Shown here: one piece after another, positions 1-64,000 of the stretch | Layout: every line of letters begins with the position of its first letter | Position numbering within the stretch: the first letter of the stretch is position 1 | Source: a virus | Lineage: Duplodnaviria; Caudoviricetes | IMG/VR virus record: IMGVR_UViG_3300048623_000062 | Span: 17,144-81,143 of that record | Strand: one strand, 5' to 3' | Length of the DNA stretch: 64,000 nt | The notes under the pieces: model-generated | Databases searched by the model: none | The model's input: the letters and a program-made list of their open reading frames with translations, nothing else | Told to the model about the DNA's origin: nothing | Program-made: the position numbers and the translations under genes

Positions 1-2489
1 ATCGAGGCGGTATTGGATGTGCCGAGACGCGCGACCTGGGCTGCGGGGAGGTTGTTGATGCCACCGACCGAGACGGGGATCAGGTTGGTGATGCCGCCGC
101 CGGTCGCGCCGGTATTGCCGCTGCTCGAGGCGCCCGAGTTGCCGCCGGTACCAGGGCGGAACGCCGTGGGGGCATTGTTGGTGTCCCCGCCGTTCTGGCC
201 GTTGTTCTGGAGGCCATCGGAGCCGCCACCGCTGAAGCTGTTCAGCGAACCTTCGGTGCCAAGAAAGCCGACGCCCCCGGTGCTGCCGGATGCGTCGTTG
301 CCCTTGCGCGAGATCGTGAAGGTGCCGCTTCCGGGACCAACGAGCGCGGTCCGACAGAAGATCCGGAATCCCGCCGAATCGAGCGTCACGCTTGAAGATC
401 CGGTGAGCGTGTCATAGAACATGTCGCGCGTGAGCGTGGAGGCGGCGGTGACGCTGACGTTGCCGTCGGAGCCATCTCCGAAGTACCCGCCGACGAGAGT
501 CGGCGTTGCAGGTACGGACGCGGTGACCGTCGATCCGCTCATGCCGAACGAGACGCCGTTGGCGTTCGAGAACACCACCGTGCCGGCGGACTGGCTCGAC
601 CCGGCGGCGCTGAGCGCCACGCCACCGCCACCGGCGGCGGTGGCGGAGAACGACGCGGTCACGATATTGTTGCTCATCCCGAACGTGATGTTGTTCGAGT
701 TCGAGAACACGACCGTGCCGGCCGTCGCCATCGTCGATCCGGCCGAGATCGCATTCGGCCCCACGCCCACCGCCGATGCGGTGATGGTCGAGCCCGACAG
801 GCCGAACGAGACGCCGTTCGAGTTCGAGAACACCACGGTGCCAGCGCCGACCGACGCCGCACCGGCGCTGATCGCCGCCGGTCCAGTCGACTGGCTGTAG
901 CTCGCGGTGACGATGGACGAGCCGGACATGCCGAACGAGACGCCGTTCGAGTTCGAGAACACGACGGTTCCCGCCGTCGCGGTCTGCGTGCCGGCCGCGA
1001 TCGCCGCGGCGCTGGCGCCGGCCGCGCTGGCCGTGACGATCGATCCGTTCATGCCGAACGAGACGTTGTTCGAATTCGAGAACACCACCGTGCCGCTGGT
1101 GAGCGTCGAGGCGCCCGCCTGGACGCCGATCGACGGCCGCACGGATGCCGTCAAGGTGGAGTTGCTGAGGCCCCAGGTGACGCCGTTCGAGTTGGCGTAC
1201 GACACGGTGCCTGCGGACTGCGTGGCCGTCCCGGCAATGACAGCGTCGAGGCCGAGCTTGGAGGCGGTCACCGTCGATCCGCTGAGGCCGAACGAGACCC
1301 CGTTCGAGTTCGAGAACACGACCGTGCCAGCGCCGACCGAGGCGGTGCCGGCGCTGATCGCCGCCGGTCCAGTCGACTGGCTGTAGCTCGCGGTGACGAT
1401 GGACGAGCCGGACATGCCGAACGAGACGCCGTTCGAGTTCGAGAACACGACGGTTCCCGCCGTCGCGGTCTGCGTGCCGGCCGCGATCGCAGTGGGGCCG
1501 AGCCGCGAGGCGGTGAGGACGCCGTTCGACAACCCGAACGTGATGTTGTTGCTGTTCGAGATCGTGATCACGCCGGTGGTGACCAGCGACGCGCTCGCGC
1601 TGATGCCGATGCCCGACGCGGTGCCGCCGGCGGTCTGCGCGGTCGCGGTGATCACCGAGCCGGACATACCGAACGAGACGTTGTTCGAGTTCGAAAACAC
1701 GATGGTGCCCGACGTTCCGGTCGACCCGGCCGCCGCGATCCCCGATGGACCGTCGTGGCTCGCGGTGACGATGGACGACCCCGACATCCCGAACGTGACG
1801 CCGTTCGAGTTCGAGAACACCACCGTGCCGGTCGTCGCAAGTTGAGACCCCGCGGAGATCGCCACCGCGCCCGAGGTGCCAGCGTCCTCGGATGTCGTCG
1901 TGAAGCCGACGTTGACCAGCGGGGTGCCCGGGTTGTTCACGGGGACGCCCGAGCGCCGCACGCGCATGAACTTCGCGACGATGACGCCGCTCGCGAGGCG
2001 GTTCGACCCCTGGAACTGGAACGGCTGCGCCCAGTCGGTCGTGCCGTCGACCGAGATCTCGACGATCAGCACGCCGCCGAAGGCCCCACCGACCTGCACC
2101 GTCTTGAACAGCCCGATGTCCGCGCTGACGTCCACGGACGCGCCCACGCCGTTCCCCGCGGGGACGGTCAGCGACGCGAACGTGGTGCCGGAGGTCGTGC
2201 CGCCGACGTTCACCGTGCTCGTGCCGCCGACGTTCACGTTGTAGCCGGAGACGCGCACGCGCAGGAACCGCGCCGCGACGTTGATGGTCGTCGAGCCGCT
2301 GTTCTGGATGCTGGCCACCGCCTGCCATCCACCACCCTGGGCGGCGTCGTTGTTGAGCTCGATGGTGATGGTGCACAGCGCGGTGCCTACGACCGTGATC
2401 GTCTTGGTGGCCCCGAACGTCGAGACATCCGTGGCGGCGCCGACGCCGTTGCCGAGCGGTACTGTGAGAGAAACGAATTGATTCGCCAT
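1..2489 (-). CDS. fibre/spike protein, 3' end runs off the window
   Basis: Read by hand from ATG 2489 (MANQFVSLTVPLGNG...), no stop before base 1, so absent from the ORF track. N-terminal domain is paralogous to 3257-4138, followed by 11 repeats of TVVFSNSNGVSFGMSGS.VTAS and a Gly-rich domain. Confidence 0.8.
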   Translation of the reverse strand, partial: MANQFVSLTVPLGNGVGAATDVSTFGATKTITVVGTALCTITIELNNDAAQGGGWQAVASIQNSGSTTINVAARFLRVRVSGYNVNVGGTSTVNVGGTTSGTTFASLTVPAGNGVGASVDVSADIGLFKTVQVGGAFGGVLIVEISVDGTTDWAQPFQFQGSNRLASGVIVAKFMRVRRSGVPVNNPGTPLVNVGFTTTSEDAGTSGAVAISAGSQLATTGTVVFSNSNGVTFGMSGSSIVTASHDGPSGIAAAGSTGTSGTIVFSNSNNVSFGMSGSVITATAQTAGGTASGIGISASASLVTTGVITISNSNNITFGLSNGVLTASRLGPTAIAAGTQTATAGTVVFSNSNGVSFGMSGSSIVTASYSQSTGPAAISAGTASVGAGTVVFSNSNGVSFGLSGSTVTASKLGLDAVIAGTATQSAGTVSYANSNGVTWGLSNSTLTASVRPSIGVQAGASTLTSGTVVFSNSNNVSFGMNGSIVTASAAGASAAAIAAGTQTATAGTVVFSNSNGVSFGMSGSSIVTASYSQSTGPAAISAGAASVGAGTVVFSNSNGVSFGLSGSTITASAVGVGPNAISAGSTMATAGTVVFSNSNNITFGMSNNIVTASFSATAAGGGGVALSAAGSSQSAGTVVFSNANGVSFGMSGSTVTASVPATPTLVGGYFGDGSDGNVSVTAASTLTRDMFYDTLTGSSSVTLDSAGFRIFCRTALVGPGSGTFTISRKGNDASGSTGGVGFLGTEGSLNSFSGGGSDGLQNNGQNGGDTNNAPTAFRPGTGGNSGASSSGNTGATGGGITNLIPVSVGGINNLPAAQVARLGTSNTAS
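862..1490. repeat. 143-bp exact direct repeat inside the fibre gene (862-1004 and 1348-1490)
   Basis: Identical sequence at offset 486. Confidence 0.9.
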
Positions 2490-2503
2490 AGATGAACTCC
2501 CTG

Positions 2504-3250
2504 TTAGACGCCGCGAACGAACCAGAACCCGGGCGCTGTCGAGTCGAAGGTGATGATCACGCCGCCGCCCGCGGGGATGACGTAGTCACCAGGCCCGAAG
2601 AACTTACCACCCGCCGTGCCGGCGTCGTTCTGATTGCGGAGGGTGAGCGTCTGGCCGCCCGCGGTGCCGATGTTCTGGATAGCGATCTGCCGCCCGTCGG
2701 GATTGGGCGACGCGATGATGATGGAGTCGATGGTCGTCCCGGCCGCGTTCGGAAAGACATCGAGTCGGGATGCGAGATTCAGCCCGGTAGCCTGACTCGG
2801 GCCGAGCTCGGCGTAGTTGGCGTTCGACGGGTTGAGCGTGGCGCTGTTGCCCAGGGTGAGCATCGTCTGCAGTACCGTGGCCGTGCCATTGATGACCGCG
2901 ATCTGCGCGGTCTCGACGATCTGCCCGGCCGTGGTCACCACGTTGCCGTTGGTGTTGGTGACGAGCAGGTTGCCCGTCGATGCGAGGTTCGAGGTGATCT
3001 GCGTGCCGGAATTCTCGAGCAGCAGGTCAGCGCCATCGGTGACGAGGTGCATCCCAGCTCCGTCGTCGCAGGTCAGCGCCATCGTGTTCCCGGCGCCGGA
3101 CGCGACCAGCGTGGTGCTCGACGCCTGCAGGAGCGCCGTCGGGACCTCGTCCGGGCCGTCCTTGCTGAGGATCAGACGCGCGGTCGAGTCGAGCACGCGC
3201 ACCGTCACGGACTCGCCGGCCACTACACGACATGCAAACGGCTTCGCCAT
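2504..3250 (-). CDS. beta-rich virion/spike-associated protein
   Basis: Thr/Gly/Asn-rich beta-strand pattern, co-oriented with fibre genes. Confidence 0.6.
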   Translation of the reverse strand: MAKPFACRVVAGESVTVRVLDSTARLILSKDGPDEVPTALLQASSTTLVASGAGNTMALTCDDGAGMHLVTDGADLLLENSGTQITSNLASTGNLLVTNTNGNVVTTAGQIVETAQIAVINGTATVLQTMLTLGNSATLNPSNANYAELGPSQATGLNLASRLDVFPNAAGTTIDSIIIASPNPDGRQIAIQNIGTAGGQTLTLRNQNDAGTAGGKFFGPGDYVIPAGGGVIITFDSTAPGFWFVRGV

Positions 3251-3256
3251 GGATCC

Positions 3257-4138
3257 TCAGGTGGGGCTCGAGGTGAGGGGGGAGACGAAGAACGTGATGC
3301 GATCGCCGGCCTGGAGCTCGGCGGTCGCGATGCACACGAACTCCGTCGTGGTCTGCTGGTCTCGCGGGATGTCGAAGGCGACGATCGCCCCGACACTCTG
3401 ACAGGTGCACGTCACGCCGTAGACCGCGGTCTGCGCGGTCGGCAGCGGGATCGTGAGCTCGGACAGGTCCGGCTCCTCGCCGGTGACGATGTAGTCGAAC
3501 ACGACCAATGTCGATGTGGTACCGCCCCCGCCGCCCTCGCCGAGCGTGGTCGCGCCGACGTTGACGACGGGCAGCCCGGGGTTGATGGGCGGCACGCCCG
3601 CGCGCTTGACGCGCATGAGGCGCGCCACGACCACCGTCGATTCGGCGTTCGGCCGGTAGAACGCGAATGGCTGCGCCCACTCGTCGCCGTCGACCGATAC
3701 CTCGACGATCAGCGACCCGCGGAACGGGCCGCCGACCTGCACCGTTTTGAACAGGCCCAGCAGCGCCGAGCTCACGTCGACCGAGTCACCGACGCCGTTG
3801 CTGGCCGGCACCGGAAGTTCAACGAACGTCGCCCCGGCATCGGTCGCGCCGACGTGCACCGAGCTCGTGCCGCCGACCCGGGTGTTGTACGCGGACACGC
3901 TCGCGCGCATCCACCGCGCGGCCACGGAGACCGTGATCGATCCGCTGTTGTGGATGGTGGTCAGCGACTGCCACGACCCGAGCGTCGGATCGTCGCTGTT
4001 GTTGAACTCGATGTTGATCGCCGAGCGCGCGGTCCCGACGACCACGACGGTCTTCGTGCCGCCGAACGTCGACACGTCGACCGCGGTTCCGTTGCCGTTT
4101 CCGAGCGGAACCGGAAGCTCGGTGAAGACATTGCTCAT
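3257..4138 (-). CDS. spike-base protein paralogous to fibre N-terminus
   Basis: VPLGNGNG.AVDVSTFG.TKT ... WAQPF ... MRV.R.GVP..NPG.P.VNVG shared with the 2489 ORF; start at MSNVF. Confidence 0.75.
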   Translation of the reverse strand: MSNVFTELPVPLGNGNGTAVDVSTFGGTKTVVVVGTARSAINIEFNNSDDPTLGSWQSLTTIHNSGSITVSVAARWMRASVSAYNTRVGGTSSVHVGATDAGATFVELPVPASNGVGDSVDVSSALLGLFKTVQVGGPFRGSLIVEVSVDGDEWAQPFAFYRPNAESTVVVARLMRVKRAGVPPINPGLPVVNVGATTLGEGGGGGTTSTLVVFDYIVTGEEPDLSELTIPLPTAQTAVYGVTCTCQSVGAIVAFDIPRDQQTTTEFVCIATAELQAGDRITFFVSPLTSSPT

Positions 4139-4749
4139 ACGTGTCGCCTCCGCTGATAGAGGAGCCACAGGAACACCGCGGCCCCGCCGACGACCAACAC
4201 CGCACCGACGCCGATTCCGGCCAGCGCCAGCCAGCCGAGCGGGTCGTCGTTGTTCGTGAAGTTGCTCTCACCGGCCGCGAAGTCCGGCACCATCTTCCGA
4301 CGCACCTCCCAGTGCGTGTGGTTCGCCGAGCTCGTCACGCCGACCTGCTGGCCGGCGGCGACTCGAGCGCCCGCAGGTGCATAGGCGGCGGTCAGCGGCT
4401 CGAGGTGCGCCAGGAGGTGGAACTTGCCGCTGTCGCCCTGGATGATGATGAGCCAGGGGCCATAGCCAACGAACGGCGCGCTGTTGCCATCGGCCGTTGC
4501 GACCACCGTCCCGGATTCCGGCGCCACCACGGTCGTCCCCGCGAAGCCCGCGACGTCCACGCCAGGATGACGGCATGGGTACAGCCCGACGCCGCACGAC
4601 CCGTCCGCAGGCGTCGACCTGACCTCGAGGTAGCCGCCATGCGCGCCGACCTGGAGCGGGTAGATCGGCGGCTGCGGCCTACCTGGCGCCGGCGCGGCTG
4701 TCTCAACGGGGGTCGCCCCCAGCGCCTGCGCGGCGCGGGCGTAGGTCAC
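4135..4749 (-). CDS. M23-family peptidase with C-terminal TM anchor
   Basis: HPGVD, HLLAHL, GQQVG and HTHWEV motifs; hydrophobic tail then RRR. Confidence 0.85.
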   Translation of the reverse strand: MTYARAAQALGATPVETAAPAPGRPQPPIYPLQVGAHGGYLEVRSTPADGSCGVGLYPCRHPGVDVAGFAGTTVVAPESGTVVATADGNSAPFVGYGPWLIIIQGDSGKFHLLAHLEPLTAAYAPAGARVAAGQQVGVTSSANHTHWEVRRKMVPDFAAGESNFTNNDDPLGWLALAGIGVGAVLVVGGAAVFLWLLYQRRRHV

Positions 4750-4752
4750 GTC

Positions 4753-6819
4753 TCACCACCCGTCCCTTTCGTTGAGTACGAAGTGGAAGGTGGCACCGCG
4801 ATCGCTGATCTCGGACTCCGCGACCTCGTCGGGGTCGAGCGCGCCGATGAGGTCCGCGCGAGCGAGCACGAGCGCCCCGGTGCGGTTGAGCTCGACGAGT
4901 TTCTTCTTGAACTGGTCGTAGGTCATGCCGCCCAGCCGTGGATCGTCCTGGACGCGGCGCCAGATCGCCGAGACGAACACCTTGCTCCCGAAGCGGCCGT
5001 AGCCGCGTCCGTTGCGCTGGTCCTCGTCGGTCTTCTTGACCGCGTCGATGACCGCGTCGGCGACGCCGCCCACCGGCGCCACGACCGTCGCGGGCGCTGG
5101 ACGCTGGACCACATGCCGAGTCACCGCCGGGGCCGGCCGCGCCGGGGAGCGCCGCGCAGCCTGATTGGGTTCGTTGACCACGAAGTGGTACGTCGCGCCG
5201 CGATCGTGAATCTCCGACCCGATCACCTCATTGTGGTCCATCGCGGCAACGAGGTCCGCGCGCGCCATCGTGAGCAAACGCTGGCGATGCGCCTCGAGCA
5301 GACGCCGCTTGAACTCCTCGGCGGACATCGAGGCGAACCGAGGGTAGTCCCGGAGGTCTCTCCAGATCGCCGCGATGAACACCTTCCGATCGCCGAATCG
5401 GCCGCGCGCCTCCCCCTCGACCTCGCTCTCGTCGCCGATCCCATCGGCCGCCACGTTGACCGCCTGGGCGAACTCCTCGATGGGCATCTCGCGCCGCGCA
5501 GACCGCGCAGGAGCCGCAGCCGGCGCATGCCCGAGACGCTGGCGATATGCCGCGTACTGCAGCCGCGAGTCGCCCTCGAAGATACCGCCGGCGAGTTGCT
5601 CGTCGGTCAGCTTCACGTGCCGGCCATCCGCGCTGTCGAGGCTCAGCACTTTCTGCCGGCGCATGTCGTTCACGCCTGCGGTGAACTCCTCGTGCGAATA
5701 CTGCGGCATCGCCTTGCGCAGGTCGTAGAGCAGTACGTAGTTGTGACCCTTGTCGAGCCGACGGAACGCCGTCTCGAAGTCGCGGGCGAAGTTCGCCGCG
5801 AACGCGCCGGGGTCCGGCAACGGGTCTGGCTTCACATGCGGCCCCGGCGCGGCGAGCAACCGGTCGTACTCGGCTGCCTCGCGCTCGTGGCGTCTCATGT
5901 CTCGCAAATCCGCGCGCGTCGCCCCGGTCTTGGTCGGCCGGGGGCGAGGCGGCGGGCTCAGCACTGCGTCGGGCGGTCGCGACAGCTTGACCGTCCGCGA
6001 GGCCACGGGCGACGGCGCACGCGCGGGCGAGCGAGGCGACTTCGGCTTCGACATCCGATCCGTGTCGCGCGCGGGCCGCTTGGCGAAGATCACCTCCTTG
6101 AGGTCCTTGGCCAGCGCGCCGCCCTTGGCGAGGTATCGGTAGTGCTCGAACTCCGCCGCGGAGTTTCCGGTAAAGAACACAAACCGGTCGACGAGGTCCG
6201 GGCGATTCTCCTCCACCCAGTGAAACAGGTCGATGCCGCTCTTGTCGCCGAGCACATCCACGTCGCTCACGATGAGGCCGACCATGTGGACCTTGATATT
6301 CGCGATCGCCGCGTCCACGTTGTCCGAGACGATGACCGGCGTGCCCTTGAAGATCCGCCCGAGCATCTTCGTGGTGCCGGCCTGCAGGACCGGATCGTCC
6401 TCGAGCAGGATGATGCGATCTTGGCTGTTCGCGGCGTGGACGTCTTGCTTGGCCGGGTTCTGCACCTCGGCGCCACCATCCCAGGTCAACTCGAGTTGGC
6501 CATCGCGGGACTCGAGCTCGGCCGTGAACGTCGGCACGCGGAGCCCGGCGCCATACACCACCGAGTCCCACTCGCCACCGGCGCCCATCGCGTAGGACAC
6601 CAGGATATCGCCGACGTCCGACGGACGGAGGTCCGACGCGGATCGGTGAAGTTGATCGGCGATGCCCACGAGGCCGGTGTGGTTCACCTCCTCGTAGAGG
6701 TGCGCGAGATCCTCGGCCGCCTTGCGCGCTGGCGCCGGCGCCTTGCCGCGGGTCTGCGATACGCTCTCCCAGAGCGCCTCGCTCATCTCATTGATCAGGC
6801 CGCCCCGAGACCACGTCAT
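4753..6819 (-). CDS. multidomain protein: receiver (REC)-like domain plus repeated unknown domain
   Basis: IILLEDD...LIVSDVD...FVFFTG; two copies of FG.KVF..AIW...F...L......L..ARADL..A.D..EV..SEI.DRGAT.HFV. Confidence 0.7.
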   Translation of the reverse strand: MTWSRGGLINEMSEALWESVSQTRGKAPAPARKAAEDLAHLYEEVNHTGLVGIADQLHRSASDLRPSDVGDILVSYAMGAGGEWDSVVYGAGLRVPTFTAELESRDGQLELTWDGGAEVQNPAKQDVHAANSQDRIILLEDDPVLQAGTTKMLGRIFKGTPVIVSDNVDAAIANIKVHMVGLIVSDVDVLGDKSGIDLFHWVEENRPDLVDRFVFFTGNSAAEFEHYRYLAKGGALAKDLKEVIFAKRPARDTDRMSKPKSPRSPARAPSPVASRTVKLSRPPDAVLSPPPRPRPTKTGATRADLRDMRRHEREAAEYDRLLAAPGPHVKPDPLPDPGAFAANFARDFETAFRRLDKGHNYVLLYDLRKAMPQYSHEEFTAGVNDMRRQKVLSLDSADGRHVKLTDEQLAGGIFEGDSRLQYAAYRQRLGHAPAAAPARSARREMPIEEFAQAVNVAADGIGDESEVEGEARGRFGDRKVFIAAIWRDLRDYPRFASMSAEEFKRRLLEAHRQRLLTMARADLVAAMDHNEVIGSEIHDRGATYHFVVNEPNQAARRSPARPAPAVTRHVVQRPAPATVVAPVGGVADAVIDAVKKTDEDQRNGRGYGRFGSKVFVSAIWRRVQDDPRLGGMTYDQFKKKLVELNRTGALVLARADLIGALDPDEVAESEISDRGATFHFVLNERDGW

Positions 6820-6831
6820 CGCTTTCGCCCT

Positions 6832-7356
6832 CTAGGCGTCCATCGCCCGGTTGTTGGTGATTCCGATGCGCAGCCGGCACAGCGACACGCCGCTGTGCAG
6901 CGCGCCCGCCACGTGCCTGTCGTCGCCCATCTCCCACGCGCATTCGAACGGCTCGATCGAGAGACGCCCGATACCGCCGGCCGCCATCAAATCCGGTGAC
7001 TGCGTCGCCAGGATCGTCGTGCGCATCGGATTGACCGCCGACGGGTCGAAGTCGATCGCCTTGCGATCCCCCGGAATCCGCGACTGCTTGCGACAGCGCG
7101 GACAGATGATGTGCGCGACCAGCGGCTCGCCGGGGATGGCGTAGACATCGACCGTCAAGAACTGGTCGCCGTACACCACCACCACCTCCTGCTTGCCTGC
7201 CGTCAGGCTGGTCGTCATCGAGATCCCGGTCTCCATGTCTCCGGCAATGCGCACGACCTCGCGCTCCTTGCCACTGGCAAGCGAACCCGGCTTCACGCCC
7301 ATCATGTCTTGCACGCGCGGGTCGCGGAGGTCGATGGAGAGCGAGTTCTTGGTCAT
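6832..7356 (-). CDS. hypothetical protein (CPRC motif)
   Basis: ORF track, operon context. Confidence 0.6.
   Translation of the reverse strand: MTKNSLSIDLRDPRVQDMMGVKPGSLASGKEREVVRIAGDMETGISMTTSLTAGKQEVVVVYGDQFLTVDVYAIPGEPLVAHIICPRCRKQSRIPGDRKAIDFDPSAVNPMRTTILATQSPDLMAAGGIGRLSIEPFECAWEMGDDRHVAGALHSGVSLCRLRIGITNNRAMDA
7268..7280. promoter_or_regulatory. palindromic operator TTGCCACTGGCAA, copy 1 (intragenic)
   Basis: Perfect 13-bp palindrome, extends to 15 bp. Confidence 0.75.
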
Positions 7357-7366
7357 GGAGCCGAGT

Positions 7367-7630
7367 CTACTTCTTCAGGAGCAAGACGGCGCCGAGCCCG
7401 GCCACGCCGAGCAGGAGAAGCGTCGTGGTAGAGATCCCGCCCTGCTGGGCGGCCAGCGCCGCCGCGAGATCGCGGTTGGTCTGGGCAGCCGCGGCAGCCG
7501 CGCCCGCTGACTGCTGACTGCGGTTGTAGAAGTCGAGGACCGCCTTGGCGCCGCCGCCGATGTCGTCCCAGAAGTCACCGACCCCGGCGTACCCGGATCG
7601 GCTGATGAGGTTGTTTCGCGCGTACGCCAT
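7367..7630 (-). CDS. small TM-anchored virion protein
   Basis: MAYARNNLISRSGYAGVGDF; C-terminal TM + KK. Confidence 0.75.
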   Translation of the reverse strand: MAYARNNLISRSGYAGVGDFWDDIGGGAKAVLDFYNRSQQSAGAAAAAAQTNRDLAAALAAQQGGISTTTLLLLGVAGLGAVLLLKK

Positions 7631-7643
7631 GGTGGGTGTCTCC

Positions 7644-8045
7644 TTAGCCGCGCTTCTTGAGGACGAGCGCGAGCATGATGATACCGCCACCGATGGCGAT
7701 CGCGGTAGTAGTAGACAGGCCGGTCTGGGGCTGCGGGGCGATGACGGTCGGCTGCTGGCCGGGGAGGAAGCGGAGGATGGAGTCCAGGATGCCGCCGCCC
7801 GCACTCATTCCCGCCGGGTGCGCCGGATCGGGATCCACGGCGCCCGGCGCGCGGTACGTCGACCCGTCGGAGTTGAACGTCGTCATGCCGCCGTCCGGGG
7901 TCGCGCAGTAGTTGCCCGGCTTCCGGTAACCATCGCCGATGGGAATCGTCGAGCACTGGTCATCCGACGAGAACCCCCCGAACGCCCCGAGGACGCCCCC
8001 GAGCAGGGAGCGCTTGTTCTTGACGAGGACGCGCTTCATGTACAT
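7644..8045 (-). CDS. small TM-anchored virion protein
   Basis: MYMKRVLVKNKRSLLGGVLGA; C-terminal TM + KKRG. Confidence 0.7.
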   Translation of the reverse strand: MYMKRVLVKNKRSLLGGVLGAFGGFSSDDQCSTIPIGDGYRKPGNYCATPDGGMTTFNSDGSTYRAPGAVDPDPAHPAGMSAGGGILDSILRFLPGQQPTVIAPQPQTGLSTTTAIAIGGGIIMLALVLKKRG

Positions 8046-8386
8046 CAGATCTTCCCCTTCTTCTTCGACAGGAGATAGTAAGCGAGGCCGCCGCCGGCCG
8101 CGAGGACGACGTAGGGCACGTAGTTGGTCTTTGGCTCGGGCTGCGCACCTTGCGCGCCGCCGCTCACGGCGCTCGAGAGCGCATCCTTGAGCCAGTCGAG
8201 CATGCTCGGGCCGCACGCGGCGCCAACGCGCTTGAACGGATGGTCGGCCGGAAACTGATCGCACGGGATCCGCTTGGGGCCGGTGATGTCGATGGGCGGG
8301 TTGCTCGAGTTCGGGTCGAAGATCGTCGGATCGACCTCGTGAGGAGCGGTGACCGGATCGCCCATGCCGCGTCGGTGGTAACTCAT
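8045..8386 (-). CDS. small TM-anchored virion protein
   Basis: MSYHRRGMGD; C-terminal TM + KKKGK. Confidence 0.75.
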   Translation of the reverse strand: MSYHRRGMGDPVTAPHEVDPTIFDPNSSNPPIDITGPKRIPCDQFPADHPFKRVGAACGPSMLDWLKDALSSAVSGGAQGAQPEPKTNYVPYVVLAAGGGLAYYLLSKKKGKI

Positions 8387-9132
8387 GAACTCTTCCGATC
8401 CTTGAGTAGGAGGTAGGCCCCCAGGACGGCGACACCGCCGACCAGGAGCACCGTGGTCATCGGGTATCCTGCGATCATGACGCCGTTCGCGTCTGGGATC
8501 TCCGGGCTGGGCGGAATGACGATCGGCCCATTGGGACCCATGACGACTCGGCCGCCGTCTGGAGTCGGGACCGCACCTCCTCCGCCACCACCACCGCTGC
8601 TTGGTACCGGGGGCTGCACGACAAGACCAGGACCAGGTGGTTGCGTCGGCGACGTGGGGGATGTTGGCGTCGTGGGTGACGTCGGGTTCTGGGTCGTCGC
8701 ACCACGATGATCACGCACGATCGCGCCGGGGATCGGGGCCTTGGTTCCCGGCACGAACCCGGGCGGGATCGCTGCGGGTGGCGGCGGCGGCGAATTCGGA
8801 CTGTGATACGCGCCGGGCTGCAGCGTTCGCACGCCTCGCATGCCGGGGAGTGGAACCGGGTTTGCCGGAGGGGTTGGTGTTGGCGTACGGGTTGGAACCG
8901 GCGCTGGGCGACGGTCCGGAGCGCGGCTTCCGCCCGGCGATCGCCGATCTGGCGTGTCGCGATCGATGGCCCCGAGAGCCCCCGATGCGACCGCCGCCAT
9001 GAGGCGATCTCGTGCGCGGGTCGCGCGCCCGACCTGAACCCGGCGGTAGCGGGTCGACGATGACACCATGTCGGATGCGGCGATCGCCCCCACGCCGCGC
9101 GTCGCGCGGTCGCTATCTCTCGTGTACCCCAT
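8383..9132 (-). CDS. Pro-rich TM-anchored virion protein
   Basis: MGYTRD...RGVGA; C-terminal TM + KDRK. Confidence 0.7.
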   Translation of the reverse strand: MGYTRDSDRATRGVGAIAASDMVSSSTRYRRVQVGRATRARDRLMAAVASGALGAIDRDTPDRRSPGGSRAPDRRPAPVPTRTPTPTPPANPVPLPGMRGVRTLQPGAYHSPNSPPPPPAAIPPGFVPGTKAPIPGAIVRDHRGATTQNPTSPTTPTSPTSPTQPPGPGLVVQPPVPSSGGGGGGGAVPTPDGGRVVMGPNGPIVIPPSPEIPDANGVMIAGYPMTTVLLVGGVAVLGAYLLLKDRKSS

Positions 9133-9422
9133 TACCGTCGCCCTCGGCCGTGGTGCCCATGGCCGCCCCCATGGCCACCGCCCCGCCCTCTACCAGCACG
9201 ATAGGACCCCCACGACGGCCCCCACGGCATGCCCCACCCAGCGGGCGGATCGTAGTCCATGTCCGCCGCCTCCACGTTCACCACGACCTGCGGGGCCGCA
9301 AACGGCGGCGACTGCGTGCCAGCCGACCCGGCCGTGAGCGCAGAGGTGGCCGCAGACTTCTTGGACAGGTAGTAGAGCGCCACGGCGGCGCCACCCAGGA
9401 TGAGCACGGTGGAAGTCTTCAT
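9132..9422 (-). CDS. small membrane protein with Gly/His/Arg tail
   Basis: N-terminal TM (MKTSTVLILGGAAVALYYLSKK). Confidence 0.65.
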   Translation of the reverse strand: MKTSTVLILGGAAVALYYLSKKSAATSALTAGSAGTQSPPFAAPQVVVNVEAADMDYDPPAGWGMPWGPSWGSYRAGRGRGGGHGGGHGHHGRGRR

Positions 9423-9736
9423 CGGTTCTTTCCGAGCTCGTACCCGATCAGCGCCGGCACACCGAACAGCGCGGCGAGCGCGAGTGGGTACACCCATTTG
9501 TTCTGCTGCGCGAACGCGTACCCGCGTAGCGCTGGCATCAGGCTTCGCAGTCCGGCGCCGCCTGCCAGGTTCGGCGGCGTCGTGCCGCACGAGATCACCG
9601 GCTCACCGCGCTCGACGCTACGCAGTTGCCCAGCGATGCACACCGCCTCATTGAAGTACGGGTCGTTGACGACGTTCGCCGCCGCCGAGATGGTGTCGCC
9701 GATGCCGCCCAGAGATGTTCTGCGTTGATACGTCAT
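9419..9736 (-). CDS. small TM-anchored virion protein
   Basis: MTYQRRTSLGGIGD; C-terminal TM. Confidence 0.75.
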   Translation of the reverse strand: MTYQRRTSLGGIGDTISAAANVVNDPYFNEAVCIAGQLRSVERGEPVISCGTTPPNLAGGAGLRSLMPALRGYAFAQQNKWVYPLALAALFGVPALIGYELGKNR

Positions 9737-9749
9737 TTGGTGCTGGTGT

Positions 9750-9869
9750 GAAGTCGGCTGAGGTCGCCCGCCCGCGCTATCGCATCCTTCCCGGGATTTT
9801 GGTGACGACGCGAAGACAGAAACGTCGCCCTCATTGCGCTCGCACCGGCGAGCGACCTCAGCCGACTTC
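9750..9869. repeat. 18-bp perfect inverted repeat bracketing an intergenic segment
   Basis: GAAGTCGGCTGAGGTCGC at 9750-9767 and its reverse complement at 9852-9869. Confidence 0.85.
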
Positions 9870-9871
9870 GA

Positions 9872-10321
9872 TCACCGGCCTCCTTTGCGCATGAGGAACA
9901 CGACACCCACGACGCCAGCGATCAAAAGGAGCGTCGACCTCGACATCCCACCAATCTGGTCGTCGCCGGACGCGGCGGGCAGCCCCAGCGCGTCGGCCAT
10001 GCCGGAGACGGCGTTCGTAATCTCGGCCATGCGAGACGACACGAACGAGACCGGGTTGGCGAATGCGGCGTTTGCCGCCTCGATCGCTAGGCGCGAACCC
10101 TCGTCGTGGAACTGCGTGAACGAGTCGGTCGCCTTCCGCTGATAGATCAGGACCGCGGCCATCGCGAGCTCGGGCGTAACCTGGTTGCCGACCGGCAGCG
10201 GCGCGGTGATGAACTGGTACGGCACCTTCGCGGCCATGAACCGATTGACCTGGCGCGCCAAAACAGCGGCCGGGCCGGTGGCCTGGACACTGTCATCTCC
10301 CATGGGGCGCAGGTAAGTCAT
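9872..10321 (-). CDS. TM-anchored virion protein
   Basis: MTYLRPMGDD; C-terminal TM + RKGGR. Confidence 0.75.
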   Translation of the reverse strand: MTYLRPMGDDSVQATGPAAVLARQVNRFMAAKVPYQFITAPLPVGNQVTPELAMAAVLIYQRKATDSFTQFHDEGSRLAIEAANAAFANPVSFVSSRMAEITNAVSGMADALGLPAASGDDQIGGMSRSTLLLIAGVVGVVFLMRKGGR

Positions 10322-10325
10322 GGGC

Positions 10326-10949
10326 TTAGAGGTTCGTGATGCGGTAGCCGATGAGGTCGACGTGCAGCGTGCCTTCGGTGGGAGGGACGGCGCTGTTCCA
10401 GGTGAAGGCGAGGTAGTTCGGGCGGAACACGATCGTCGCGTTCGGCGACCACATGGTCGGGACCGGACACGGCACGATGTTGTCGGGCCGAGAGAACAGC
10501 GGGCCGCGCGGCGCGTTCTGCATGTTGCGCTGCGCGCCGCCGTCCTGCATCTCGTACATGAGATCGATGATGTCGGTGCCGACCTGCTGCGTCGGTAGCG
10601 GGAAGGTGGACACCGGGCGCCACCGGCCGAGGTTCGTGGCGCCGCTCGGCCCGCTCGGCCGCCATAGCGCCATCGGATAGTGCGTCATGATAAACGGGCC
10701 ATCCTGCGACACCGTGATGATGATCGGCGCGCCAGCCTGGCCCTCATCGGAGGCGGTGAAGGTGACCTCGCCAGCGAGCACGCTCTCGATGCGGCGCCCC
10801 GGGATCCGGTCGATCTCTTCCTGGACCGAGGCCGGGCGCTCGTTGAGTTGGTTGAATGCCTGGGCCAGTTGACCGATCTGCGCCTGCAGAGTGGTCAGCG
10901 CGGTCTTGTGGCTGCGGAGGATCGCGGCTTCGGCTTGCGACAGTGCCAT
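10326..10949 (-). CDS. candidate single-jelly-roll capsid protein 2 with N-terminal coiled coil
   Basis: Heptad N-terminus then about 160 aa of beta-strand pattern ending LHVDLIGYRI; adjacent to capsid candidate 1. Confidence 0.55.
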   Translation of the reverse strand: MALSQAEAAILRSHKTALTTLQAQIGQLAQAFNQLNERPASVQEEIDRIPGRRIESVLAGEVTFTASDEGQAGAPIIITVSQDGPFIMTHYPMALWRPSGPSGATNLGRWRPVSTFPLPTQQVGTDIIDLMYEMQDGGAQRNMQNAPRGPLFSRPDNIVPCPVPTMWSPNATIVFRPNYLAFTWNSAVPPTEGTLHVDLIGYRITNL

Positions 10950-11085
10950 GTCAGGACTCCCTTTAGGTGGGGTTCCCGGAGATTCCGGGCTCGCCGAGCG
11001 AACTCGGCGGTGGGACAGACGTCTCAGATGGCAACTTCAGTTGTGGTGCCCGGCGACCTGTTCAGGAGCCGTCGGGCGGCGCGTC

Positions 11086-11661
11086 CTACTGGACGTCGCG
11101 GGTCTGGAGACCGTCGAGCATGAACATGATGTTCTTCACGTCGTCGGTCGCGCCGCTGTTGAGTTGGTCCAGCGCGCTCGTGGTGCCGATCGCGAAGAAG
11201 TCCGCCTGGGCGGCGAAGTTCTGGCGAACCGGCACGATGATCGGGCGGGCCAGCTTCAGGATCGACGCCTGCTCGGGCGTGCCGTTCGAGAACACCGACT
11301 GCGAGGAGTCGAAGCCCCACACGCCACCACCGGCCGGGAAGTACCAGCACGGCGCCTGGAACATCGGCTTGGTGCCGACGGTCAGGGTCCAGAACAACTG
11401 GCTGGTGACGTTCAGGTAGTTGTCGCGGCGGTTGGTGCCATCGAAGTACTCGAAGCACCGGATCGCCAGGATCACGTACGTCTGATCCGACGCCAACTGG
11501 CCGGCGGTCTGGAGGTTGGTCAGCGCGAGGTTGCCGATGTTCGCGTTGCCGAACAGCTTCGTCGAGTTGACGATCGGCGTGGTGGGGTCACCCGTGGTGC
11601 GGATGAGGGTGTCCCAGAGGGGCTGGTGGAGCCGCTCGCGGTATCCATGGAGACGAGGCAT
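11086..11661 (-). CDS. candidate single-jelly-roll major capsid protein 1
   Basis: 191 aa, beta-rich, no TM, central in the virion module, paralogue at 36722. Fold is inferred. Confidence 0.6.
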   Translation of the reverse strand: MPRLHGYRERLHQPLWDTLIRTTGDPTTPIVNSTKLFGNANIGNLALTNLQTAGQLASDQTYVILAIRCFEYFDGTNRRDNYLNVTSQLFWTLTVGTKPMFQAPCWYFPAGGGVWGFDSSQSVFSNGTPEQASILKLARPIIVPVRQNFAAQADFFAIGTTSALDQLNSGATDDVKNIMFMLDGLQTRDVQ

Positions 11662-11786
11662 CTGTTTGTCCTTGCTATGTACGTTTGGTTCGGTGAGGGG
11701 CTGGAAGAATCTCCGGCGGTCACCAGGCGGGGGTCGCCCGCCGCATCTCAGATGTCGTGTCCGCGGGTGAACCGCGGGTAAGGCGA

Positions 11787-13097
11787 TCAGCCGCCGAACT
11801 TGCCGGCGAAGATGCCGTTGTAGAGTTGGCCCGGGTTGTCGTAGCTCGTACCGGCGGCCGGGATCTGCTTGGTGAACGACCTCGCCGGCACGGGCGCGAG
11901 GAACGACTGCGTCGGCACCGGCGCGAGCAGGTTGCCACCGCCACCCATGAGGCCGCCCATCGTGCCGCCGAGCTCCTCTTCGACGCCGAGTTCCTCCTCG
12001 AGGCCGAGCTCTTCCTCGACGCCATCACCGACCGCGATGTAGTCGGACAGCGTCATGCTGTCATTGATGGGCGTCGCGCCGACCGCGATGTAGTCGCCCA
12101 TCTGGACGTAGTCGGACAGGCCGATCATCGACTTGACGCTCGCCGGAGCGAACGATCGGATGATGGACTCGAGCGCGCCCAGGCCGGTGCCCAGCAGGAT
12201 GGCGTTCTTGTGCTTCGCCAGGAACCCCACCTTGCCAGCGCCCCAGTTCGCGAGCGCCATCGCACCGACCGACAGCACCGGGCCGGCGGCCGTACCGAGG
12301 AACGTCGCGCGCGCCGCGACCGAGCTCACGACGAACTTGCTGCCGTACAGCGCGGCGAACACCGGGATGGCGCTCTTGGCGATGTCGATCAGCCCCCCGA
12401 ACATGCCGGGGTTGCGACGGTAGCGGCGGTGGCCACCACGGCGCATGCGCCGCGCGCCACGGCGGCGGCGCCGCACGGACCCACGCCGACGACGCCGGCT
12501 GCGCCGCCGTCCCGGGTTCGAGGCGTACGCGCCGGGGTGCGGAACACGGAGGGTGCGGGCGCTATGCGCCGAGTGCGTGCGCGTACTGCGCCGCGTGCGC
12601 GAGCTCTTGCGGCGCCGACGACGGCGCTTCGGAGCGCTCGCCTTGCGTGCGCGGCGCCGACGACGGCGCTTCGGAGCGCTCGCCTTGCGTGCGCGGCGCC
12701 GACGGGTCCGGCCGATGCCGCCGACCTTGCCGGCCTTCCGACGAGCTGCCCAGCGCCGCTTCATGGCGCGAGACCGCTTCGATGATTTCTTCCGCTTCGC
12801 CATAGTAGCTTTGCTCCTGCGGGCTCGACGGCCACGCTTTGTGCTGGTCGACTTGTGCGCGCGCCTGCGCTTGCGAGTTGGACTCTTCTTGGATGCGCGG
12901 CGGGCCTTCCAATACCGCGCAAGCGCGGCGGGCTGCCGGCGCTTCCTGCGCGACCCGCCGGCTTTAAGATGCGCCAGGTAGCGCTTGGATAGCGCGCGCC
13001 GCTTTCGGCGGGCTGGGTTCTTGATCACCGCTCTGCCGCGGACCCGAAGCCCGCGACGCTTACCGTTGACGAAGAGGATGCCCACCTGATCGGACAT
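11787..13097 (-). CDS. Arg/Lys-rich core (DNA-condensing-like) membrane protein
   Basis: Very basic N-terminal half with NP motifs (KNPARR, SNPGRR, RRNPG), hydrophobic helices, acidic EEELG repeats. Confidence 0.7.
   Translation of the reverse strand: MSDQVGILFVNGKRRGLRVRGRAVIKNPARRKRRALSKRYLAHLKAGGSRRKRRQPAALARYWKARRASKKSPTRKRRRAHKSTSTKRGRRARRSKATMAKRKKSSKRSRAMKRRWAARRKAGKVGGIGRTRRRRARKASAPKRRRRRRARKASAPKRRRRRRKSSRTRRSTRTHSAHSARTLRVPHPGAYASNPGRRRSRRRRRGSVRRRRRGARRMRRGGHRRYRRNPGMFGGLIDIAKSAIPVFAALYGSKFVVSSVAARATFLGTAAGPVLSVGAMALANWGAGKVGFLAKHKNAILLGTGLGALESIIRSFAPASVKSMIGLSDYVQMGDYIAVGATPINDSMTLSDYIAVGDGVEEELGLEEELGVEEELGGTMGGLMGGGGNLLAPVPTQSFLAPVPARSFTKQIPAAGTSYDNPGQLYNGIFAGKFGG
12609..12704. 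repeat. 42-bp tandem repeat (about 2.3 copies) encoding RRARKASAPKRRRR
   Basis: Seen in sequence. Confidence 0.85.
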
Positions 13098-13117
13098 CGA
13101 GGGTGGACATACTTAAG

Positions 13118-13372
13118 TCAACCCCCTATTTCGTCTTTCTTGCCACTGTCGTGACCGTCATCGGTCGGCAAGAAATCGCGCAGGACGATCACGAGACTGT
13201 CCTCATCGTCCAGCTTTTGATAGCTGCCAGGCTGGGTTAGACCGTCCAGCGCTTTGGATAGTTGGTCGGCGGCACGGCCGATGCTCAAGTACGCGTCGAT
13301 GGCACGGACGCACGCGGGGGATGCGCTGAGTTCTTGGCCGCCGCTACCCTCGGCAAATCTGACGAACGACAT
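13118..13372 (-). CDS. hypothetical protein
   Basis: ORF track, operon context. Confidence 0.55.
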   Translation of the reverse strand: MSFVRFAEGSGGQELSASPACVRAIDAYLSIGRAADQLSKALDGLTQPGSYQKLDDEDSLVIVLRDFLPTDDGHDSGKKDEIGG

Positions 13373-13891
13373 CTAGATATCCTTCCGTCGCCCGGTTAGG
13401 CGATCGCTGATCTTGCGAAGTGCGTTGCCGAGTTTCTCGTCGGCATCTGCGGCGGTCTTCGCGACGGTCTCCATGTTCTGGATGTACTCGCGGCGCTGGA
13501 TGTTCTCCGCCTCGCGGGCGTCCTCGTAGAGCTTGCGGAGGTTTTCCGCCTCGCGGTGCGCGTACTCGGCGCGGAGCCGGTCATGGATGCCGTCGAGTCG
13601 AACGCGCTCCGCGGCCCACACCTCGCGCTCCTTGGCGTGATCGATGATGGCCTGATGTCGCGCCCCCTCGACTTCGGATATCCGCTTGCTGTGGGCGGTG
13701 GAAAGCGTCTCGAGTTGCTTGGCGTGCTCGGCGTCGAGTTTCTCGCGCGACTCCTCAGACTTCGCCATGCGGCCCGCGTAGTGCTTGAACAAAAAACCGA
13801 CTGTCAGGGCTAGCGCGGTGACGGCGACGATCAGCGCGGAGTCGAGCGTGGACAGGGTGGACGGGTCGATATTCGGTGTCAGCGGGGTCAT
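13373..13891 (-). CDS. N-terminal TM plus coiled-coil protein
   Basis: Start MTPLTP inferred. Confidence 0.65.
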   Translation of the reverse strand: MTPLTPNIDPSTLSTLDSALIVAVTALALTVGFLFKHYAGRMAKSEESREKLDAEHAKQLETLSTAHSKRISEVEGARHQAIIDHAKEREVWAAERVRLDGIHDRLRAEYAHREAENLRKLYEDAREAENIQRREYIQNMETVAKTAADADEKLGNALRKISDRLTGRRKDI

Positions 13892-14412
13892 CCGTCGATT
13901 CCTCTCGGGTAGACGCCAAGCCCGCCGCCCCACATCATCGCGATCACCTTCGTGCGCGCCTCGATCACGATCAGGCAGTTGCCATCCGGCGTGGCGTAGA
14001 GCTCGGGATAGCCGCCCTTGCGGGTGGCGCGCATCTCCTGCTTGAACCCATCGGGCATCTCGTACGAGAAGCCCAGGTTGATACCCAGACGGGTGAGCGC
14101 CGTGGCGTCGCGGAACTTCGCGGGCACATCCACCGCCGGACCGCCATCGGCATCCGCCGACGTGGGCAGGTACGTGTTCACGCCCGCGTCGTGCTCGTGG
14201 ATGTAGTTGACCGGAGACCTGGGCTTGCGCAGTGTCTCCGGGTCGACCTTGGGCGAGCGGTAGGTCACCCACAGCGCCTTGCCAGCTCGGTACATGGTGC
14301 GCGGCATCTCGAATCCGCGACCGACGATGATGCGTTTGTGCCCGTAGCGGTGGAACTCCTCGTACTTGAGGATCGCCGCGTCGAGATCTTCGTTGTCATC
14401 GTCGTCGTGCAT
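13888..14412 (-). CDS. hypothetical protein
   Basis: Start MHDDDD inferred, overlapping stop/start. Confidence 0.65.
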   Translation of the reverse strand: MHDDDDNEDLDAAILKYEEFHRYGHKRIIVGRGFEMPRTMYRAGKALWVTYRSPKVDPETLRKPRSPVNYIHEHDAGVNTYLPTSADADGGPAVDVPAKFRDATALTRLGINLGFSYEMPDGFKQEMRATRKGGYPELYATPDGNCLIVIEARTKVIAMMWGGGLGVYPRGIDG

Positions 14413-14414
14413 GA

Positions 14415-15140
14415 TCAGTCCTTGGCGAGGTACCGCTCCCACAGCAAGTACCCGCCCACGACAAGCGCGGTGTACTTCAGGACTCGGTATAGGTCTGGGA
14501 GGTCGTTGGCCACCAGGACCGCGGTCTCTCCGATCGCCAGCACCGCGCCAATCAGCAGTTTTGCCGTCGACCATGCCTTGTCGAACGCGCGCTGAAAGGT
14601 GGCCAGGCTCCCGATCCACCACGGCGCGATGCACCCAACGACCGCGGCGGTTACCATGCTCGACGAGCACGTCGCGAGCGAATCGACCACCCAGCGCTTG
14701 AGGCCCTGGGCGTTGACGAGTCGGATGCCGTTCTGATCGGCGTTGTTAGCCGCAGCCAGATAGCCGAGCGACCGCTCGCCCACGCGCGCCAGGTCGTTGA
14801 CCGCGCGCATGATGCTGTCCTGCGATGCATTCGGCTCCGCGCGCGCCTGGTCGATCGCCACCTGCACGGTCCTCACCGTATCCATGACGTTGGCGACCTG
14901 CGTCCGAATCTCGTCGGGCGTATAGAACCCTGTCGGATTCCAGTTCGCCGACAAGTCGTTCACCTTGGCATCCATCGGAGCAAAGGTGGCATTCGCAAGC
15001 GCGATGCATTGCGCCTCGTCGCTGGGCCGTGTCGTCGGCAAGCCGAGATCGGCGTTGAGGTTGTTCATGAAGTCACCCCACCAGTCGCCGAGACTGGTGG
15101 GCTTGCGTAGACGCGTGCGCACTCGTCTGGTGTACGTCAT
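14415..15140 (-). CDS. helical TM-anchored virion protein
   Basis: MTYTRRVRTRLRKPTSLGDW; C-terminal TM. Confidence 0.7.
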   Translation of the reverse strand: MTYTRRVRTRLRKPTSLGDWWGDFMNNLNADLGLPTTRPSDEAQCIALANATFAPMDAKVNDLSANWNPTGFYTPDEIRTQVANVMDTVRTVQVAIDQARAEPNASQDSIMRAVNDLARVGERSLGYLAAANNADQNGIRLVNAQGLKRWVVDSLATCSSSMVTAAVVGCIAPWWIGSLATFQRAFDKAWSTAKLLIGAVLAIGETAVLVANDLPDLYRVLKYTALVVGGYLLWERYLAKD

Positions 15141-15448
15141 CGGAGAATTCTCCATGCAAGATATCCGAGCGCCGCGTACATCAGTAGCGATCGCGACGAC
15201 AGCGCTTCGTCAGACCCGTCGAGGCTCGCGACACGGCCTTGCGGCAGTTCGCCGCTGCCTACCTTCGTCGCTCCCACGGGGAGTTTCCACGACGCACGCG
15301 ACGGGGACACGCCAAAGTCGCCCTCGAGCCCCGGCCCCACAGGCTCGGGCGTCGCCTTCGACGGCGACCCGGCGTGAGTGCCGCCGGGTCCGGGCGCCTC
15401 GTAGTAGTCGTAGGCGCGCCGCGTGTAGTCGTAGACCGAGTACCGCAT
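15137..15448 (-). CDS. small TM-anchored virion protein
   Basis: MRYSVYDY...SLDG; C-terminal TM. Confidence 0.65.
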   Translation of the reverse strand: MRYSVYDYTRRAYDYYEAPGPGGTHAGSPSKATPEPVGPGLEGDFGVSPSRASWKLPVGATKVGSGELPQGRVASLDGSDEALSSRSLLMYAALGYLAWRILR

Positions 15449-15453
15449 GGGGC

Positions 15454-15801
15454 CTACCGGCGCCGCTTCTTTCCGAACATCTTCCATGCGACGAAGAGGC
15501 CAACCACGGCCAGCGTGGCCATACCGCCGGGCACCGACTCGACGATGCCGGCCAAGGCGCCACCGCCGCAGCCGCACGACCCGTGACAACTGCAGTCGCC
15601 CATCGGCGCCTGCCGCGTCACGCCGATCGGCTCGGGCGCACCGGGCGCCGGCAAGATCGTTGATCCGTCGAGCGACGTCCCCTCGAGCGAGCCGAGACCA
15701 CAGCATCCGAGCGCGGTCGCGTCGGCCGCGCGCGTCTGCTGCGGGATGCCGGTCTTCCAGTTGATGATGGAGCCACCACCGCGTTGATACGCAAACTTCA
15801 T
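15454..15801 (-). CDS. small Cys-containing TM-anchored virion protein
   Basis: GLGS and PMGD motifs; TM + KKRRR. Confidence 0.7.
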   Translation of the reverse strand: MKFAYQRGGGSIINWKTGIPQQTRAADATALGCCGLGSLEGTSLDGSTILPAPGAPEPIGVTRQAPMGDCSCHGSCGCGGGALAGIVESVPGGMATLAVVGLFVAWKMFGKKRRR

Positions 15802-16085
15802 GGGCAACCCTTCTTCTGCCCGAAGCCCTGGGCGATGGAAATTGGGACTGCGGCCACTGGCACGAGCCGACCAGCGAGCCCGTAGATGAGCGCCCAGATG
15901 ATCGACCCCGTGCGACGGTACCCGTGGTAGGTGAGCGCGATCGCGGATGCCGTCTTGACCGGCTCGCTGGTCACGGCGCGGCGCAGGCTGAACGGTTCTG
16001 GGGCGGCGTCGGCTCCGAGCCCGTTGATCCCGACCGGCGCGACCACGATGCCGCCCCCACGAGTCCTGTATCGCTGATAGCGCAT
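15798..16085 (-). CDS. small membrane protein
   Basis: MRYQRYR...NGLGAD; two hydrophobic segments. Confidence 0.65.
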   Translation of the reverse strand: MRYQRYRTRGGGIVVAPVGINGLGADAAPEPFSLRRAVTSEPVKTASAIALTYHGYRRTGSIIWALIYGLAGRLVPVAAVPISIAQGFGQKKGCP

Positions 16086-16717
16086 TACTTCCTCCCTCGC
16101 TTGCGCTTGTTCATGAGCAGGTAGCCGATGCCACCAGCCACGCCGAGCAGGGCGAGTTTTTCGATGCCGGAGAGCGCAGCCAGCGACGCCATGACGCCGG
16201 CGTCCGGTGCCACGATCGTCTTGCCGCTCTTGGTCTGGATGGTGGGCACCGAGACCGCGAGCGGCCCCGAGACCGTCGCCGGCACGCCCAGCGTATCGGC
16301 CATCGCCCGCACCTGGGCGGCCAGGACATCGACGTCGGGCGCGACGCCCATGCAGGTCGACGGGTCGCCCATCACCGAGCCGGCGGACGCCGCCTGCACG
16401 CGGCGAAACAGCGCCAGCGTCGCGGGGCCGACCGAGCCGTCCACGACGATCTTGCCGAACCCCTTGGCCTGGGCGACGCGGTTGAGTTGCCGCTGAAACT
16501 CCTGCACCACCTTGAGAGCGGGGAAGTTCATCGGCTTGCACACGCCGTTCACCGTCACGAAGTCCGCGGACGACGTGGTCGATCCGCCGTTGGCGGTCTG
16601 GTTCACGTTGTCCGACGGATCCGGCTCGACGGCCGAGAACGGTCCCAGGGCCTTGAGCAGGTCCGCGAGGCCGCCGTTGTCGTCGCCGACCGCGGAGCGA
16701 TGTGCGAGGTACGTCAT
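16085..16717 (-). CDS. peptidoglycan-binding-like domain protein, TM-anchored
   Basis: MTYLAHRSAVGDD; VQEFQRQL...VDGSVGPAT; TM + KRKRGRK. Confidence 0.7.
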   Translation of the reverse strand: MTYLAHRSAVGDDNGGLADLLKALGPFSAVEPDPSDNVNQTANGGSTTSSADFVTVNGVCKPMNFPALKVVQEFQRQLNRVAQAKGFGKIVVDGSVGPATLALFRRVQAASAGSVMGDPSTCMGVAPDVDVLAAQVRAMADTLGVPATVSGPLAVSVPTIQTKSGKTIVAPDAGVMASLAALSGIEKLALLGVAGGIGYLLMNKRKRGRK

Positions 16718-17187
16718 CGAGACCTCCGCTTCGAGAGCATGCAGTAGAGGATGTAGGCCCCGATCCCGTAGGTGACGATGCCGCCCGGAACTTCCGGCAG
16801 AAAGTCGAGCGGACCATCGACCGCAACCGGGAACGTCATCGGCTGGTAGGCCATCGCGACGGTCGGCTGGATACGGAAGCCCTTGCGCTCCGCATCGATC
16901 AGCGCCTTCACGTTGGCACCCCAGGACATTCGCTCCCAGTTCGGGCCAGCAACCTGCTCTAGAGCACGCTCAGTCGCCTCATCGAGCCGCCCGCTCACGA
17001 GCACGTCCATCGCCCCCAGCTTCCAGAGCGCTCGCTGGATCTGCTGGACGAGGATGATGATCTGGCTGGCCTTGGGGTCCGTGGTGGCCGGAGCGACCAT
17101 CATGTACGGGATGATGCCCGTAGCGTTGAAGTTCCCGACGCCGATGGCGGTCAGGAGCTCGCGCGATTCCATCGATGTCTCGCTCAT
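16714..17187 (-). CDS. peptidoglycan-binding-like domain protein, TM-anchored
   Basis: IQRALWKLG...SGRLDEATERAL; TM + KRRSR. Confidence 0.6.
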   Translation of the reverse strand: MSETSMESRELLTAIGVGNFNATGIIPYMMVAPATTDPKASQIIILVQQIQRALWKLGAMDVLVSGRLDEATERALEQVAGPNWERMSWGANVKALIDAERKGFRIQPTVAMAYQPMTFPVAVDGPLDFLPEVPGGIVTYGIGAYILYCMLSKRRSR

Positions 17188-18911
17188 GACTTCTTCTTTT
17201 TCTTGGTCAGGAGGGCCACTGCTAGCACGCCGCCGCCCGCAACCAGCACCAGCGGCAGCACTGATTTCTTAACCACGACCGGCGGCGGTGGTGGCGGCGG
17301 TGGGGCGCCGTTGCACGCGCGCGCCGCCGCGCCAGCACCGGCATTTCCGGCCGCTGCGCCCGCAGCCGGATTGCCAACATAGGCCCCGGCAACGGCCCCG
17401 GCTGCGGCGCCGACGCCTGGCGTCGAGACGAGGTCGCACGTGAGGTCGCCGACCTTGCGGACGCCATCGGCGATGGTCTTGCCAACGACATGCGAGATCG
17501 CCTGCCCGATGCCGAGCGGGTCCGCGATCTTGATGAGCGTCTGTGGAAGCTTGATGACCGTGTTGATGATCGACCCCCACGTGCTCACGTCCGGCACCTT
17601 GGACAGCCACACCCGCAACGCCTGTGGGTTCTCCGGTGACCAGTCCTTATAGTCAGTCCCAGGCCAAAAAATCATGTGCAACTGCAGGTTGTTCCCGTTG
17701 TTGGGATCCTGGAGGTATGCGACCGCCGTCCCAGGGTTGAACATATTCCTGGCCGTCAGGAGGTTCACCTTGGTTTCTGGCCCGATCCCGACTCTCGCGA
17801 GCATAGCGAGTTCTTCGGGCCGGAACGGCCGACGATGCTCGAGGTCCTTCAGGGGGCCATCCGGCTTGGTCAGCAAAAGTTCCCCGATGGCCTTCACCTG
17901 CTCATTCGTGAGCGTGCGAAGGTCGCGGGCCGCAAAATCCGGCTTGCGGCCACCTCGGTCAAGGTGCAGCGGCTGTCCCGATCCGGCGGCCACCGTAGGG
18001 CTCTGAAAGTTCATTCCGCCGATCGAGAACGTTCCCGGCGGTGGCGGTGGCTCTGAGATGCCGCCCGGCGCACCGGTGCTCTTGGTGACGGTCCACGGTG
18101 TCCCGTCCGCCTTGCATGGCATCGGATTCGGGGCCACGCCCACGCGCACACGCACGAGATACCCACCCTTCCCATCGTCGACCCAGTTGTATCCCTCGGG
18201 CGGCAGGCAGTTGAGGGCCGGCTTGGCCGGCGCTGCCGTGTCGCCCATCGCCCCTGGTGAACGCATGTAGCACCCCAGGCCCAGGGACGTACCAGCCTGG
18301 GGTGCGACGCGACGAGCGCCCTTGGTGACGAGCTCGGCCGTGACGCCAGCGGCCATCGCGCGCGCGATTGCCAGTGGCAAGGCGTCCGCGGGCGATACAC
18401 CATGCGCGAGGTAGCGACGAAAGATGTCCTGCGTCCGGTCGTACAGCGACTTGTCGATGCGGCCCATGATCCCGCGGAGCGCGGTCTCCTGCTGGGCGCG
18501 CGGCAGCGTCGAGATCTGCGACAGGATCGCCTGAGCCGCCTTGGCGCCGTAGGTCTCCACCGCGGGGGGCAGTGGCTCGTCGCCGCTCAGCGGCTGCACC
18601 GTGACTTGACGGCCGCCGCCCGGCAGCGGGCGAGCCGCGACGAGCTTCGGGCGCTGGTTCAGCCACGGCGGGATCTTGGGGCCGGAATACGACCCCGAGG
18701 GCTGCCACTTCGTGGTGAACGTGCCCTGCCCGTACCCTTCATCGTCGATGTACTGCGGCACGGCGAAGCCGCCGTTGCCGACGCGCGGGTCATCGTAGGT
18801 GCCGCGCGGCATCTGCTTGGTGATGAACGCGCGGCGCTCGAGGCCCTCGTCGTCCACGTTGTCCGGGATCGCGTACCCCGAGGACCATGGTGGTGGTAGG
18901 TTGTATGCCAT
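17184..18911 (-). CDS. large TM-anchored virion protein
   Basis: MAYNLP; internal SLGLG and AMGD; poly-Pro then TM + KKKKK. Confidence 0.7.
   Translation of the reverse strand: MAYNLPPPWSSGYAIPDNVDDEGLERRAFITKQMPRGTYDDPRVGNGGFAVPQYIDDEGYGQGTFTTKWQPSGSYSGPKIPPWLNQRPKLVAARPLPGGGRQVTVQPLSGDEPLPPAVETYGAKAAQAILSQISTLPRAQQETALRGIMGRIDKSLYDRTQDIFRRYLAHGVSPADALPLAIARAMAAGVTAELVTKGARRVAPQAGTSLGLGCYMRSPGAMGDTAAPAKPALNCLPPEGYNWVDDGKGGYLVRVRVGVAPNPMPCKADGTPWTVTKSTGAPGGISEPPPPPGTFSIGGMNFQSPTVAAGSGQPLHLDRGGRKPDFAARDLRTLTNEQVKAIGELLLTKPDGPLKDLEHRRPFRPEELAMLARVGIGPETKVNLLTARNMFNPGTAVAYLQDPNNGNNLQLHMIFWPGTDYKDWSPENPQALRVWLSKVPDVSTWGSIINTVIKLPQTLIKIADPLGIGQAISHVVGKTIADGVRKVGDLTCDLVSTPGVGAAAGAVAGAYVGNPAAGAAAGNAGAGAAARACNGAPPPPPPPPVVVKKSVLPLVLVAGGGVLAVALLTKKKKKS
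18368..18380. promoter_or_regulatory. palindromic operator TTGCCAGTGGCAA, copy 2 (intragenic)
   Basis: Perfect match. Confidence 0.75.
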
Positions 18912-18922
18912 TTCGTTGTCCT

Positions 18923-19540
18923 TTAGGCCGCCACCGGCCAGGTCGCCCCGGCCTTGACGCGAGAGAGCATCTGCGGGGTCTTCTCTGCCGCCACGGGGTC
19001 GAGCACGATGTGCGTGCCGGTTCGCGGCTCGAGGGCGCGCGTGAACACGTGGGAGTATTGCGGTTGCCCCTGGAAGAACATCCGCTGAAACGCGACGGTG
19101 GCGAAGTCAGCTCGACCGCCAACCGCGATCACCGCAGCTGCCAGCCAGCACGCCATGTCGTCGCAGTCGAGCGACGGCCGGTGACCGGCCATGATCTGCT
19201 TGCTGATCAGGTGGGGGGCGCGCACGAGCTCGGTGCGGCGCGGGTCGCGCATGTACCGCGTGCGCTGCAGCAGGAACTGGTACAGCGCCAGATACTCGGA
19301 CGTGTAGTCTTTGCTGTCGAGCCACTCGCAAACGATCTCGGCGAGTTGCCGCGTCTCGAAGTGGTCCGCGTCGCCCAGCACGGCGCGCCGCATGACGTCG
19401 ATGGTCTGCGGCGCGCCTGCGTACCCGATGCGCGACGTCGGCGCCTGGTCCGGGAGCCAGAATAGACGCGCCCCCCCATAGCCCATCCCCGACTGGGGGA
19501 CGAGCGGGGCGAGGCGGGCGCTATTCGGGTTGGTGGGCAA
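18923..19540 (-). CDS. transglutaminase-like Cys-His-Asp enzyme, candidate maturation protease
   Basis: RYMRDP, LDCDD, SHVF and LDP motifs. Confidence 0.8.
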   Translation of the reverse strand: MPTNPNSARLAPLVPQSGMGYGGARLFWLPDQAPTSRIGYAGAPQTIDVMRRAVLGDADHFETRQLAEIVCEWLDSKDYTSEYLALYQFLLQRTRYMRDPRRTELVRAPHLISKQIMAGHRPSLDCDDMACWLAAAVIAVGGRADFATVAFQRMFFQGQPQYSHVFTRALEPRTGTHIVLDPVAAEKTPQMLSRVKAGATWPVAA

Positions 19541-19616
19541 GCACAGCGTTCACCCGGGAAGATGAGGGCTGGCAGGAAGACGTCGTGGTCCCAGCGGCGA
19601 GTCGGCTGGGGTCGGG

Positions 19617-21287
19617 TTACTCGATGAGGGCGGCCCCGACCTTGCGCAGCCAGTTCTTGCCTGACTGCGATGAGAGGGGCGATTCACCCGGCAACTGTGC
19701 CACCTTCTGCATGAATAGGTCAATACCGGCCATCTCGGGCGAGTGATGCTTGCGCAGCCATGCCAGAATGTCGGCCGGGATGGCCGAGCGCCCGCTCTGC
19801 GCCACGATCTCCGGGTCCGCGCCGCCGCCGAATGCGTTCTCGAGGAACGTGATGAGCCGCTTGAGCTCGGCCGGGTCGACCACGGGGATCTCGATGGCCT
19901 CACCGTTCACGCCCGGCACGAGTTTGGGCTTCCGGGTGACCGGGCGGAGCGTGGTTCCATCCGTCGTCTTGTATCGCTGGCCAGTGGCCTCATTGACGAT
20001 GATGCGCGGACGCGCGGGCGCCTGGGCCTGCTGCGGAGCCGCCGGCGCGGGCGCCGCCCCCTTGAACACCGAGGTCACTGCCCCGATATTCTCCGGGGTG
20101 AGCGCCCCGAAGATCTTGCCGATCGTCGAGGCATCCTCTTGATCATCGTCGCCTGCGATGACCTCTTTGAGGTTCTTGATATCCTTCATCTGCTCGAGGA
20201 GCGGCTTTTCTTTCTTCTCGCGGAGTTCCTTCACCTCGATTCTAAGCTCGGCGTTGTCGCGCTCGAGGCGCCGCACGTCCGCGTTGAGCACGCTGACCTG
20301 GACGTCGTTGGTCGCCTTCATAGAGGCGATCGCCACCTCGTGCGACTGGCGTAGCGCGGTGATCTCGCGCTCGTAGCTCTGCTTGGTGTTCATCATCTCG
20401 CGCTCGTGCGCTCGCTCGGCCGCCTCCCTCGCGCGATCGTGGCGATCCTCGGCGCGCGCGATGTCCGCGTGCGCTGCCTCCTTGAGTTGGCGCACCTCTG
20501 ATTCGTGCTGCGTGCGTAGCGCGAGCACCTGGCCGTTATTGCCGTCGATGGCGTTGGTGAGGATGCGGTCCAGCACCGGGTTCTCTGGTGGCTTCGTGTG
20601 GCGCATCTCCGATAGTTCGCGGCGCATGTCGGCGATCTCGCGCTCGCGCGAGCGCACCGTCTCCTGCATCTGCTCGAACATCATCTGAACGCTTGGGTCG
20701 ATGCCACGCGGCTCGTGGTCGTCCTTGCCGTCCTTGCGGTCGAGCAACTCCTTCATCGTATCCATCGCGATCTTCGCCATCTGCGGCGACTCGCTGTGAG
20801 AGGCGGTCCCCGGGGGTGCTATGCCCGTCTTGCCAGGGATCCGTGGCTCACCGGCGATCTTCATCGTCCGATGGGCCTTGTACTCGAACGACCCCTTGGC
20901 GTTGGGCAGCATGATGCGGAGGTTGTACTTGCCACCGCCGTGCTCGTTGCGGAGGAATTCCTCGTCGAAACGCTCCTCGTACGTGTGGAGGTATCCCTCG
21001 ATGGACACCATCTGACCCGTCGCCGGGTCGCGTACTTCCCGGGGGCTCTCTCGGCGAACGACGATGCGCATGGCGCCGCCCTTGCCGATCTCGCTGAGCC
21101 AGTCATGGAGTGACTTCTCGTCCTCGGTCTTGATGGCCTGCATGACCGGGGATAGCCGCTCGGGCGCAACCGCCGCCGGCACCGGCGCGGCCTTCCCCTT
21201 GGTGCGCTTCGCCTCCGGCGGCGACTCATCGACACCAGCTTTCAGATCATCCTCGGTCATGTCGAGCGCGGCGACTTCCTTCATCAC
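19617..21287 (-). CDS. long coiled-coil protein
   Basis: Central about 170 aa of E/R/K heptads. Confidence 0.75.
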   Translation of the reverse strand: MMKEVAALDMTEDDLKAGVDESPPEAKRTKGKAAPVPAAVAPERLSPVMQAIKTEDEKSLHDWLSEIGKGGAMRIVVRRESPREVRDPATGQMVSIEGYLHTYEERFDEEFLRNEHGGGKYNLRIMLPNAKGSFEYKAHRTMKIAGEPRIPGKTGIAPPGTASHSESPQMAKIAMDTMKELLDRKDGKDDHEPRGIDPSVQMMFEQMQETVRSREREIADMRRELSEMRHTKPPENPVLDRILTNAIDGNNGQVLALRTQHESEVRQLKEAAHADIARAEDRHDRAREAAERAHEREMMNTKQSYEREITALRQSHEVAIASMKATNDVQVSVLNADVRRLERDNAELRIEVKELREKKEKPLLEQMKDIKNLKEVIAGDDDQEDASTIGKIFGALTPENIGAVTSVFKGAAPAPAAPQQAQAPARPRIIVNEATGQRYKTTDGTTLRPVTRKPKLVPGVNGEAIEIPVVDPAELKRLITFLENAFGGGADPEIVAQSGRSAIPADILAWLRKHHSPEMAGIDLFMQKVAQLPGESPLSSQSGKNWLRKVGAALIE

Positions 21288-21706
21288 TTCGACTCCTTGT
21301 CGTCCTCGGACTCTTGGTCTTCGTCCTCGTCCTCATCGGGAACGGTGATCTCGCCGAGCACGTTGCTGCCGTCCTCGCACAACTCGCGGAACTTGGAGAT
21401 CGCCTCGAGCACCTTCGGTTCGCCGGTCGCGCGCTTCTCGAGCTCGGTCGCCAGCACGAGGCCAGTGGTGATGATGCTCGCGAACGTGTCAGCTGTGTCC
21501 TCGTGGAGCGTGTCCGGCGCGCCATCCATGAGGTCGGCCACGGCTTCGTCGACCTCGCCGAACTCCTCGACGAGCGACTCGAGCCACGGCAGCAGATCGC
21601 TCGAGAAGAACGACACGACGTCATTCGCCGTGGTCAACTTCCCGGCGAAGCCCTTGGCTTTGCCGACGATCTCCTTCAGGTCACTCTTCAGTTGTACGGT
21701 GCTCAT
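21284..21706 (-). CDS. acidic helical hypothetical protein
   Basis: ORF track, SD-like GGAG upstream. Confidence 0.7.
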   Translation of the reverse strand: MSTVQLKSDLKEIVGKAKGFAGKLTTANDVVSFFSSDLLPWLESLVEEFGEVDEAVADLMDGAPDTLHEDTADTFASIITTGLVLATELEKRATGEPKVLEAISKFRELCEDGSNVLGEITVPDEDEDEDQESEDDKESK

Positions 21707-22418
21707 TTGTCTCCCTGGTGCTCGGTAGCGGTTCGTTGTTGAGGATCATCTCGCGAATGCGCGCTCGCGCGTGCGCGGCAGCTGCGGCGTGGGCGGCGTT
21801 GTGACTCGAGTTGTGAAATTTCCGGTCCGGGAACTGATCGCACCAGGCGCACCGCATGGACGGCGCATCGTAGTCATCGTCTCGACCAGATATCGTCGAC
21901 GAGAACGTGCAGAGCGCGAATTCCGCCTCGACCTGTGCGTCGAGAATCAGCCGCTCCGCTTCCTCGGCTTCACGCATGGCTTTGCGCCGGCGCCCCTCCC
22001 ACCGCGCGACCTGGTACGCAAAGTCACCCCCATCCTTGGACTGCCGGTAGGCGCGTTCGCGCTTCCTGCGCCCCTCGTCCGGCGCCACCGGTTCCCACCG
22101 GTTGCACTCCGTTACCGGCATCACCCCCAGCGGCATCTCGATGCCAGTGTCCGGGTAGCAATAGCGGTGCGTCTCGGCGTGGAACGGCACTGGGGGCTGG
22201 TAGGTGCCCCCCCCAACCCCCGGAACGATCACAGGTAGGCGCCTCACTTTGGGGGGTTCGGCGTCGACCTGAATGCGGAACCGGTGGTAGTGGCGGCATG
22301 GCCCCGCCTCGCACAGGCTCGGGCGAGGGTCCGGGGGCGGACGCTGGGCCGTGAGCGACGCAGGAGCGTCGAGGTCGACCCCGTGGGAGGGGTCCGTGGG
22401 GGCGGTAATTGTGCGCAT
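21681..22418 (-). CDS. hypothetical protein with Cys/His motifs
   Basis: First gene of the minus-strand module. Confidence 0.6.
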   Translation of the reverse strand: MRTITAPTDPSHGVDLDAPASLTAQRPPPDPRPSLCEAGPCRHYHRFRIQVDAEPPKVRRLPVIVPGVGGGTYQPPVPFHAETHRYCYPDTGIEMPLGVMPVTECNRWEPVAPDEGRRKRERAYRQSKDGGDFAYQVARWEGRRRKAMREAEEAERLILDAQVEAEFALCTFSSTISGRDDDYDAPSMRCAWCDQFPDRKFHNSSHNAAHAAAAAHARARIREMILNNEPLPSTRETNEHRTTEE

Positions 22419-22685
22419 GCCGCATCATGCCAGTCTCATGCGGGGTTTCCGTGGGACGAGTGTGGGTTTTCCGTGGGTTTTCCAAGCCCCAGATCTGGGT
22501 ACCTGGAGCCCCAGGGAGATCTCCGACCCCACCCTGTAGCGTAGGGACGCCTCACCCAAGCACTGAAAACCCTCTAGGAAACCCTCTGAGTGGTGAAATC
22601 CGCCCGGTCTGGTGTGTCCAAAAGTCGACAGTTCACCACTCCGGAGTGGCCGAGCGGCGCGTTAACCCCGGTCGTCTCGTCGATC

Positions 22686-22698
22686 TTGCCACTGGCAA
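22686..22698. promoter_or_regulatory. palindromic operator copy 3, in the divergent control region
   Basis: Perfect match, intergenic. Confidence 0.8.
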
Positions 22699-22777
22699 GG
22701 CGTTCGCATTACTTCTGGGAGTCGGGCGGTTGTCGCCTGGCCCTGACACCGCCCCTTGGGGGAAGGAGAGTTCTGAG

Positions 22778-22945
22778 ATGAGCCGAAAATTCTACAAGGA
22801 CAATGGTCGCGCAGAGATGTCGGCGCGGATCGCCGGTGGGGGCGGCTGGTGGCTATCCGACTGCCCATATACCGGATGGCGCCGCGAAGCCTGGCAGGCT
22901 GGCGCATGGTCCGCCATGCAGTCGGCGCGAAAGGCTGGAAAGTAG
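22778..22945 (+). CDS. small early-type protein
   Basis: Preceded by a partial family-1 repeat with AAGGAG. Confidence 0.6.
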   Translation: MSRKFYKDNGRAEMSARIAGGGGWWLSDCPYTGWRREAWQAGAWSAMQSARKAGK

Positions 22946-23194
22946 ATGCGCGCCATCCTCCTAGGCGTTCTCCTGTCGGCATGCGCCGTAGAGGCGCCCG
23001 AACCCGCCCCGGCGCCCGAGGCCAGTGCGTTCCCGTTGCCGCGGTGCAAGACGACGCACTGCACCACGGTGGAGTGCACGGACGACAGCGGCGTGTGCAC
23101 ATGCCACTGGCCACCGGCGTACGACATTCTCTGTGAGGGTGTCGAGGGTGACGCGATGGGCGATGGCCACGACCACACTCACGGTGCGCCGTGA
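22946..23194 (+). CDS. Cys-rich putative lipoprotein
   Basis: LLSAC lipobox-like; HCTTVEC...CTCHWPP shared with 31313. Confidence 0.7.
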   Translation: MRAILLGVLLSACAVEAPEPAPAPEASAFPLPRCKTTHCTTVECTDDSGVCTCHWPPAYDILCEGVEGDAMGDGHDHTHGAP

Positions 23195-23367
23195 ACGCGA
23201 AACAGGCGCGGTACGCCGCGCAACTACTCAGCACCACGCTCAAGACGCGGGCCGCACTTGCGGCGAGGCCCTGGACGGTCAAGCTGGACGGGCGGTTCTA
23301 CGGTCGCTACGCCTCCGAGGGAGAGGCACGCGCCAAGGCGGACGAGATTGGCGGAACAACTCCGTAG
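23191..23367 (+). CDS. small protein (58 aa)
   Basis: GTG start overlaps upstream stop; its TAG lies at the start of the repeat. Confidence 0.5.
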   Translation: MNAKQARYAAQLLSTTLKTRAALAARPWTVKLDGRFYGRYASEGEARAKADEIGGTTP

Positions 23368-23466
23368 GGGGTACAGATTCGCCAGGGTCGGCCGACCCAC
23401 CCTGACGAGCCGATACTGCTACCGAGCCACACCGCACCGCCCCTTGGGGGAAGGAGTTCTGAGATG
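23364..23466 (+). repeat. family-1 intergenic hairpin/RBS repeat, copy A
   Basis: Nearly identical to 24823-24926. Confidence 0.9.
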
Positions 23467-23682
23467 AGCAAGAAATTCGCACCAGGGATGAAGGTTCGCT
23501 TCACTGCGAAGTTCCTTCGAAACACCGGGTCGTACACTGGCAGTGCGGGGCTTGACCGGTGGGTCGTTCAGCCGTGCGACTGCAGCCTGTGCGGCACTGG
23601 CGACTTCGTCGCCACCGACGAGTCCAGCGACTACGGTGGACAGCGTCACATCAACGTTGACAACCTGCAGGCAGTACGCTGA
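23464..23682 (+). CDS. small protein with CxCxxC motif
   Basis: Starts at the end of the repeat. Confidence 0.7.
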   Translation: MSKKFAPGMKVRFTAKFLRNTGSYTGSAGLDRWVVQPCDCSLCGTGDFVATDESSDYGGQRHINVDNLQAVR

Positions 23683-23933
23683 TGTACGTCAGCGTCTACT
23701 GCAACGAAGGAATGGATAGCGGGTTGGTGTACCTTCTCAACGAGCGGACATTCGCCGATCAGGTTGCGGATGAGAGGGAGGCCACGATCGCCGAGCCTGA
23801 CGGATACATTCCCAACTGCTGCGGGGATCTCCGTGTGGAGTTCACCGACCGCGTTCCCCACGTCATCGGTGAACGATACCAGGGCAGCACGTGCATTTGG
23901 TCCGGGGCCTCGTTTTACTTCGAGGGCCGCTAA
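23682..23933 (+). CDS. hypothetical protein
   Basis: Coupled start. Confidence 0.6.
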   Translation: MYVSVYCNEGMDSGLVYLLNERTFADQVADEREATIAEPDGYIPNCCGDLRVEFTDRVPHVIGERYQGSTCIWSGASFYFEGR

Positions 23934-24362
23934 GAAAATGCGTCGCGCCGTCATCCTGCAACTCGTCGAGGGAGTGCGCGTGCTGCCGTCGGTGGGGATC
24001 CGTAGGCACCGGATCACCCTGACGCACCGCCCGACCCTCCGTCGCCTTACCCTGCCTCGCCCCAGCGTGGTTGTTGGTCCGGCCATCTACGACTCTCGCG
24101 TAGACCCTCCGAGGTTTTCGCACTGGTCGGCCGTGGCCACCCTGCTTCTCCTGACGGTGCTTTGCGCATGCGTCGGGTTTGTTGAGTTACCCCACAGGTA
24201 ACTCTACGGCGATGCTCCCTGGCCGAACTAGAGAGCATGAGCCGCAAAGCACACCAGCCTACCCTCCCAATTCTGCCGTCAGACATTGGTCGCCGGACAC
24301 CAGAGTTAGACCTCGCGGTCTGCTACTACCACCAAACCCGGACTTTCCACAGGACGCCAATC

Positions 24363-24623
24363 ATGACATCGAACGAATACCACGAAGCACGGATACGTGA
24401 GTTCGGCGCCGAATGGTTGGGCAGGTTGGCACGTGAGCAGCACACCCAGGACGCTATTAAACCGTGGGTCGTACTTGCGTACAAGCGTAACGTGCGTAAC
24501 GTGCGTGATTTCGCCATCGTGGCTGGCTACAACCGCTGGACTGGCGAGAGCATCCACTGGATCGTGCCGTCAATCACCGATGACGAGCGCTACGACATTT
24601 CCGCAGCTGTCGAGGTGACCTGA
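24363..24623 (+). CDS. hypothetical protein
   Basis: Start MTSNEY inferred. Confidence 0.55.
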   Translation: MTSNEYHEARIREFGAEWLGRLAREQHTQDAIKPWVVLAYKRNVRNVRDFAIVAGYNRWTGESIHWIVPSITDDERYDISAAVEVT

Positions 24624-24818
24624 ATGCAGACCTACAAGATCGTCCGCCTGTTTTTCAACAGCAATGCAAGGCGCGTCATCCGCAGGCGTCTGACCCTGTC
24701 CGAGGCGCAACGGCATTGCCAGGACCCAGAAACATCGTCCAGCACGTGCACCAAGTCGGCTGGCAAGCGTCGCACGAAATTGCGCGGGCGGTGGTTTGAC
24801 TCGTATACGAAGGAGTAA
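24624..24818 (+). CDS. small basic protein
   Basis: ORF track. Confidence 0.6.
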   Translation: MQTYKIVRLFFNSNARRVIRRRLTLSEAQRHCQDPETSSSTCTKSAGKRRTKLRGRWFDSYTKE

Positions 24819-24822
24819 CTCT

Positions 24823-24926
24823 GTAGGGGGTACAGATTCGCCAGGGTCGGCCGACCCACTCTGACGAGCCGATACTGCTACCGAGCCAACACCGCACCGC
24901 CCCTTGGGGGAAGGAGTTCTGAAATG
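24823..24926 (+). repeat. family-1 repeat, copy B
   Basis: See copy A. Confidence 0.9.
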
Positions 24927-25232
24927 AGCGAGAAATCGACCGAGCAAGATCCGGCCATCCTCGTGGCCGAGGGAACCATAGGCGCGAACCGCTGGCGCCA
25001 ATACTTCGTGATCACGGATCGTCGCTGTGCGATCGTGGAGATGAGCGAAGCGCTCCTCTGTGGTTGGCGCTTCGCTCGGGTCACTGTCCAGGGTGAGGAA
25101 GACTGGCCGATGCCCAAGGCGAAGATTGTGCAGTGGAAATTCGCAAACGGCGACTACGCCGTCGCGCCGGACCTAGGCGATTTCAGGAATGCGCTGCTCA
25201 AGGTCGCTAGCGCCGGAGCCATCGAGCGATGA
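24924..25232 (+). CDS. hypothetical protein
   Basis: Starts at the end of the repeat. Confidence 0.65.
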   Translation: MSEKSTEQDPAILVAEGTIGANRWRQYFVITDRRCAIVEMSEALLCGWRFARVTVQGEEDWPMPKAKIVQWKFANGDYAVAPDLGDFRNALLKVASAGAIER

Positions 25233-25315
25233 CGTGCTACGTCCATCAGGATCCCCGCTTGCTGCCACGCAGGCTCGGTCGGCGGTGCGGTGATACCATT
25301 CTCGGAGGCGAAGCG

Positions 25316-25549
25316 ATGACTGAGCAGTCACTCGAAGGCGCGCTAGCGGATCTCCAGTCGGAGCACGATGCCGACGTTGACGCACGGCTTCACGCGGTCG
25401 CGTGTGCAATCTCCGAGGAAACCGGATGCCAACCGCTCACGGCCATCCGGTCTATGCTGCAGAACGCCAAAGGCATCGGCGAGCGTCTGACTCTCTCGAC
25501 GGAAACGGTCGAGACGTGGTGCCGAGAAGCAGACTTCGACGACGAGTAG
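25316..25549 (+). CDS. small acidic protein
   Basis: GGAGG upstream. Confidence 0.55.
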   Translation: MTEQSLEGALADLQSEHDADVDARLHAVACAISEETGCQPLTAIRSMLQNAKGIGERLTLSTETVETWCREADFDDE

Positions 25550-25551
25550 CA

Positions 25552-25618
25552 GGGGCATGGCGCCCATCGGTGGCACCGGGGATTGTCTCGGTGCACTGAC
25601 TGACGCCACGCACAGACA
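25552..25618 (+). repeat. family-2 intergenic hairpin repeat, copy 1
   Basis: GGGGCATGGCGCCCATCGGT.GCACC...GGTGC.CTGACTGACGCCACG. Confidence 0.85.
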
Positions 25619-25647
25619 CCCCGCTCATGGAGCGGAGGGAGATTGAG

Positions 25648-26349
25648 ATGAAGAAATTCGCGAACGTTTGCGCCACGCTTGCCACGCTCATGGTTCCCGG
25701 GGTCGCTTTGGCCGCCACTGGCGCCGCACCGGAGTCCGGAGTGGCAGGGATCGTCACGGGGGTTGCCGGACTGGTAACTGCATGTGCTGGACTGGTGACC
25801 GCGATGCGTGGCATCCGGTTGGCACGGCGCGCGGATGCGCGCGCCAAGAGCGCCGTGAAATGGGCAGACCGACTCGCCAACGCACACGAGGACGGGGTAG
25901 TCCTCGTTCTCAGTTACCCTGCGGCACGCGTCTCGTGCCGAGGATTGCTTGAAGCAAATGGGTGGCGAATCTGCCATTACCCAGTGACGCAAGCCGAGCT
26001 TGATCGCGGTGTATTTTTGCCTGGCCCGCACACGGTCGCTGACGTCTGCGTGGCAGACGCGATAGTGGTGGAGGGGCTAAGCGACACCGACATGTCGAAG
26101 CTTGCGACCGTGCGGGAATTTCGCGACAATATCCGGCTGGGTGCTGGAGTCGTCATGTTTACCGCCGGGTCAAACACCCGGTACGACCTGACGGCGTGGG
26201 GAGAATGCGATCAGGGGGTGACGACCCCCGTGACCTGTGAGGCCGCTGTCCGCGCCTCCCTCGCACGCCGAGCGGCTACGGCGCGGCGTCAGGGGATCCG
26301 ACCGGGGACGCTGTCACAAGCACGTGCATCGCTGCTGAACGCGGACTAG
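25648..26349 (+). CDS. membrane protein with alpha/beta C-terminal domain
   Basis: Signal-like N-terminus plus TM. Confidence 0.65.
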   Translation: MKKFANVCATLATLMVPGVALAATGAAPESGVAGIVTGVAGLVTACAGLVTAMRGIRLARRADARAKSAVKWADRLANAHEDGVVLVLSYPAARVSCRGLLEANGWRICHYPVTQAELDRGVFLPGPHTVADVCVADAIVVEGLSDTDMSKLATVREFRDNIRLGAGVVMFTAGSNTRYDLTAWGECDQGVTTPVTCEAAVRASLARRAATARRQGIRPGTLSQARASLLNAD

Positions 26350-26354
26350 ACACG

Positions 26355-26421
26355 GGGGCATGGCGCCCATCGGTAGCACCAAGGGCTGGTCTTTGGTGCG
26401 CTGACTGACGCCACGACACAG
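26355..26421 (+). repeat. family-2 repeat, copy 2
   Basis: Compensatory changes in the inner stem relative to copy 1. Confidence 0.85.
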
Positions 26422-26432
26422 GGGGTTCTGAG

Positions 26433-27143
26433 ATGACGCTCTACCGCAACGTGTACAAACTCGGCCGGAAGCTCGACGCAATCATTGCTATTGACGAGGA
26501 TTCGCCGCTTTCGACTCCGGTCGGCGCCGAATGGGACGACACGATCGATCACGTCAGGGTCGCCGCTACGGTCATTCTACCGACCGACGTCGCAGGCAAT
26601 ATCCACGTCGACCTGCTAGGTAGCAACGTCGCTGTGGCAGGGGTTCATGTCGCCTATATCTGGGGCGAGCGCTGCCCTGTGGGGCGACAACGGGTAATCC
26701 GACTCGGCGCCGAGACGCTTGCCGACGCAGTAGCGGCCGTGCGACAGGGGCTCGAGTGTGACCTTTCCGAACTCCGTGCACATGTAGGGCGCCGAGACGC
26801 ACGCATCCAGTTGCGCGAGGGTCGCCTCGCTCACGGGCGAAGCGTAATGCCACCAAGGCAGGAGTTGGTGGCGCGGTTCGATGTGACGGGCATGGCGCTG
26901 GGCGAGGTGTCCGCTCTCGCTGCCGAGGTTGTCGCCCAAGCGGAAGCGTGCGAGGAACACCCGGACGTCACTGTCCGGGTTGAGATACCGGACGGAATCA
27001 CCGATGACGGTGCGTTTCCCGCACACTGCGTCGACGCCACGGAGGCGCCCACCGCCCGGATCCGCGTTCCGATGGATGCGGTACCCGAGGAGTTGGACGA
27101 CTGGGGCCAGCCGACCACGCCGCGCTCCGGGCCGTCGGACTGA
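26433..27143 (+). CDS. hypothetical protein
   Basis: Starts after the repeat. Confidence 0.65.
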   Translation: MTLYRNVYKLGRKLDAIIAIDEDSPLSTPVGAEWDDTIDHVRVAATVILPTDVAGNIHVDLLGSNVAVAGVHVAYIWGERCPVGRQRVIRLGAETLADAVAAVRQGLECDLSELRAHVGRRDARIQLREGRLAHGRSVMPPRQELVARFDVTGMALGEVSALAAEVVAQAEACEEHPDVTVRVEIPDGITDDGAFPAHCVDATEAPTARIRVPMDAVPEELDDWGQPTTPRSGPSD

Positions 27144-27422
27144 GTCCAAACCACACAGGAGATAGCATGCGCTGCGACAAAGAGATCGGCCGGATCGGCC
27201 ACTGGCACCAATGCGACCGTACTGCTGTGGTCACGGTGGCATCGAAAACCATCCACAGCCCAACGCTGTTCATGAACTACTGCGACAAACACAAGCCGCT
27301 CAAGGATGGCAAGTAGCCATGACCGTCCGCGCCGATCCAGCCTACCGCGGCGTCGCCCTACACCTTGGCCACACTGCCAGGTCGTGGATCGCCGAGCAAC
27401 GCATTCTCGCTGCCGGCGGTCG

Positions 27423-27529
27423 GTAGGGGGTACAGGTTTCACCGCGGATGGTCGATTCATCCCGGTGAGCCGATACTGCTACCGAGCGACAACCGCAACC
27501 GCCCTCCTGGAGGGCAAGGAGCCACCATG
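27423..27529 (+). repeat. family-1 repeat, diverged copy C
   Basis: Same flanks GTAGGGGGTACAG and GAGCCGATACTGCTACCGAGC, different inner hairpin. Confidence 0.8.
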
Positions 27530-28057
27530 GGTAAGAAGGAACTGGAAACCGCCTGCATCGAGCTCGGACTCACGATCGAGGCGTTCTTCGTGCCGTACTC
27601 GCAGAGCGAGAACGCAAAGATGAGCGCTGGTAGCGATAGGCCGTGGCGCTCGCTAAACTGGACGATCGTCTTGCGCTGCAAGGGCAGTGAAATCCTCCGC
27701 ACCAACTTCGCCGCTGGAGTAGGTCACACGCCGACGTGGGCATCGGGGACGTGGGCATCGGGGGCATCGAGTCGCGCCGATGTCGCAGCGGCGATCGCGC
27801 GAGAGATCGAGACTGGCCGCGCCAACGGCAAGCCAATCCTCCCAGACCGCATCGACTGCATCGCCAGCGTGGTCGCCGACGCGGACGTGCTCGACTTCCC
27901 CGACTTCGAGGCGTTCGCCGGCGAGCTTGGCTACAACCCCGACAGCCGTCACGCAGAGCGGATCTACAACGCCTGTGTGAAGACCGCCATAGCACTGCGC
28001 GCTGCCGTTGGCGAGGATGGCCTCGCTAAACTCCGCGCGGCCAGGGAGGACTACTAG
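27527..28057 (+). CDS. hypothetical phage protein
   Basis: AAGGAG SD; FEAFAGELGYNPDS motif. Confidence 0.7.
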   Translation: MGKKELETACIELGLTIEAFFVPYSQSENAKMSAGSDRPWRSLNWTIVLRCKGSEILRTNFAAGVGHTPTWASGTWASGASSRADVAAAIAREIETGRANGKPILPDRIDCIASVVADADVLDFPDFEAFAGELGYNPDSRHAERIYNACVKTAIALRAAVGEDGLAKLRAAREDY

Positions 28058-28061
28058 GCTC

Positions 28062-28262
28062 ATGGCGACGCCATACGAGATCGCGAGTGAAGCCCATCGG
28101 CAAGCCGCGTCGTTGTACGCTAAGGCGTCGAGCGCCTACCGCGCTCGCACGATCGGCGACGCCGAATTTCTCGCGGCTAGGGCTGCATTCGATGCGGCCA
28201 CCGCGGCATTCGATGCGGCGTACGCCGCCGAGGAAGCGCGAGTGCTGGCGGGGGAGTCATGA
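28062..28262 (+). CDS. Ala-rich small protein
   Basis: ORF track. Confidence 0.55.
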   Translation: MATPYEIASEAHRQAASLYAKASSAYRARTIGDAEFLAARAAFDAATAAFDAAYAAEEARVLAGES

Positions 28263-28750
28263 CCGACATTTGCCAGTGGCAAGAGTCGGAAGCGGTGCGC
28301 CTCGGCAGCACCGACCAGCAGTTGCTGTACGCCTCTGGGCAACTCCGCGAGGAGGACCTCACCTCACTAGCTCGCAATGCGCTGTTCGCTCCGCTCTCTG
28401 TCCTGCGTCCTAGGCGCCAGATGTCACCCACCGTCATCCGTCATCCCGTGGACGCGTCCACCGGCCGGTGGACCTGCGCACCGGACGGCCGACGTTTACC
28501 AGTTCGGTGGTCAACTACACTTACGTCCGAGCTTACGGACATGGAGTTAGCCTCTCTCGCTGCGGTGGAGATCGCAGTCGAGCGCATGAACCTCAATGAG
28601 TGGTTGATCCGAGCGCGCGTTTACGCCACGATTCAACCACGGCTTCACCGGGGATACTGCACGGCATGCCTGCAGTCCGCCGCTGAAGTATCCGCTCTCG
28701 TCTCGGTCTCTTGGGCCGGACGCACCCTTTCCCGGGAGTACGCACTATGA
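28259..28750 (+). CDS. hypothetical protein (CTAC motif)
   Basis: Coupled start. Confidence 0.55.
   Translation: MTDICQWQESEAVRLGSTDQQLLYASGQLREEDLTSLARNALFAPLSVLRPRRQMSPTVIRHPVDASTGRWTCAPDGRRLPVRWSTTLTSELTDMELASLAAVEIAVERMNLNEWLIRARVYATIQPRLHRGYCTACLQSAAEVSALVSVSWAGRTLSREYAL
28270..28282. promoter_or_regulatory. palindromic operator copy 4
   Basis: Perfect match. Confidence 0.75.
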
Positions 28751-29133
28751 GCCGCCATACTCGCTCCTACGCGGAGCGCCCCGCATCGCGCGTCGTCGCA
28801 ATCCCGTCCCTTCGTGCGACCACGGAGATCCCGACGCCACCGCCGCGCCATATTCCATCGTCGCTGGACGACTTCGGAGACCAGACCGACCACGGTCACC
28901 ACTCCATCACCGGGATCCCGGCGATGGAGTGCAACCGGCCCGCACTCGCGCCGTGGGCCGTCCAGAATGGCGTATTGGCGGTCCTCCAGGCGACCGGGGG
29001 GTACGTGTCCGCTCATGACGCCATGGCGGGCTCGGTCGATCACATCGACGAGCTCGAACAACTCATCGTGCGCCTCACGGCGCGCGACGCACTTCACATC
29101 CCGTTCGTTCAACCGGAAAGGATCCCTTCATGA
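28747..29133 (+). CDS. hypothetical protein
   Basis: ATGA overlap. Confidence 0.55.
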   Translation: MSRHTRSYAERPASRVVAIPSLRATTEIPTPPPRHIPSSLDDFGDQTDHGHHSITGIPAMECNRPALAPWAVQNGVLAVLQATGGYVSAHDAMAGSVDHIDELEQLIVRLTARDALHIPFVQPERIPS

Positions 29134-29327
29134 CCCTCAGCGCCCTCAAAACCCAGAAGACCGTGTACCAGTCCGGCCACACGCCGGAGGTCCGCCCCAC
29201 GCATCGCTGCAAGCAGAGCATCACGCTCGACGGCGCCAAGTACCCATGCCTGCTGAACATCGAGCACCACGGGATGCATGACGGGTTCGCCGTCCATCCC
29301 GTCGACGGCAACGTCGTCCTCTGGTAG
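29130..29327 (+). CDS. small protein
   Basis: ATGA overlap. Confidence 0.55.
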   Translation: MTLSALKTQKTVYQSGHTPEVRPTHRCKQSITLDGAKYPCLLNIEHHGMHDGFAVHPVDGNVVLW

Positions 29328-29355
29328 TCCCTCCCCCTCCTACCAGAGGCGATAA

Positions 29356-29392
29356 CCCCGGCGCGAATCCCTCCCCCGTTCCCGCGCCGGGG
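29356..29392 (+). terminator. GC-rich hairpin, possible terminator
   Basis: 10-bp stem CCCCGGCGCG/CGCGCCGGGG, no U tract. Confidence 0.45.
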
Positions 29393-29446
29393 TCTGCAGG
29401 ATCTGCCCTACCTGCACTGATGAGCCAGGGCCACGGAGATTCTTAT

Positions 29447-30043
29447 ATGACCGAGCACGCCAACACCGAATACCCCCGCCTCACGGACGATCGCCAGTGG
29501 CATCGCTATTCGTACAACATCGGTTCCCCGTACGACGACTGGGCGACCGCGCGCAAGGATGCACAGCGCGAGCTCGAGGCGTTGCCACTGGGTGCCGCAA
29601 TCGTCGATGTCCACTGGGCGGGCGGCGACGGCTACCTGGTCGTGCGGCCGACTGTCGAGGACGCCGAGCGCTACCTCGACGAGTTGGTGGACCGGCACCG
29701 CGGAACCCGGCCGAGTCGACATTACGCCGACCTGACCTATCCGGGATGCAGCGAGAGCAGTGCGGTCGTCCTTGTGGTCAAGGCGGCTATCGACTCTGTA
29801 CGACGAAACGCGGTCACCGATGACGACCTACGCAAGCTGCAGCAGGAGGCCGAGGCCGCTCACGATTTTGACACGGTCTATCTCGTCAACTGCGCGCTCG
29901 ACCTGCCAGGTCCGGCGCCGAAGATGCCACCGGGCGACGCGCGGGCCAAGTTGGAGCAGCACATCATGGACGTGCGCAAGGCGCGCATGGATGAGGCCAG
30001 AAGCAAACTCTCGGACGTTGTCTGCGAGCTCTGGAATTCCTGA
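29447..30043 (+). CDS. hypothetical protein
   Basis: GGAG SD. Confidence 0.65.
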   Translation: MTEHANTEYPRLTDDRQWHRYSYNIGSPYDDWATARKDAQRELEALPLGAAIVDVHWAGGDGYLVVRPTVEDAERYLDELVDRHRGTRPSRHYADLTYPGCSESSAVVLVVKAAIDSVRRNAVTDDDLRKLQQEAEAAHDFDTVYLVNCALDLPGPAPKMPPGDARAKLEQHIMDVRKARMDEARSKLSDVVCELWNS

Positions 30044-30062
30044 ACTTCCCGTGCTCGAACTC

Positions 30063-30215
30063 ATGAACACGCAAGACGACGCCATCCTGTCTATCGCATG
30101 CCCCAAATGCGAAGCCTACCCGGGCGACCGCTGCCACTCGATGGCCAGCAGTGGGTGGAGGGTGGTCCGTGCGCATCGCGAGCGCGTACTCGCCGCCCAC
30201 AGGAAGGCACCATGA
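30063..30215 (+). CDS. small zinc-finger-like protein
   Basis: CPKC....GDRC...H. Confidence 0.5.
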   Translation: MNTQDDAILSIACPKCEAYPGDRCHSMASSGWRVVRAHRERVLAAHRKAP

Positions 30216-30520
30216 TCACGTTCTGCGAATGCGGCCACGGACGTGAATCGCACGATCTCGATGACGCGTGCTCCGCGTGTCGCTGCCGCGCCATGAGCAA
30301 CCCAGCCGACATGAACCTTCCCATGGTCAAGGTGGCGCGCGAGCGGCACGAACTTCGCCTGCATCGCAACCGGAAGGCATTGCGCGGCGCCACCGTCATC
30401 GCGATCACTGCCGCGTACTTCCTAACCTACAGCAGCGTAGTTCTCGCAGTTGTGATAGCGGCTGGCCTGGTCGGGGAGATCGCATCGGAACGGTGGCAGA
30501 AGCGCCAGGAGGTCCCATGA
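30212..30520 (+). CDS. Cys-cluster plus TM protein
   Basis: CECGH...CSACRC; C-terminal TM. Confidence 0.6.
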   Translation: MITFCECGHGRESHDLDDACSACRCRAMSNPADMNLPMVKVARERHELRLHRNRKALRGATVIAITAAYFLTYSSVVLAVVIAAGLVGEIASERWQKRQEVP

Positions 30521-30825
30521 GCGAACTCACCAAGCTCGACGTTGCTGTACTCACCTGCTTCATCACGACGCTGTTCTGCGGGGTGATCGGCGTGTGGCGC
30601 GCCATCCTGGAGGCCAAGGCGAGCGACCGCAGGGAGTACGAGCAATACGAGCGAGGACTCCGGCACGGACGAGAAGGGGAGGCGCGAGACCAGCGCCAGC
30701 GAGAGATCGACGCCGAACGCTCACGAATCGACCTCGAGCACGCGGCGCGGAATCTCGAGATCGTGGAGGAATACAGCCGTCGAGTCCGAGCGTACGTCGA
30801 CGACGAAAACAGGACCTGGAACTGA
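30517..30825 (+). CDS. TM plus coiled-coil protein
   Basis: ATGA overlap. Confidence 0.6.
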   Translation: MSELTKLDVAVLTCFITTLFCGVIGVWRAILEAKASDRREYEQYERGLRHGREGEARDQRQREIDAERSRIDLEHAARNLEIVEEYSRRVRAYVDDENRTWN

Positions 30826-31316
30826 TGCTTGACCCACGCACCATCGAGACGCTGCTCGCCGAGGCCGTTGCCCTGCAGGACTGGGATACGGTCGCGGTGT
30901 GCGAGCGTGCGTTGACCGGGATCATCTCGGTCGCCACCATGAAGCGCCTCAGCCCGCAAGCGTGCGTGGTCGTCCAGACCCTCGAGCTCAGACTCGCAGG
31001 CGTCCGGGCCGACAACCCGATGGTGCCCGAGAAGTACACCGAGATCGCCTTGCTCACCCAGGACAAGGCCATCGAACGACTCGAGGCGAAGATAGGTCAT
31101 CGCGTCGACCTTGATGAACGCGACCCCGCTTATTTGCCACCCGATGACGCGACTGCAGCCTGTGACGATGTCGATGTGGAGCTTGAGCTCGATGTCGACG
31201 TGTCCGATCTCGCCCCCACTCTTCCGCCCACGCCGCGGATGATCCGCGTATTCTCAGGGCTCGACCTCACTGAGCTCGATGACCCGGATGACGACAAGAC
31301 GGTGATACCATCATGA
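30825..31316 (+). CDS. hypothetical protein, acidic tail
   Basis: Coupled start. Confidence 0.6.
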   Translation: MLDPRTIETLLAEAVALQDWDTVAVCERALTGIISVATMKRLSPQACVVVQTLELRLAGVRADNPMVPEKYTEIALLTQDKAIERLEAKIGHRVDLDERDPAYLPPDDATAACDDVDVELELDVDVSDLAPTLPPTPRMIRVFSGLDLTELDDPDDDKTVIPS

Positions 31317-31735
31317 GAATCATCCTGCTCCTTACCCTGCCTCTTCTCGTGACGTGCGCCGCGCTGTCGTCCGGCGGCCCCAGCGATCTGCCGGACTGCG
31401 CGGCCATCCACTGCACCACCGTGGACTGCGAAGGTGGTGACTACCAGATCGGGCGTTCCTGCACATGCCACTGGCCGCCCGCGAACGACATCCAGTGCTG
31501 GGATGACAGTGGCACGGTGGACCGGATGACCGGCTGCGCCGAGCAGGCTGATCTCTGGTGTACTCGAGCCGGGTTCCCCGGCGGCGGGTGTGTCGTGTGG
31601 TACGCCACGCGCTGCATGCCCACCGGACCTGACGCCACCATGTACTCTGACGAGCTCGCGGACTGTCTGGCTGCGATCGTGACCACCCCGCTACCGCGCA
31701 CCGAGCCGCTCGAGTGCGTCGAGACCTGGCGATGA
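31313..31735 (+). CDS. Cys-rich secreted/lipoprotein paralogue
   Basis: HCTTVDC...CTCHWPP. Confidence 0.7.
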   Translation: MRIILLLTLPLLVTCAALSSGGPSDLPDCAAIHCTTVDCEGGDYQIGRSCTCHWPPANDIQCWDDSGTVDRMTGCAEQADLWCTRAGFPGGGCVVWYATRCMPTGPDATMYSDELADCLAAIVTTPLPRTEPLECVETWR

Positions 31736-31938
31736 CGCCTGACCGGAAACGCGTCATCGCGATTCACGTGTTGATGTACATCGCCGACCACATGGAAGCA
31801 GTGCTCGACGTGGACCCCGGACCCCATGACCTCGTCGAGACCGACGTCGAGGACGCATTCCTCGTCAAAACGTTCAAGCGCGAAGCGGACAAGATACGCA
31901 AACGCGCCGACCGACTGCGCAAATCAAGGAGAATCTGA
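31732..31938 (+). CDS. small protein
   Basis: ATGA overlap. Confidence 0.55.
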   Translation: MTPDRKRVIAIHVLMYIADHMEAVLDVDPGPHDLVETDVEDAFLVKTFKREADKIRKRADRLRKSRRI

Positions 31939-32109
31939 GATGCCTACCAAGATTGTCTCTAACCGCTCGATGACCCCGGCCCCGGACTTTCATATGGCCC
32001 TCCTATGGCTCCGTTCCATGGAGTCCATAATCGGCCACTCTGCGGTGGTCCTGCTGTCGGAGGTCGAGCAGTACGACCTGTTCGGGAACTACCGGCCGTT
32101 GGTTAAGGC

Positions 32110-33145
32110 GTGATCTCGACCACGCTCTACAACGAGAACGACGACTTCGCAGCCACCTGGCTGGAAAGCCTCATCGCCCATGGCCACATCGCGCAAGGAA
32201 CCGTCGACCGACGCTCCATCGCCGACCTCACCCCAGCCGACGTTTCCGGGCCTGGACAGCGCCACTTCTTCGCCGGGATTGGCGGATGGTCCCATGCCCT
32301 ACGCCTCGCCGGAGTCAGCGACGATACCGACGTCTGGACAGGGAGTTGCCCCTGCCAGCCGTTCTCGGACGCGGGCAAGGGGGGGCGGAGTTCTCGACCC
32401 TCGACATCTTTGGCCGGCATGGTTCTCACTCATCCGCGAGTGCCGCCCTCCAATCATCTTTGGAGAGCAGGTTGCGAGCCGCGATGGTCTCGAGTGGTTC
32501 GACGCTGTTTCGACTGACCTGGAACGATGCGATTACGCCGTCGGGGCGGCGGATCTATGCGCTGCGGGCGTCGGTGCTCCGCACATCCGACAGCGGCTGT
32601 ACTTCGTGGCCTACGCCATTGGCGACCGACGGCTCAAAGGCATCGGCGTACAGCAACCGCAACGGCGACCCGAACCAGCCGTGCCTCAAGCTGACCGGAG
32701 CGGCGAAGATGGCGGCGTGGCCGACGCCGGTGGCACGGGACCACAAAACGGGCGGGATGGACAGCCAGCTATCGACCGTGGCTCCGCTCGCAGCATGGGC
32801 AACCCCGGCCGCACACGAGGCGGGCGGAACGCCGGAGACGTTCATGGCGCGCAAGACGAAGTGCGCGGAGCGAGCCGCGGACCGGGGCGTGAGCATGGGC
32901 GTCTCGTTGACGTCGCTGGCGATGCAGGTGCAACTCGCGGATTCTGGAACCCAGCCGACTGGATCCTCTGCCGAGACCCAGCCGGGGGTCAGCCGGTCGC
33001 CCGGCCAGTTGAACCCGGAGCATTCCCGCTGGCTGCAGGGGTACCCGGCCGCGTGGGGCTCTTGCGGGGCTACGGCAACGCCATCGTCCCGCAAGTCGCC
33101 GCCCAGTTCATCCAAGCGGCGCTCCAAGCCATAGGAACGGCGTAG
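32110..33145 (+). pseudogene. C5-cytosine DNA methyltransferase, frameshifted at a G7 tract (32379-32385)
   Basis: FFAGIGG and SCPCQPFS in frame 1; RHLWP, GEQV, RQRLYF and GYGNAIVP in frame 2. One extra G joins them. Confidence 0.8.
32484..33134 (+). CDS. overlapping alternative-frame ORF, candidate methyltransferase beta subunit
   Basis: WPTP repeats and LNPEHSRWLQGYP (motif IX-like); start uncertain. Confidence 0.6.
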   Translation: MVSSGSTLFRLTWNDAITPSGRRIYALRASVLRTSDSGCTSWPTPLATDGSKASAYSNRNGDPNQPCLKLTGAAKMAAWPTPVARDHKTGGMDSQLSTVAPLAAWATPAAHEAGGTPETFMARKTKCAERAADRGVSMGVSLTSLAMQVQLADSGTQPTGSSAETQPGVSRSPGQLNPEHSRWLQGYPAAWGSCGATATPSSRKSPPSSSKRRSKP

Positions 33146-33166
33146 CAGATCCCGGATGATTCCGAC

Positions 33167-33179
33167 TTGCCAGTGGCAA
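33167..33179. promoter_or_regulatory. palindromic operator copy 5, upstream of the ParB-like gene
   Basis: Perfect match. Confidence 0.8.
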
Positions 33180-33350
33180 GCGTGGCGAGCATGATGCCAC
33201 GCGACTCTGTGATTGACCCTGCGATCGAACGTTTTGGCAATGGCGGTAGCCCGCGAGGCGGCGTACCTCACCGCTGAACGCGAAAGCCTCGGACTGGTGA
33301 GTCCTGACGGCCCGCCACCCTTCCCTATCCCCATCCCCAAGGAGACTGTG

Positions 33351-34682
33351 ATGCGTTTCGATGACGATACTGACACCACCCCCGAAGAAGAGATCGATGA
33401 AATCGGCCCGGAAGTGACCGACGAGATCGAAGGCGACCCCGACGACAACGAGATCCCGGACCCGGAAGTCGTTCTAGTTCCAGACCCGGAGGCCGACTCG
33501 CCCGAGGAGCCGGTGCCGACCAAGGGGAATGGCCGCTCCAAGAAGCGGGCTTCGAAGCCGAAGCCGGGATCGGATGACCTCACGCTGGTGCCGACACGCT
33601 CGTTCGCCAAGCAGATTCCGGTCGCCGCCGAAGTCGTGGAGCCGCCGACTCCGGCCGAGGAGCGTGAGGTCCGGTACGAGCGCTTGAGTTCGATCCGGAT
33701 CGAATACAAGCACTGGCAGAACCCGCGCCAGCGCACGGGGCTCGAGGACGCCAAGATCAAGGCTCTTGCCGAGAGCATCTCGGCCCGCAGCACTACCGAT
33801 GAGACCGGCGTTGTCACGGCCGGCCTCAAGACGCCGCTGGACGTCGTCGCCATCAAGTCCAACGGCGGCACCGTCCTCCTGGCGATCGACGGTCAGCGCC
33901 GGACGCGCGCGATGGAGTACCTGGGTCTACCGAGCGACACGCTCGTCCCGGTGTTCTACTACAAGCCGGAACCCATCGACTGGACCCCAGCGGTTGCCGC
34001 CGAGCTCCTGCTCGAGGTCGTCGAGATGGCCTCCACGCGCGAGGGGCTGTCGAGCTTCGAGCTCGCGGACGTCGCCCAGCGACTCCGCTCGTCCAAGGAC
34101 GAGGACACCGGCAAGGAATACACGATGGCGAAGATCGCCAAGGCGATCGACCGCTCCGAGTCGTGGTGCTCCAAGATCCTGGGCGCGATGAAGACCGCCA
34201 CGCCTGCGCTCTTGCTGCGGTGGGAGAAAGGCGAGGTCACGGACGAGCAATTTAAGGATTTGGCCGCGACCAAGGAGCCAAGCAAACAGAAGTCCGCCCT
34301 CAACGCCGTCATCGAGGCGCGGACGACCGGCGACACGCGCGGCGCGCGCACCCTCGCCAAAGAAGCGAAGGTCATCGCAAAGCGCGACGAGCCAAAGTCG
34401 AAGCCAAAGAAGCCGGCCAAGGGCGAGCAGACGTCGATCGATACGCCTCCTCCCATGAGGCCAACCCCGGGTGCGATCCTCGACGACCTGATCCGCGTGG
34501 CCGACGATCGCCCGCCGACCCACGACTACGTGCGCGGCATCATGGACGGCTTGCGATATGCGCGCGGCGGCATCGACCCGAGGAACTTCGGTAAGCCGTG
34601 GGGGGTATATCTGGGGCTCGTCATGGGCGAGTCGCCCACGAAGGCGAAGCCGGCCAAGGGCGCCAAGAAGCCCAAGAAGTAG
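33351..34682 (+). CDS. ParB/KorB-family DNA-binding protein
   Basis: QNPR, IDGQRRTRA and HTH-like MAKIAKAIDRSESWCSKIL; AAGGAG SD (ORF track start 33213). Confidence 0.8.
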   Translation: MRFDDDTDTTPEEEIDEIGPEVTDEIEGDPDDNEIPDPEVVLVPDPEADSPEEPVPTKGNGRSKKRASKPKPGSDDLTLVPTRSFAKQIPVAAEVVEPPTPAEEREVRYERLSSIRIEYKHWQNPRQRTGLEDAKIKALAESISARSTTDETGVVTAGLKTPLDVVAIKSNGGTVLLAIDGQRRTRAMEYLGLPSDTLVPVFYYKPEPIDWTPAVAAELLLEVVEMASTREGLSSFELADVAQRLRSSKDEDTGKEYTMAKIAKAIDRSESWCSKILGAMKTATPALLLRWEKGEVTDEQFKDLAATKEPSKQKSALNAVIEARTTGDTRGARTLAKEAKVIAKRDEPKSKPKKPAKGEQTSIDTPPPMRPTPGAILDDLIRVADDRPPTHDYVRGIMDGLRYARGGIDPRNFGKPWGVYLGLVMGESPTKAKPAKGAKKPKK

Positions 34683-34884
34683 ACGCTTCTCAGTGCGCTC
34701 GGACTGAGACTAGAACTGGCACTGACTCTTTGAGCGTAGCTCGGTACGATTTGAGCCCGAGACGGAAAATTCGCCAGTACTCCTCGGGCTCGCCGAGACG
34801 GGCAATGCAGATCCGAGACGGCCTTCTGCTGCCGTGACAGCCACTCCTGGTTGACCTGACCATTGTTCCGCGCGACCATGCAGC

Positions 34885-35103
34885 ATGGGAGCAATCATCG
34901 ACCTGTGGAAAAGCGAGCGCGGCCTCATGGCCATGGTGCTCATCATCGCGAGCTTCGTGCTCACCATGACCGGCAAGGTGTCGGCCGACGTGTGGGTCGA
35001 ATATACGAAGTGGATCTTCGTGACCTACGCGGCGGCCAAGATGGTCACGAGCGTGGCCGAGACGCGTGCCGGAGCGACCGCTGACCAGAAGCCGCAAGGG
35101 TAA
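34885..35103 (+). CDS. holin-like two-TM protein
   Basis: 72 aa, two hydrophobic helices. Confidence 0.5.
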   Translation: MGAIIDLWKSERGLMAMVLIIASFVLTMTGKVSADVWVEYTKWIFVTYAAAKMVTSVAETRAGATADQKPQG

Positions 35104-35216
35104 CCCGCCGCCCTCCACCTGGCTGGGCACGCTGAGCGCGCCGACGCTCCCGATCATTTAGAACACCCCAGCGTTCCAATGGCTGGGACTGCACCACCAC
35201 TCTCACGGAGAAATCG

Positions 35217-35624
35217 ATGAACAACTACCGCTATCCACGATCGCCGATCACCGCCTATTTCACGTCCGTCGTCTGCCTACTGCTGTTCGCCTGCACGCTC
35301 GGCGCGAGCTGCGACAAGAGCCAGCGGCAGGACACCCTCCGCGCCAGCCTCATCACCGTGAACGCGGCCCGCGACGGCTTCACCGTGTGGGACGTCGAGC
35401 ACCAACAGCGCCTCGTCGAGGACGCCGTGGATCGCGAGACCGCCATCAAGGCGGTCACCGAGTACCGCACCACCACGCAGAAGCCCATCGTCGATGGGTT
35501 CACCGTCGCCTATCGCGCGCTGGCCGTCGCGGCCACGCAGACCGACGAGCCGTCACTCAAGGCAGCGCTCATCGCCGCCACCGAGCTCGTGGACGCCGTC
35601 AAACGTCTCACCCAAGGGAAGTAG
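35217..35624 (+). CDS. putative lipoprotein (spanin-like context)
   Basis: Hydrophobic segment ending LGASC, then helical domain. Confidence 0.5.
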   Translation: MNNYRYPRSPITAYFTSVVCLLLFACTLGASCDKSQRQDTLRASLITVNAARDGFTVWDVEHQQRLVEDAVDRETAIKAVTEYRTTTQKPIVDGFTVAYRALAVAATQTDEPSLKAALIAATELVDAVKRLTQGK

Positions 35625-35627
35625 CCA

Positions 35628-35915
35628 ATGCCATCCACCGCCAGCAAGGTTCTCAACATCTCCGCCGTCGCCCTCGAGGCCGTCGGCGCCGTCGCAGCGC
35701 ACGCCAAGACAGTGCTCGGCGGCAGCCACACCGTCGACCAGTTGTCGGACATCGCCAAGATGTTGGTGGCGGTTGTCGAGGCAGTCCGACATGGCCTCGA
35801 GACCACCGCGACCGCCGCCGATGTCGAGGCATCCCTGACCTCACTGCTCACCGGCATCACGTCGAACAACTCGATCGTCGACGCGATGATTGACGAGAAG
35901 TTCAAGCAAGGGTAG
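35628..35915 (+). CDS. small helical protein
   Basis: ORF track. Confidence 0.6.
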   Translation: MPSTASKVLNISAVALEAVGAVAAHAKTVLGGSHTVDQLSDIAKMLVAVVEAVRHGLETTATAADVEASLTSLLTGITSNNSIVDAMIDEKFKQG

Positions 35916-36076
35916 CCAGCGACCCTGATCGCTGGACGCCATCCGAGTGAAGCCAGAGGTAGCCCGATGCCTTACCAAACCGGGAACTCCACCTGTCGAG
36001 GACCTGGATGTATCGGGACTAGGCGCGCCATGGGGAATCGGGACTTGAGCGGAGTGGTTGTCGTATACTAGGCGTC

Positions 36077-36712
36077 ATGCCTAGCCCCCAGCGAACCGCC
36101 CGCGCGCCGCGCTGCCAGGTGTACGAGAACAACCGGCGCTGCACGCGCGACGGCCACGGCGAACCGGCCGTGTGCGCGCGCCACCGCGCCGCAATCGCCG
36201 GCGCCGCCAAGGCATCGCCATTCGCGACGATCGTCGCCGAGCAGGTCGAGAACTTCCTCGGCGGCAAGCCCATCAACCGCGAGGCGATCTTCGGCGGCAT
36301 CGCCGAGACCCTGGCCCAGCAGTGGGCTCCGGCCATGGGCGGCGGGTACCACCCCGAGGTCGGACGACAGGAGAGCGAGAACTCAGCCCATCGGCGGGCT
36401 CAGTCAGGTCGCGCCGCCCAAGGCGTGAACTGGGGCGACATCTTCCGCGACGCCCAGGAGCGCGTACGGGATGCACAGCGCCAAACTCGGCAAACGCCTC
36501 CACCCCAGGCGGACGACAGCGAGCGCATCGCCCGCGACGTCGCGCTCGCTCGCCAGGTCATGGGGTTCGCGGCTTCCGAGCCGCTGACCGAGGAGGTGAT
36601 CACCGCGAGGAAGCGCGCGCTCGCCAAGAAGCACCACCCGGATCGCGGCGGCAGCGTCGAAAAGATGGCGACCATCAACAACGCGGCTGACGTGTTGATG
36701 GCGTCGCTGTAG
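36077..36712 (+). CDS. J-domain (DnaJ-like) protein with N-terminal Cys/His motif
   Basis: AKKHHPDRGG...INNA. Confidence 0.85.
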   Translation: MPSPQRTARAPRCQVYENNRRCTRDGHGEPAVCARHRAAIAGAAKASPFATIVAEQVENFLGGKPINREAIFGGIAETLAQQWAPAMGGGYHPEVGRQESENSAHRRAQSGRAAQGVNWGDIFRDAQERVRDAQRQTRQTPPPQADDSERIARDVALARQVMGFAASEPLTEEVITARKRALAKKHHPDRGGSVEKMATINNAADVLMASL

Positions 36713-36721
36713 CATCGGCGG

Positions 36722-37432
36722 ATGCCAAGACTCTACTCGTACCGAGAACGCCTCTACTCCGACCTCTACGACGCCGTGTCGCCGCGCGCGTTCGACCGCA
36801 ATACCGACGGCCGAGGCGTCGTCCTCAAGATGTTCAGCAACGAGAACATCGGGAACGTCGCGCTGACCAACCTCCAGACCGCCGGCCAACTCCCGGATAT
36901 GGCCATGGCAGTCTACAGTTGGTACGCGCGCACCAACATCTCCGAGATCGGCGGTACCGACGCGTTCAAGCGCGCGTGGCACGCATGGGTCAATGCAACG
37001 ACTGTCGATTTCATCGTCGGAGCGAGGCCGTACGGCGTGCGGTCGCTGGCCAGCCTGCTCATGGGGCGCGTGCCCTTCGAGTCGACGCCCGACGCCGCCG
37101 CGACCGATCGCATCGCCAAGCACGCGTGGGCGGCGTTTAGCAGTGAAATCAGCGTTGCCACGAACGGTGATCGCGATGGAACCGCCGCCTGGGAAGAGGC
37201 GGCATGGCGCCTTCTCTCCCCTCAAGAGCGACACGCATGGTTCAAGGCAGCGACCGCCAAGGACCCCCGCAACGCGGTTATTCACATGCCGAGACGCACG
37301 AGCTTCGGTGTCACCGTGACCAGCGATCCAAGCGCGCTACGGGCGCTGCTCGAGGTGATGCCGACCGACGCCGCCCCTCAGGCGCTGGTCTGGGTGCATC
37401 TCGAAGGCTGGACGACCCGCGATATCCAGTAG
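36722..37432 (+). CDS. paralogue of capsid candidate 1 with helical insertion
   Basis: MPRL..YRERL, NIGN.ALTNLQTAGQL and C-terminal TRD.Q shared. Confidence 0.8.
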   Translation: MPRLYSYRERLYSDLYDAVSPRAFDRNTDGRGVVLKMFSNENIGNVALTNLQTAGQLPDMAMAVYSWYARTNISEIGGTDAFKRAWHAWVNATTVDFIVGARPYGVRSLASLLMGRVPFESTPDAAATDRIAKHAWAAFSSEISVATNGDRDGTAAWEEAAWRLLSPQERHAWFKAATAKDPRNAVIHMPRRTSFGVTVTSDPSALRALLEVMPTDAAPQALVWVHLEGWTTRDIQ

Positions 37433-37449
37433 CCTGATATGATGCTGGC

Positions 37450-38178
37450 ATGGCGGATGCCAGCTTCGACGCCGACGTAGCCCAAGCGCGAGGCGTCTAC
37501 CAGACGCTCGGGCCGTGGATCGACCGCTACCACGGCGGGATCCCAGTCGGCTTCCTGGCCGCCGCCATCTCCCACGAGAGCGGCGGCAACTTCAACGCCC
37601 CGGGCGACATCCTGCTGGGCGAGGTCGGTTACCTCCAGGTCGCCGCCTACGTGCCGCCGCTGTTCGGATACGCGGCCGAGGCGCGGAACGACCCCGAGTC
37701 GAACATCGCGATCGGCGTGCTCGAGTACGAGCTCGAGGCCGCGCTGTGGGCGCTCTCGACGCCCCAGGTCTCACTCGGCTCGTCCGACAACTGGAAACTC
37801 GCCCGGCTGGCGTTCGCGGTCGGCCGCTCCGGGTCGCGTCAACTCGCCAACGCCGCCGCCTTGAGCGTCGGCCTCCCCCAGGGCGACGTGTTCGGCGCCA
37901 TCCGGCGCTACGTGCAGGTCTCCGGCGGCATCCCGCTCGGCAGCCAGAGCGCGGACAAGGTCGCCGCGCGCGTGCTCAGCATCGATCGCCAGTGGGACAT
38001 CGGCCAGGCCGTGGCCTTCGGGATCCCCGGCCCTCCGATGTACATCCCGGATCCGCCGGCCGGCCCGTACGTCATCCCGCCTGAAGTTGCCCCCTATTTC
38101 GTGAAGCCGATCTCAGGTATCCTCCTACTCGCAGCCGGTGGAGCTGTACTCACCTACCTCCTACTGAGGCGAGCATGA
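37450..38178 (+). CDS. lytic transglycosylase-like protein, TM-anchored
   Basis: AAISHESGG...GYLQV...DPESNI; C-terminal TM + RR. Confidence 0.75.
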   Translation: MADASFDADVAQARGVYQTLGPWIDRYHGGIPVGFLAAAISHESGGNFNAPGDILLGEVGYLQVAAYVPPLFGYAAEARNDPESNIAIGVLEYELEAALWALSTPQVSLGSSDNWKLARLAFAVGRSGSRQLANAAALSVGLPQGDVFGAIRRYVQVSGGIPLGSQSADKVAARVLSIDRQWDIGQAVAFGIPGPPMYIPDPPAGPYVIPPEVAPYFVKPISGILLLAAGGAVLTYLLLRRA

Positions 38179-38684
38179 AGCCCTTGATTCTCACGCCCCG
38201 AACGAGACCGCAGCCCGGCGGCGCGGGCAGCAAGATCGGCCCCATCTCCACGAATCGGACGGTGGCCACCGTCCAGACCCCAGCGGTCCAGAGCGGCCAG
38301 TCCGAGTACCGGTACCAGGCGAACACCTACATCACCAAGGTCCCGGTCACCGGCGAGCCGCCGCAGATCATCTACAACGGCGATCGGCTGTGGGCTCGCG
38401 TGACCCTGACGCTCGAGACCGCCGGCCCCGTCGCGGTCGGCGAGAACCAGCAGTTGACCCCGGTGCTGTCGGGCAAGGGGCAGTTGCTGCAAACGGGCGT
38501 CGCGACCACGTTCAACATCGGCAAGGGCAACAAACTCTATGTCGCCGCCACGACGGTGAACAGGATCAAGGTCCTCGTCGAGGCGGTACCGTGGCTCGAG
38601 ACCATCACCGGGCTCCTGACCTCGGTGCTCGGATCGATGGGCGGCAGCGTGCTGGACCTCGTCCGGTCTCGCTCGAAGCTGTAG
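38175..38684 (+). CDS. beta-rich virion-like protein
   Basis: Composition and context. Confidence 0.6.
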   Translation: MKPLILTPRTRPQPGGAGSKIGPISTNRTVATVQTPAVQSGQSEYRYQANTYITKVPVTGEPPQIIYNGDRLWARVTLTLETAGPVAVGENQQLTPVLSGKGQLLQTGVATTFNIGKGNKLYVAATTVNRIKVLVEAVPWLETITGLLTSVLGSMGGSVLDLVRSRSKL

Positions 38685-38687
38685 ACC

Positions 38688-38700
38688 TTGCCACTGGCAA
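38688..38700. promoter_or_regulatory. palindromic operator copy 6, intergenic
   Basis: Perfect match. Confidence 0.8.
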
Positions 38701-38718
38701 CCAGAGGACCCTACCCCT

Positions 38719-39519
38719 ATGTCATACCCTCAGCCCTCAGCGAACGGCTACTGCGTCGGCGGATCCCAGTTCTTCCGTCTACGCACGCTGCTGTCGTCTC
38801 CCGGTGACATCTACGAGTCCGACCAGGGCTGTCTGGCCCTGTCGCTCGGTCCGGACTCGGACTTAGCGAACATCAACGTCAACTACTTCGATGACCAGGT
38901 CACGAACTTCGTGCAGCAGACGACGATCGGCCCGCAGCGGTCGTTCGTTGGTCGAGTCGACGCGAACCCCAGCGAGACCTACTCGCCATCGAAGGTCCCC
39001 GGTCGGATCTTCTTCTGGTCGGCCGATATCTACGATCCGAATTTCCGCCCCAGGACGTTCGATTTCACCAACGACACGATCAACTTTCAGACGCCGGTTC
39101 TCGACGTGGTCCAGTATTTCCAGGCGCCCCCTACGCTGGTTCCGCCGCGCATCGACAAGCAGTTCGTATATCAGAACTACAACGCGTTCGGCGGCGTGTG
39201 CTGGATCGTGGTCCCGTTCTACAGCCGGAAGTTCGCGTACATCCAGTTCACGAATCGCACCCCGGCGTCGGGAATGACGTTCCAGATCATCGGCGTGAAT
39301 TTCGCGATTTCGCCGAACCCGAACCCGATGAACCCGCTTGCCGGTCCGCCGTATCACCAAGAACGACAAATCTTGGCGCCAACGCTCATCCCGTTCACGA
39401 CCTCGTCGAACACCATCGTCAACGCGACCACCGTTGGGATGTTCGACGCGCTCGTGATCGGCATCCAGGGGGCGGTTGGGCCGGCCCCGCTCCGCATCGT
39501 CACCTCGGACACGCTGTGA
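38719..39519 (+). CDS. beta-rich virion-like protein
   Basis: Composition and context. Confidence 0.65.
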   Translation: MSYPQPSANGYCVGGSQFFRLRTLLSSPGDIYESDQGCLALSLGPDSDLANINVNYFDDQVTNFVQQTTIGPQRSFVGRVDANPSETYSPSKVPGRIFFWSADIYDPNFRPRTFDFTNDTINFQTPVLDVVQYFQAPPTLVPPRIDKQFVYQNYNAFGGVCWIVVPFYSRKFAYIQFTNRTPASGMTFQIIGVNFAISPNPNPMNPLAGPPYHQERQILAPTLIPFTTSSNTIVNATTVGMFDALVIGIQGAVGPAPLRIVTSDTL

Positions 39520-39526
39520 GGACCAC

Positions 39527-39880
39527 ATGCCAGCTGCACTGACCCTTCCGGAGGCCGCCGGGGCCGCGTTCGACAACCTTCAACTCAAGTGGGTATCGGA
39601 CAATCTCAAGAGCAGCATGACGCTGTTTTCGAACGGCATCTCTGGTGTCGGGTCCGATCAGCAGGCGGACTCTCACCCGATCCGGAACTGGTTCGCGCTG
39701 ATCGCGAACCTCGCCAATCAGATGCCGTCGTTTGCGGTCGCCATCGGCGATCTGACGCTGTCGGCCGAGTACATCTACCGGATTTGCTGGGTCACCCAGC
39801 AGTTGCTCGACCAGTCCCTCATCACGTCCGGGCAAGCGGCGGCGATCCTCATCGAGTACAACGCGGCGTTCACTATCTAG
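39527..39880 (+). CDS. helical hypothetical protein
   Basis: GAGG SD. Confidence 0.65.
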   Translation: MPAALTLPEAAGAAFDNLQLKWVSDNLKSSMTLFSNGISGVGSDQQADSHPIRNWFALIANLANQMPSFAVAIGDLTLSAEYIYRICWVTQQLLDQSLITSGQAAAILIEYNAAFTI

Positions 39881-39885
39881 GCTTG

Positions 39886-39932
39886 CTCGGCAGCCTTTGG
39901 CCGAGACCCAACTCGCCAGCCTTGGCCGAGAC
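39886..39932 (+). CRISPR. non-canonical repeat unit(s): CTCGGC-loop-GCCGAG-AC plus duplicated 3' arm
   Basis: Same stem as 55555 and 56973 units. Confidence 0.45.
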
Positions 39933-39955
39933 CCACGCTGCGGCGAGATATGATG

Positions 39956-40540
39956 TCATCTATACGGCTTACGTCCGTCGCCTGCCAGCTTTTGGATCAC
40001 GTGCTGGAAGAACGCCGTGGTGAGTGCCTGCGGTCCGCGCTTCGCGCGCATCAGCGCGACGAGCTCAGCGGCCGACGCGCGCGTGAGGCGCGCCAGCGAG
40101 AGAGAGGCGACCAAGGAGGATCGGTTGGCGTCGGCGGCACAGGCGACCAGTACGCGCTTCCCAGCGCCCAGCGCCTGCGCCACCATGCGAGACGCCATGA
40201 TCACGGCGGCAAGCTCCTGGTGAGACAGGATGTCGTTCACCACCGGGCAGCGCACCAACTGGCCGCGAAACGCAACATGATCGGGCTGCGCCTCCGCTGC
40301 GCACAGCACCAACATGTCGAAGTCGGGCAGGTCCCGGTCGACCATCGGCGTGGCCCCCACCCAGAGCCGCGGCACGATGTTGCTGACATCGAGCGGCTCC
40401 GCGCCCGCAGCGAGCTTGCGGCGCCGTCGCTCCGCGGAGAGCCACCCGCCGCGCTGCGGCGCTGGCGCTTGCTCGTGCGCACGACAGAACAGGCTGCCGG
40501 GTTCCCGGCCGTCTGGGCACCGCGGCGCGATGCAGGACAT
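39956..40540 (-). CDS. dual-specificity phosphatase-like protein with N-terminal zinc motif
   Basis: IVPRLWVG...VLVACAADANRS (CX5R intact, preceding His absent). Confidence 0.7.
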   Translation of the reverse strand: MSCIAPRCPDGREPGSLFCRAHEQAPAPQRGGWLSAERRRRKLAAGAEPLDVSNIVPRLWVGATPMVDRDLPDFDMLVLCAAEAQPDHVAFRGQLVRCPVVNDILSHQELAAVIMASRMVAQALGAGKRVLVACAADANRSSLVASLSLARLTRASAAELVALMRAKRGPQALTTAFFQHVIQKLAGDGRKPYR

Positions 40541-41454
40541 CACACCGCCGGAGCGTCGACCCAGGACAGCGCAGCAAAGGTCTTCGGGCCGATGACGCCG
40601 TCCGCAGCGAGGACGTGGAGCGTCTGGAACGTCTTGACCGCAGCCAGGGTCGATGGGCCGAAGACTCCATCGATGTCGGACGGGTTGCCGGCCGCGCAGT
40701 AGTGATCGGTGCTGGCCCCGAATACTCGACGCTGCACCCACTTCACGCGATCACCGCGCTCGCCTTGCCGCATCACGTTGAAGCGGTTGAGGTCGACGGT
40801 GTTCGTGAACCCGTACATCGGGAACGCGTCGCCCTGGTACTGGTGAATCCACCAGTTGCCATTGTCGCCCCACGGCGGCGGCACCGCCGGGTCTAGATCG
40901 CCCTTGGCGAACGGGGTCGGGTCGAGCCGCGCCTTCGCGTGCGTCGGCCACGGCCACGGTTTCGCCAGCCATAGCGGGGACGCGCGCATGGCGCCGGCCG
41001 GAAGGTTCTTGAGGTCCTCCCTCCAGACCCGCGCGGAGGTGTAGATCATCGGCGCAGCGCGGTAGACTGAGCTCATCGCCTCCCACGCGCGGCTCACCAG
41101 GTCAAGCTCAACCGCCGGCGACGCCGCCGTGTCTTCGACATCGATCGTCGGGATCAGGTCCTTGCCGGTCAGCGTGCCGACGTTGTCGGCGAACGCGTGG
41201 ACTTGGTCCTCCGGCGACATCTTCGCGACGATGTCGGGCTTGAGCCGGAGGTAGAGGTACGCCCCACGGACGAGACCTGCCGCTCCGGCGTTGACCCAGT
41301 CGCGGCCGATGACCGGATCCGCGAAGGTGCCCCAGGCACCCCGGAACACCACGAACCCCAGCGACGATCCCTGGTCCGCACACCCCCGCTTCGCGTCGTT
41401 CCAGTTGGGCGGCCGATTGCCGTCCACCGACGCGTAATCGACGCCGACGATCAC
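40540..41454 (-). CDS. GH25 muramidase plus peptidoglycan-binding domain (endolysin)
   Basis: GVDYAS, IDVE, IHQYQ...VDLN; DGVFGPST..VKTFQ..DGVIGPKT. Confidence 0.85.
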   Translation of the reverse strand: MIVGVDYASVDGNRPPNWNDAKRGCADQGSSLGFVVFRGAWGTFADPVIGRDWVNAGAAGLVRGAYLYLRLKPDIVAKMSPEDQVHAFADNVGTLTGKDLIPTIDVEDTAASPAVELDLVSRAWEAMSSVYRAAPMIYTSARVWREDLKNLPAGAMRASPLWLAKPWPWPTHAKARLDPTPFAKGDLDPAVPPPWGDNGNWWIHQYQGDAFPMYGFTNTVDLNRFNVMRQGERGDRVKWVQRRVFGASTDHYCAAGNPSDIDGVFGPSTLAAVKTFQTLHVLAADGVIGPKTFAALSWVDAPAV

Positions 41455-41825
41455 CGACGCCCCGCTGGCAGGGGGAACGGGAGCGCGACCGAGTTGGCGA
41501 CGAGCTCGGCGATGCGGACGCCGATCATCTCGACCATCTTCATGTAGTCACTGATGAGGCCGGACGGACAGAATGACCCACGCATGCCCTTGGGTTCGCC
41601 GGTGATCGTGTCCACCGTCTCCCATTCGCGGACGATCGCGAAGGTGATGATCCCGTCGCGGCGACGCTGACTTATGATCCCGACCATCCCGTTGGCGCCC
41701 GTGAGCCGGTCGATGTCCACGAACGGTGCCGCCGACTGCGAGCGCAGCGGCTGATGCTCCGGATTGAGGTGCGGCGCCAGTCGGCTCCGCCGTGAATACG
41801 TCGCAGATTCCTTGTGGTTCGCCAT
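41451..41825 (-). CDS. hypothetical protein
   Basis: Start MANHKE inferred. Confidence 0.55.
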   Translation of the reverse strand: MANHKESATYSRRSRLAPHLNPEHQPLRSQSAAPFVDIDRLTGANGMVGIISQRRRDGIITFAIVREWETVDTITGEPKGMRGSFCPSGLISDYMKMVEMIGVRIAELVANSVALPFPLPAGRR

Positions 41826-41959
41826 GTGAGACACACCGTACCATCTGCTGGTGTATCCGTGGTAAGAAGACACTACGGGTAGCGGCTCGAACCATAGCGC
41901 CTCGGGGAGACCCCAAGGACAGGGTGTATTTGGCTCGGTGTCTCAGTCCGCCGAGTAAC

Positions 41960-41987
41960 GTCGGATGGCAAGGGGATGCACCATCCG
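41960..41987 (-). CRISPR. isolated stem-loop-AC unit (CGGATGG/CCATCCG-AC)
   Basis: Fits the unit pattern; single copy. Confidence 0.3.
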
Positions 41988-42238
41988 GGACCTACATTCA
42001 ACAGACTCGAGCCGTTGCCCGGCTTTCATCGCTTCCGGCGCTGTTGGTCGCAGGCGTTGAGGTCGCTGACCTATTTTGGGCAACTGGCGCTGTAGGTGTC
42101 GTTGCACCATGGCTGCTTGCTCGTCGCCACCGCCCCTGCGGCCACCTGCGTGAGGTGGGCTGTGGTGAGCGTGCGGATGGTCTCGAGCTTCAGGGCGACG
42201 CGCGGTCTGGTGTTCTTCATCCCCCAGACTAGCACGCC

Positions 42239-42589
42239 TCAGCGCGACGGCGGAGTCGCGTACTCGGGGCCGACCATCGACGTGTCGACGACGATCGCCG
42301 CGGGGAACTGCGACGGCTCGGCCGCGATCACCTCGACCTGGATGGTCGCCTGCTTTCCGAGGGCGTTGATATTCACGTTGATGGGGCCGGGCGACTCGGT
42401 CACCCCGTCGATATACACCGTCCGGCCGTCGGGGAGCACCCCAACGCGACAGCGCTCGCTCGGGCAACTCGCCACGATCGGCGAGGTCGTGTCGAGCACG
42501 TTGTTCGCCGATCCGATGGAATCGAACGCGGAGTACAGGAGGATGGGACCGAGGTTCCGAGACTTGCCAACATGAATTTGGAATTGCAC
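42239..42589 (-). CDS. small beta-rich protein
   Basis: GTG start inferred. Confidence 0.45.
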   Translation of the reverse strand: MQFQIHVGKSRNLGPILLYSAFDSIGSANNVLDTTSPIVASCPSERCRVGVLPDGRTVYIDGVTESPGPINVNINALGKQATIQVEVIAAEPSQFPAAIVVDTSMVGPEYATPPSR

Positions 42590-42714
42590 TGGCCGTGGTG
42601 TACCATGGCGCTGCCCAAGCCGACCGCAGTAGGTCTCAGGTAAGAGCCGGGTCCTGAGGCCCACGTACCCACCGTGGAATCGTCCCTGTCAGCTACGGTC
42701 GGCCCGGCTTGGGT

Positions 42715-43623
42715 CTATCGTCGCCTGCGCTTCGCGCGTTCAACCACGGGCGGCGCCTTGAGCAGCCCGCTCACGAGGCCAGCGCCGATGTTGTCGAGCT
42801 CGTCCTGCGACACCGCGCTCACGTAGCGCGCTGCGGTCTCCATGCTCTCCCACCCCATGTACCGCTGTAGCTTCACGATCGCGTTCGGGTCGCCGGCCAA
42901 CTGGTTCAGGTAGTTCGTCGCGAACGTGTGCCGGTAGCGGTGCGGAGACATGTTCGCGATGTCGACCTTCGCTGCGGTCCGCTTCGCCGCGCGATACACC
43001 ATCACCCGAGCCACCTCCGGGTTATCTGATGCGCTGATGAGATCGCGGACGCGCTCCCAGTCGGAGAAATCGGCGAGCTCGCGCAATTGCGCCCGGATCG
43101 GCTCGGCAGAGATCTCCATGCGCTTGCGACCCTTACCTTCGTACACAAGCTTGCCAGTGGCAAGCGCGCGCTGCACATCGGCGTTCTGCATGCGCAGGAC
43201 GTCACTGCAGCGAAGCCCACGGATGGCCATAATGAGCAGCACCTGGCGCATCGCCTCGTTGCGCATTGAGCACGTCTGCATGTGCTGGATGACCTCGCGC
43301 CACTGCTCGAGGTCGAGCGGTTGCTTGGTGGTCAGGCGTCTGGCCGGAGGGAGTCGGATGTCCTTGAGTACCTCGGCCATCTCCGGGTTCTTGGAGAACT
43401 TCGCCCACGCGCGCAGCGCAGCCATGTTGGTGCGCAGCGAGTTCGGGGCCAGGCGGCCGGCCACGAGGCGCCGGGTGAGTTGGCGATCCTTGGCGCATGA
43501 CTTCAGGTTCGACACGTAGAGCGCCGCCGTGCCGATTGACCGACCGCGGTCGAGAACCCAAGAGCGGAACTTCGCGAGGTTATGCTCGGTGATTTCCATC
43601 GGCAGCGGTAGGATACCATTCAT
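42715..43623 (-). CDS. tyrosine recombinase/integrase
   Basis: GLRCSD, HRYRHTFA and MGWESMETAARY; start 43623 or 43599. Confidence 0.9.
   Translation of the reverse strand: MNGILPLPMEITEHNLAKFRSWVLDRGRSIGTAALYVSNLKSCAKDRQLTRRLVAGRLAPNSLRTNMAALRAWAKFSKNPEMAEVLKDIRLPPARRLTTKQPLDLEQWREVIQHMQTCSMRNEAMRQVLLIMAIRGLRCSDVLRMQNADVQRALATGKLVYEGKGRKRMEISAEPIRAQLRELADFSDWERVRDLISASDNPEVARVMVYRAAKRTAAKVDIANMSPHRYRHTFATNYLNQLAGDPNAIVKLQRYMGWESMETAARYVSAVSQDELDNIGAGLVSGLLKAPPVVERAKRRRR
43151..43163. promoter_or_regulatory. palindromic operator copy 7 (in integrase gene)
   Basis: Extends to a 17-bp palindrome. Confidence 0.75.
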
Positions 43624-44374
43624 GGTGAGCGCGCGAACGTTTGTCGATAATCCGCCATGGGCAACCCAACTACTGGCCAATGCATACGAGTCTCTCGAGG
43701 CTCGTGTTCGGCCGGACTGGTTGCCCAAGCTATCTCGGGTCACTGCCGGCAAGGCAACGCAGCGATCCGCGAAGGTCGTGATGAAGGCCGAGATGCGGGA
43801 GTACGGCTGCGGCGCCTTCGGATGCGTCATGCCGACGCTTGATGAAACCGTTGTTCTGAAGCTCACCTCCGACGACACCGAGGCCGAGTTCGCGAGGGGG
43901 ATCGCCGCCACGCTCGTCGCGCCGATCTGCGTCCGCTACTACGACATCCTCGAGACGGATCAAACCTTCAAGGGGGAGAGGGTCTGGCTCCTCTGGCGCG
44001 ACAGCGCCAACTACGTGGGCGACGTCTACGCCGCCTTCGGTGACATGAAGGGCGACGTGGCGTCGCATCTCATCAATGAGCAGCACCGGTCAGCAGCGTT
44101 CGTGCTCGTCAAGGTGTGGAAGATGAGCAAGCAAGGCACCAAGGGCGACCTGTCGGCGGTCGCCCCGGAGATCAAGATCTGGCGCGCCAGCGTGCAGGAC
44201 ATCATCGCGTCGGCCGTCAAACCGATCGCTGACCTGTTCTCTGGCGTCCTCCGGGTGTTTGACGAACAGAGGATCTTCATCGGCGACGTGCACGAGGGAA
44301 ACGTTGGACAGGTGACCCAGGACGGCGTGGAGCGGTGGGTAATCACTGACCCAGGTCACGTGGTGGTGTTCTAG
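43622..44374 (+). CDS. protein kinase-like protein
   Basis: GCGAFG, VLKL, DVHEGN and ITDPG. Confidence 0.8.
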   Translation: MVSARTFVDNPPWATQLLANAYESLEARVRPDWLPKLSRVTAGKATQRSAKVVMKAEMREYGCGAFGCVMPTLDETVVLKLTSDDTEAEFARGIAATLVAPICVRYYDILETDQTFKGERVWLLWRDSANYVGDVYAAFGDMKGDVASHLINEQHRSAAFVLVKVWKMSKQGTKGDLSAVAPEIKIWRASVQDIIASAVKPIADLFSGVLRVFDEQRIFIGDVHEGNVGQVTQDGVERWVITDPGHVVVF

Positions 44375-44632
44375 AGGACCAGAGACACTACCGGTAGACC
44401 TGCACCTCCGTGCAGTGTGCGGGGAGATCTGCCGCTCTATGTCATCAGCGCGCGATCAGAGTATCGTTTGCCACATGTGGCGCCTTCACGTGCTTGCCCG
44501 GTTCCTCAGTTGGTATGACCTCTTGGGTGTCGGGTTGGCGATGTTAGATGGGTCATACTGGAAAACGCCGATCTACGACGATCGGAACTTCCTGCCGCCG
44601 TCCGAGGCGGGTGCGGCGTTCGAAGGAGGGGA

Positions 44633-44827
44633 TTGATGCCTCGCCTGATCGGGTGTCGCAAGCCACCGATCTGCATCACGGTGGCATCCGAAACGGTGTG
44701 CGTAAGCAACCGATTCACACTTCTCGTTCTCGAGACCGAGGTCGTCCGTCTGCCGCCACTCACCGAGGACCAGCCGACGCCGCGTGACTGGCCCGCCGCG
44801 TGGCTGGTGAAGTGGAGAGATCGATGA
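44633..44827 (+). CDS. small protein
   Basis: GGAGG SD. Confidence 0.45.
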   Translation: MMPRLIGCRKPPICITVASETVCVSNRFTLLVLETEVVRLPPLTEDQPTPRDWPAAWLVKWRDR

Positions 44828-45027
44828 AACGCATCGTCGACATCGCGCTCACACCACTCGGTGATGGGCGCGTCCACGTCTACGCCATCCACAAGACCGC
44901 AGATGTCACGACGGTTCTATTCGACTGCTCGGTCGAATCTGGACGGGTCACGAGAACGATGGACGAGGTCGCACACCCAGAATCCAACGTGCGCAATATC
45001 TCGATCTGCGGTCGGGAGCGGTCATGA
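44824..45027 (+). CDS. small protein
   Basis: ATGA overlap. Confidence 0.5.
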   Translation: MKRIVDIALTPLGDGRVHVYAIHKTADVTTVLFDCSVESGRVTRTMDEVAHPESNVRNISICGRERS

Positions 45028-46142
45028 GCGCCTTCACTCGTCTTGGATGCTCCATCTGGGACTGGGAGGTGTTCACCGAACTCACGATGCTGGGGCGCAA
45101 CTTGTGGCTCGGGCTCTACACGTCGTCGGAGGCCAAGCGCCACGTCCCCGGACTGTGGCAAGGCGGCATTGCGACGATGGCGGACGCCGCGCGGATGCGC
45201 CCTGATGAAGCACGCGACGCGCTCGAGGAACTCTTGACTCGCGAGGTCGTCGAGTACGACCCCAAGACGCGTGTCCTCCGGCTCTGCGAGCTTCCGGATG
45301 CCGGTGAGTACCCGAGCAACGGCAAGGTGATCCTGAACTGGTGGACGAAGTTCAGAACGGTGCCCGACTGCCCGGTGCGGAACGCGCACGTGCGAACGAT
45401 CGCGTGGCTCCTGACCGAAGGAGCGAAGAGGTCAGGCAAGGAAGCCGCCTCACCTCACCATGCTGAGGCGTGGTCAACCACGTTCGGGCTGATCAAGGTT
45501 CCGGCGAATCGGCGTCGTGGTCTGCGAAGTCTGTCGGATAACTCCGACACCGGAACACCTTCGCAGCCGTCTCTGTTCGGGATCCTCGCTGCCCCTTCCG
45601 GAGCCTCCGGGTCCGATTCAGAGTCTGAGTCGAGTTATCCACAGGATGTGAACAGTTCTGTGGATAACTCTGCCGTTCTGCGTCAATCGAATAAAATCAG
45701 GGGTCCGGAAACGGTATCCGATACGGTATCCGATACCGTATCCGATACCAACAGGATCCCGGATCCCGGATCCCGGATCCCGGATCTTCTTTCTTTCTCT
45801 GGAGAACGGACTAGCAAGCGATCGGTCCTGACGCTGGTCCCAACCACGCTGCCGTACAGCGCAAGCGACGTGCTCCGCGAAGTCGCCAAGGCTGGAGCAT
45901 GGGACCCATCGCTCGATTTGGCCTATCAGGCTGCCCTGGGAGCGATGATTCAGACCTGGTCGGCGGCAGGGATACCCCTGGACGATTTTCGCGTCCTGGG
46001 CGAGTACAGCGCGCATTCCAGGGTCACCCGAGATGCGAGGTGGCTGGTGGGTTGCGATCTACCCAAGGAAATCTCGCAAGCGCGCCGCACGCTGGAATGG
46101 CGTGACGCGCAGGTGGCGATGATGCGAGAGTCCAGTTCATGA
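45024..46142 (+). CDS. phage replication initiator-like protein
   Basis: Helical N-terminal domain, low-complexity linker with DNA repeats, C-terminal domain, as in lambda O-type initiators. Inferred. Confidence 0.6.
   Translation: MSAFTRLGCSIWDWEVFTELTMLGRNLWLGLYTSSEAKRHVPGLWQGGIATMADAARMRPDEARDALEELLTREVVEYDPKTRVLRLCELPDAGEYPSNGKVILNWWTKFRTVPDCPVRNAHVRTIAWLLTEGAKRSGKEAASPHHAEAWSTTFGLIKVPANRRRGLRSLSDNSDTGTPSQPSLFGILAAPSGASGSDSESESSYPQDVNSSVDNSAVLRQSNKIRGPETVSDTVSDTVSDTNRIPDPGSRIPDLLSFSGERTSKRSVLTLVPTTLPYSASDVLREVAKAGAWDPSLDLAYQAALGAMIQTWSAAGIPLDDFRVLGEYSAHSRVTRDARWLVGCDLPKEISQARRTLEWRDAQVAMMRESSS
45709..45788. repeat. iteron-like tandem repeats: 12-bp x3 and 7-bp GGATCCC x4
   Basis: ACGGTATCCGAT x3, then GGATCCC repeats. 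Confidence 0.75.
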
Positions 46143-46267
46143 ATTTGAGACGCGAGGTTGAGTGCCAAGGAGTTGGGACGATGCCGCGATGCTATCGCGG
46201 CGCAGGAGGACCGCATCGCCCGTCAGGACGGCGACATCCGCGAACTTCGTCGACTGCGAGGACTCGC

Positions 46268-46450
46268 ATGACTCGTCGTTCCATCAACGCCCATCGGATC
46301 GTGATCTATCAGGCCGGTGGCCAGTGGTCGGCAGCCTGCAGGTGCGCGCTGATGCTTGTCGTCGTCGGAAACAAGCGCGCCGACGTCGAGCGCGAGTACA
46401 AACAGCACGTCAAGCGCTCGGAACGAGCGTCCAATAGGAGCAAGCAGTGA
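46268..46450 (+). CDS. small protein (CRC motif)
   Basis: Start inferred. Confidence 0.5.
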   Translation: MTRRSINAHRIVIYQAGGQWSAACRCALMLVVVGNKRADVEREYKQHVKRSERASNRSKQ

Positions 46451-46737
46451 GTCTCGAGTACGCCATCCGCGAACTCGCCAAGCGCCACAACCGCGACGTC
46501 GCGGTGCTACTCGAGGTCTGGAACGAGCGTGCCGCGATCCGCGAGTACCTCTCGCGGACGGGCCGGCCTATGGCCGAGCTTGAGGCGCTCCACGAGGTGG
46601 AGGCGATGTACAAGATCGGCCAGCACGCGCCGAGACCACAGCAGCCAGCGGCTCCTGATGCTGGACTAGGGCCCTCCTCGACACCGCGGCGCCGCGCGGT
46701 CCGCAAGCCGCACCCGGGTGACAGCCGTGCTGGATGA
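46447..46737 (+). CDS. hypothetical protein
   Basis: Coupled start. Confidence 0.55.
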   Translation: MSLEYAIRELAKRHNRDVAVLLEVWNERAAIREYLSRTGRPMAELEALHEVEAMYKIGQHAPRPQQPAAPDAGLGPSSTPRRRAVRKPHPGDSRAG

Positions 46738-47023
46738 CCTGATCGCCATGTTCGTGTCGGCGTGGATCCTCGTGTGGACCGCGCTCTACGAGCCGAACCG
46801 CGGAGGGTGCCCCGCTGGCTGGCATCACGAGGGGATTCGCGAGACCGGCCGCTACGAGTGCGTGCGCGCGCCGGTGGGGTCGATGGACTTCGACGGCACC
46901 TGGGGCAAGCCGGACCGCAGTTACGTTCCGCCGGGCCGCGTGGAGAGCAGGATCTACTGCACCGGCGGCGCGCGGCCGATCGTGGTCAACGAGCGCACCG
47001 TGGGATGTCAGCGATTCTGGTGA
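46718..47023 (+). CDS. secreted Cys-containing protein
   Basis: N-terminal TM, four Cys. Confidence 0.55.
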   Translation: MTAVLDDLIAMFVSAWILVWTALYEPNRGGCPAGWHHEGIRETGRYECVRAPVGSMDFDGTWGKPDRSYVPPGRVESRIYCTGGARPIVVNERTVGCQRFW

Positions 47024-47026
47024 GCG

Positions 47027-47491
47027 ATGTCGCCGTCGACCTGCGCTATCTGCATGCAGCCGATCGTCAAGCCGCAGAAGATCCTGATCACGGGGACCGA
47101 GGCTGTGCACCGTGCGTGCGCCGCCGTTGGCGGCCTGACGGTTCGGCAGCGCCAAAGCGAAGTCACCCTGAAGGCTGTCGCTCTCGCCGAGCGTCTGCAG
47201 CGTGAGCTCGCGATCGCCGAGCAGCAAGCGTCATCAGCGAGCAAGGAGTGTCTCGAGGCCATCGGGGTGATAAGCAAGCGGCACACCGCCGAGATGGACA
47301 CGGCACGGGCGCAGCGCCGGGAACTCGAGCGGCAACTGCAGGACGCTGACAACGAGCGGCGGCGGCTGGGCGTCGAGCTCGATGCGGCCAGGGCCGAGCT
47401 TGCGAAGCGCAACGCCCCGGAACCCAAGGTCGAGCCCGCCGGTGACGACGCGGAGGTGCGTTTTGGGTTGCTTGAACTCGACCCGTTGTAG
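47027..47491 (+). CDS. zinc-finger plus coiled-coil protein
   Basis: CAIC...HRAC then heptads. Confidence 0.65.
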   Translation: MSPSTCAICMQPIVKPQKILITGTEAVHRACAAVGGLTVRQRQSEVTLKAVALAERLQRELAIAEQQASSASKECLEAIGVISKRHTAEMDTARAQRRELERQLQDADNERRRLGVELDAARAELAKRNAPEPKVEPAGDDAEVRFGLLELDPL

Positions 47492-47514
47492 TACAAGCTA
47501 ACACGCGACGCTGC

Positions 47515-47856
47515 ATGGGACCGCACGGTGTGCTGAGGGATTCTCCGCGGTTCGCCGACCTCATCGGGACCATTGCAGCGTCGCTACCATCTGAGATGCC
47601 ATCCAAACCGTCGCCGCTCGACCTCGCGAATCAAACGATTCGCAATCTCAAGAACGAGCTCCACAAGGAACGAACATCACCGGAGCGTCAGGCGGAGCGT
47701 CAGGCACTGCTCGAGGAGAAGCACCGGCTTCAGCAGGAGCGTGATGCGGCGGTTCGGCGGGCCGAGAGCGCTACGCGCGAGCGCGCCGCCTACGCGATGG
47801 CGTTCTCGGCGATGGTGTCGCTGTGGCATGTCATCGGGTCAGGCAAGGAGCAGTAA
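47515..47856 (+). CDS. coiled-coil protein
   Basis: Start uncertain. Confidence 0.55.
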   Translation: MGPHGVLRDSPRFADLIGTIAASLPSEMPSKPSPLDLANQTIRNLKNELHKERTSPERQAERQALLEEKHRLQQERDAAVRRAESATRERAAYAMAFSAMVSLWHVIGSGKEQ

Positions 47857-47857
47857 C

Positions 47858-48175
47858 GTGGAGCGGATCAACAGCACGAATGTCCGAGATCGCGTCGTGA
47901 ACGCCACGACCGAGGCGATCGTCGACATCTTCAACCAGTACGACCCCGAGGACCTGGAGGACGAGGCAGTGGTCGCCGTCGGTGCGAAGATCGCCAATCT
48001 GACCGCCGACAAGCTGGCGCCGTTCCTGCGCCCGGTCCTAGACGAGCGCGATGCGTATCGCGAGATGATCAAGCAGTTGCTCAAGTCGGCCCATCCGAAC
48101 CCGCGTGACCATCCCAACATGACGGTCGCCTGGAACGCTGCAGCGGCCCTTCTCGGAGAGGACAGCCCATGGTGA
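47858..48175 (+). CDS. hypothetical protein
   Basis: GTG start inferred. Confidence 0.55.
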   Translation: MERINSTNVRDRVVNATTEAIVDIFNQYDPEDLEDEAVVAVGAKIANLTADKLAPFLRPVLDERDAYREMIKQLLKSAHPNPRDHPNMTVAWNAAAALLGEDSPW

Positions 48176-48429
48176 CGGTGCGGTGCAACCTCGACAACGA
48201 GGAACTCGCCACTGGTGGTCGCGGACTGCTGCGTGATCACGCCGAGGAGATGGCCGAGGAGTTGCTCCACCTTCGCGCCAAGATGGGCGCGCTCACCACC
48301 CTCGGTGCCATCACGCAGGAGCGCGATCGCCTGAAGGAGATCTTGGCGTCATCACGGGCGCAGTGCGAGCACGCCCAGGCCGAGGTGCTTCGTCTGAAGG
48401 CGCGCCTCATCGAGGCGCTTGGCCGATGA
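48169..48429 (+). CDS. coiled-coil protein
   Basis: ORF track. Confidence 0.55.
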   Translation: MVTVRCNLDNEELATGGRGLLRDHAEEMAEELLHLRAKMGALTTLGAITQERDRLKEILASSRAQCEHAQAEVLRLKARLIEALGR

Positions 48430-48944
48430 GTTCCGACAGTTGGTGCTCGCCACCCGAGATCACCGAACGGCTGGTCGAGTTGTTCGACGGACCGGTGGAC
48501 GTCGACCCATGCTCGAACGGCCGCTCGATCGTGGCGGCGCGTCAGGCGTTCACCGCGCGTGGACTCGCGCGACCGTGGTTGCTCTCCAAGCCGGTCGACC
48601 GCACATGGTACCAGAACGACCCATACAGCCAGGCGTACCCGTGGACCTACAAGATGTTGGCAGAGCTTGCCAGTGGCAACATCGTTGAGGGAGTTCGCCT
48701 GTCCATGATGTCGACGTCCACCGTGTGGTGGGAGGATATGTGCAAGTGCCTTACGCATAACCCGCGGATTCTGGCGCTCAAGCGCATCCCGTTTTTGGAC
48801 CCCGACGCGCCCGTGGCTGGGCAGCGCCGGATGACGTGCCGGTTCGAGCCGGCGCTGACGTACTTCGGGCCACGTAGCCGCGTGGCCAAGTTCGAGCGCA
48901 TCTTCAACCCGCTCACTCGTTGGGCGGCCTGGGGGCAATCATGA
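48426..48944 (+). CDS. phage N6-adenine methyltransferase-like protein
   Basis: WCSP, DVDPC and YQNDPYS (NPPY-like). Confidence 0.75.
   Translation: MSSDSWCSPPEITERLVELFDGPVDVDPCSNGRSIVAARQAFTARGLARPWLLSKPVDRTWYQNDPYSQAYPWTYKMLAELASGNIVEGVRLSMMSTSTVWWEDMCKCLTHNPRILALKRIPFLDPDAPVAGQRRMTCRFEPALTYFGPRSRVAKFERIFNPLTRWAAWGQS
48667..48679. promoter_or_regulatory. palindromic operator copy 8 (intragenic)
   Basis: Perfect match. Confidence 0.75.
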
Positions 48945-49131
48945 GAATCTGGGTCGGACCCGACGACAATATCGGCGCCGCGCACACGCCTGCGACCGAG
49001 GACAAGGTCAAGTCGTTCATGTGTGCGCTCTGTCGCGTGACCGGAAATCGCATGAAGGCAGAGGCGTATCTGCTCGAGTTGCAGGCGATCTGGGCGACGC
49101 GCGCGCGCCCGTGGCTGGAGGGGTTCAAGCC

Positions 49132-49452
49132 ATGAGGTGGTTCGTATGGGCGCCGGACGAGAACACGCGCGATGAGGCCGTCGTGTACGACGAGATGTTC
49201 GCATATTCCGCCCCGTTCGATACAACCGGAGATGCCTACCAGGACTGGCTAGAATCAACCGCCGCTCGATACGCTGAGATGTATGCCGAGGTCAAATATT
49301 ACGACGATGGCGCTGATGCCACGCTGACTTCGTACCAAATGAATGTCGCTGCAGTCGGCGACGACGACGTCGAAGTGTCGCTGTTTGAGTTCGTGATCTA
49401 CACGGAATTCGATCCGACGTTCAGCGCCAAGAGGACCAATGTCAAAGAGTGA
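49132..49452 (+). CDS. acidic hypothetical protein
   Basis: ATGA overlap. Confidence 0.55.
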   Translation: MRWFVWAPDENTRDEAVVYDEMFAYSAPFDTTGDAYQDWLESTAARYAEMYAEVKYYDDGADATLTSYQMNVAAVGDDDVEVSLFEFVIYTEFDPTFSAKRTNVKE

Positions 49453-50341
49453 CATCGAGTGGACGGACGAGACTTGGAATCCAACTCGCGGGTGCAAAGT
49501 CTGCTCGCCGGGGTGCGCCAACTGCTACGCGATGCGTGTCGCGAACCGGTTCAGTAGCCCTGGGTTGCCGTACAACGGCCTCGTGACGCTCGCCAAGAAT
49601 CGCCGGCCGATATGGAACGGTGAGAGCATCTTCGATGCGGACATGCTCGCCAAGCCGCTTCATTGGGTGAAGCCGAAGCGGGTGTTCGTCAACTCGATGT
49701 CGGACCTCTACTACGAGGGGTTCAGCTTCGAGCAGATCGCTGCCGTGTACGGCGTGATGGCGGTGTCTCCGCACATCACGTATCAGGTGCTCACGAAGCG
49801 CGCCGCCCGTCGCAACGCGTTTCAAGAGTGGCTACGAACGCGGGGAAAGACGTGCGTCCAGGAAGCGTTTAACCACCTGAATTCGGACAGCAAGGAACGG
49901 TTTGCGGCGTTGGAGTTCAAAACGCGCCGCAGCAGAGCGTGGCCTCTTCCGAACGTATGGGAGGGCGTGAGCGTAGAGAACCAGGCCGCGGCCGACGAGC
50001 GCATCCCTGAACTCCTGGTGTCTGACGCCGCGGTGCGGTTCCTGTCCTGCGAGCCGCTGCTTGGCGAGCTCGACCTCTGGGCGTACCTCCCCGGCGAGTT
50101 GCGGGGCCAATCGTTGACGGTCTTGGGTGTGGAGCGCCAGATGCCGACGGTCGACTGGGTGATCGTCGGCTGCGAGAGCGGCACCGGCCGGCGCCCCTGT
50201 GATGACTTCTGGATCACGCGGATCCGCGACCAGTGCGTCAAGGCCAAGGTCGCGCTGTTCGTCAAGCAGGCGTATCGCGACGGCCTGCTCGAGAGCCTGC
50301 CCGTGGTCGACGGCAAGCGCTGGGCGGAGTTTCCGCGATGA
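49439..50341 (+). CDS. DUF5131 / phage Gp37-Gp68-like protein
   Basis: IEWTDETWNP..GC...SPGCANCYA, FVNSMSDL, LTKR and FLSCEPLL. Confidence 0.85.
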   Translation: MSKSDIEWTDETWNPTRGCKVCSPGCANCYAMRVANRFSSPGLPYNGLVTLAKNRRPIWNGESIFDADMLAKPLHWVKPKRVFVNSMSDLYYEGFSFEQIAAVYGVMAVSPHITYQVLTKRAARRNAFQEWLRTRGKTCVQEAFNHLNSDSKERFAALEFKTRRSRAWPLPNVWEGVSVENQAAADERIPELLVSDAAVRFLSCEPLLGELDLWAYLPGELRGQSLTVLGVERQMPTVDWVIVGCESGTGRRPCDDFWITRIRDQCVKAKVALFVKQAYRDGLLESLPVVDGKRWAEFPR

Positions 50342-50847
50342 CGATGTGCTGCCCGTTGTCCGGCAACGACGGCGACGCACCGAAGGTGCACGACACGGTA
50401 TTCCGAGCGGCTAGGAAGCCTCACCGATGCAGCGAGTGCCGCGAGGAGATTGCCCAGGGGGTGCTACACGAAGTGGTTCGCGGGCTATGGGGCGACCGAT
50501 GGGACACGTTTCGCACCTGCTTGCCGTGCATGGACATCCGCCACCACTTCGGGTGCAATGGCTGGGTCTACGGGCAACTCTGGGACGAGCTTGAGGAGAA
50601 CTTCTTTCCGGACATGAAGGTCGGCGGCCCATGTATGGCCGGCCTGTCGCCGCGAGGGAAGCAAAAACTAATCGACGCCCGCCTGGAGTGGGTCCTCGCT
50701 CACGACGAGTGGGAGCCAGAGGGGTTCGCGCTGCCGCCGCAGTACCAGCCGCAGAAACCGCGGCGTGAACGTATCGACACCAGGACGCGGATCGCCGAGT
50801 TCGGGGAGAACGTTTTGCCTCCGATGTACCCGGACTACGACGAATGA
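50338..50847 (+). CDS. Cys-rich hypothetical protein
   Basis: HRCSEC...CLPC. Confidence 0.6.
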   Translation: MTMCCPLSGNDGDAPKVHDTVFRAARKPHRCSECREEIAQGVLHEVVRGLWGDRWDTFRTCLPCMDIRHHFGCNGWVYGQLWDELEENFFPDMKVGGPCMAGLSPRGKQKLIDARLEWVLAHDEWEPEGFALPPQYQPQKPRRERIDTRTRIAEFGENVLPPMYPDYDE

Positions 50848-51206
50848 AGCGCACCCCGCTCAAGCGCACGAGCGCGCTCCGACAAAAGGCATGGCTGCGG
50901 CCACGCGGTAAGTCGGGGTACGCCGCGCGCCCGCGGGACCTCGACTATATGGACTGGATACGTAGCCAGCCGTGCGCCGCCGGTGAATTTGCGGCGCCAT
51001 GCAGTGGCAGGATTGAAGCCGATCACGTGGGCCGTCGACCGATCGGCCGCAAAGCCCCTGACGACACGTGCGTTCCGATGTGCCAGCATCATCATCGTCA
51101 ACGCGACAACTTCCACGGGCCGTTCAAGCACTGGGACCAGCAGAAGATGCGCGAGTGGCTCGCATCGCTTGTCGTCAAGTACCAGGAGATGTATGCAAAT
51201 CGATGA
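50844..51206 (+). CDS. DUF968-like His-Me finger protein
   Basis: YMDWIRSQPC...C...H...VPMC..HH. Confidence 0.7.
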   Translation: MKRTPLKRTSALRQKAWLRPRGKSGYAARPRDLDYMDWIRSQPCAAGEFAAPCSGRIEADHVGRRPIGRKAPDDTCVPMCQHHHRQRDNFHGPFKHWDQQKMREWLASLVVKYQEMYANR

Positions 51207-51477
51207 TCAGATCAAGGCGCTCCGCGCCCACGGTCACAGTTGCAAGGTCTGCGGGGCTTCCGGGGGGCCGTGGGAGCCGTCAAATGACAGGAACCGCTGC
51301 CGCAACTGCTACCGCACATTCCCTCACAGCGAGGGATGTACTGCCGCAGCATGCATCCTCGCCGACCTGCTGGTCGAGCTCAAGATCAAGCTGACCGAGC
51401 GCTACGGCGACGACCACCTTGGTCGTGATCGTGCGCTGGCCGAGGCGCAGGAGATCTTGAACGCGGTCAGGCTATGA
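51193..51477 (+). CDS. zinc-binding small protein
   Basis: CKVC and CRNC. Confidence 0.55.
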   Translation: MQIDDQIKALRAHGHSCKVCGASGGPWEPSNDRNRCRNCYRTFPHSEGCTAAACILADLLVELKIKLTERYGDDHLGRDRALAEAQEILNAVRL

Positions 51478-52172
51478 AGCGACTGCCCATCGCGATGACG
51501 CTCAAGGAGGCCGAGGCGATCGCGGGGCGACTCGGCCATCCCAGCAAGATGCCGGGCTACTCCTACGGCATCAGCGCTCAGAAGTGCATCACGGGCAGCA
51601 AGCTTCGCCAGATCCCAGGGTCGGTATGTCGGTCGTGCTATGCGATGACCGACTGGTACCGCTCCTGGAAGCCGCTTCTACAGGGGCATCAGCGCCGGTG
51701 GAACGGACTGCGCCATCCCAGATGGGTGGACGCCATGGTCACGATGATCGCGATGAAGTGCTCGCCGCCGAACAACTACTTTCGCTGGCACGACTCCGGC
51801 GACCTTCAGGGTGTGTGGCACCTCGAGAACATCGCCGCCGTCTGCGATCGCACGCCGGACGTCAAGCACTGGCTGCCGACCCGTGAGGTTCCGTTCGTGC
51901 AGCAGTTCCTTGCCACTGGCAAGGTGCCGATCAACCTCGTGATCCGGCTGTCAGCGATGATGGTCGACACCGAGCCCGTGCTACCGGCCGACCTCGCAGG
52001 GTTCCCGACCTCGGCCGTCTCGAGCGTGCCGGAAAGCTCGAGTAAGTTCCGGCTCGTGGAAGGCAAGGGGTCGATCGAGTGCCGCGCGGTCGAGACCCGA
52101 GATAACAGGTGCGGCGACTGCCGGGCGTGCTGGGATGCCCGGGTGACGAACGTGACTTACCCGCAGCACTGA
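51474..52172 (+). CDS. phage gp88-like protein
   Basis: SKMPGYS, C...C..CYA, FRWHDSGD, HWLPTRE and C.DCRACW. Confidence 0.75.
   Translation: MKRLPIAMTLKEAEAIAGRLGHPSKMPGYSYGISAQKCITGSKLRQIPGSVCRSCYAMTDWYRSWKPLLQGHQRRWNGLRHPRWVDAMVTMIAMKCSPPNNYFRWHDSGDLQGVWHLENIAAVCDRTPDVKHWLPTREVPFVQQFLATGKVPINLVIRLSAMMVDTEPVLPADLAGFPTSAVSSVPESSSKFRLVEGKGSIECRAVETRDNRCGDCRACWDARVTNVTYPQH
51910..51922. promoter_or_regulatory. palindromic operator copy 9 (intragenic)
   Basis: Extends to a 17-bp palindrome. Confidence 0.75.
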
Positions 52173-52179
52173 GGGAATC

Positions 52180-52683
52180 ATGAGCAACCCATTCGACGAC
52201 ATCCTCAAGAATGAACCGGAGTACGAGGCCCACCCCGCATGGAGTGCGTTTCGCCGTGACATGGAGACTCGGAGCCGATTCGCCGCGGCCCTATTCGGTG
52301 TCAGGGAGTTCACCGCCGACGGACTCAGAGGCGCGTGGTACGACTTCCGCAACGGGTGGGATGCAATGAGCGCCGAGGTGCGCCGATATTTTGCCGCCGA
52401 GGACGCCCCCGCGAAGTCTCGCTCTCGGAGCGAGGGGTCGGCGTGGCTATCCAGGTGCGCGGAGGCGGAGCGCACGCTTCGCGCACTCGTCGGCGCCAAG
52501 AGCCGGGACGCGCTCGCCGATATCCCAGAGCTTGCGGCCCTCGCCGCTCGGCTCGAGGCCCAGAACAAGCTACTGATCGAGTTCGCTCACGTGATCAACT
52601 ATCTCGGCTGCGGGACCGTGTCTGGCGTCTGCCCGTCATGCAAGGCTTCGGAGATACTGAAGCAGATCTCCGCGGTCACTTAG
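52180..52683 (+). CDS. hypothetical protein
   Basis: GAGGG SD. Confidence 0.6.
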   Translation: MSNPFDDILKNEPEYEAHPAWSAFRRDMETRSRFAAALFGVREFTADGLRGAWYDFRNGWDAMSAEVRRYFAAEDAPAKSRSRSEGSAWLSRCAEAERTLRALVGAKSRDALADIPELAALAARLEAQNKLLIEFAHVINYLGCGTVSGVCPSCKASEILKQISAVT

Positions 52684-52705
52684 CCGTCACACCCCCGATC
52701 TATCA

Positions 52706-52913
52706 ATGGTGGATGGCAGACACCCCGCTGACCATCACCCCAACATGCGACCACTGCGAGCAGGGACCACACGCGCCGAACGGCGTCATGCTCGAGATGG
52801 CGCCCGGCCTGGACGGCATCCCGTGGTACCTGTGTCCAAAGTGTTGGTTCGAGGGTCTTCACCCGAACAGCATGCGGACGCTCGGTGTAGTCGAGGGCAG
52901 CGCCAAGCCCTAA
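52706..52913 (+). CDS. small zinc-finger protein
   Basis: CDHC...CPKC. Confidence 0.5.
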
Positions 52914-52981
52914 CCTGGCGACCTAGTCCGCACAGCCCTTGAGCCTTGCGGAACGACCAGCAATCTGGGTACCCTACGCTC

Positions 52982-53581
52982 ATGGCGCGACTCCGTCACC
53001 GGCGGTACCGAAGGAACCCAAGTAGCGGCAGCGCGCCCAAGCGCAACCCGCCGATGATGACGGACCTGGTGGAGTTCATCGGTCCGGGCTTCGCGAGCTT
53101 CGCCGTGACGCGCTTCGCGACACGCCTGGCTGCGCAGCAGTTGGGAGCGCGCAAGCCGTCCTGGGGAAAGCATGCGGGTGCGCTGGTGTCGGCTGGCGCG
53201 TTTCTGAGCGCGTGGTTCCTGGCGCATCGGTGGAAGTGGCTGGAGCGCTGGCACACGCCGATCGTCGTCGGCTCCGCGATCGCGGCGATTCAGTCGATCG
53301 TGCAACTCTACATCCCCCGCATTGGGTGGATGCTCGACGCAGTCCCCGAGGAGATCACGGCGCCGCCGCAGACGGCTGGCGAGCTCGCGGCGACGCAACT
53401 CTCGAAGCTCGGCCTGCGGGCCGTGGACGAGGACCCCAACGAGTACACGTACAATGACGAGTACGACCCCGGGCTCTACTCGAAGCCACAGCAGCCTCCG
53501 GGCGTACAGGCGGACGTGTCCGATCTCGCAATGGACGACGCGGTCGGCCAGAGCGGCAATCTCGGGGTGTTCCAAAACTAG
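52982..53581 (+). CDS. RRNP-motif membrane protein, related in architecture to the core protein
   Basis: RHRRYRRNP...KRNP, hydrophobic helices, acidic tail. Confidence 0.7.
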   Translation: MARLRHRRYRRNPSSGSAPKRNPPMMTDLVEFIGPGFASFAVTRFATRLAAQQLGARKPSWGKHAGALVSAGAFLSAWFLAHRWKWLERWHTPIVVGSAIAAIQSIVQLYIPRIGWMLDAVPEEITAPPQTAGELAATQLSKLGLRAVDEDPNEYTYNDEYDPGLYSKPQQPPGVQADVSDLAMDDAVGQSGNLGVFQN

Positions 53582-53670
53582 CCCGGCGGTCTGCTGGCCG
53601 GGACGACGCAGGGCGCTCGCCTTTGCGTGCGCCCTGCCGACGACGGCTGAGCCGGGACGAGGAGAATCGG

Positions 53671-54021
53671 ATGTCTTACTTTCGACGACCACAACGAGCG
53701 CTCTCCGGCGGTCCGCCGGCCTGGTACCGTGCCATGGGAGGCGTCTCAAGTATGCCGCCGCGGCGCAAGTTGCCGCAGGTCCAGTCGCTCGGATCCCTCG
53801 GTGACGCGCCGTCGGATCCGACCACGCTCTCCACGCCCACGGTCACCGACCCGACCACTGCGTGGCAGGCGGAGGTTTTGCTCAACCTGCAGGCGGGCGT
53901 GAAGACCCTGCAGATGGCCGAGATGCAGAAGTGGCTCCAGATCGCCGCGACGCTGGCCATCCCGCTGTCAGCGGCGGTGTGGAAGGCGATCTTCCGCCGC
54001 GGCGCAGACATCACGTCGTAA
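53671..54021 (+). CDS. leader-bearing virion-like protein
   Basis: MSYFRRPQRALSGG...SLGD; C-terminal hydrophobic helix + RR. Confidence 0.7.
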   Translation: MSYFRRPQRALSGGPPAWYRAMGGVSSMPPRRKLPQVQSLGSLGDAPSDPTTLSTPTVTDPTTAWQAEVLLNLQAGVKTLQMAEMQKWLQIAATLAIPLSAAVWKAIFRRGADITS

Positions 54022-54025
54022 GCGG

Positions 54026-54080
54026 CCAGCGGCTTTTGTCGCTGGACAAGGGGTAGCCAGCGACTTTTCCGTCGCTGGAC
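54026..54080 (+). CRISPR. two tandem stem-loop-AC units (CCAGCG.C-loop-GTCGCTGG-AC)
   Basis: Homologous to the 57239-57264 minus-strand unit. Confidence 0.5.
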
Positions 54081-54197
54081 TGGAAGATCGGTTATGGCCT
54101 GCGCAATTTGCGCAAGTCCTGCCCGGCGGAGGATTGCCGGAGACTCCACGATAGCGTCGTATGGTGCACAGAGCGGTGAATGTGTACGCTCCGTTCC

Positions 54198-54590
54198 ATG
54201 CGCTATCCAGACGCGATCGCGAACCTGCACGCCTTCATCAAGACGGCGCGTGAGTGCTCGAGGGAGTGGACGATCACGCGTGACCTCGTGATGAGCGTCG
54301 AGCTCGACCTGTCAGCGCTCGCTGCGCCGGTGGTCACCGCGCGCCACTCGGCGAGGCAGCGAACGGTGGCCGGGCAGATGCTCGTCGTGACGTTCCATCG
54401 GTTCTACGGAACGGGCGTGTACTCGTGGCCAGACGCGCTCGAGTGCACGCGGCTGTCGTCGGCTGAGAAGGAACTCGTGGAGAGCCGACGCAGGGACCTG
54501 CACGCGTGGTCGTCGAACGAGATCGACGACCTGCCGCCCAGCACCACGACGCGTGTGGCGGATCTGCGTTCCGGCCGCTGCACCGGGTGA
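54198..54590 (+). CDS. hypothetical protein
   Basis: Start MRYPD inferred. Confidence 0.55.
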   Translation: MRYPDAIANLHAFIKTARECSREWTITRDLVMSVELDLSALAAPVVTARHSARQRTVAGQMLVVTFHRFYGTGVYSWPDALECTRLSSAEKELVESRRRDLHAWSSNEIDDLPPSTTTRVADLRSGRCTG

Positions 54591-54605
54591 GGTATCATCC
54601 GCGCC

Positions 54606-55406
54606 ATGCCCAAGCCAAAGCAGCCGCTGGATCAGACCGTTCCATATCGCGTCCGGGATCGCTTCGTCGAAGGCGAGCCCATGAAGGTGTGGGGCGAGGA
54701 CCTCTCCTACGACGACGCCATCCGGCTCAAAGAGAAGGTGGTCGCGTCCAAGCAGAGTCGCACCGCGCGCCTCGAGCCGATGAGCGTGCCGCGACCGGAC
54801 ACCGGGATCGTGATCGACACCGCAGCGCTGGCGGAGGCGTTCTCCGGCGACTCCGGCGACTCCGGCGGGTCCGGGGTCAAGACGGTGTTCAGCATCGAAG
54901 GATACGACCCGATCGTGGCGCCGGCGAACGGCCTGGTGGTGAAGGTTCCCCTGGGGGGCGAACTCCTGGTGAATGACCAGGTGGTGCCCATTCCTGCTTC
55001 CGTGCAGGCAGGCGACCGCGTTCAGTGTCGGCCGCTCGACCCCGAGCTCGCCGCCGCCCGCGAACGCGCCCTCGCGGCGGCCCGGCCGGTCGCACAGGCC
55101 CGCAATGCCGGGCGCGCAGCCTACAGGGACCGCACGGTCAAGCAGCCGGCGCCCCGCACGGGGCCGGTGCCCCGCGATAAGACGGTCAGCAAGCAGCCGG
55201 TACACGTTCGGCTCGACCAGCCGATCGTCGGCGCGGCCAAGCCACTGGCAAGCCCGCTCAAGGTGGCGACGATGCCGATCGGCGAGCAGTTGCCCGATGA
55301 CGCGCTGTACGACGAGGATCTGAGCGATCTCGTGGCGAACGTCGGCGGGTCCGAGTCCGACGACGACATGGCCCACGCGAAGCGCGTGCGGGACCAGCAG
55401 GGGTGA
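54606..55406 (+). CDS. hypothetical protein
   Basis: ORF track. Confidence 0.65.
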   Translation: MPKPKQPLDQTVPYRVRDRFVEGEPMKVWGEDLSYDDAIRLKEKVVASKQSRTARLEPMSVPRPDTGIVIDTAALAEAFSGDSGDSGGSGVKTVFSIEGYDPIVAPANGLVVKVPLGGELLVNDQVVPIPASVQAGDRVQCRPLDPELAAARERALAAARPVAQARNAGRAAYRDRTVKQPAPRTGPVPRDKTVSKQPVHVRLDQPIVGAAKPLASPLKVATMPIGEQLPDDALYDEDLSDLVANVGGSESDDDMAHAKRVRDQQG

Positions 55407-55552
55407 CTGTGGGCGAGCCTATTCTCGCTGGGCCGCTACGTCGAGGCGCGCGGAAATCGATGGACGACGTGGGTCGTCGACGCGTAGATTGAACGCCTTC
55501 GGTAACTCGACGCCGTATTCGATCGAGGCGGGACGCTGGTCGGATCGCGACA

Positions 55553-55641
55553 AGCTCGGCCGCTTCTCAGCCGAGACGACTTTGACACCTGGACGCCAGG
55601 CTCCCTATCGGTCCGGACTGGACGACGCGCTTGGCCTGGAC
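55553..55641 (+). CRISPR. unit AGCTCGGC-loop-GCCGAGAC plus further GAC-ended segments
   Basis: Stem shared with 39886 and 56973; TTGACA follows within the putative spacer. Confidence 0.5.
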
Positions 55642-55688
55642 GACGTTGGCAGTTGCACATCGCCTGCCAGTATGGATAGACTCCGCTC

Positions 55689-56048
55689 ATGGCATTCGGC
55701 GGAACCATCGTTGTCACCCAGATCTCGGATCAGATCGTGCGCATCTCGGGGGCAACCCTGGCCGCCACGACGTCCGGCACCATCGGCCTGTTCGGCGCGA
55801 CCGGCACCGCGCCCGACGTTCGACTCCCCGAGTCGTTCAAGCCACTCCCTTACACGTACAGCGACAATGCGGCGCTGGCGCTGTCGGACTTCATCGAGAT
55901 CACCGCGACCGCAGCGGGGGCGAGCGGACAGACGCTGATCGGTATCGTCAAGACTGGGACGACCGACGCGGCCTGGCGCACGACCGTGCTCAACACGTTC
56001 GGCAGCGCCTCCGGCGTGCTCGACATCTACGTCAAGTACCACACCTGA
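55689..56048 (+). CDS. small beta-rich virion-like protein
   Basis: Thr/Gly/Ala-rich strands ending LDIYVKYH. Confidence 0.65.
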   Translation: MAFGGTIVVTQISDQIVRISGATLAATTSGTIGLFGATGTAPDVRLPESFKPLPYTYSDNAALALSDFIEITATAAGASGQTLIGIVKTGTTDAAWRTTVLNTFGSASGVLDIYVKYHT

Positions 56049-56148
56049 TCGGACTTGCGGTCGGCTCGGAATCGACCGCCTCGCTCCGCGTTAACCCGCG
56101 GAGAGTCGACGAGATCGGAGTGCTGTGATAGCCTCCGCACCCGTGAGC

Positions 56149-56574
56149 ATGCGGGTACTTGATGCTGTCTGGGAGCTTGGTTCGCGATTCGCGAACCTCA
56201 ACCTATCCTGGTTCCAAGCGCTCCACGCGGTGGTGCACACGCCGGATCCGGACATGAACCCGTTCGTGATCGCGCACGCGCGGCGCGAACTCGGCGACGA
56301 CTGGGCAGGAGCTGTCTACGAGCGCGCCCGCGCTGAGACGTCCGCCGTCCCCGAGGTCTACATCGATGCGGACCCCACCGAGCCTGGCGAGCCGGGGTGG
56401 CCGTCCGTGGAGACGGTGATCCGCAAGCTGTCGGCGATGCGCGACGCGGACCCGGACATCGGTGCGATGCGGGTGATGTTGGACAAGGGCAATGGCCTGG
56501 TCGAGCTCGACCTCATCAAGGCGGTGGCCACCGGCGCACCCGGCGACGACGGCGTCGTCATCATGTTCCGATGA
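56149..56574 (+). CDS. hypothetical protein
   Basis: Start uncertain. Confidence 0.55.
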   Translation: MRVLDAVWELGSRFANLNLSWFQALHAVVHTPDPDMNPFVIAHARRELGDDWAGAVYERARAETSAVPEVYIDADPTEPGEPGWPSVETVIRKLSAMRDADPDIGAMRVMLDKGNGLVELDLIKAVATGAPGDDGVVIMFR

Positions 56575-56939
56575 TGGTGGACTGGGACACCTTTGTCGTG
56601 GGTATGATCGCTTGCGCCATCGTCCTGGGATGCGTGGTTGCGATCTTCGACATCCGGCGCGACCATCAGGCCATGCTGGTCATTGACGCGCGCAGCGGCA
56701 GGGAGATGCACGTCGGCGACACCGTCCGGTACCCGGGCGGTGAGAGCGTGACGCTGCTCGAGGCGAAGCCGGGCCTGCTCAAGGCCATGGCGAAGCTCCG
56801 GATGGTCCACCTCGACTACGCCGATCCGGAGCTCGAGATCGCGCCGCGGTACGTGACGCGCGAGGATTGGGTGCCGCTGCAGGTCAGGTGGACGCACCCG
56901 AGTTACTTCGGAAAGTGGGTCGGGTTCATCCCGAGTTGA
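56571..56939 (+). CDS. TM-anchored small protein
   Basis: N-terminal TM. Confidence 0.65.
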   Translation: MMVDWDTFVVGMIACAIVLGCVVAIFDIRRDHQAMLVIDARSGREMHVGDTVRYPGGESVTLLEAKPGLLKAMAKLRMVHLDYADPELEIAPRYVTREDWVPLQVRWTHPSYFGKWVGFIPS

Positions 56940-56950
56940 CGAGAATCCTC

Positions 56951-57268
56951 GTCTCGGCAATATGGTGCGCCCGTCCCGGCGCGGAAAGCGGCCGAGCTCG
57001 CGTTCTGTTCACGTCCGAGGTCATCGCGCGCAGTGTTCGGTCATCGCTGCAAAGACGCGATGCTGTCGTTGCCGCGCAGCCTGCGACAGGAATCCATCAG
57101 GTCCATCCGTGAAGCGCAGATGGATGCGCCTTGCGATCAACGCTGCAGTCCGTTCGCGAGGCACGTGATCTCTTGGTCCGTTCCGGATCGAGGGCCGCCC
57201 TCAGCGCGAACGGCTACGCTTGCTCCGCTCCGGCTACAGTCCAGCGATCCAGAGTCGCTGGCTACGCT
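56951..57268 (-). CRISPR. non-canonical array A: 8 GAC-ended units with heterogeneous stems
   Basis: Unit ends at 57239, 57176, 57148, 57101, 57040, 57020, 56973 and 56951. Confidence 0.6.
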
Positions 57269-57660
57269 AGGACGCTCGCGAGCACGTGAAAGTCGCTCTC
57301 GCATGCCCAGAACGAGAGAGCGGCCTTCATGTTCGATGCGCCGGCCATGGGGAGGAGGCCGCGACACAGCCCTGCGATGAGCGCGATCGCCTCCGGCGTG
57401 CGCCCGGTCTCGTCGATGGGCATCACGCCAAACGACGTCGACCACGCCGCCTTGCATCTGACGATCTCCACGCAGGATCGTTGCATGGCGTCGAACCCGA
57501 ACCGTGTGGCGACGTAGGCCATGGCGCCAGCGATCGCCGCCGCGGTGTCGTTCGCGTTGAGCATTCCGATCGGAACTCGGGCGATGAAGCCCGGCGACAC
57601 GGAGGTAGCGAGAGAGCGGACGTCGGGGATGTCGTTCTTCCAGTGGTCGATGGCGGTCAT
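57262..57660 (-). CDS. hypothetical protein between arrays A and B
   Basis: AGGAG SD, ATG 57660. Confidence 0.7.
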   Translation of the reverse strand: MTAIDHWKNDIPDVRSLATSVSPGFIARVPIGMLNANDTAAAIAGAMAYVATRFGFDAMQRSCVEIVRCKAAWSTSFGVMPIDETGRTPEAIALIAGLCRGLLPMAGASNMKAALSFWACESDFHVLASVLA

Positions 57661-57711
57661 CACAAACTCCTGTGGTTGCAGATTGCACACGGTGGCGTAC
57701 CTCGTCAAGTC

Positions 57712-57724
57712 TTGCCAGTGGCAA
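57712..57724. promoter_or_regulatory. palindromic operator copy 10, 3 bp upstream of a TTGACG (-35-like) on the minus strand
   Basis: Minus strand reads CTTGCCACTGGCAAG-AC-TTGACG. Confidence 0.8.
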
Positions 57725-57739
57725 GCCGAGCGGATGCAG

Positions 57740-57938
57740 GTCCCAGGCGTATAAGAACCCTGGGGTGTCGTTGCCATCCCGCTGTCCCGATTACGAGAGA
57801 GCCTCGTTCGGGGCCGGGTCCCGATACTCCGAGTAGTCCATCGGGCTGGACTTTCAACACATGGCCCGGCAGGCAAGGCGCCGGGCGGCCGTCACTGGCA
57901 ACCGATCGACTCCCTCGTCCCGACGCTATGATGTCGGG
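57740..57938 (-). CRISPR. non-canonical array B directly downstream of the Cas12m-like gene
   Basis: Four CCC-stem-GGG-AC units ending at 57917, 57818, 57784 and 57740. Confidence 0.6.
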
Positions 57939-59887
57939 ATATCCGTTGCCAGGTCTCCGCCTTTCTTGCGACGTCGCAGGATCTGCGAGCGGGCCGGCTT
58001 CTTCGCGGTGTCATCCGGCGGCGCCTCGAGTTGCGCCTTGGCGCGGCCGAGTATGTTTATACAGGCGTTGGGGTCCTGGTCCCAGGATGCCAAGCATGCC
58101 GAACACGTCACGATGCGCGGGTCGCCCGGCCGACGATCGAACTCGTTGAGTGCGCCGCATGGAGCGCACGTCCGAGTGATATTGTCGGACTCGACGGTGA
58201 TGGCGTACTTCGACTCGAAGGCGTTTACCACGGTCTGCCGAAGCAACGATCCGGCGACGAGGCGCTGGGCGTACTTGATCTGCGTGATCTCGACGTCCTC
58301 ACTCTCCGGTGCTGGCGATCGCTGCATCTGGGATAGGTTGGTATCCTCGACGACGACGTAGCGGTACCGCCGGGCCAACTCGCATCCGAGCAAGCGATAG
58401 AGTTCACGCCGGTGGTTGAGTGCGCGACGCCGCATGCCGCTCTCGTAGCGCTCGAGGTGCTCGTCGCGGTAGCGCCACTTCTCGAGCACGGCGTGGGCTT
58501 CCTCGTCACCCTTGAACCGGCTCGATCGCCAGCGGAAGGTGAACTCCCGGATCTTCGCGAGCGACTTCCAGGAGTGCGCGTACGTCGTCCCCCGCACGAA
58601 CCAGTTGGGCACGTGAGAGACCACGCCACGCTCGCTGGTGTCGATGTAGAGGCACATACGCTTGAAGCTCTCGCCGAGGACAGAGTCCCAGTTGGACAGG
58701 TGCCCGTCAGGCGTGCTCTGCGTCGTCGTCTGGTCAGGCGCAAATCCGATGACCGCCTGCTGTACTTTCGCGTAGTGCTCATCACGGATCGCCCGCGCCA
58801 TCGGCACGAACACCGCCTTCATGGCTTCGAAGTCCCGATCCCGGAACCCCTGCAGGGACTCGCTCTTGGCGATCGGGTCGATGACGCCCTCCATGGGGAG
58901 CACGATCTCTTTCTGATAGCCGTCATCACCAACGGCATATCCGGCCCGCAGGCTGCCGTCGGGCCGGCGGCTGAACCCGAGGTTGATGGCGACCATGCCG
59001 GACTCGGGCACGGCGCGCCGGCGCCAGTCCTCCGGCGTGTCGACGAGGATGTGGACCTCCCAGGTCATCATGCGGCAGTCGTGGGGGCGCGAGATGACGG
59101 TGGCCGCCTTGACCACGCTTCCCTCGGGTAGCGGCCTGTGCATGATCATCGGGAACTTCGCCCAGATGGGCTTTTTCTTCTCGTCCGAGCCGATGCGCAG
59201 CCAGAGCATCGTGCGTGACAGGCGGCGGCGATCGCCGCGCTTGGTGCTCAGCGTGTCGTACGCTCGCGGGTCGACCGGGTCGATGCGGATCTGGGTGTCG
59301 GTGCCCCAGAGGTCCTTGAGCTCGATGCCGCCCTGGATCTGCACCCCGATCCGGCCGCCGCGGGTGGCGTGCACGAACTCCGGCATCCCCTTCCCCTTGC
59401 GGGCGGCGTCCGCCGCTGCCTCCTGCAGGAGGTAGGTGCCCCAGTACACGCCGCACTTCGCCCGCTCCGCCTTAATGCGATCCCGGGCGTGCAGGTCGAG
59501 CGCGTTGAGTTGATCCTTCACGGCGCTGTCGGAGATGAGGACCTTCTTGGCCTCGTTCAGCCGGGCACGGATCTCCTTGATCCTCGCCCCGAGGTCACGG
59601 ATTGCCGTCCGGACCTCGGGGGTCTCGTTGCGCCGGCGAGCCTGCTTGCGGCCAGCCTGCATGTCCTCTCGCGCGGCGTCACGCGCGGCCACCGCGGCCT
59701 CGAGCTCGAGGCGGATCGCGTCGACATCCGGGTGATGGGACAGGATCCGGCTCGCTTCCTTGCGGCGATCGCGCTCGATCTCGATGAGCATGTTGCGGTA
59801 GCGGTGCGCGAGCTTGAGTTGGGTCTCGATGGATTCGCCGCCCTGGATGGGCGGCCGAAGGCCGTAGACGAAGATTCGGGGCGGCAT
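57926..59887 (-). CDS. cas12m: Cas12m (type V-M)-like RNA-guided effector, RuvC-I Asp replaced by Asn
   Basis: QLKLAHRYRN, long coiled coil, YWGTY, GRIGVQ, MHRPLP, VAINLGF, VVVEDT, TRTCAPCG...CSAC...WDQDPNACINI. Confidence 0.75.
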   Translation of the reverse strand: MPPRIFVYGLRPPIQGGESIETQLKLAHRYRNMLIEIERDRRKEASRILSHHPDVDAIRLELEAAVAARDAAREDMQAGRKQARRRNETPEVRTAIRDLGARIKEIRARLNEAKKVLISDSAVKDQLNALDLHARDRIKAERAKCGVYWGTYLLQEAAADAARKGKGMPEFVHATRGGRIGVQIQGGIELKDLWGTDTQIRIDPVDPRAYDTLSTKRGDRRRLSRTMLWLRIGSDEKKKPIWAKFPMIMHRPLPEGSVVKAATVISRPHDCRMMTWEVHILVDTPEDWRRRAVPESGMVAINLGFSRRPDGSLRAGYAVGDDGYQKEIVLPMEGVIDPIAKSESLQGFRDRDFEAMKAVFVPMARAIRDEHYAKVQQAVIGFAPDQTTTQSTPDGHLSNWDSVLGESFKRMCLYIDTSERGVVSHVPNWFVRGTTYAHSWKSLAKIREFTFRWRSSRFKGDEEAHAVLEKWRYRDEHLERYESGMRRRALNHRRELYRLLGCELARRYRYVVVEDTNLSQMQRSPAPESEDVEITQIKYAQRLVAGSLLRQTVVNAFESKYAITVESDNITRTCAPCGALNEFDRRPGDPRIVTCSACLASWDQDPNACINILGRAKAQLEAPPDDTAKKPARSQILRRRKKGGDLATDIPTS

Positions 59888-59903
59888 GGAGCGTGGGGGC
59901 CTT

Positions 59904-61043
59904 TCAGCGCGCGGGGGTCGGCGGGTTCTGGCGAGCCAGGATGGGCAGGATGATCAGGTTGACGAGGTCGCAGAACTCCGTCGACGCGGTGACCGAACGG
60001 GCGAGCGCGGTGAAGACCTTGCACAGGTTCCGCTGGCGCGCGGCGACCGAGTCCTGGAGATAGAGGGTCGCGCCCTCGGTCAAACTTTCCGAGAGCATGA
60101 CGGTGTCCGACGGGGTGAGTTCGTCGAACGGATCGATCCCGGTCGGCCTTTCGATCACGTCGAGCACCTGGCTGGTGACTGTCGCCTTGGGCTTGTTGGC
60201 GAGCCACTTCGCGATGTCCCTGGGGCTGGCCAGCAGCCCCAGCATGTAGCGAAGCTCGGTCGCCGCGGCGTGGTCGCGGCCGGCCGTCTCGACGCACGGG
60301 GCGCCGCTCTCGCGGCTGCCGTTGCTCGACTCGAGCTCGACGATACGCCGCTTCAGCATGTAGCGCGCCTGGTCCCAGCGCTGCGCGCGCTCGATGATCT
60401 CGGTGCCGTCCTTGTCCCACGCCGGGACCTGCATGGCGCTGGCGACGCGCTGGACGATCAGGCGGAGGTGCGTGACCTCCTCCAGTAGGGCCGCCTCGGC
60501 CTGGCGTCCGAACGACATCGCCTCGGCGAGGGAGTCCCCTTTTGACGAGGGGGTTCCATCATCCCCGACGTCGCCGGGGTTCTTCAGCTTGAGGAGTGCC
60601 GCGTGGATAGCGCGCGCGGCATCGCCTGGTGTCTGGCCGACCACATCAATACCGAGCTCGCGCCCGATATCGACCAGTAGTTCGATGCCGAACAGCGCGG
60701 CCTCGGCCACGGTTCGTTCGAGCGGCGGCTTCGATAGCGCGACGGACGCCGCGAGATTGCCAGGCTGCGGCTTGGCATCGTCGCCCAGCCGGGCGATCTC
60801 CTGATCGACGAGGTCGTCGAAGGTGTCGCGTGCTTCCGCTCGGACGGAGGTTCCCGGAAGCCCCTCGGCATCTCGGAGATCCTCGATGGCCTTTGCGAGC
60901 GGCGCCTCGTACTTCGAGACGTTGTCGGAGGTGATGCCGCTCGGGCGCGGGATCTTGGCGCCGAGCCGGTTCGCGATCATCGCGATCAGTGAGCAGGCGG
61001 CGGTGAAGTTGGCGGCGGTCTTGTCGTTCTGAGATTTGGTCAC
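59904..61043 (-). CDS. helical hypothetical protein
   Basis: AAAGGA SD before GTG 61043. Confidence 0.7.
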   Translation of the reverse strand: MTKSQNDKTAANFTAACSLIAMIANRLGAKIPRPSGITSDNVSKYEAPLAKAIEDLRDAEGLPGTSVRAEARDTFDDLVDQEIARLGDDAKPQPGNLAASVALSKPPLERTVAEAALFGIELLVDIGRELGIDVVGQTPGDAARAIHAALLKLKNPGDVGDDGTPSSKGDSLAEAMSFGRQAEAALLEEVTHLRLIVQRVASAMQVPAWDKDGTEIIERAQRWDQARYMLKRRIVELESSNGSRESGAPCVETAGRDHAAATELRYMLGLLASPRDIAKWLANKPKATVTSQVLDVIERPTGIDPFDELTPSDTVMLSESLTEGATLYLQDSVAARQRNLCKVFTALARSVTASTEFCDLVNLIILPILARQNPPTPAR

Positions 61044-61072
61044 GGTATTCCTTTGCGGGTCACGCAGGCTTC

Positions 61073-61190
61073 GTCCCAGCAGTAGACCGCTGGGCACGTA
61101 TTGAGTCGAGGTTGACGCAGGTCCACATTCGCGACGCTGTCCACGGCGCGCGAGGCGCGTCCCGGGATGAGTGGCGCACCACTCCACGGG
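61073..61190 (-). CRISPR. intergenic cluster C of stem-loop-AC units
   Basis: CCCG-loop-CGGG-AC, two GTGGAC ends, CCCAGC-loop-GCTGGG-AC. Confidence 0.45.
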
Positions 61191-61254
61191 ATTGAGGCCA
61201 CGTGGCTGGCCTTGATGTCAAACGCAAGGGCGCGGCTCGCAGAGCGCCGCGCTG

Positions 61255-61743
61255 CTAGAGCGCCTTCACCTTGTGGAACTCTCGGTCGTAGAGTTGCCCA
61301 TCGGCGTCATCGATCCTGAACTGCAGGTCGCGGTTCAAGCTCAGCGCCCCCTTGAGCATGCTCACGAGTGCGGTAAGCGCCTCGGCAGCCTCGTGGCCGC
61401 GCAGGTCAGAACGCAATCCGTGCACGATGGTAGCGAAGAGGTCGTCCTCGCGGCCGTCGGTGAGGCTACCCTGCGCGGCGTCGACGTCGCGCGCGGCCTT
61501 GAGCAGCGTGAACGCGAGCCGCCGCGCGGCCTGCGGACTGGCGCTGAACCCGGCGCCGGACATCTGGGTCACCGGGCCGATGACGTCCGGACTCCGGCTT
61601 GGCGTTCCGATGATGATCCGCGCCTCGTCCGGGTAGGTGTCGCCCACGTCCATGATGGCGTGCACGGCGAGCACCGTCGGGCTCTGGCCATCGTCGGTCA
61701 GTAGACCGCTGATGTGATTGTAACTCTTGTCTTTCTTCGACAT
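61255..61743 (-). CDS. hypothetical protein
   Basis: Same GCAAAGGAATA SD as the 61043 gene. Confidence 0.7.
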   Translation of the reverse strand: MSKKDKSYNHISGLLTDDGQSPTVLAVHAIMDVGDTYPDEARIIIGTPSRSPDVIGPVTQMSGAGFSASPQAARRLAFTLLKAARDVDAAQGSLTDGREDDLFATIVHGLRSDLRGHEAAEALTALVSMLKGALSLNRDLQFRIDDADGQLYDREFHKVKAL

Positions 61744-61848
61744 CTCATATTCCTTTGCTGCACGTCAGTCGACGCCCCGGAAGACACAGAGGCACCAGGC
61801 CCCAGCGTTCAAGGGCGCCGGGGTGCCCTTGTTTTCAATCCTGCGCAA

Positions 61849-61871
61849 GTCCAGAGCGGTGACATCTGGCT
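61849..61871 (-). CRISPR. single unit AG-CCAGA-loop-TCTGG-AC
   Basis: Fits the consensus; 5-bp stem only. Confidence 0.35.
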
Positions 61872-61883
61872 GCCCTCGCGGTA

Positions 61884-61973
61884 GTCAGCATGGAACGCCG
61901 TGAGGAATTTCTCGGCGTGCACTCCAGAGTTGGCCCCTGACGGGATTGGCTACCCACGGCGTTCCCTGCTGAC
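61884..61973. repeat. 19-bp inverted repeat (1 mismatch) around 52 nt
   Basis: 61884-61902 versus 61955-61973. Confidence 0.8.
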
Positions 61974-62018
61974 GTGTTCGTTTGTATTACGAGCACCAGC
62001 CGCACGCAAGCAGAAACG

Positions 62019-63425
62019 TCAGGGCGTTGGGCATCCGGATCCCACGCAGACGGGGACCGAAGCGAGGTTCAGGCCTAGACGCGGCGCGACGATCGGCTGG
62101 GGCGAGCCGTCCAGGGCTGTGACGGCCGTCAGATTGCCCACCACGACGTTTCCATCGACCTCGAGACCTACGACAGGGGTGATGGTTCCGCGCGCGTAGA
62201 CGGCAGTACGGCCGGCCCCGGGGACCGTCCAGGTCATGTGGTTCCGTAGCACCTTCAGGCGTGAACTGCTCTCGCTGTACACCCCGAAGCTGGGCGTGGA
62301 CTGTGTCATGGCATTGTCCGACACGATCGCGTCGTCACAGGTGCCGGTGCCGTGCGGCACGATGCGCACCATCGGCCCCGGAGAACCCTCGCGCACGAGC
62401 TTGTTGTCGGTCACGCGCAGAACGGACAGGACCGTCGAGCCGTCCGGCGCAGTGCTCGTCGCGCTGCAGGTGTTGCTGACCTCGATGACGCCCTGGCCGT
62501 CCTTGCCCGGGACCAGCGGTGCCCTCGAGCGCATCCAGATGGTCTCGTCGTGGATGGACACGCCGGACGAGCGGACGACCGAGATCCCGCGGCCGATGCC
62601 GATGTGCTGGTTGTTGTAGATCTCGACGTTGGCGGCCGTGGTGATCGCGATGTCGTAGTCGCCCTGCGTGCTGGGGCCGCTGATGAACTTGTTCTCGGTG
62701 ATGGTGACGTCCATGACCTCGAGGCCCGGCGCCCAGCCGGTCACCTCCATGTCGAAGTGCTGGTCCGCCGTTGCGCCCTTGCAAGTGTTGCGGCGGAACA
62801 TGAGACCGCGGACGCCGCGCTGCACGCCGACGCACGAGCGAGCTCCATCAAGGATATTGTCCTCGATGACCACGTCCATCAGGAGCGTGCTGAGGCCGTC
62901 GCCCAGCAGGCGGATGCAGTCGCCGCGGCGGGTGACGCCGCGCGGGTGGATGCACTCGCTGTTGCGGATGGTGAGGCCGACGATCGGCGTGCAGGTGCCC
63001 ATGGCCTGCGAGCAGATGCCGTTTGTGCCCCACAGGTGGGTCTGCTCATCGGTGTTCCAGGCGTTGGTGCTGGTGAGCGTCACGCCATCGAACACGATGT
63101 TCTTGGCGCCGGCATTGATGGCCCACAGGGTGGTCGCCTGCGCGCCCTGGTCACCCACGAGGTCCACGAACGATCCCCCCTTCACGCCCTGCACGGTGAG
63201 GCCGTTATGGTGCGTGCTCACAGCTGCAAACCGGTCCCAGATGCCAGGACCGGAGCCGCGGCGGTGCACGCGAAGGTGGCCGCGCGGGATGCATAGCGTC
63301 CCGCGCGGCGGTGTCGCGTCGATCGCCGCCTGGAGTTGCGCGGTGTCGTCGAGGTCGTCGGTCGGATCGGCGCCGAAGTCGACAGGGTTGATGCAGGTCG
63401 TGGCGAGCGCCAGTGCGAACAGCAT
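62019..63425 (-). CDS. right-handed beta-helix (pectate-lyase-like/GH) protein with signal-like N-terminus
   Basis: NPVDFGADP...DDTAQLQAAID...LCIPRG; repeated I.I.N/D rungs. Confidence 0.8.
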   Translation of the reverse strand: MLFALALATTCINPVDFGADPTDDLDDTAQLQAAIDATPPRGTLCIPRGHLRVHRRGSGPGIWDRFAAVSTHHNGLTVQGVKGGSFVDLVGDQGAQATTLWAINAGAKNIVFDGVTLTSTNAWNTDEQTHLWGTNGICSQAMGTCTPIVGLTIRNSECIHPRGVTRRGDCIRLLGDGLSTLLMDVVIEDNILDGARSCVGVQRGVRGLMFRRNTCKGATADQHFDMEVTGWAPGLEVMDVTITENKFISGPSTQGDYDIAITTAANVEIYNNQHIGIGRGISVVRSSGVSIHDETIWMRSRAPLVPGKDGQGVIEVSNTCSATSTAPDGSTVLSVLRVTDNKLVREGSPGPMVRIVPHGTGTCDDAIVSDNAMTQSTPSFGVYSESSSRLKVLRNHMTWTVPGAGRTAVYARGTITPVVGLEVDGNVVVGNLTAVTALDGSPQPIVAPRLGLNLASVPVCVGSGCPTP

Positions 63426-63577
63426 TCCGTCAGTATCGGATGCGACGACAGCCGTGCCCAGCAAAATGTAGGGTCGCTGGGAACCAATTGATGCAATCGC
63501 CTAAGTCTCGCTGCTGAGGCCAGCGAGCAAACCTTGGATAGGACCTGGTCTCGCAGGATGGGATGCAGGGTTGCGAG

Positions 63578-63925
63578 CTACCCGTTACCGTACTTCGCCG
63601 GCTTCGTCTCGAGCGCTTTGCAGGCTCGGTCGGCGATCTCTATGGCGGTCGCGTGCGACCCCGTGTCGTCCCCGATGACACCCACGCACGCCGCAAAGAC
63701 AGCATCCCATGTCCGCTCGTGCATAGCGGCGTCGTGGGTATGGATATCGCCGAGGTCGCGGCCGGTCTCCACGAGCTCGACGATGGCCTGCGCGACGGCG
63801 TCCTGGTTGTTTGCGGCGTTGAACCACTGACTGCCGTGGCGTTCGCCCATGACGCGGTCGATGACGTCCATCACCTGCTTGTGGGTTACGTGCGGCAGAC
63901 GCTCAGCGATCGGCTTGACGGCCAT
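63578..63925 (-). CDS. hypothetical protein
   Basis: ORF track. Confidence 0.6.
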   Translation of the reverse strand: MAVKPIAERLPHVTHKQVMDVIDRVMGERHGSQWFNAANNQDAVAQAIVELVETGRDLGDIHTHDAAMHERTWDAVFAACVGVIGDDTGSHATAIEIADRACKALETKPAKYGNG

Positions 63926-64000
63926 CGCCGCGAGCGCTCCGGCGTTGTGGCCACCCTTGCGATCAGGAACTACGAAATCGATTCCGTACGCCTTGCAAGC

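What the first reader, a model, noticed from the sequence alone, without database searches (positions are those of the whole stretch)
1..22418. Unusually large, temperate-looking tailless membrane virus with two single-jelly-roll capsid candidates
Seen: two adjacent about 200-aa beta-rich soluble proteins, more than 12 TM-anchored small proteins, fibres, and no terminase, portal, tail or HK97 capsid. An integrase, ParB-like and initiator genes are also present. Known: Halopanivirales (P23-77, SH1) use two single-jelly-roll capsid proteins and an inner membrane, with genomes of about 17-31 kb. Inference: a related lineage of at least 64 kb infecting a high-GC Gram-negative host; a Myxococcota-like host is only a guess from the signalling genes and Cys-rich lipoproteins.
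Basis: partly seen in the sequence, partly recalled or inferred. Interest (0 to 1): 0.78.

Follow-up and report, generated by a model that had tools for sequence, protein, structure and literature searches.

The report
Large tailless soil virus, jelly-roll capsid
This is the virion gene block of a complete 81-kb soil virus that has jelly-roll capsid-type proteins, many membrane proteins and a protamine-like DNA binder but no DNA-packaging motor, so it probably belongs to an undescribed, widespread group of large tailless bacterial viruses.

Summary
The core observation holds. On the minus strand of 1-22418 lie two adjacent small beta-rich proteins (10326-10949, 11086-11661), at least 13 membrane-anchored proteins, fibre genes, an M23 peptidase and a transglutaminase-like protease.

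- **Genome:** the window is part of a single 81,143-bp record that closes on itself, so the genome is complete.
- **What is missing:** it has no terminase, portal, HK97 capsid or tail gene, and no Walker-A NTPase at all.
- **11086-11661:** the most conserved gene, but it folded poorly (pLDDT 56). Its jelly-roll assignment is only suggestive.
- **Core protein:** the gene just upstream (11787-13097) encodes a 228-residue polybasic domain (+103 net charge) fused to a membrane region.
- **Conservation:** this trio of genes is conserved in complete relatives of 79-179 kb.

The reading as a tailless membrane virus is supported. Kinship with Halopanivirales is not, because their packaging ATPase is absent; the architecture looks more like a portoglobovirus. 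The ParB, initiator, temperate and Myxococcota-host claims were not confirmed. This scan reached the same reading earlier on another genome (e1-5345316).

The parts
1..2489 (-). N-terminal 829 aa of a 943-aa fibre/spike protein. The gene starts at 2489 and runs past the window start. It has two tandem ~95-aa beta domains, then about 43-aa Gly/Ser/Asn-rich repeats.
   Evidence: Translation. 129-nt tandem repeats, 5.4 copies. N-terminus is 62% identical to 3257-4138. Conserved in relatives at 34-63%. No Pfam or PHROG hit.
2504..3223 (-). 239-aa Thr/Gly/Asn-rich protein between the two fibre genes. Function unknown.
   Evidence: Matched only in the near-identical genome among the loci compared.
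3257..4138 (-). Second, shorter spike/fibre protein (293 aa). It shares the N-terminal tandem beta-domain module with the long fibre.
   Evidence: BLASTP 61.7% identity over 196 columns to the 943-aa ORF. Conserved at 32-59% in relatives.
4135..4749 (-). M23 peptidoglycan peptidase with a C-terminal membrane anchor. Candidate virion-borne cell-wall enzyme.
   Evidence: Pfam Peptidase_M23 E 1.5e-12, above the cut-off. TM at residues 179-197, then a basic tail. The same gene is in the same place in a relative (L041).
4753..6819 (-). 688-aa protein with a weak receiver-like domain and two C-terminal repeats. Role unknown.
   Evidence: Pfam Response_reg E 3.7e-4, below the cut-off. No PHROG hit.
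6832..7356 (-). Conserved 174-aa soluble protein of the virion block. Function unknown.
   Evidence: Conserved at 26-57% in most relatives. No family hit.
7367..10261 (-). Run of small tail-anchored membrane proteins: 7367-7630, 7644-8045, 8045-8386, an ORF inside 9132-9590, 9419-9736 and 9872-10261.
   Evidence: C-terminal hydrophobic helix followed by K/R residues.
10326..10949 (-). Jelly-roll capsid-type protein: N-terminal helix (residues 5-37) plus an eight-strand beta sandwich.
11086..11661 (-). Most conserved protein of the element; candidate major capsid protein.
11787..13097 (-). Protamine-like core protein. It has a 228-aa polybasic N-terminus (104 K/R, 1 D/E), then a hydrophobic region and acidic repeats.
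   Evidence: Translation. The feature is conserved while the sequence is not, in L006 (+129 net charge) and L021 (+160). It always lies just upstream of the 11086-11661 homologue.
13373..17187 (-). Further membrane proteins and one soluble conserved protein (13888-14412). Two of them (16085-16717, 16714-17187) have weak peptidoglycan-binding signatures.
   Evidence: TM scan. Weak PG_binding hits at E 0.008-0.13. Conservation.
17184..18911 (-). 575-aa tail-anchored protein with a Pro/Ala/Gly-rich stalk.
   Evidence: TM at 545-563, then a K-rich tail. Conserved at 24-54%. No family hit.
18923..19540 (-). Transglutaminase-fold (Cys-His-Asp) enzyme. Candidate virion maturation protease.
   Evidence: ESM Atlas feature search score 0.97, 201 of 256 shared features, with Transglut_core clusters. 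Second most conserved protein (42-77%). Also in the 179-kb relative (36%, E 6.5e-29). Pfam itself gave nothing.
19617..21706 (-). 556-aa coiled-coil protein and a 140-aa acidic protein. Candidate scaffold or size-determining proteins (inferred).
   Evidence: Only weak coiled-coil Pfam hits. Conserved at 24-47%.
21681..22418 (-). 245-aa ORF with a low coding score. It may not be a real gene.
   Evidence: Coding score 10.1, against 40-130 for its neighbours. No homologue in the related loci except the near-identical genome.
36722..37432 (+). Diverged paralogue of 11086-11661 with the same N- and C-termini and a changed middle. Possible vertex protein (inferred).
   Evidence: BLASTP 44% over 78 residues. 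hmmsearch with A4 gave 8e-59, but this protein is itself a row of A4, so that score is not independent. Orthologues in complete relatives: 87%, 33% and 34%.
40540..41454 (-). Endolysin: GH25 muramidase plus a peptidoglycan-binding domain.
   Evidence: Pfam Glyco_hydro_25 2.6e-11 and PG_binding_1 3.5e-11.
42715..43623 (-). Tyrosine recombinase.
   Evidence: Pfam Phage_integrase 1.6e-14. Best NCBIfam model is XerC, 3.5e-16.

Best explanation
Window 1-22418 is the virion-morphogenesis operon of a complete, circular or circularly permuted 81-kb double-stranded DNA virus of a soil bacterium. The virus has no tail and no packaging motor.

The proposed mechanism is inferred except where marked.
- **DNA condensation:** the genome is condensed by about 1,500 copies of a protamine-like protein. 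Its polybasic half neutralises the DNA and its hydrophobic half ties the nucleoprotein to a lipid vesicle.
- **Membrane:** the vesicle is studded with a dozen or more tail-anchored viral membrane proteins.
- **Shell:** a protein shell of vertical single jelly-roll proteins closes around the membrane. The protein at 11086-11661 is probably the main building block. The protein at 10326-10949 is a second capsomer or vertex protein. The paralogue at 36722-37432 is a further candidate vertex protein.
- **Spikes:** two spike or fibre proteins share one N-terminal module and would plug into the shell.
- **Maturation:** a transglutaminase-fold protease would trim virion precursors.
- **Entry and exit:** a membrane-anchored M23 peptidase and proteins with peptidoglycan-binding motifs would open the wall on entry. 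A GH25 endolysin would act on exit.

Shown here:
- the gene content and the completeness of the genome;
- the absence of any known packaging ATPase;
- the jelly-roll fold of 10326-10949;
- the polybasic protein;
- conservation of the trio in relatives of 79-179 kb.
For: **Complete genome**
- The record is one 81,143-bp contig. Its ends overlap by 9 nt and an ORF runs across the join.
- In a relative (G006; 87-91% DNA identity over the contig-end regions, 86-100% protein identity across the virion block) of 86,414 bp with direct terminal repeats and 100% CheckV completeness, the two ends map side by side and collinearly.

**No motor**
- No G/AxxxxGK[ST] motif occurs in any credible ORF.
- No terminase, portal, HK97 or tail family appears among the families listed by Pfam, PHROGs or NCBIfam. 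Six-frame searches agree.
- Five distant relatives, two of them complete at 179 kb and 125 kb, also lack Terminase_6N.
- The only P-loop protein in the 179-kb genome is DnaB-like.

**Jelly roll**

**Conservation**
- 11086-11661 is the most conserved gene.
- The order polybasic protein, then 11086-11661, then 10326-10949 is kept in a 179-kb relative that is only 32% identical.

**Polybasic protein**
- Net charge is +103, +129 and +160 in three lineages, while the sequence itself is not conserved.

**Membrane proteins:**

**Bacterial host**
- GH25 with PG_binding_1, and an M23 peptidase.
- Shine-Dalgarno motifs precede 47 of 118 starts, against 8% at random positions.

**Not a plasmid transfer system:** no relaxase appeared among the listed families and there is no ATPase of any kind.

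**Independent element:** relatives always lie on their own 55-180 kb contigs, and several have terminal repeats.
Against: - No particle has been seen; everything rests on sequence and prediction.
- The 10326-10949 profile also touches repeats in large bacterial surface proteins (E 7e-10 and 1.4e-8). The domain is therefore not capsid-specific.
- The two proteins show no detectable homology to each other.
- The family overviews list only the top 25 families each. Weak PHROG hits between 6e-8 and 1e-3 were not all seen.
Confidence: 0.6

Rival explanations
1. It is a true member or sister of Halopanivirales/Helvetiavirae (P23-77, SH1 and similar). Two vertical single jelly-roll capsid proteins would form heteromeric capsomers and the DNA would be pumped in by an ATPase.
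For: - Two adjacent small beta-rich genes lie in a membrane-protein block.
Against: - The FtsK/HerA packaging ATPase, which originally united these viruses (PMC8812541), is absent from a complete genome and from a complete 179-kb relative.
- The genome is 81 kb, against 16-31 kb.
- The best match is SPV1, not a helvetiavirus.
- A protamine-like core protein sits where those viruses have the ATPase gene.
Confidence: 0.07
2. It is a membrane-bound virus without an icosahedral shell, either pleomorphic or enveloped. The nucleoprotein would bud into a vesicle, and the two beta proteins would be matrix, spike or nucleocapsid-associated proteins rather than a capsid lattice.
For: - Many membrane proteins, a DNA-condensing protein with a membrane anchor, and no packaging motor.
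- Jelly rolls also serve as spikes, and fibre and cement proteins appear among the matches.
Against: - The best structural matches are lattice-forming capsid proteins.
- The extreme conservation of 11086-11661 is typical of a lattice protein under packing constraints.
- Known pleomorphic prokaryotic viruses have genomes several times smaller (general knowledge).
Confidence: 0.15
3. It is a tailed phage whose HK97 capsid, portal and terminase are too diverged to recognise. The two small jelly rolls would be head decoration or cement proteins.
For: - Atlas clusters of both proteins are labelled mostly Uroviricota, but this is an automatic label.
- Several large ORFs have no assignment.
Against: - No ORF in a complete genome has a Walker A motif, which terminase large subunits almost always carry.
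- There was no hit to any head, portal, tail or tape-measure family in three libraries or in six-frame searches.
- The same holds in a 179-kb relative.
- Tail-anchored membrane proteins and a protamine-like protein are not features of tailed-phage head modules.
Confidence: 0.07
4. It is not a virus. It would be a large plasmid-like element whose operon encodes cell-envelope or secreted proteins, or a vesicle-mediated transfer system.
For: - A Xer-like recombinase.
- A dispersed 13-bp palindrome that could be a partition or operator site.
- Sugar-nucleotide and glycosyltransferase genes.
- No hallmark virus gene by sequence.
Against: - No conjugation or replication ATPase at all.
- An endolysin plus a membrane-anchored M23 peptidase, fibres with a beta-helix depolymerase-like gene, and a DNA-condensing protein.
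- A tight genome size class of 79-86 kb with terminal repeats in several assemblies.
- A capsid-type jelly roll.
Confidence: 0.08

Closest known systems
Portogloboviridae (Sulfolobus polyhedral virus 1)
   Same: - No genome-packaging ATPase and no polymerase.
- Circular dsDNA.
- Many small membrane proteins.
- DNA held as a nucleoprotein by a dedicated basic protein inside a lipid layer under a shell of single jelly-roll proteins (SPV1 facts from PMC8459092 and PMC8812541).
   Different: - No sequence similarity.
- Genome of 81 kb (relatives up to 179 kb), against 20 kb.
- Bacterial-type lysis genes instead of a hyperthermophilic archaeal host.
- The DNA binder is a 228-residue protamine-like domain fused to a membrane region, not a small VP1-type protein.
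- It has fibres, a protease and peptidoglycan enzymes that SPV1 lacks.
Helvetiavirae / Halopanivirales (P23-77, SH1, HHIV-2, HCIV-1)
   Same: - Two adjacent small capsid-type genes within a block of membrane-protein genes.
- P23-77 shows that bacteria can host this virus type.
   Different: - The FtsK/HerA packaging ATPase is absent.
- The genome is 3-5 times larger.
- The two proteins here are not detectably related to each other.
- The polybasic core protein has no counterpart in those viruses.
Adenovirus-type core (protein VII/mu with the adenain protease)
   Same: - An arginine-rich DNA-condensing protein is encoded next to capsid genes.
- A cysteine-protease-fold enzyme is in the same module.
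- Many virion proteins start with a short leader ending in a Gly-rich motif. This is an analogy of function only.
   Different: - No double jelly-roll hexon was found.
- Adenoviruses have a packaging ATPase.
- The protease fold is transglutaminase-like, not adenain.
- Cleavage has not been shown.
FLiP and other packaging-ATPase-less jelly-roll viruses
   Same: Tailless, internal membrane, jelly-roll capsid, no packaging ATPase (PMC8812541).
   Different: Those have double jelly-roll capsid proteins and small genomes (FLiP is ssDNA). No fused, longer form of 11086-11661 was found here (weak evidence).

Membership tests
Helvetiavirae / Halopanivirales | FtsK/HerA-superfamily genome-packaging ATPase encoded with the capsid genes | tested here: not met
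   No Walker A (G/AxxxxGK[ST]) in any credible ORF of the complete genome. No ATPase family in the Pfam, PHROGs or NCBIfam overviews. The gene upstream of the capsid pair is a polybasic protein instead.
Helvetiavirae / Halopanivirales | Two vertical single jelly-roll major capsid proteins | tested here: inconclusive
   [not shown]
Helvetiavirae / Halopanivirales | Genome of about 16-31 kb | tested here: not met
   Complete genome of 81.1 kb. Relatives with terminal repeats are 79-179 kb.
Portogloboviridae | Capsid protein with the SPV1 VP4-type single jelly-roll fold | tested here: met
   [not shown]
Portogloboviridae | No packaging ATPase; DNA condensed as a nucleoprotein core by a virus-encoded basic protein | tested here: met
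   Absence of an ATPase is shown. A conserved polybasic protein of net charge +103 is encoded beside the capsid genes. That it actually condenses the DNA is inferred.
Portogloboviridae | Hyperthermophilic archaeal host (Saccharolobus); about 20-kb genome; sequence-level kinship of virion proteins | tested here: not met
   GH25 with PG_binding endolysin and an M23 peptidase. Soil, root and leaf-litter samples. Genome of 81 kb. No hit of either profile to any solved structure by sequence.
Portogloboviridae | Internal lipid layer under an icosahedral shell | not testable with these tools
   At least 13 tail-anchored membrane proteins in the operon are consistent with it, but no particle data exist.
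Duplodnaviria (tailed phages) | HK97-fold capsid protein, portal and terminase large subunit | tested here: not met
   No such family appears among the families listed (top 25 per library) for 122 ORFs. The individually scanned large ORFs also gave none. Six-frame searches for Terminase_6N and Phage_capsid gave 0 at E<=1. No Walker A motif. Folds of unassigned large ORFs were not predicted, so an extremely diverged set is not strictly excluded.
Bamfordvirae (PRD1/PM2-type) | [quoted passage not shown] | tested here: inconclusive
   [not shown]

The most novel reading that the evidence does not exclude
These 79-179 kb soil elements are a deep, undescribed lineage (family to kingdom rank) of bacterial viruses. 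They would build an SPV1-like shell of single jelly-roll proteins over an internal membrane. They would package the largest genomes known for this architecture without any motor, by condensing DNA on a membrane-tethered protamine-like protein. That would carry the portoglobovirus body plan from hyperthermophilic archaea into common soil bacteria. It would also show that motor-free packaging scales to at least 180 kb.
Probability: 0.45. Interest if true: 0.9.

Novelty: new variant of a known kind. Interest (0 to 1): 0.8.

Why it matters
- **Size:** known tailless, membrane-containing prokaryotic viruses have genomes under about 35 kb. Those without a packaging ATPase are smaller still (SPV1 at 20 kb, FLiP at 9 kb).
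- **Spread:** this group has hundreds of homologue clusters in soil, rhizosphere, litter and freshwater data, and complete genomes of 79-179 kb.
- **Biology:** a jelly-roll capsid-type protein and a protamine-like core protein with no motor would extend that body plan four- to nine-fold in genome size and into bacteria.
- **Evolution:** it would give a testable case for how large DNA can be encapsidated by condensation rather than pumping. It also bears on whether portoglobovirus-like viruses are ancestral to the two-capsid-protein viruses.
- **Practice:** such genomes are currently labelled as tailed phages by default, or mis-binned into bacterial genomes of many phyla.

Tried and rejected
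- **Complex prediction** of 11086-11661 with 10326-10949 gave no verdict (score 0.00, controls not run). It says nothing either way.
- **Profile-profile comparison** of the two families found no relationship (probability 0.3%).
- **Profile searches against all solved-structure sequences** returned only coiled-coil noise for A3 and chance hits for A2. The spike protein 3257-4138 also gave nothing.
- **tblastn of 11086-11661 against 50,697 GenBank phage records** found no match.
- **Foldseek against the PDB** gave no match at E<=0.001 for either model.
- **BFVD matches** were unnamed or uninformative. The Atlas shape search returned only unnamed viral clusters.
- **DUF7592:** one homologue carried a sub-threshold hit, but a six-frame search of this genome found nothing. 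The lead was dropped.
- **Search for longer, fused forms** of 11086-11661 found none (weak).
- **The junction-spanning ORF** was not found in five binned genomes. Circular closure was shown by DNA collinearity instead.
- **tRNA scan** found none, so there was no tRNA-based att lead.
- **My first gene call** took the plus-strand ORFs at 421-2244 seriously. They are shadows of the minus-strand fibre gene, which has homologues.
- **The ORF at 8383-9132** looks non-coding in every frame I read.
- **Run shares under 0.2** in the sequencing-run table were not used for habitat.

Full report
**What is there**

The window is positions 17144-81143 of a record made of a single 81,143-bp contig. GC content is 62-69%, so raw ORF lists are full of shadow frames. 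I called genes by codon-position GC.

From 22418 down to the window start, and on into the 17 kb upstream, almost everything is on the minus strand in a tight operon. Many genes overlap by 4 nt. Shine-Dalgarno-like motifs precede 47 of 118 starts, against 8% at random positions.

10326-10949 is 207 aa with GC3 0.89. 11086-11661 is 191 aa with GC3 0.94.

Around them are at least 13 proteins with a hydrophobic anchor. Most have a C-terminal helix followed by lysines and arginines. Other genes in the block:
- A 943-aa fibre gene with 129-nt tandem repeats.
- A shorter spike gene sharing its first 194 residues with the fibre at 62% identity.
- An M23 peptidase with a membrane anchor (Pfam 1.5e-12).

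**The genome is complete and has no packaging motor**

The contig ends overlap by 9 nt (CTTGCAAGC). An ORF with coding-like composition runs across the join. In a relative (G006; 87-91% DNA identity over the contig-end regions, 86-100% protein identity across the virion block) of 86,414 bp, with direct terminal repeats and 100% CheckV completeness, the end and the start of my contig map next to each other and in order.

Scans of 122 ORFs covered the whole circle.
- Pfam gave 28 families.
- PHROGs gave 51 families.
- NCBIfam gave 39 families.
- The listed families are sugar-nucleotide enzymes, methyltransferases, DUF5131, DUF1643, GP88, a tyrosine recombinase, an endolysin and a TnpB-like protein.
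- None is a terminase, portal, HK97 capsid, tail or packaging ATPase.
- Individual scans of the large ORFs agree.
- Six-frame searches for Terminase_6N and the HK97 Phage_capsid family gave nothing at E<=1.

Most tellingly, no credible ORF in the genome contains a Walker A motif. This excludes ordinary terminases, FtsK/HerA-type packaging ATPases, conjugation ATPases and helicases together.

**The two beta proteins**

*10326-10949.* It has 70 homologues among 50%-identity cluster representatives. With that alignment AlphaFold2 gives pLDDT 95.1: a long N-terminal helix (residues 5-37) and an eight-strand sandwich.
- Foldseek alone finds nothing significant.
- Caveats: nucleoplasmin, a monooxygenase and phage cement proteins come within about one Z unit. 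The sequence profile also touches repeats in two large bacterial surface proteins.

*11086-11661.* It is the best-conserved gene. It has 668 homologues, at least 74% identical among the top 120, on contigs that repeatedly top out at 78-88 kb. That conservation made the alignment shallow (Neff 1.6), and the model is poor (pLDDT 56).
- I treat its fold as suggested, not shown.
- The two proteins are not detectably related to each other.
- The complex prediction gave no verdict.
- A diverged paralogue of 11086-11661 lies at 36722-37432. It keeps the same N- and C-termini and is conserved in complete relatives.

**A protamine-like protein directly upstream**

The ORF at 11787-13097 begins with 228 residues that include 104 Lys/Arg and one acidic residue. 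A hydrophobic region and acidic repeats follow.

The orthologue in a 70%-related genome is lysine-rich instead of arginine-rich, with net charge +129. In a 179-kb relative the basic part is 451 residues, with net charge +160. The property is conserved while the sequence is not, so this is a real protein under selection for charge. About 1,500 copies would neutralise the genome (arithmetic only).

**A conserved module in a wide group**

Related loci were found in nine binned genomes and fifteen IMG/VR records.
- The bins carry eight or nine phylum-level labels, among them Peribacteria, Actinomycetota, Myxococcota, Gemmatimonadota, Chloroflexota, Alphaproteobacteria and Planctomycetota.
- The element is always on its own contig, so the bins say nothing reliable about the host.
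- Records of 78.8, 82.4, 86.3, 86.4, 125 and 179.4 kb have terminal repeats.

I fetched the whole 179-kb genome.
- Its only P-loop protein is DnaB-like.
- It has no Terminase_6N.
- It keeps the polybasic protein, the 11086-11661 homologue (32% identity) and the 10326-10949 homologue (hmmsearch 1.9e-21) side by side, along with the transglutaminase-like enzyme.

The transglutaminase-like enzyme (18923-19540) is the second most conserved gene. The Atlas feature search assigns it to Transglut_core clusters at score 0.97, although Pfam itself is silent.

Near-identical DNA occurs in soil and root metagenomes. Partial matches (24-44% of the sampled words) occur in rhizosphere, leaf-litter and other soil metagenomes.

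**Reading**

The simplest account is a tailless virus with an internal membrane. The shell would be built from single jelly-roll proteins. The DNA would be condensed by a membrane-tethered basic protein rather than pumped in by a motor.

This is the plan of Sulfolobus polyhedral virus 1. [quoted passage not shown] Here the plan appears in a bacterial setting, shown by the GH25/PG_binding endolysin and the M23 peptidase, and at four to nine times the genome size.

It is not a member of that family. There is no sequence similarity, the host domain differs, and the DNA-binding protein is of a different kind.

It is also not a helvetiavirus as proposed. The defining ATPase was tested for and is absent.

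The 'temperate' label is weak:
- The recombinase scores best as XerC/XerD.
- ParB_N was not found.
- No integrated copy turned up.

**Literature and earlier notes**

Four full-text searches found no description of such a group. The library covers only open-access papers and preprints, so this is not proof of novelty. An earlier agent of this scan reached the same reading on another, 86-kb genome (e1-5345316). I arrived at the trio and the missing motor before reading that note.

**Limits**
- There are no particle data.
- The presumed main capsid protein is poorly modelled.
- The structural scores are in the grey zone.
- The family overviews list only the top 25 families each.

Noticed in passing
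window 7268-57724 (ten sites): The 13-bp palindrome TTGCCA(C/G)TGGCAA occurs ten times in the window at roughly 5-kb spacing, where none is expected by chance. The spacing looks regular enough for an operator, partition or packaging-related site.
   Followed up: partly
window 57926-59887 (-): A 653-aa TnpB/Cas12-like protein (Pfam Cas12f1-like_TNB 1.7e-4; NCBIfam IS607 TnpB 5.2e-9). A weak homologue is also present in the 179-kb relative.
   Followed up: partly
L001 6293-16732 (contig 6293-16732, just upstream of the window): On the same strand as the fibre genes lie a dTDP-glucose 4,6-dehydratase (TIGR01181 5.9e-67), weak glycosyltransferase hits, a MobA-like nucleotidyltransferase and a SEC-C-motif protein. 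This could be a virus-encoded glycosylation set for the Ser/Thr/Asn-rich fibres or for host surface change.
   Followed up: partly
window 4135-19540: Many virion membrane proteins begin M-x-Y and have a small Gly-rich motif (such as GIGD, AVGD, GMGD, GVGD) within the first 20 residues. The same operon holds the transglutaminase-fold enzyme. This suggests leader removal by a maturation protease, but cleavage is untested.
   Followed up: partly
window 10950-11085 and 11662-11786: The gene 11086-11661 is bracketed by the longest intergenic gaps of the operon (136 and 125 nt), each with several GC-rich hairpins. Only the upstream gap folds clearly better than shuffles (z -2.5, against -1.25). This may be mRNA processing or stabilisation to raise the yield of this one protein.
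   Followed up: partly
window 62019-63425 (-): A 468-aa protein with right-handed beta-helix / pectate-lyase-like signatures (Pfam E 8.6e-6 and 1.8e-5, both just under their cut-offs). This is a depolymerase-type spike candidate encoded far from the main fibre genes. It is adjacent to them across the circular junction region.
   Followed up: no
window 22419-33000: This stretch has lower GC (0.62-0.65), poor coding scores and several gaps of 0.7-2.7 kb without a convincing ORF. Another reader reports repeated structured elements here. I did not analyse it.
   Followed up: no
window 4753-6819 (-): The 688-aa protein has a sub-threshold receiver-domain match (E 3.7e-4). It also has two roughly 90-residue C-terminal repeats ending in a shared ...SEI.DRGAT.HFV.NE motif. 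It is an odd component for a virion operon.
   Followed up: no
G007 (L032-L040), whole 179,401-bp relative: Across the three lineages compared, the basic domain of the core protein is longest in the largest genome: net charge +103 at 81 kb, +129 at 80.6 kb and +160 at 179 kb. With only three points, one of them out of step, the trend is suggestive at most.
   Followed up: partly

Follow-up and report, generated by a model that had tools for sequence, protein, structure and literature searches.

An uncultured 81-kb soil virus carries evenly spaced copies of a 15-letter palindrome with the consensus c-TTGCCA-S-TGGCAA-g, and these palindromes are probably where a partner-less ParB-family protein of the virus itself, encoded at 33351-34682, specifically binds or loads. 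Known CTP clamps of the ParB family include those of chromosome and plasmid segregation, Noc, and KorB, which carries out long-range silencing on plasmid RK2. An arrangement of this kind is known for RK2 and has barely been described for viruses.

Number, spacing and placement of the palindrome

The window analysed was a stretch of 64,000 nucleotides, namely bases 17144-81143 of the 81,143-bp IMG/VR virus record. The copies of the palindrome are non-random and under selection. The ten perfect copies listed in an earlier, sequence-only reading of this DNA were all re-found by exact search, and none was seen across 100 dinucleotide shuffles. With up to two mismatches allowed, the window held 13 copies versus 0.79 expected. 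The full record held 18 copies (11 perfect, 3 with one mismatch and 4 with two mismatches), where about 0.8 would be expected in total, and the palindrome is the most frequent 13-mer of the virus genome. The sites in the window and the ParB-like gene are listed below by window position, with the strand given where one was assigned.

7268-7280, perfect site TTGCCACTGGCAA, within the leftward gene 6832-7356; variant copies lie at the orthologous position in G012 and G013
13141-13153, decayed site TTGCCACTGtcgt with 3 mismatches, intergenic, upstream of gene 11787-13097
18368-18380, perfect site, within the 575-aa gene 17184-18911 (minus strand)
22686-22698, perfect site, within the divergent control region and 80 bp upstream of where rightward ORFs begin
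23101-23113, two-mismatch copy ATGCCACTGGCCA, intergenic, possibly a chance match
28270-28282, perfect site, at a gene junction, overlapping the first codons of ORF 28259-28750
29491-29503, two-mismatch copy TCGCCAGTGGCAT, possibly a chance match
33167-33179, plus strand, perfect site, left arm TTGCCA forming the -35 of the ParB-like gene promoter
33190-33195, plus strand, -10-like hexamer CATGAT, 17 nt past TTGCCA
33351-34682, plus strand, orphan ParB/KorB/Noc-like protein of 443 aa, by fold and family profile
38688-38700, perfect site, in a 34-bp gap between two co-directional core genes
43151-43163, perfect site, within the tyrosine-integrase gene, at about residue 154
48667-48679, perfect site, within gene 48426-48944
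51910-51922, perfect site, within the GP88-family gene 51474-52172
55239-55251, two-mismatch copy AAGCCACTGGCAA, within gene 54606-55406
57712-57724, perfect site, intergenic, 52 bp upstream of the leftward core gene 57262-57660

The gaps between the perfect copies measure 11100, 4318, 5584, 4897, 5521, 4463, 5516, 3243 and 5802 bp, as had been stated. The partial site reported at 13140 was indeed present (13141-13153), and the distant relatives G004, G005 and G006 carry better copies, with one or two mismatches, at the equivalent place; taken alone, however, the three-mismatch site is not significant. Around the genome the site density is about 1 per 4.5 kb. In six genomes, the gaps had a coefficient of variation of 0.38-0.60, compared with 0.93 when sites are placed at random (P from 0.019 to <1e-4).

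The sites fall in all frames and on both coding strands, in agreement with the different reading frames claimed before. Of 75 sites, 47 (63%) are inside genes; the 28 intergenic ones compare with 8.5 expected, and many of them sit in very short intra-operon gaps. A -10-like hexamer 16-18 nt to either side accompanies only the ParB-gene site of G000 (the virus described here) and that of G001, i.e., 2 of the 75 sites, which equals the 2% background. As previously described, one site precedes the ParB-like gene and another is in the divergent intergenic region; the distance from the former to the start codon is 184 bp. The proposed "operator network" agrees with the site on the promoter of the ParB-like gene itself, and the divergent region also carries one, but the other sites lack a -10 and are mostly genic. 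Since the sites are mostly off promoters, an operator network fits worse than genome-wide loading sites.

The ParB-like protein and its promoter

The claim that 33351-34682 is a ParB-family gene held, as its product has a ParB/KorB/Noc fold with KorB as the closest match. The AlphaFold2 model had a pLDDT of 82.7, rising above 90 at residues 104-348. In Foldseek it matched Noc, ParB and KorB with a probability of 1.0 (E-values to 2.5e-8). VIA-align over about 200 residues gave Z scores of 15.6 for KorB (8qa9_B, 200 aligned residues), 14.4 for Noc and 13.3 for ParB-parS. The curated ParB sequence models tested were Pfam PF02195 and NCBIfam TIGR00180. The window protein matched no Pfam family at E <= 0.1 and reached no PHROG threshold, and it scored 20.4 bits against TIGR00180, whose cut-off is 58.45; among the 57 family members, HTH_ParB was matched in 24 and ParB_N in 8. 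Judged by its modelled fold, and not by a curated sequence model, the protein is a distant member of the superfamily.

The protein begins with an acidic disordered N-terminus, followed by a ParB/Srx domain (NPR, DGQRR), a helix-turn-helix (HTH) domain (RSESWCSKIL), a linker, a helical C-terminal domain and a Lys-rich tail. By alignment inspection, the N-terminus is acidic, variable, absent from some family members and dispensable. NPR, with the PR motif of box I, and DGQRR, which corresponds to the arginine-rich phosphate-binding motif GxRRxRA of box II, are (nearly) invariant in the 57 homologues. In the family profile, NPR, DGQRR and the HTH align with box I, box II and the HTH of H. pylori Spo0J, the counterparts in 4UMK being QPR for NPR and AGERR for DGQRR. 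The residues that canonical ParB uses for hydrolysis have changed: N takes the place of Q in box I, Q that of E in GERR and GT that of EN in box III, so the nucleotide use of the protein is uncertain. It should be noted that KorB has GARRYR yet hydrolyses CTP (PMC11790492), and that, according to another report, sequence cannot predict the nucleotide specificity of ParB-CTPase-fold proteins (PMC12704722).

Directly upstream, the ParB-like gene has a site in all full genomes as well as in each of the 22 metagenome loci (22 of 22) whose upstream DNA is long enough, and TTGCCA-17 nt-CATGAT is the usual arrangement there in most metagenomic relatives. Judging from this arrangement, the site at 33167 is likely an autoregulatory operator. 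As it overlaps the -35 and the spacer of the gene's own promoter, the protein probably represses its own synthesis.

Conservation among relatives and the reader of the sites

The motif was found family-wide, partly at orthologous positions. In a 90%-identical relative, 10 of 11 sites are intact while the flanks are 13% different; G000 and G001 differ at 2 of 143 site positions versus 169 of 1320 flank positions (P = 3e-6). The conservation around the sites stops at 15 bp, both arms being kept together with the flanking C and G. Further away, at about 40% median protein identity, the motif occurs in five relatives, and there on the virus contig only. One of the five is an 8.5-kb MAG fragment; the other four are complete genomes with 15-20 copies each, where at most 1 is expected, and several of these copies are positional orthologues embedded in completely diverged flanks. 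The site in the divergent region (22686) has a counterpart in 6 of 6 full genomes, the copy of G001 with the central base flipped. The junction holding site 38688 is also occupied in G002, G006, G012 and G013, the same integrase residue as at 43151 carries a site in G002, G004 and G012, and the place of site 57712 is occupied in G002 and G004. The orthologue of site 51910 has one mismatch in G001, and a site is found at the same residue in G002.

The arms read TTTCCA/TGGAAA in G012 and G013 where the orthologous sites of G000 have TTGCCA; the version at the 38688 junction is one example. Such a symmetrical change across orthologous sites points to one shared, dimeric and lineage-specific reader. 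The recognition helix RSESWVSK is the same in the altered-arm lineages, and the covariation between protein and sites is limited to changes at T297/D298 in G012, G013 and G014. In G016, the ParB-like gene is intact and the promoter site is the sole palindrome, with no dispersed sites, and G014 has few sites; the protein can therefore do without the lattice.

These lineages bear on the idea that the sites are read by some other dimeric DNA-binding protein, a conserved virus protein or a host factor, and that the ParB-like gene is a mere target. We consider this unlikely, in spite of the fact that G016 keeps the protein without the lattice, that the recognition helix did not vary when the arms changed and that the function of most of the 37 core genes is not known. 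The site that is never lost is the promoter site of the ParB-like gene, and sites of ParB, KorB and Noc are typically compact dyads like this one of 13 bp. In the four testable MAGs the palindrome is also not a host repeat, as their 23 Mb contain no perfect copy outside the contig of the virus. In the unrelated virus G007, in which no ParB was detected, the identical 13-mer occurs five times in repeated promoters, so a different reader of this sequence is possible; however, a 6-bp arm can take just 4096 values, so such a coincidence is expected among 2.9 million viral contigs.

Still less likely is a classical centromere, in which the sites would be the parS of a plasmid-like prophage and ParA would come from the host or be replaced by an unrecognised motor. 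The ParB fold with its HTH and the site beside the gene are common to the virus, ParABS and SopB-IR1-4 of N15. The family occurs as free circular 72-89-kb contigs with end overlaps, and no integrated prophage form of it was found among 185,579 species genomes. The IR sites of N15 are dispersed along the phage genome. N15 employs four such separate centromere sites (PMC7205306). However, ParA or SopA is required in those systems, and in the five complete genomes we found neither a deviant Walker-A motif nor a match to AAA_31 (PF13614) or CbiA (PF01656), the control being positive in 14 of 14 genomes. Partition, which the sequence-only reading had suggested beside regulation and genome organisation, is in its classical form unlikely because no ParA is encoded. 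The adjacent parA and the basic ParA-activating N-terminal peptide of ParB that characterise ParABS are lacking in the virus, where the N-terminus is acidic and variable. One locus suffices for partition, a need exceeded by an even lattice of about 18 sites, and the virus encodes a tyrosine integrase.

It is very unlikely that TTGCCA is merely a -35 element readable in both directions, with no protein dyad behind it: TTGCCA is one base off TTGACA and the 33167 copy with its CATGAT is kept in relatives, but the -10-like hexamer is at background level, most sites are genic and both arms are conserved along with the flanking C and G. Least credible of all is a target of a restriction-modification or other DNA-modification enzyme, or an RNA hairpin or terminator, as the C5-methyltransferase gene that speaks for such a target, immediately upstream of site 33167, is confined to the G000/G001 clade and frameshifted in G000, phage genomes avoid restriction-modification targets instead of enriching or evenly spacing them, and no hairpin can form from a 6-bp stem and a loop of 1 nt, with the sites, moreover, on both coding strands and in all frames.

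Proposed mechanism and comparison with known systems

If the ParB-like protein reads the palindromes, a dimer would set one HTH on each TTGCCA arm. At the overlapping site it would repress its own promoter. A second site, which is universally conserved, lies in the divergent control region, and the other approximately 15 sites follow one another evenly, every 4-5 kb, across operons and coding sequence. As in KorB and ParB, the loaded dimers may close as nucleotide-dependent clamps and then slide. Any point of the 73-89-kb genome would be within about 2-3 kb of a loading site, and the entire genome could be coated. Such a coat may serve to silence the whole genome in a quiescent or episomal state, to compact or cluster the viral DNA, or to protect it. 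We tentatively suggest that the 72-89-kb soil virus family may keep a selected even lattice from which a partner-less ParB coats the genome for silencing, compaction or shielding, not segregation, and that in a sublineage the specificity may have drifted from TTGCCA to TTTCCA at all sites; the doubts about this broader proposal outweigh those about the binding itself.

The resemblance to KorB operators noted earlier proved sound in geometry and in density. KorB of RK2 (IncP-1) has 12 OB operators, TTTAGCSGCTAAA (PMC11790492; PDB 8QA9, 8QA8, 1R71), and the KorB operator TTTAGCGGCTAAA has the same layout as the virus palindrome, with compact 6-bp arms and a central S (PMC11790492). In both cases, many dispersed copies of one 13-bp palindrome occur per replicon, at about 1 per 5 kb, and part of the sites are at promoters while others are far away. 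The GERR Glu is replaced in both proteins, by Ala in KorB and by Gln in the virus protein, and each combines a disordered N-terminus with a long linker and a C-terminal domain. In contrast, the arm sequence is different, the replicon is a virus-like element, and the virus sites are evenly spaced and mostly in or between operon genes instead of at promoters. The virus has no IncC/ParA, and no KorA/TrbA clamp-locker was recognisable, as judged without family models. The sequence identity of the two proteins is about 20%, and the Pfam KorB domain was matched weakly in 8 of the 57 family members.

Noc with its NBS sites on the Bacillus chromosome (PDB 7NFU, 7OL9) is likewise an orphan ParB paralogue without ParA whose palindromes are replicon-wide. 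It was the second-best structural match, and one family member matched TIGR04285 at 6e-11. However, Noc has an N-terminal amphipathic membrane-targeting helix, whereas alignment inspection showed the N-termini of the virus family to be acidic, variable or absent. The orphan ParB-CTPase-fold proteins (PMC12704722) and BisD of ICEclc, for which long-distance clamp action is reported (PMC12409273), are likewise partner-less and on mobile elements. The available portions of these two reports contain no description of an even genome-wide site lattice for a virus family.

If the proposal is true, a ParB-type lattice without ParA would extend the clamp principle, with one sliding clamp controlling or packing a whole viral genome. 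The family offers natural experiments for this, as some lineages carry the full lattice, one has arms that changed symmetrically and one keeps the autoregulatory site only. Through them, the travel distance of the clamp, the determinants of site spacing and the co-evolution of protein-site specificity would be testable. Finally, a second palindrome, CCACTCCGGAGTGG, adjoins the site of the divergent region, which hints at another regulator.

Number, form and placement of the palindrome

The perfect copies of the 13-bp palindrome TTGCCA-S-TGGCAA claimed by the sequence-only reading were all recovered: TTGCCASTGGCAA occurs ten times in the window with zero mismatches, each at the position claimed for it. 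No copy was found in 100 dinucleotide-preserving shuffles of the window. When up to two mismatches were allowed, the window held 13 copies versus 0.79 expected, and the whole 81,143-bp IMG/VR source record (G000), of which the window is bases 17144-81143, held 11 perfect, three one-mismatch and four two-mismatch copies, with about 0.8 expected in total. CTTGCCACTGGCA ranks among the commonest 13-mers of this genome. The G000 record has a CheckV completeness of 94%, and its ends overlap by 9 bp; this overlap, together with a collinear relative bridging the junction, points to a record that is probably circular and complete.

A symmetrised logo built on 77 sites in seven records showed a 15-bp unit, c-TTGCCA-S-TGGCAA-g, with no conservation beyond it, and the mismatches clustered at the outermost position of the arm. 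From this confinement to 15 bp and the location of the mismatches, we conclude that the motif is a short dyad site and not a piece of a longer repeat or mobile element. A full-text literature search for the motif returned unrelated primers only.

Placement was analyzed in six genomes for the 75 sites that have no more than one mismatch, using our own gene calls, which are based on codon usage. The sites that were intergenic or straddled a gene boundary numbered 28, versus 8.5 expected from the coding fraction (P = 5e-9), and many of these occupied very short intervals separating co-directional genes. The remaining 47 were intragenic, covering both coding strands and all three frames, in agreement with the earlier claim that the sites fall in different reading frames; they showed no significant preference for gene ends (P = 0.23). 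The gaps between sites had a coefficient of variation of 0.38-0.60 in the six genomes versus 0.93 for random positions. The spacing was evener than random in each genome, with P values from 0.019 to below 1e-4 that are not independent, because some orthologous sites are common to the genomes.

The ParB-like protein and its promoter

33351-34682, plus strand: ParB-like gene, encoding a protein with the ParB/KorB/Noc fold
33167: palindromic site on the promoter of this gene

The start codon of the ParB-like gene was fixed by homologues. Searches of Pfam and PHROGs gave no match for the protein itself, which belongs to a family with 56 or more metagenomic homologues and the conserved motifs N-P-R, D-G-Q-R-R and T-R-E-x-L-S-S-F-E and an HTH containing R-S-E-S-W-V-S-K. 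In the family profile, these motifs line up with boxes I, II and III and with the HTH of H. pylori Spo0J, and single members match the TIGR00180, Noc, HTH_ParB, ParB_N, KorB and RepB models with scores under the cut-offs. The AlphaFold2 model had a pLDDT of 82.7 overall and above 90 over residues 104-348. Foldseek with this model retrieved Noc, CDP-bound ParB and KorB, all with a probability of 1.0, and the best VIA-align match was KorB 8QA9 (Z 15.6, 200 residues, rmsd 4.6), followed by Noc (Z 14.4) and Caulobacter ParB-parS (Z 13.3). The N-terminus of the family is acidic, varies in length and is absent in some members.

The residues serving hydrolysis in canonical ParBs are replaced in the ParB-like protein. 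The reading of its GQRR as a mark of a hydrolysis-dead clamp was dropped, since KorB, which has GARRYR without the GERR glutamate, still hydrolyses CTP (PMC11790492). As the nucleotide specificity of the ParB fold is also unreadable from sequence (PMC12704722), we make no claim on catalysis. The motif KGGxGK[ST] of ParA was absent from every frame of six genomes, and five complete genomes gave no AAA_31/CbiA match in a search whose control was positive in 14 of 14 known genomes. Judged by these searches, the virus family encodes no ParA.

A copy of the palindrome lies a short way upstream of the ParB-like gene in all full genomes, and likewise in 22 of the 22 metagenome loci that extend far enough 5' of the gene. 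In most lineages, TTGCCA is followed by a 17-nt spacer and CATGAT upstream of the gene; the dyad thus overlaps the -35 element of the gene's promoter and extends into the spacer, a classic arrangement in autorepression.

Sites in related genomes

Conservation in related genomes, which the sequence-only reading had put forward as a check, was found in G001, an 86.4-kb circular virus that is about 90% identical to G000 and collinear with it. Each G000 site has an orthologue there: ten of these match perfectly, one carries a single arm mismatch, and in one the central base is flipped. The two genomes differ at two of 143 site positions versus 169 of 1320 flanking positions (P = 3e-6).

Five more-distant records were found by the alignment of ParB-like homologues, namely G002, an IMG/VR record of 75.6 kb, and four from MAGs that carry the labels Myxococcales, Galbitalea, Peribacteria and Bradyrhizobium: three contigs (72.8, 83.9 and 88.7 kb) and an 8.5-kb fragment. 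The end overlaps on most of the long contigs indicate circular assemblies. The distant records have 45-55 genes in common with G000, at a median protein identity of 42-48%. The same 13-mer is present in all five, at 15-20 copies (at most two mismatches) per full genome, and several sites are positional orthologues.

Positional orthologues of the palindrome in the distant genomes
391-aa glycosyltransferase-like gene, about residue 50: site in all distant genomes
Divergent control region: site in all distant genomes
Integrase, residue 154: site shared with distant genomes
Boundary between two core genes (window position 38688): site shared with distant genomes
Upstream of gene 57262-57660: site shared with distant genomes

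In the glycosyltransferase-like gene, the 13-mer persists while its flanks are unalignable. Only about one third of the sites are orthologous between G000 and the distant relative G006, and their number and pitch are nonetheless kept, which suggests that the density of sites is under selection as well as individual sites. Viral contigs with a 15-mer match were singletons or chance pairs, barring G001, G002 and the unrelated virus G007.

Further complete relatives came from a search that took a strongly conserved core protein as query. The lattice of G012 is TTTCCA-S-TGGAAA, with thirteen sites at most one mismatch from the relaxed consensus TTKCCASTGGMAA, and the sites of G013 are hybrids of both arm types. 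Several variant sites occupy positions at which G000 has an orthologous TTGCCA site, namely the ParB promoter, the 38688 junction, the integrase and the genes that hold the G000 sites 7268 and 18368. Such a symmetric, concerted change at many orthologous sites is expected if a single dimeric reader shifts its specificity. No covariation of the recognition helix with the arm change was seen, the helix being unchanged in the altered-arm lineages. T297/D298, nearly invariant elsewhere, read S-E in both G012 and G013 but P-E in G014, a pattern that is only suggestive of a tie to arm specificity.

The lattice of G014 is thin, and G016, in which the ParB-like gene is intact, has a single palindrome, TTGCAA-C-TTGCAA, upstream of that gene; a search for a variant lattice in both genomes found none besides this palindrome. 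These two lineages indicate that the promoter site is the constant feature and the lattice a losable elaboration.

Reading of the lattice and other features of the genome

We consider it likely that the palindromes are the binding sites of the ParB-like protein. Another protein could read the same sequence, as the 69-kb G007 (IMGVR_UViG_3300025918_000011) shows: it has five perfect copies of the 13-mer within 41194-45039, each in a repeated promoter-like unit beside a leftward start codon and followed by a further ATTGSCAAT motif, and no ParB-like protein was detected in it. However, only 4096 different 6-bp arms are possible, and the collection comprises 2.9 million contigs; the G007 copies were therefore taken as a coincidence. 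A general promoter element was ruled out, since a -10-like hexamer at the right distance was found at two of 75 sites, a background level, both being the ParB-gene sites (of G000 and G001). A generic host repeat, named in the sequence-only reading as the refuting case, was ruled out for four MAGs, in which the copies were confined to the virus-like contig, no perfect copy occurred in the 23 Mb outside it, and one-mismatch counts off this contig equalled those of the reversed-pattern control.

The family contigs in these MAGs are JAYUVX010000411.1, DASYEE010000012.1, CAZZDD010000002.1 and JBARNF010000759.1. Three are complete at about 73-89 kb, two of them with clear end overlaps, and the fourth is the 8.5-kb fragment. 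The MAGs span four phyla, one being a CPR Peribacteria bin. These placements are almost certainly binning artefacts, and their disagreeing labels are unfit as host calls.

The closest known system to the proposed pairing of ParB-like protein and palindromes is that of KorB and the 12 OB sites of plasmid RK2, which has the fold, dyad geometry and density in common with it but differs in its IncC, KorA and TrbA partners and its promoter-centred sites. The likeness to Noc and its NBS sites in Bacillus lies in the orphan status and the genome-wide sites. The phage-plasmid N15 carries four separate SopB sites, but its system includes SopA (PMC7205306). The available extract of a survey of orphan ParBs on mobile elements (PMC12704722) describes no such lattice. 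The KorB-like operator/parS set that had been proposed, for partition, global regulation or genome organisation, is partly supported: the fold, the dyad geometry and the promoter site agree with it, and the absence of a partner ParA makes classical partition unlikely.

Dimers of the ParB-like protein would bind the dyads and, at its own promoter, the protein would autoregulate. In the divergent region, it would probably be part of an early/late or lysogeny decision, beside a second palindrome that is itself conserved. By analogy with KorB and ParB, the protein would likely load at the remaining evenly pitched sites as a nucleotide-gated clamp and then spread, so as to cover the whole genome; the coat might serve episome-wide silencing, compaction or clustering, or shielding. 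This genome-coating clamp model is put forward tentatively, as less probable than the binding itself and short of an even chance.

22636-22649: second palindrome, CCACTCCGGAGTGG, in the divergent control region, 37 bp upstream of its ParB-type site
32110-33145: C5-cytosine methyltransferase gene, readable only by moving between all three forward frames
36119-39880: genes with orthologues in all relatives
37450-38178: 242-aa protein with SLT lytic transglycosylase likeness in language-model features only (0.95, 168 shared features)
57926-59887: 653-aa ORF with weak Cas12f/TnpB TNB-domain and transposase-PHROG matches

The CCACTCCGGAGTGG palindrome is present as one copy at the same place in G001 and the distant relatives G002 and G005, and the metagenome locus L160 contains the core ACTCCGGAGT three times. 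The palindrome may serve as operator for a different regulator, as the OA of KorA adjoins OB. The motifs of the methyltransferase (I and IV, ENV-like, QRR-like, the WPTP region and the final GNAIVP) are scattered over different frames, and its G001 orthologue (L122:15447-16568, minus strand) forms a single 373-aa ORF that matches PF00145; the G000 gene is thus a pseudogene or carries assembly indels. This gene is limited to the G000/G001 clade. The ParB-like gene is the first of a conserved set of co-directional genes, to which the genes at 36119-39880, with the 242-aa protein among them, belong. In G016, which is without the site lattice, a CRISPR-like array (G016:C1:17009-18470, locus L196) has about 13 repeats of about 32 bp with a period of 63-73 bp, and the repeats contain the hairpin CTCAAGGC-ATGGA-GCCTTGAG.

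For nearly all the large proteins (943, 688, 575, 555, 436 and 379 aa), Pfam and PHROGs had no match. In G000 and its relatives, none of the genes could be assigned to a terminase, portal or capsid family, and no classical P-loop was found in the real frames of G000. The recognisable genes encode a GH25 lysozyme with a PG-binding domain, a tyrosine integrase, DUF5131, GP88, an epimerase/dehydratase and a beta-helix tailspike-like protein.

Follow-up and report, generated by a model that had tools for sequence, protein, structure and literature searches.

A virus-encoded Cas12m and candidate type V-M repeat units, conserved in shape rather than spelling, between the genes of an 81-kb virus

A virus genome of ~81 kb encodes a protein that, on sequence and predicted structure, is a genuine Cas12m, and carries between its genes ~25-30 putative Cas12m RNA handles that share one shape and are differently spelled. 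The units are restricted to those members of the virus family that carry cas12m. Probably the virus employs this Cas12m either on RNAs that it transcribes itself or in single-guide units. The reading favoured here, with a probability of about 0.5, is that the CRISPR array has been replaced by degenerate type V-M repeats and that Cas12m would bind such handles on viral mRNAs. The window analysed was a stretch of 64,000 nucleotides (IMGVR_UViG_3300048623_000062:17144-81143). The virus record to which it belongs (G000) is 94% complete and its relatives are complete genomes with terminal repeats, which agrees with the viral encoding originally predicted.

The 653 amino acid product of cas12m gave full-length matches to solved Cas12m chains, including 23vw_A (E 7.4e-55 over residues 8-614), Cas12m2 (8hhl/8hio, E 7e-20) and GoCas12m (8pm4, E 9e-17). 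The predicted structure (pLDDT 85) has the Cas12m fold, with a WED domain, a REC domain with a long coiled coil and a RuvC domain with an inserted zinc-finger TNB. The best four Foldseek matches to this model were all Cas12m structures (TM 0.55-0.78), whereas Cas12f and TnpB reached a TM by query of only 0.31-0.38. The fold was assigned to Cas12m at TM 0.69-0.78. The cysteines of the zinc finger (C574, C577, C595 and C598) are conserved. The RuvC-I motif is AINLGF, versus AIDLGW in 23vw_A, and Asn in place of Asp is the majority state of the clade (29/36 relatives). The acidic residues of RuvC-II and RuvC-III are retained (E514 and D603/D605), as had been noticed from the sequence. Asn at RuvC-I is not new, as N-E-D and N-D-D clades have been published and N-E-D has been described among non-cutting Cas12m; the recorded RuvC classes of Cas12m are DED, NED, DND, HDD, HEK/HQK and NDD (PMC10442227, PMC11013384). 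N-D-D and other Cas12m orthologues bind DNA and do not cut it (PMC11013384; bioRxiv 10.64898/2026.03.26.714355), and by analogy with the N-D-D PmCas12m and the other tested orthologues, the viral N-E-D protein is presumably also non-cutting. A TnpB or TldR identity was rejected, since the NCBIfam TnpB models scored 35.6 bits against a cut-off of 350 and the fold is nearer to Cas12m. Sequence and structure searches thus uphold the predicted Cas12m-type protein over an ordinary TnpB. A single long omega-RNA over the 3′ end of cas12m was also rejected, as the unit that overlaps this end is a short handle of the Cas12m type.

No array of identical repeats was found with Tandem Repeats Finder or when the spacing of k-mers was scanned across the entire genome of 81 kb, from which cas1 and cas2 are also absent; both absences, first noted for the window, therefore extend to the entire genome. 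An array beside the gene, with near-identical repeats of ~36 nt separated by spacers of ~36 nt, was found neither in the window nor in the genome. The closest relatives, L002-L004, likewise have no canonical array, and canonical arrays with the same scaffold are present in the relatives L035 and G004.

The units have a common plan, consisting of a 5′ CAA(G/C), a pseudoknot strand of 3-5 bp, a 2-nt linker (often AG), a C-G-closed hairpin of 5-8 bp and a terminal AC. The fold is kept while the spelling varies from unit to unit. The features are listed below by window position, with the E-values of matches to R1, a covariance model whose only input was canonical repeats from 18 Cas12m arrays in other viruses.

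57926..59887, minus strand: cas12m (653 aa); RuvC triad N302 / E514 / D603-D605; CCCC zinc finger C574, C577, C595, C598
57917..57950, minus strand: unit B1, overlapping the cas12m stop codon; hairpin CCCGAC/GTCGGG + AC; CGGGAC end invariant in L002 and L003
57818..57857, minus strand: unit B2; stem CCCGATG; pseudoknot AGTC/GACT
57784..57824, minus strand: unit B3; stem CCCGA/TCGGG + AC; 17-nt loop with a small inner hairpin
57740..57776, minus strand: unit B4; 5′ motif GGCAAC; stem CCCAGG; R1 E 0.27
57262..57660, minus strand: 132-aa gene, between unit clusters B and A and outside the system
57239..57273, minus strand: unit A1, abutting the TAG stop of the 132-aa gene; stem CCAGCGA
57176..57225, minus strand: unit A2; 5′ part GCAAGCGTAG; stem CCGTTC; pseudoknot AGCGT/GCGCT; a second copy of the 3′ arm ends at 57148
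57101..57135, minus strand: unit A3; 5′ part GCAAGGCGCAT; stem CCATCTG; within a ~80-nt stretch missing from L002
57040..57074, minus strand: unit A4; 5′ part GGCAACGACAG; stem CATCGC; pseudoknot GAC/GTC; R1 E 0.15
56951..57008, minus strand: unit A5, last in the decayed array-like cluster; stem CTCGGC; 32-nt loop; pseudoknot GCG/CGC
61073..61106, minus strand: unit between the 162-aa and 379-aa genes; stem CCCAGCGG
61849..61881, minus strand: unit; stem CCAGA, kept as CCAGAG in L002, L003 and L004
63505..63539, minus strand: unit; 5′ part CCAAGGTTTG; stem CTCGCTG; R1 E 0.078
63548..63589, minus strand: unit abutting a TAG stop; stem CTCGCA; pseudoknot GGGT/ACCC; conserved in L002-L004
55543..55577, plus strand: unit; 5′ part GACAAG; stem CTCGGC; R1 E 0.1
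54014..54080, plus strand: two tandem units; stems CCAGCGGC and CCAGCGAC; the second with 5′ part CAAGGGGTAG
53570..53604, plus strand: unit abutting a TAG stop; stem CCCGGC; best R1 match, E 0.0028
39874..39932, plus strand: unit followed by a degenerate second copy; stem CTCGGC; pseudoknot AGGCT/AGCCT
35904..35937, plus strand: unit abutting a TAG stop; 5′ part GCAAGGGTAG; stem CCAGCGA; pseudoknot AGGG/CCCT; R1 E 0.31
35155..35189, plus strand: unit; stem CCCAGC; pseudoknot GAAC/GTTC
34677..34819, plus strand: cluster of 3-4 units after the 443-aa gene; stems CTCAGT, CTCGG and CTCGGG
42633..42670, minus strand: unit; stem CTCAGG; pseudoknot TGGG/CCCG
41960..41999, minus strand: unit of lower confidence; stem CGGATGG/CCATCCG + AC
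19588..19622, minus strand: unit of lower confidence, 6 nt past the upstream stop; stem CCCAGC

Units were found at 56951-57273, 57740-57950, 61073-61106, 61849-61881, 39874-39932, 41960-41999, 54014-54080 and 55543-55577, in the places where they had been expected. Clustering around cas12m holds in that there are units near the gene, but they are not confined to its neighbourhood and occur genome-wide. The reported reuse of stems is correct for CTCGGC (three times), while CCAGCG occurs four times and not three. The 132-aa gene is not part of the system because its homologues adjoin the 379-aa gene in G001 and G002, two genomes of the family that have no cas12m. The hairpin at 57709-57725 was rejected as a unit, as it belongs to a separate family of 13-bp palindromes (TTGCCASTGGCAA, 10 copies); this copy adjoins TTGACG, a -35-like hexamer.

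Hairpins of this type are more frequent than expected by chance. Among maximal perfect hairpins (stem ≥6) in regions between same-strand genes, C-G closure followed by AC was found in 22/101 on the sense strand versus 2/101 on the antisense strand; in coding sequences the corresponding numbers were 22/568 and 17/568. A scan of the genome with R1 gave 12 matches at E ≤0.31, against ~0.3 expected, ten of which are intergenic sense units, and the matches carry CAA, a motif with hardly any variation among canonical repeats. The hairpin and pseudoknot pairs taken together are 87% paired, compared with 62% when shuffled and ≤43% when slid. Although the alignment had been made without fitting it to the pseudoknot, each of the pseudoknot pairs showed changes on both sides. 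The pseudoknot joins the 5′ flank to the loop. Its permutation z is 4.4 when the units are intergenic and on the sense strand, whereas hairpins that are coding or antisense give ≤1; the value per genome is 5.8 in G000 and 5.6 in its close relative G005. The similarity to the M. mucogenicum repeat, put forward in the original prediction, fits the published numbering, in which A(-24) and G(-23) precede C(-22)..C(-17), paired with G(-8)..G(-3), and A(-2) and C(-1) follow, but the literal repeat was not found in the text of the paper. Judged from sequence, the units are degenerate full-length type V-M repeats and are under structural selection, in line with the structure-conserved, sequence-variable repeats proposed earlier.

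The units lie between genes on the transcribed strand, and their placement follows the stop codon that ends the gene before them, not any fixed feature downstream. Eleven begin 0-9 nt past this stop codon, which is where the first unit of a gap usually begins. The five-unit cluster downstream of cas12m (56951-57273) resembles a decayed array, and in the tandem clusters full-length repeats are in places only ~8-15 nt apart.

Complete genomes compared within this single virus family have 52-59 of 129 proteins in common, with ~50% identity. The sister genomes G001 and G002, which lack cas12m and are of equal relatedness, have 2 and 3 intergenic hairpin-AC units versus 27, 19, 50 and 29 in four cas12m-carrying genomes; because G001 and G002 are sister taxa, this co-occurrence is one independent contrast. 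Stems are kept in relatives through compensatory changes (the L003 counterpart of A1 is CCAGTA/TACTGG, two compensatory pairs), while loops and downstream sequence drift, and the gap between the 162-aa and 379-aa genes holds a unit with another stem, CGCGGC, in relatives. Units are also gained and lost between relatives that are 95% identical. In the more distant cas12m carriers G003 and G004, the scattered hairpins are short-looped and have no pseudoknot signal, and may therefore work differently.

Under the favoured reading, ~25-30 degenerate type V-M repeats would have replaced the CRISPR array in this virus lineage, and the viral Cas12m would bind the handles on the virus's own polycistronic mRNAs. 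Acting at the RNA level, it might cut at or protect gene junctions and thereby decide what happens to the cistrons on either side. No dedicated trans-acting DNA guides would be needed, and the cluster adjoining cas12m may still give short single-repeat guides. Known Cas12m cleaves pre-crRNA within the repeat, upstream of the scaffold; where a unit abuts a stop, the cut would probably hit the final codons of the gene before it, an apparent cost that counts against this reading. A stronger version, which we put forward only tentatively, is that the virus lineage has turned the effector into a regulator of viral transcripts. The array would have been wholly lost, leaving ~30 structure-only handles at the 3′ ends of cistrons, and Cas12m would punctuate, protect or silence viral mRNAs, or form cis roadblocks on just-transcribed DNA, rather than target foreign DNA.

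Alternatively, the units could be single-repeat crRNA genes, in which the 15-20 nt past the GAC would guide non-cutting Cas12m to DNA of the host or of competing elements and block transcription; we regard this as rather unlikely. In its favour, one repeat 5′ of the guide suffices in type V crRNAs, Cas12m has an optimum of ~17-nt guides, and the spacing from A1 to A2 is 15-18 nt in three relatives, with a different sequence in L003. The canonical arrays of L035 and G004 share the scaffold, and one G004 spacer is identical to that genome's own cas12m gene, so DNA-level targeting of viral genes does occur in the family, a point against the favoured reading; gene regulation by short fixed guides has been shown by TldR and CreR/Cracr. 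However, searches of the viral genome for second sites matching the post-GAC sequences gave nothing above chance (16-mers with ≤3 mismatches, and 11- and 12-nt seeds, at control level), and the two scanned in IMG/VR had no outside match, which counts against a trans-guide role. For a CreR-like or other crRNA-like regulatory RNA, with a degenerate repeat and a short spacer that matches a promoter beside a PAM, the seed matches in the viral genome were likewise at control level. Between G000 and G005, identity is lowest in the post-GAC sequence (0.74, versus 0.85 for stems), the position of the units is tied to the upstream stop codon, and targets for each of ~30 arbitrary intergenic sequences are unlikely. 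Repression directed by unit-supplied guides, as first proposed, is thus not borne out, and the search for short spacers in the viral genome gave it no support.

The remaining explanations are less probable. The known anti-CRISPRs include solitary repeat units of viruses, which imitate CRISPR repeats (PMC10651486), and viral crRNA-like RNAs are known for type V-A, so the units might be RNA decoys that, like solitary repeat units and Racr/Cracr, mimic host type V-M repeats and soak up or redirect host Cas12m. This is improbable, as the virus itself encodes a Cas12m, the genomes that lack the units are exactly those that lack cas12m, and tens of mRNA-embedded copies of diverse spelling are unlike the mimicry of a single host repeat; published solitary repeat units typically have no cas linkage and often have their own promoter. 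Hairpins unrelated to Cas12m and merely V-M-like (terminators, RNA-stability elements or sites for another factor) would fit the sense-strand position directly past stops, as 3′ stabilisers and terminators do, but are very improbable. The units have no T tracts, and between 53000 and 64000 only 3 terminator-like sites were found against 4.5 expected, none of them a unit, which argues against hairpins that act only as terminators; the AC tail, CAA motif and pseudoknot match the Cas12m scaffold, and equally related sisters lacking cas12m lack the units. The least credible reading is non-functional debris of a decayed and scattered array, which is compatible with the turnover of units between 95%-identical relatives and with the unit at 61231-61254, which has lost its AC tail in this genome and keeps it in relatives. 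Compensatory changes in both helices, the strong strand bias, the persistence of units across lineages with ~50%-identical proteins and stems that are more conserved than loops all argue against it.

What is new here is that the array is lost altogether, that the repeats are kept by structure alone, and that their presence or absence contrasts between genomes. CRISPR finders seek identical repeats and would therefore report no array in this virus, although it retains dozens of putative effector-binding handles conserved solely in shape. If Cas12m does act on them, nature would offer an example of a class 2 effector controlling the virus's own genes, and also a test of how far the crRNA scaffold is read as shape rather than as sequence, with a bearing on compact Cas12m guide design. 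The sister genomes with and without cas12m offer a ready-made experimental comparison.

With type V-M systems (MmCas12m2, GoCas12m and PmCas12m; PMC10442227, PMC11013384, bioRxiv 10.64898/2026.03.26.714355) the virus shares the sequence and fold of the effector, a non-canonical RuvC triad with Asn, the absence of adaptation genes and a crRNA scaffold of pseudoknot, C-G-closed hairpin and AC. Both helices are also seen in the crRNA structure solved for PmCas12m (-28..-26 with -17..-15 and -23..-20 with -6..-3). Unlike type V-M, the virus has no identical repeats; its units are scattered on mRNA sense strands, many abut stops, and each has its own spelling of stem, loop and pseudoknot. A viral cas12m with an adjacent array is found in myxophage MV-1 (bioRxiv 10.64898/2026.09.14.751636), Rctr197k (KX853510) and ~20 IMG/VR loci. 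These also have cas12m without cas1/cas2 and repeats ending in stem-loop-GAC, but the repeats are canonical, 36 nt long with a period of ~72 nt and directly downstream of the gene, and MV-1 is reported as D-E-D, whereas this virus is N-E-D.

Solitary repeat units, Racr and viral crRNA-like RNAs (PMC10651486; bioRxiv 10.1101/2024.10.29.618823) are similarly single, repeat-like intergenic viral units able to bind a Cas protein, but they mimic a host repeat, whereas the present copies are tied to a virus-encoded effector; membership of this group was rejected on that ground and on the absence of units from the sisters without cas12m. TldR (bioRxiv 10.1101/2023.11.30.569447; 10.1101/2025.07.22.666180) is likewise a phage-borne, nuclease-dead member of the TnpB/Cas12 lineage that regulates rather than cuts. 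It differs in having one long omega-type guide RNA beside the gene and a defined host promoter target, whereas the viral protein is a Cas12m by sequence and predicted fold, with many short candidate handles. The CreR/CreA mini-CRISPRs (bioRxiv 10.1101/2023.03.10.532045) also keep degenerate repeats for effector binding in a regulatory rather than immune role, but with one unit per locus and a partial match to a nearby promoter of a kind that the search of this viral genome did not find.

The genome record of the virus under study (G000) is 81,143 nt long and 94% complete, the window being its final 64 kb. Among its products are an integrase, a GH25 lysozyme and a DUF5131 protein, and most of the large proteins have no match in Pfam. 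In IMG/VR, its close relatives have genomes of 79-86 kb that carry direct terminal repeats. No match came from Rfam and tRNA scans of the whole window or from blastn against a phage collection; a search of genome contigs returned relatives at 28-37% identity only, in metagenome-assembled genomes spread over several phyla, a result that singles out no host. A 468-aa protein (62019-63425, minus strand), 88-95% conserved in the related loci L002-L004, has weak pectate-lyase and beta-helix matches, on the basis of which it may be a receptor-binding or depolymerase fibre. A 943-aa gene contains tandem repeats of 123-129 nt (679-1454), and at 12609-12715 a 42-nt unit is repeated in tandem, in 2.3-2.6 copies.

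The effector gene and a nearby group of repeat units lie at the following positions of the window.

57926-59887, minus strand: cas12m, encoding 653 aa
56951-57273, minus strand: cluster of five units downstream of cas12m, with array-like spacings of 15, 13 or 41, 28 and 31 nt

The identification of the 653-aa protein as Cas12m was confirmed by sequence and structure searches. Full-length alignment to solved Cas12m chains gave E-values of 7.4e-55 (23vw_A) and 1e-16 to 1e-20 (Cas12m2 and GoCas12m), and the best four structure matches of the AlphaFold model (pLDDT 85) are all Cas12m (TM 0.55-0.78). Pfam gave a single sub-threshold match, to a Cas12f1-like TNB domain. The protein is not an ordinary TnpB, as the NCBIfam TnpB models fall far under their cut-offs and Cas12f and TnpB reach a TM by query of just 0.31-0.38. 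The RuvC triad is Asn302 (I), Glu514 (II) and Asp603/605 (III). The asparagine is ordinary for the family, since it is the majority state at RuvC-I (29 of 36 relatives have N, the other 7 D) and N-E-D and N-D-D are published Cas12m triad classes (PMC10442227, PMC11013384). Every tested Cas12m orthologue, N-D-D included, binds DNA without cleavage, and pre-crRNA processing is independent of RuvC (PMC11013384; bioRxiv 10.64898/2026.03.26.714355). By analogy with these orthologues, the suggestion that the viral protein is probably nuclease-dead is reasonable.

As originally noted, the window contains no array of identical repeats; nor does the whole 81-kb genome, from which Cas1 and Cas2 are also absent. 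The hairpin-AC units that had been proposed in place of an array are real. With genes called using a codon model and all maximal perfect hairpins with stems of 6 bp or more considered, C-G closure followed by AC was found in 22 of 101 hairpins on the sense strand of gaps between same-strand genes, compared with 2/101 in antisense orientation and 3-4% within coding sequence. Eleven units begin 0-9 nt past the upstream stop codon, with TAG often supplying the AG before the stem, and the next start codon lies 0 to 260 nt away. Units occur genome-wide, their density peaking around cas12m (53.5-63.6 kb). After several of them the 3' arm, with AC but nothing else of the unit, occurs a second time (ending at 57148, 57020 and 39932). 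The units are not terminators of the T-tract type: 53000-64000 has 3 terminator-like sites where 4.5 are expected, and no unit is among them.

The 95%-identical locus L002 lacks a stretch of approximately 80 nt (57085-57165, minus strand) that in G000 holds unit A3 of the cluster together with a second 3'-arm copy, hence a unit was gained or lost recently. Immediately 3' of the TAG stop of a 162-aa gene, a CGCGGC/GCCGCG hairpin (61231-61254, minus strand) ends CC in G000 but AC in L002 and L004; judged by sequence, it looks like a unit whose tail has just been lost.

The window also carries other repeated elements, one of which is a 13-bp palindrome present in 10 copies (0 expected), about 5 kb apart.

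7268, 18368, 22686, 28270, 33167, 38688, 43151, 48667, 51910, 57712: copies of the palindrome TTGCCASTGGCAA

The copy at 57712 lies beside a TTGACG hexamer, upstream of a 132-aa gene, and is kept in L002 and L003; L038 has a version differing by one base at the corresponding position. The palindromes are probably an operator or partition-site network distinct from the Cas12m units, and the hairpin at 57709-57725, a member of this family, was rejected as a unit. The copies of another repeated element (23371-23426, 24830-24885 and 27467), located at junctions of small plus-strand genes, have in common the 20-mer GAGCCGATACTGCTACCGAG 3' of a CAGGGT/ACCCTG hairpin.

Around 20 other viral cas12m loci have a canonical array directly 3' of the gene. 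Their 36-nt repeats all end stem-loop-GAC, share a 5' CAA motif and have a second, covarying helix in which the 5' flank pairs with the beginning of the loop. The solved PmCas12m crRNA contains exactly these two helices (bioRxiv 10.64898/2026.03.26.714355), and that of Cas12m2 has the same C...G closure, then A and C (PMC10442227). A covariance model (R1), built from these foreign repeats alone with the hairpin as its only structure input, gave 12 matches in G000 at E<=0.31, ten of which are intergenic sense units. The aligned matches carry the CAA(G/C) motif. The pseudoknot was not used in fitting this alignment, and its three core pairs form in 73-87% of the sequences, with both-sided changes; for the whole structure, slid controls stay at <=43%. 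When the flanks of one unit were paired with the loops of another, the permutation z was 4.4 for sense intergenic units and <=1 for hairpin-AC in coding or antisense positions; by genome, it was 5.8 in G000 and 5.6 in its close relative G005. Relatives at 95% and 79% protein identity have orthologous units whose fold is maintained by compensatory changes, such as CCAGCGA/TCGCTGG to CCAGTA/TACTGG. A repeat conserved in structure, as first proposed, is borne out, and the units are very probably Cas12m-type handles.

Scattered units were found in every cas12m-carrying relative examined, including L035, which has a canonical array of 12 repeats along with solo units of identical or similar stem, and L038, with a three-repeat mini-array and about eight solo units. 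Two complete family genomes that lack cas12m (G001 and G002) were reached through a backbone protein with 33 homologues; they match the cas12m-carrying G004 in number and identity of proteins shared with G000. These have 2 and 3 intergenic hairpin-AC units, whereas the four cas12m-carrying genomes have 27, 19, 50 and 29; the tree has three clades, (G000, G005) and (G003, G004) with cas12m and (G001, G002) without, and the co-occurrence is a single independent contrast, not several. Homologues of the cas12m-flanking genes adjoin each other in G001 and G002, and the 132-aa and 379-aa neighbours were rejected as partners of the system because both occur there, next to each other. In G003, clusters of minimal hairpins (G-CTCGNN, 3-6 nt loop, NNCGAG-AC) lie 10-17 nt apart, some 'spacers' being repeated (L005 5780-5961, 9271-9477, 11612-11935 and 12658-12723). 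The pseudoknot signal is absent from these clusters, which may represent another, reduced version of the handle.

The original prediction that each unit supplies a trans-acting guide fared less well and is now unlikely. Matches in the viral genome to the sequences after the units (16-mers, <=3 mismatches) were found for 30/49 units compared with 40/49 random controls, exact 11- and 12-nt seeds were at offset-control level in all four cas12m-carrying genomes, and in exact IMG/VR scans of two candidate guides the sole match was the orthologous site in a close relative. Canonical spacers of L035 and L038 gave only chance matches against six family genomes and 14 loci. Between G000 and G005, conservation is lowest in the sequence after GAC (0.74 identity, compared with 0.85 for stems), and tandem full-length repeats are in places separated by just ~8-15 nt, both of which argue against trans guides. 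Some use at the DNA level within the virus family is favoured by the array-like spacings of the five-unit cluster and by G004, where one canonical V-M array spacer is 100% identical to part of its own cas12m, just 3' of RuvC-I.

L053 2414-2448 (= G004 11461-11495) and G004 18327-18361: self-matching sequences, identical over 35 nt

The 5' flank of the match is CCGAGG, with no T-rich PAM; the identity suggests autoregulation of cas12m, which would act through DNA binding.

That the units lie in the sense direction within operons, are anchored to stop codons and show selection confined to the handle favours action at the RNA level, which would occur in cis on viral mRNAs through the handles. Weighing these points with those against trans guides and those for DNA-level use, we give a probability of about 0.5 to Cas12m handling the virus's own mRNAs via the units; of the other half, the guide model takes about half and the rest falls jointly to decoys, unrelated hairpins or debris.

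Virus-borne Cas12m with an array alongside has already been reported (bioRxiv 10.64898/2026.09.14.751636), solitary repeats in viruses have known roles as RNA anti-CRISPRs or regulatory mimics (PMC10651486; bioRxiv 10.1101/2024.10.29.618823), and the nuclease-dead TldR relatives serve as phage regulators (bioRxiv 10.1101/2023.11.30.569447; 10.1101/2025.07.22.666180). None of these, however, amounts to tens of structure-only repeats in viral mRNAs tied to the virus's own effector. New in G000 are an array lost in its entirety, handles of diverse sequence, a pseudoknot that covaries and the contrast between genomes with and without cas12m.
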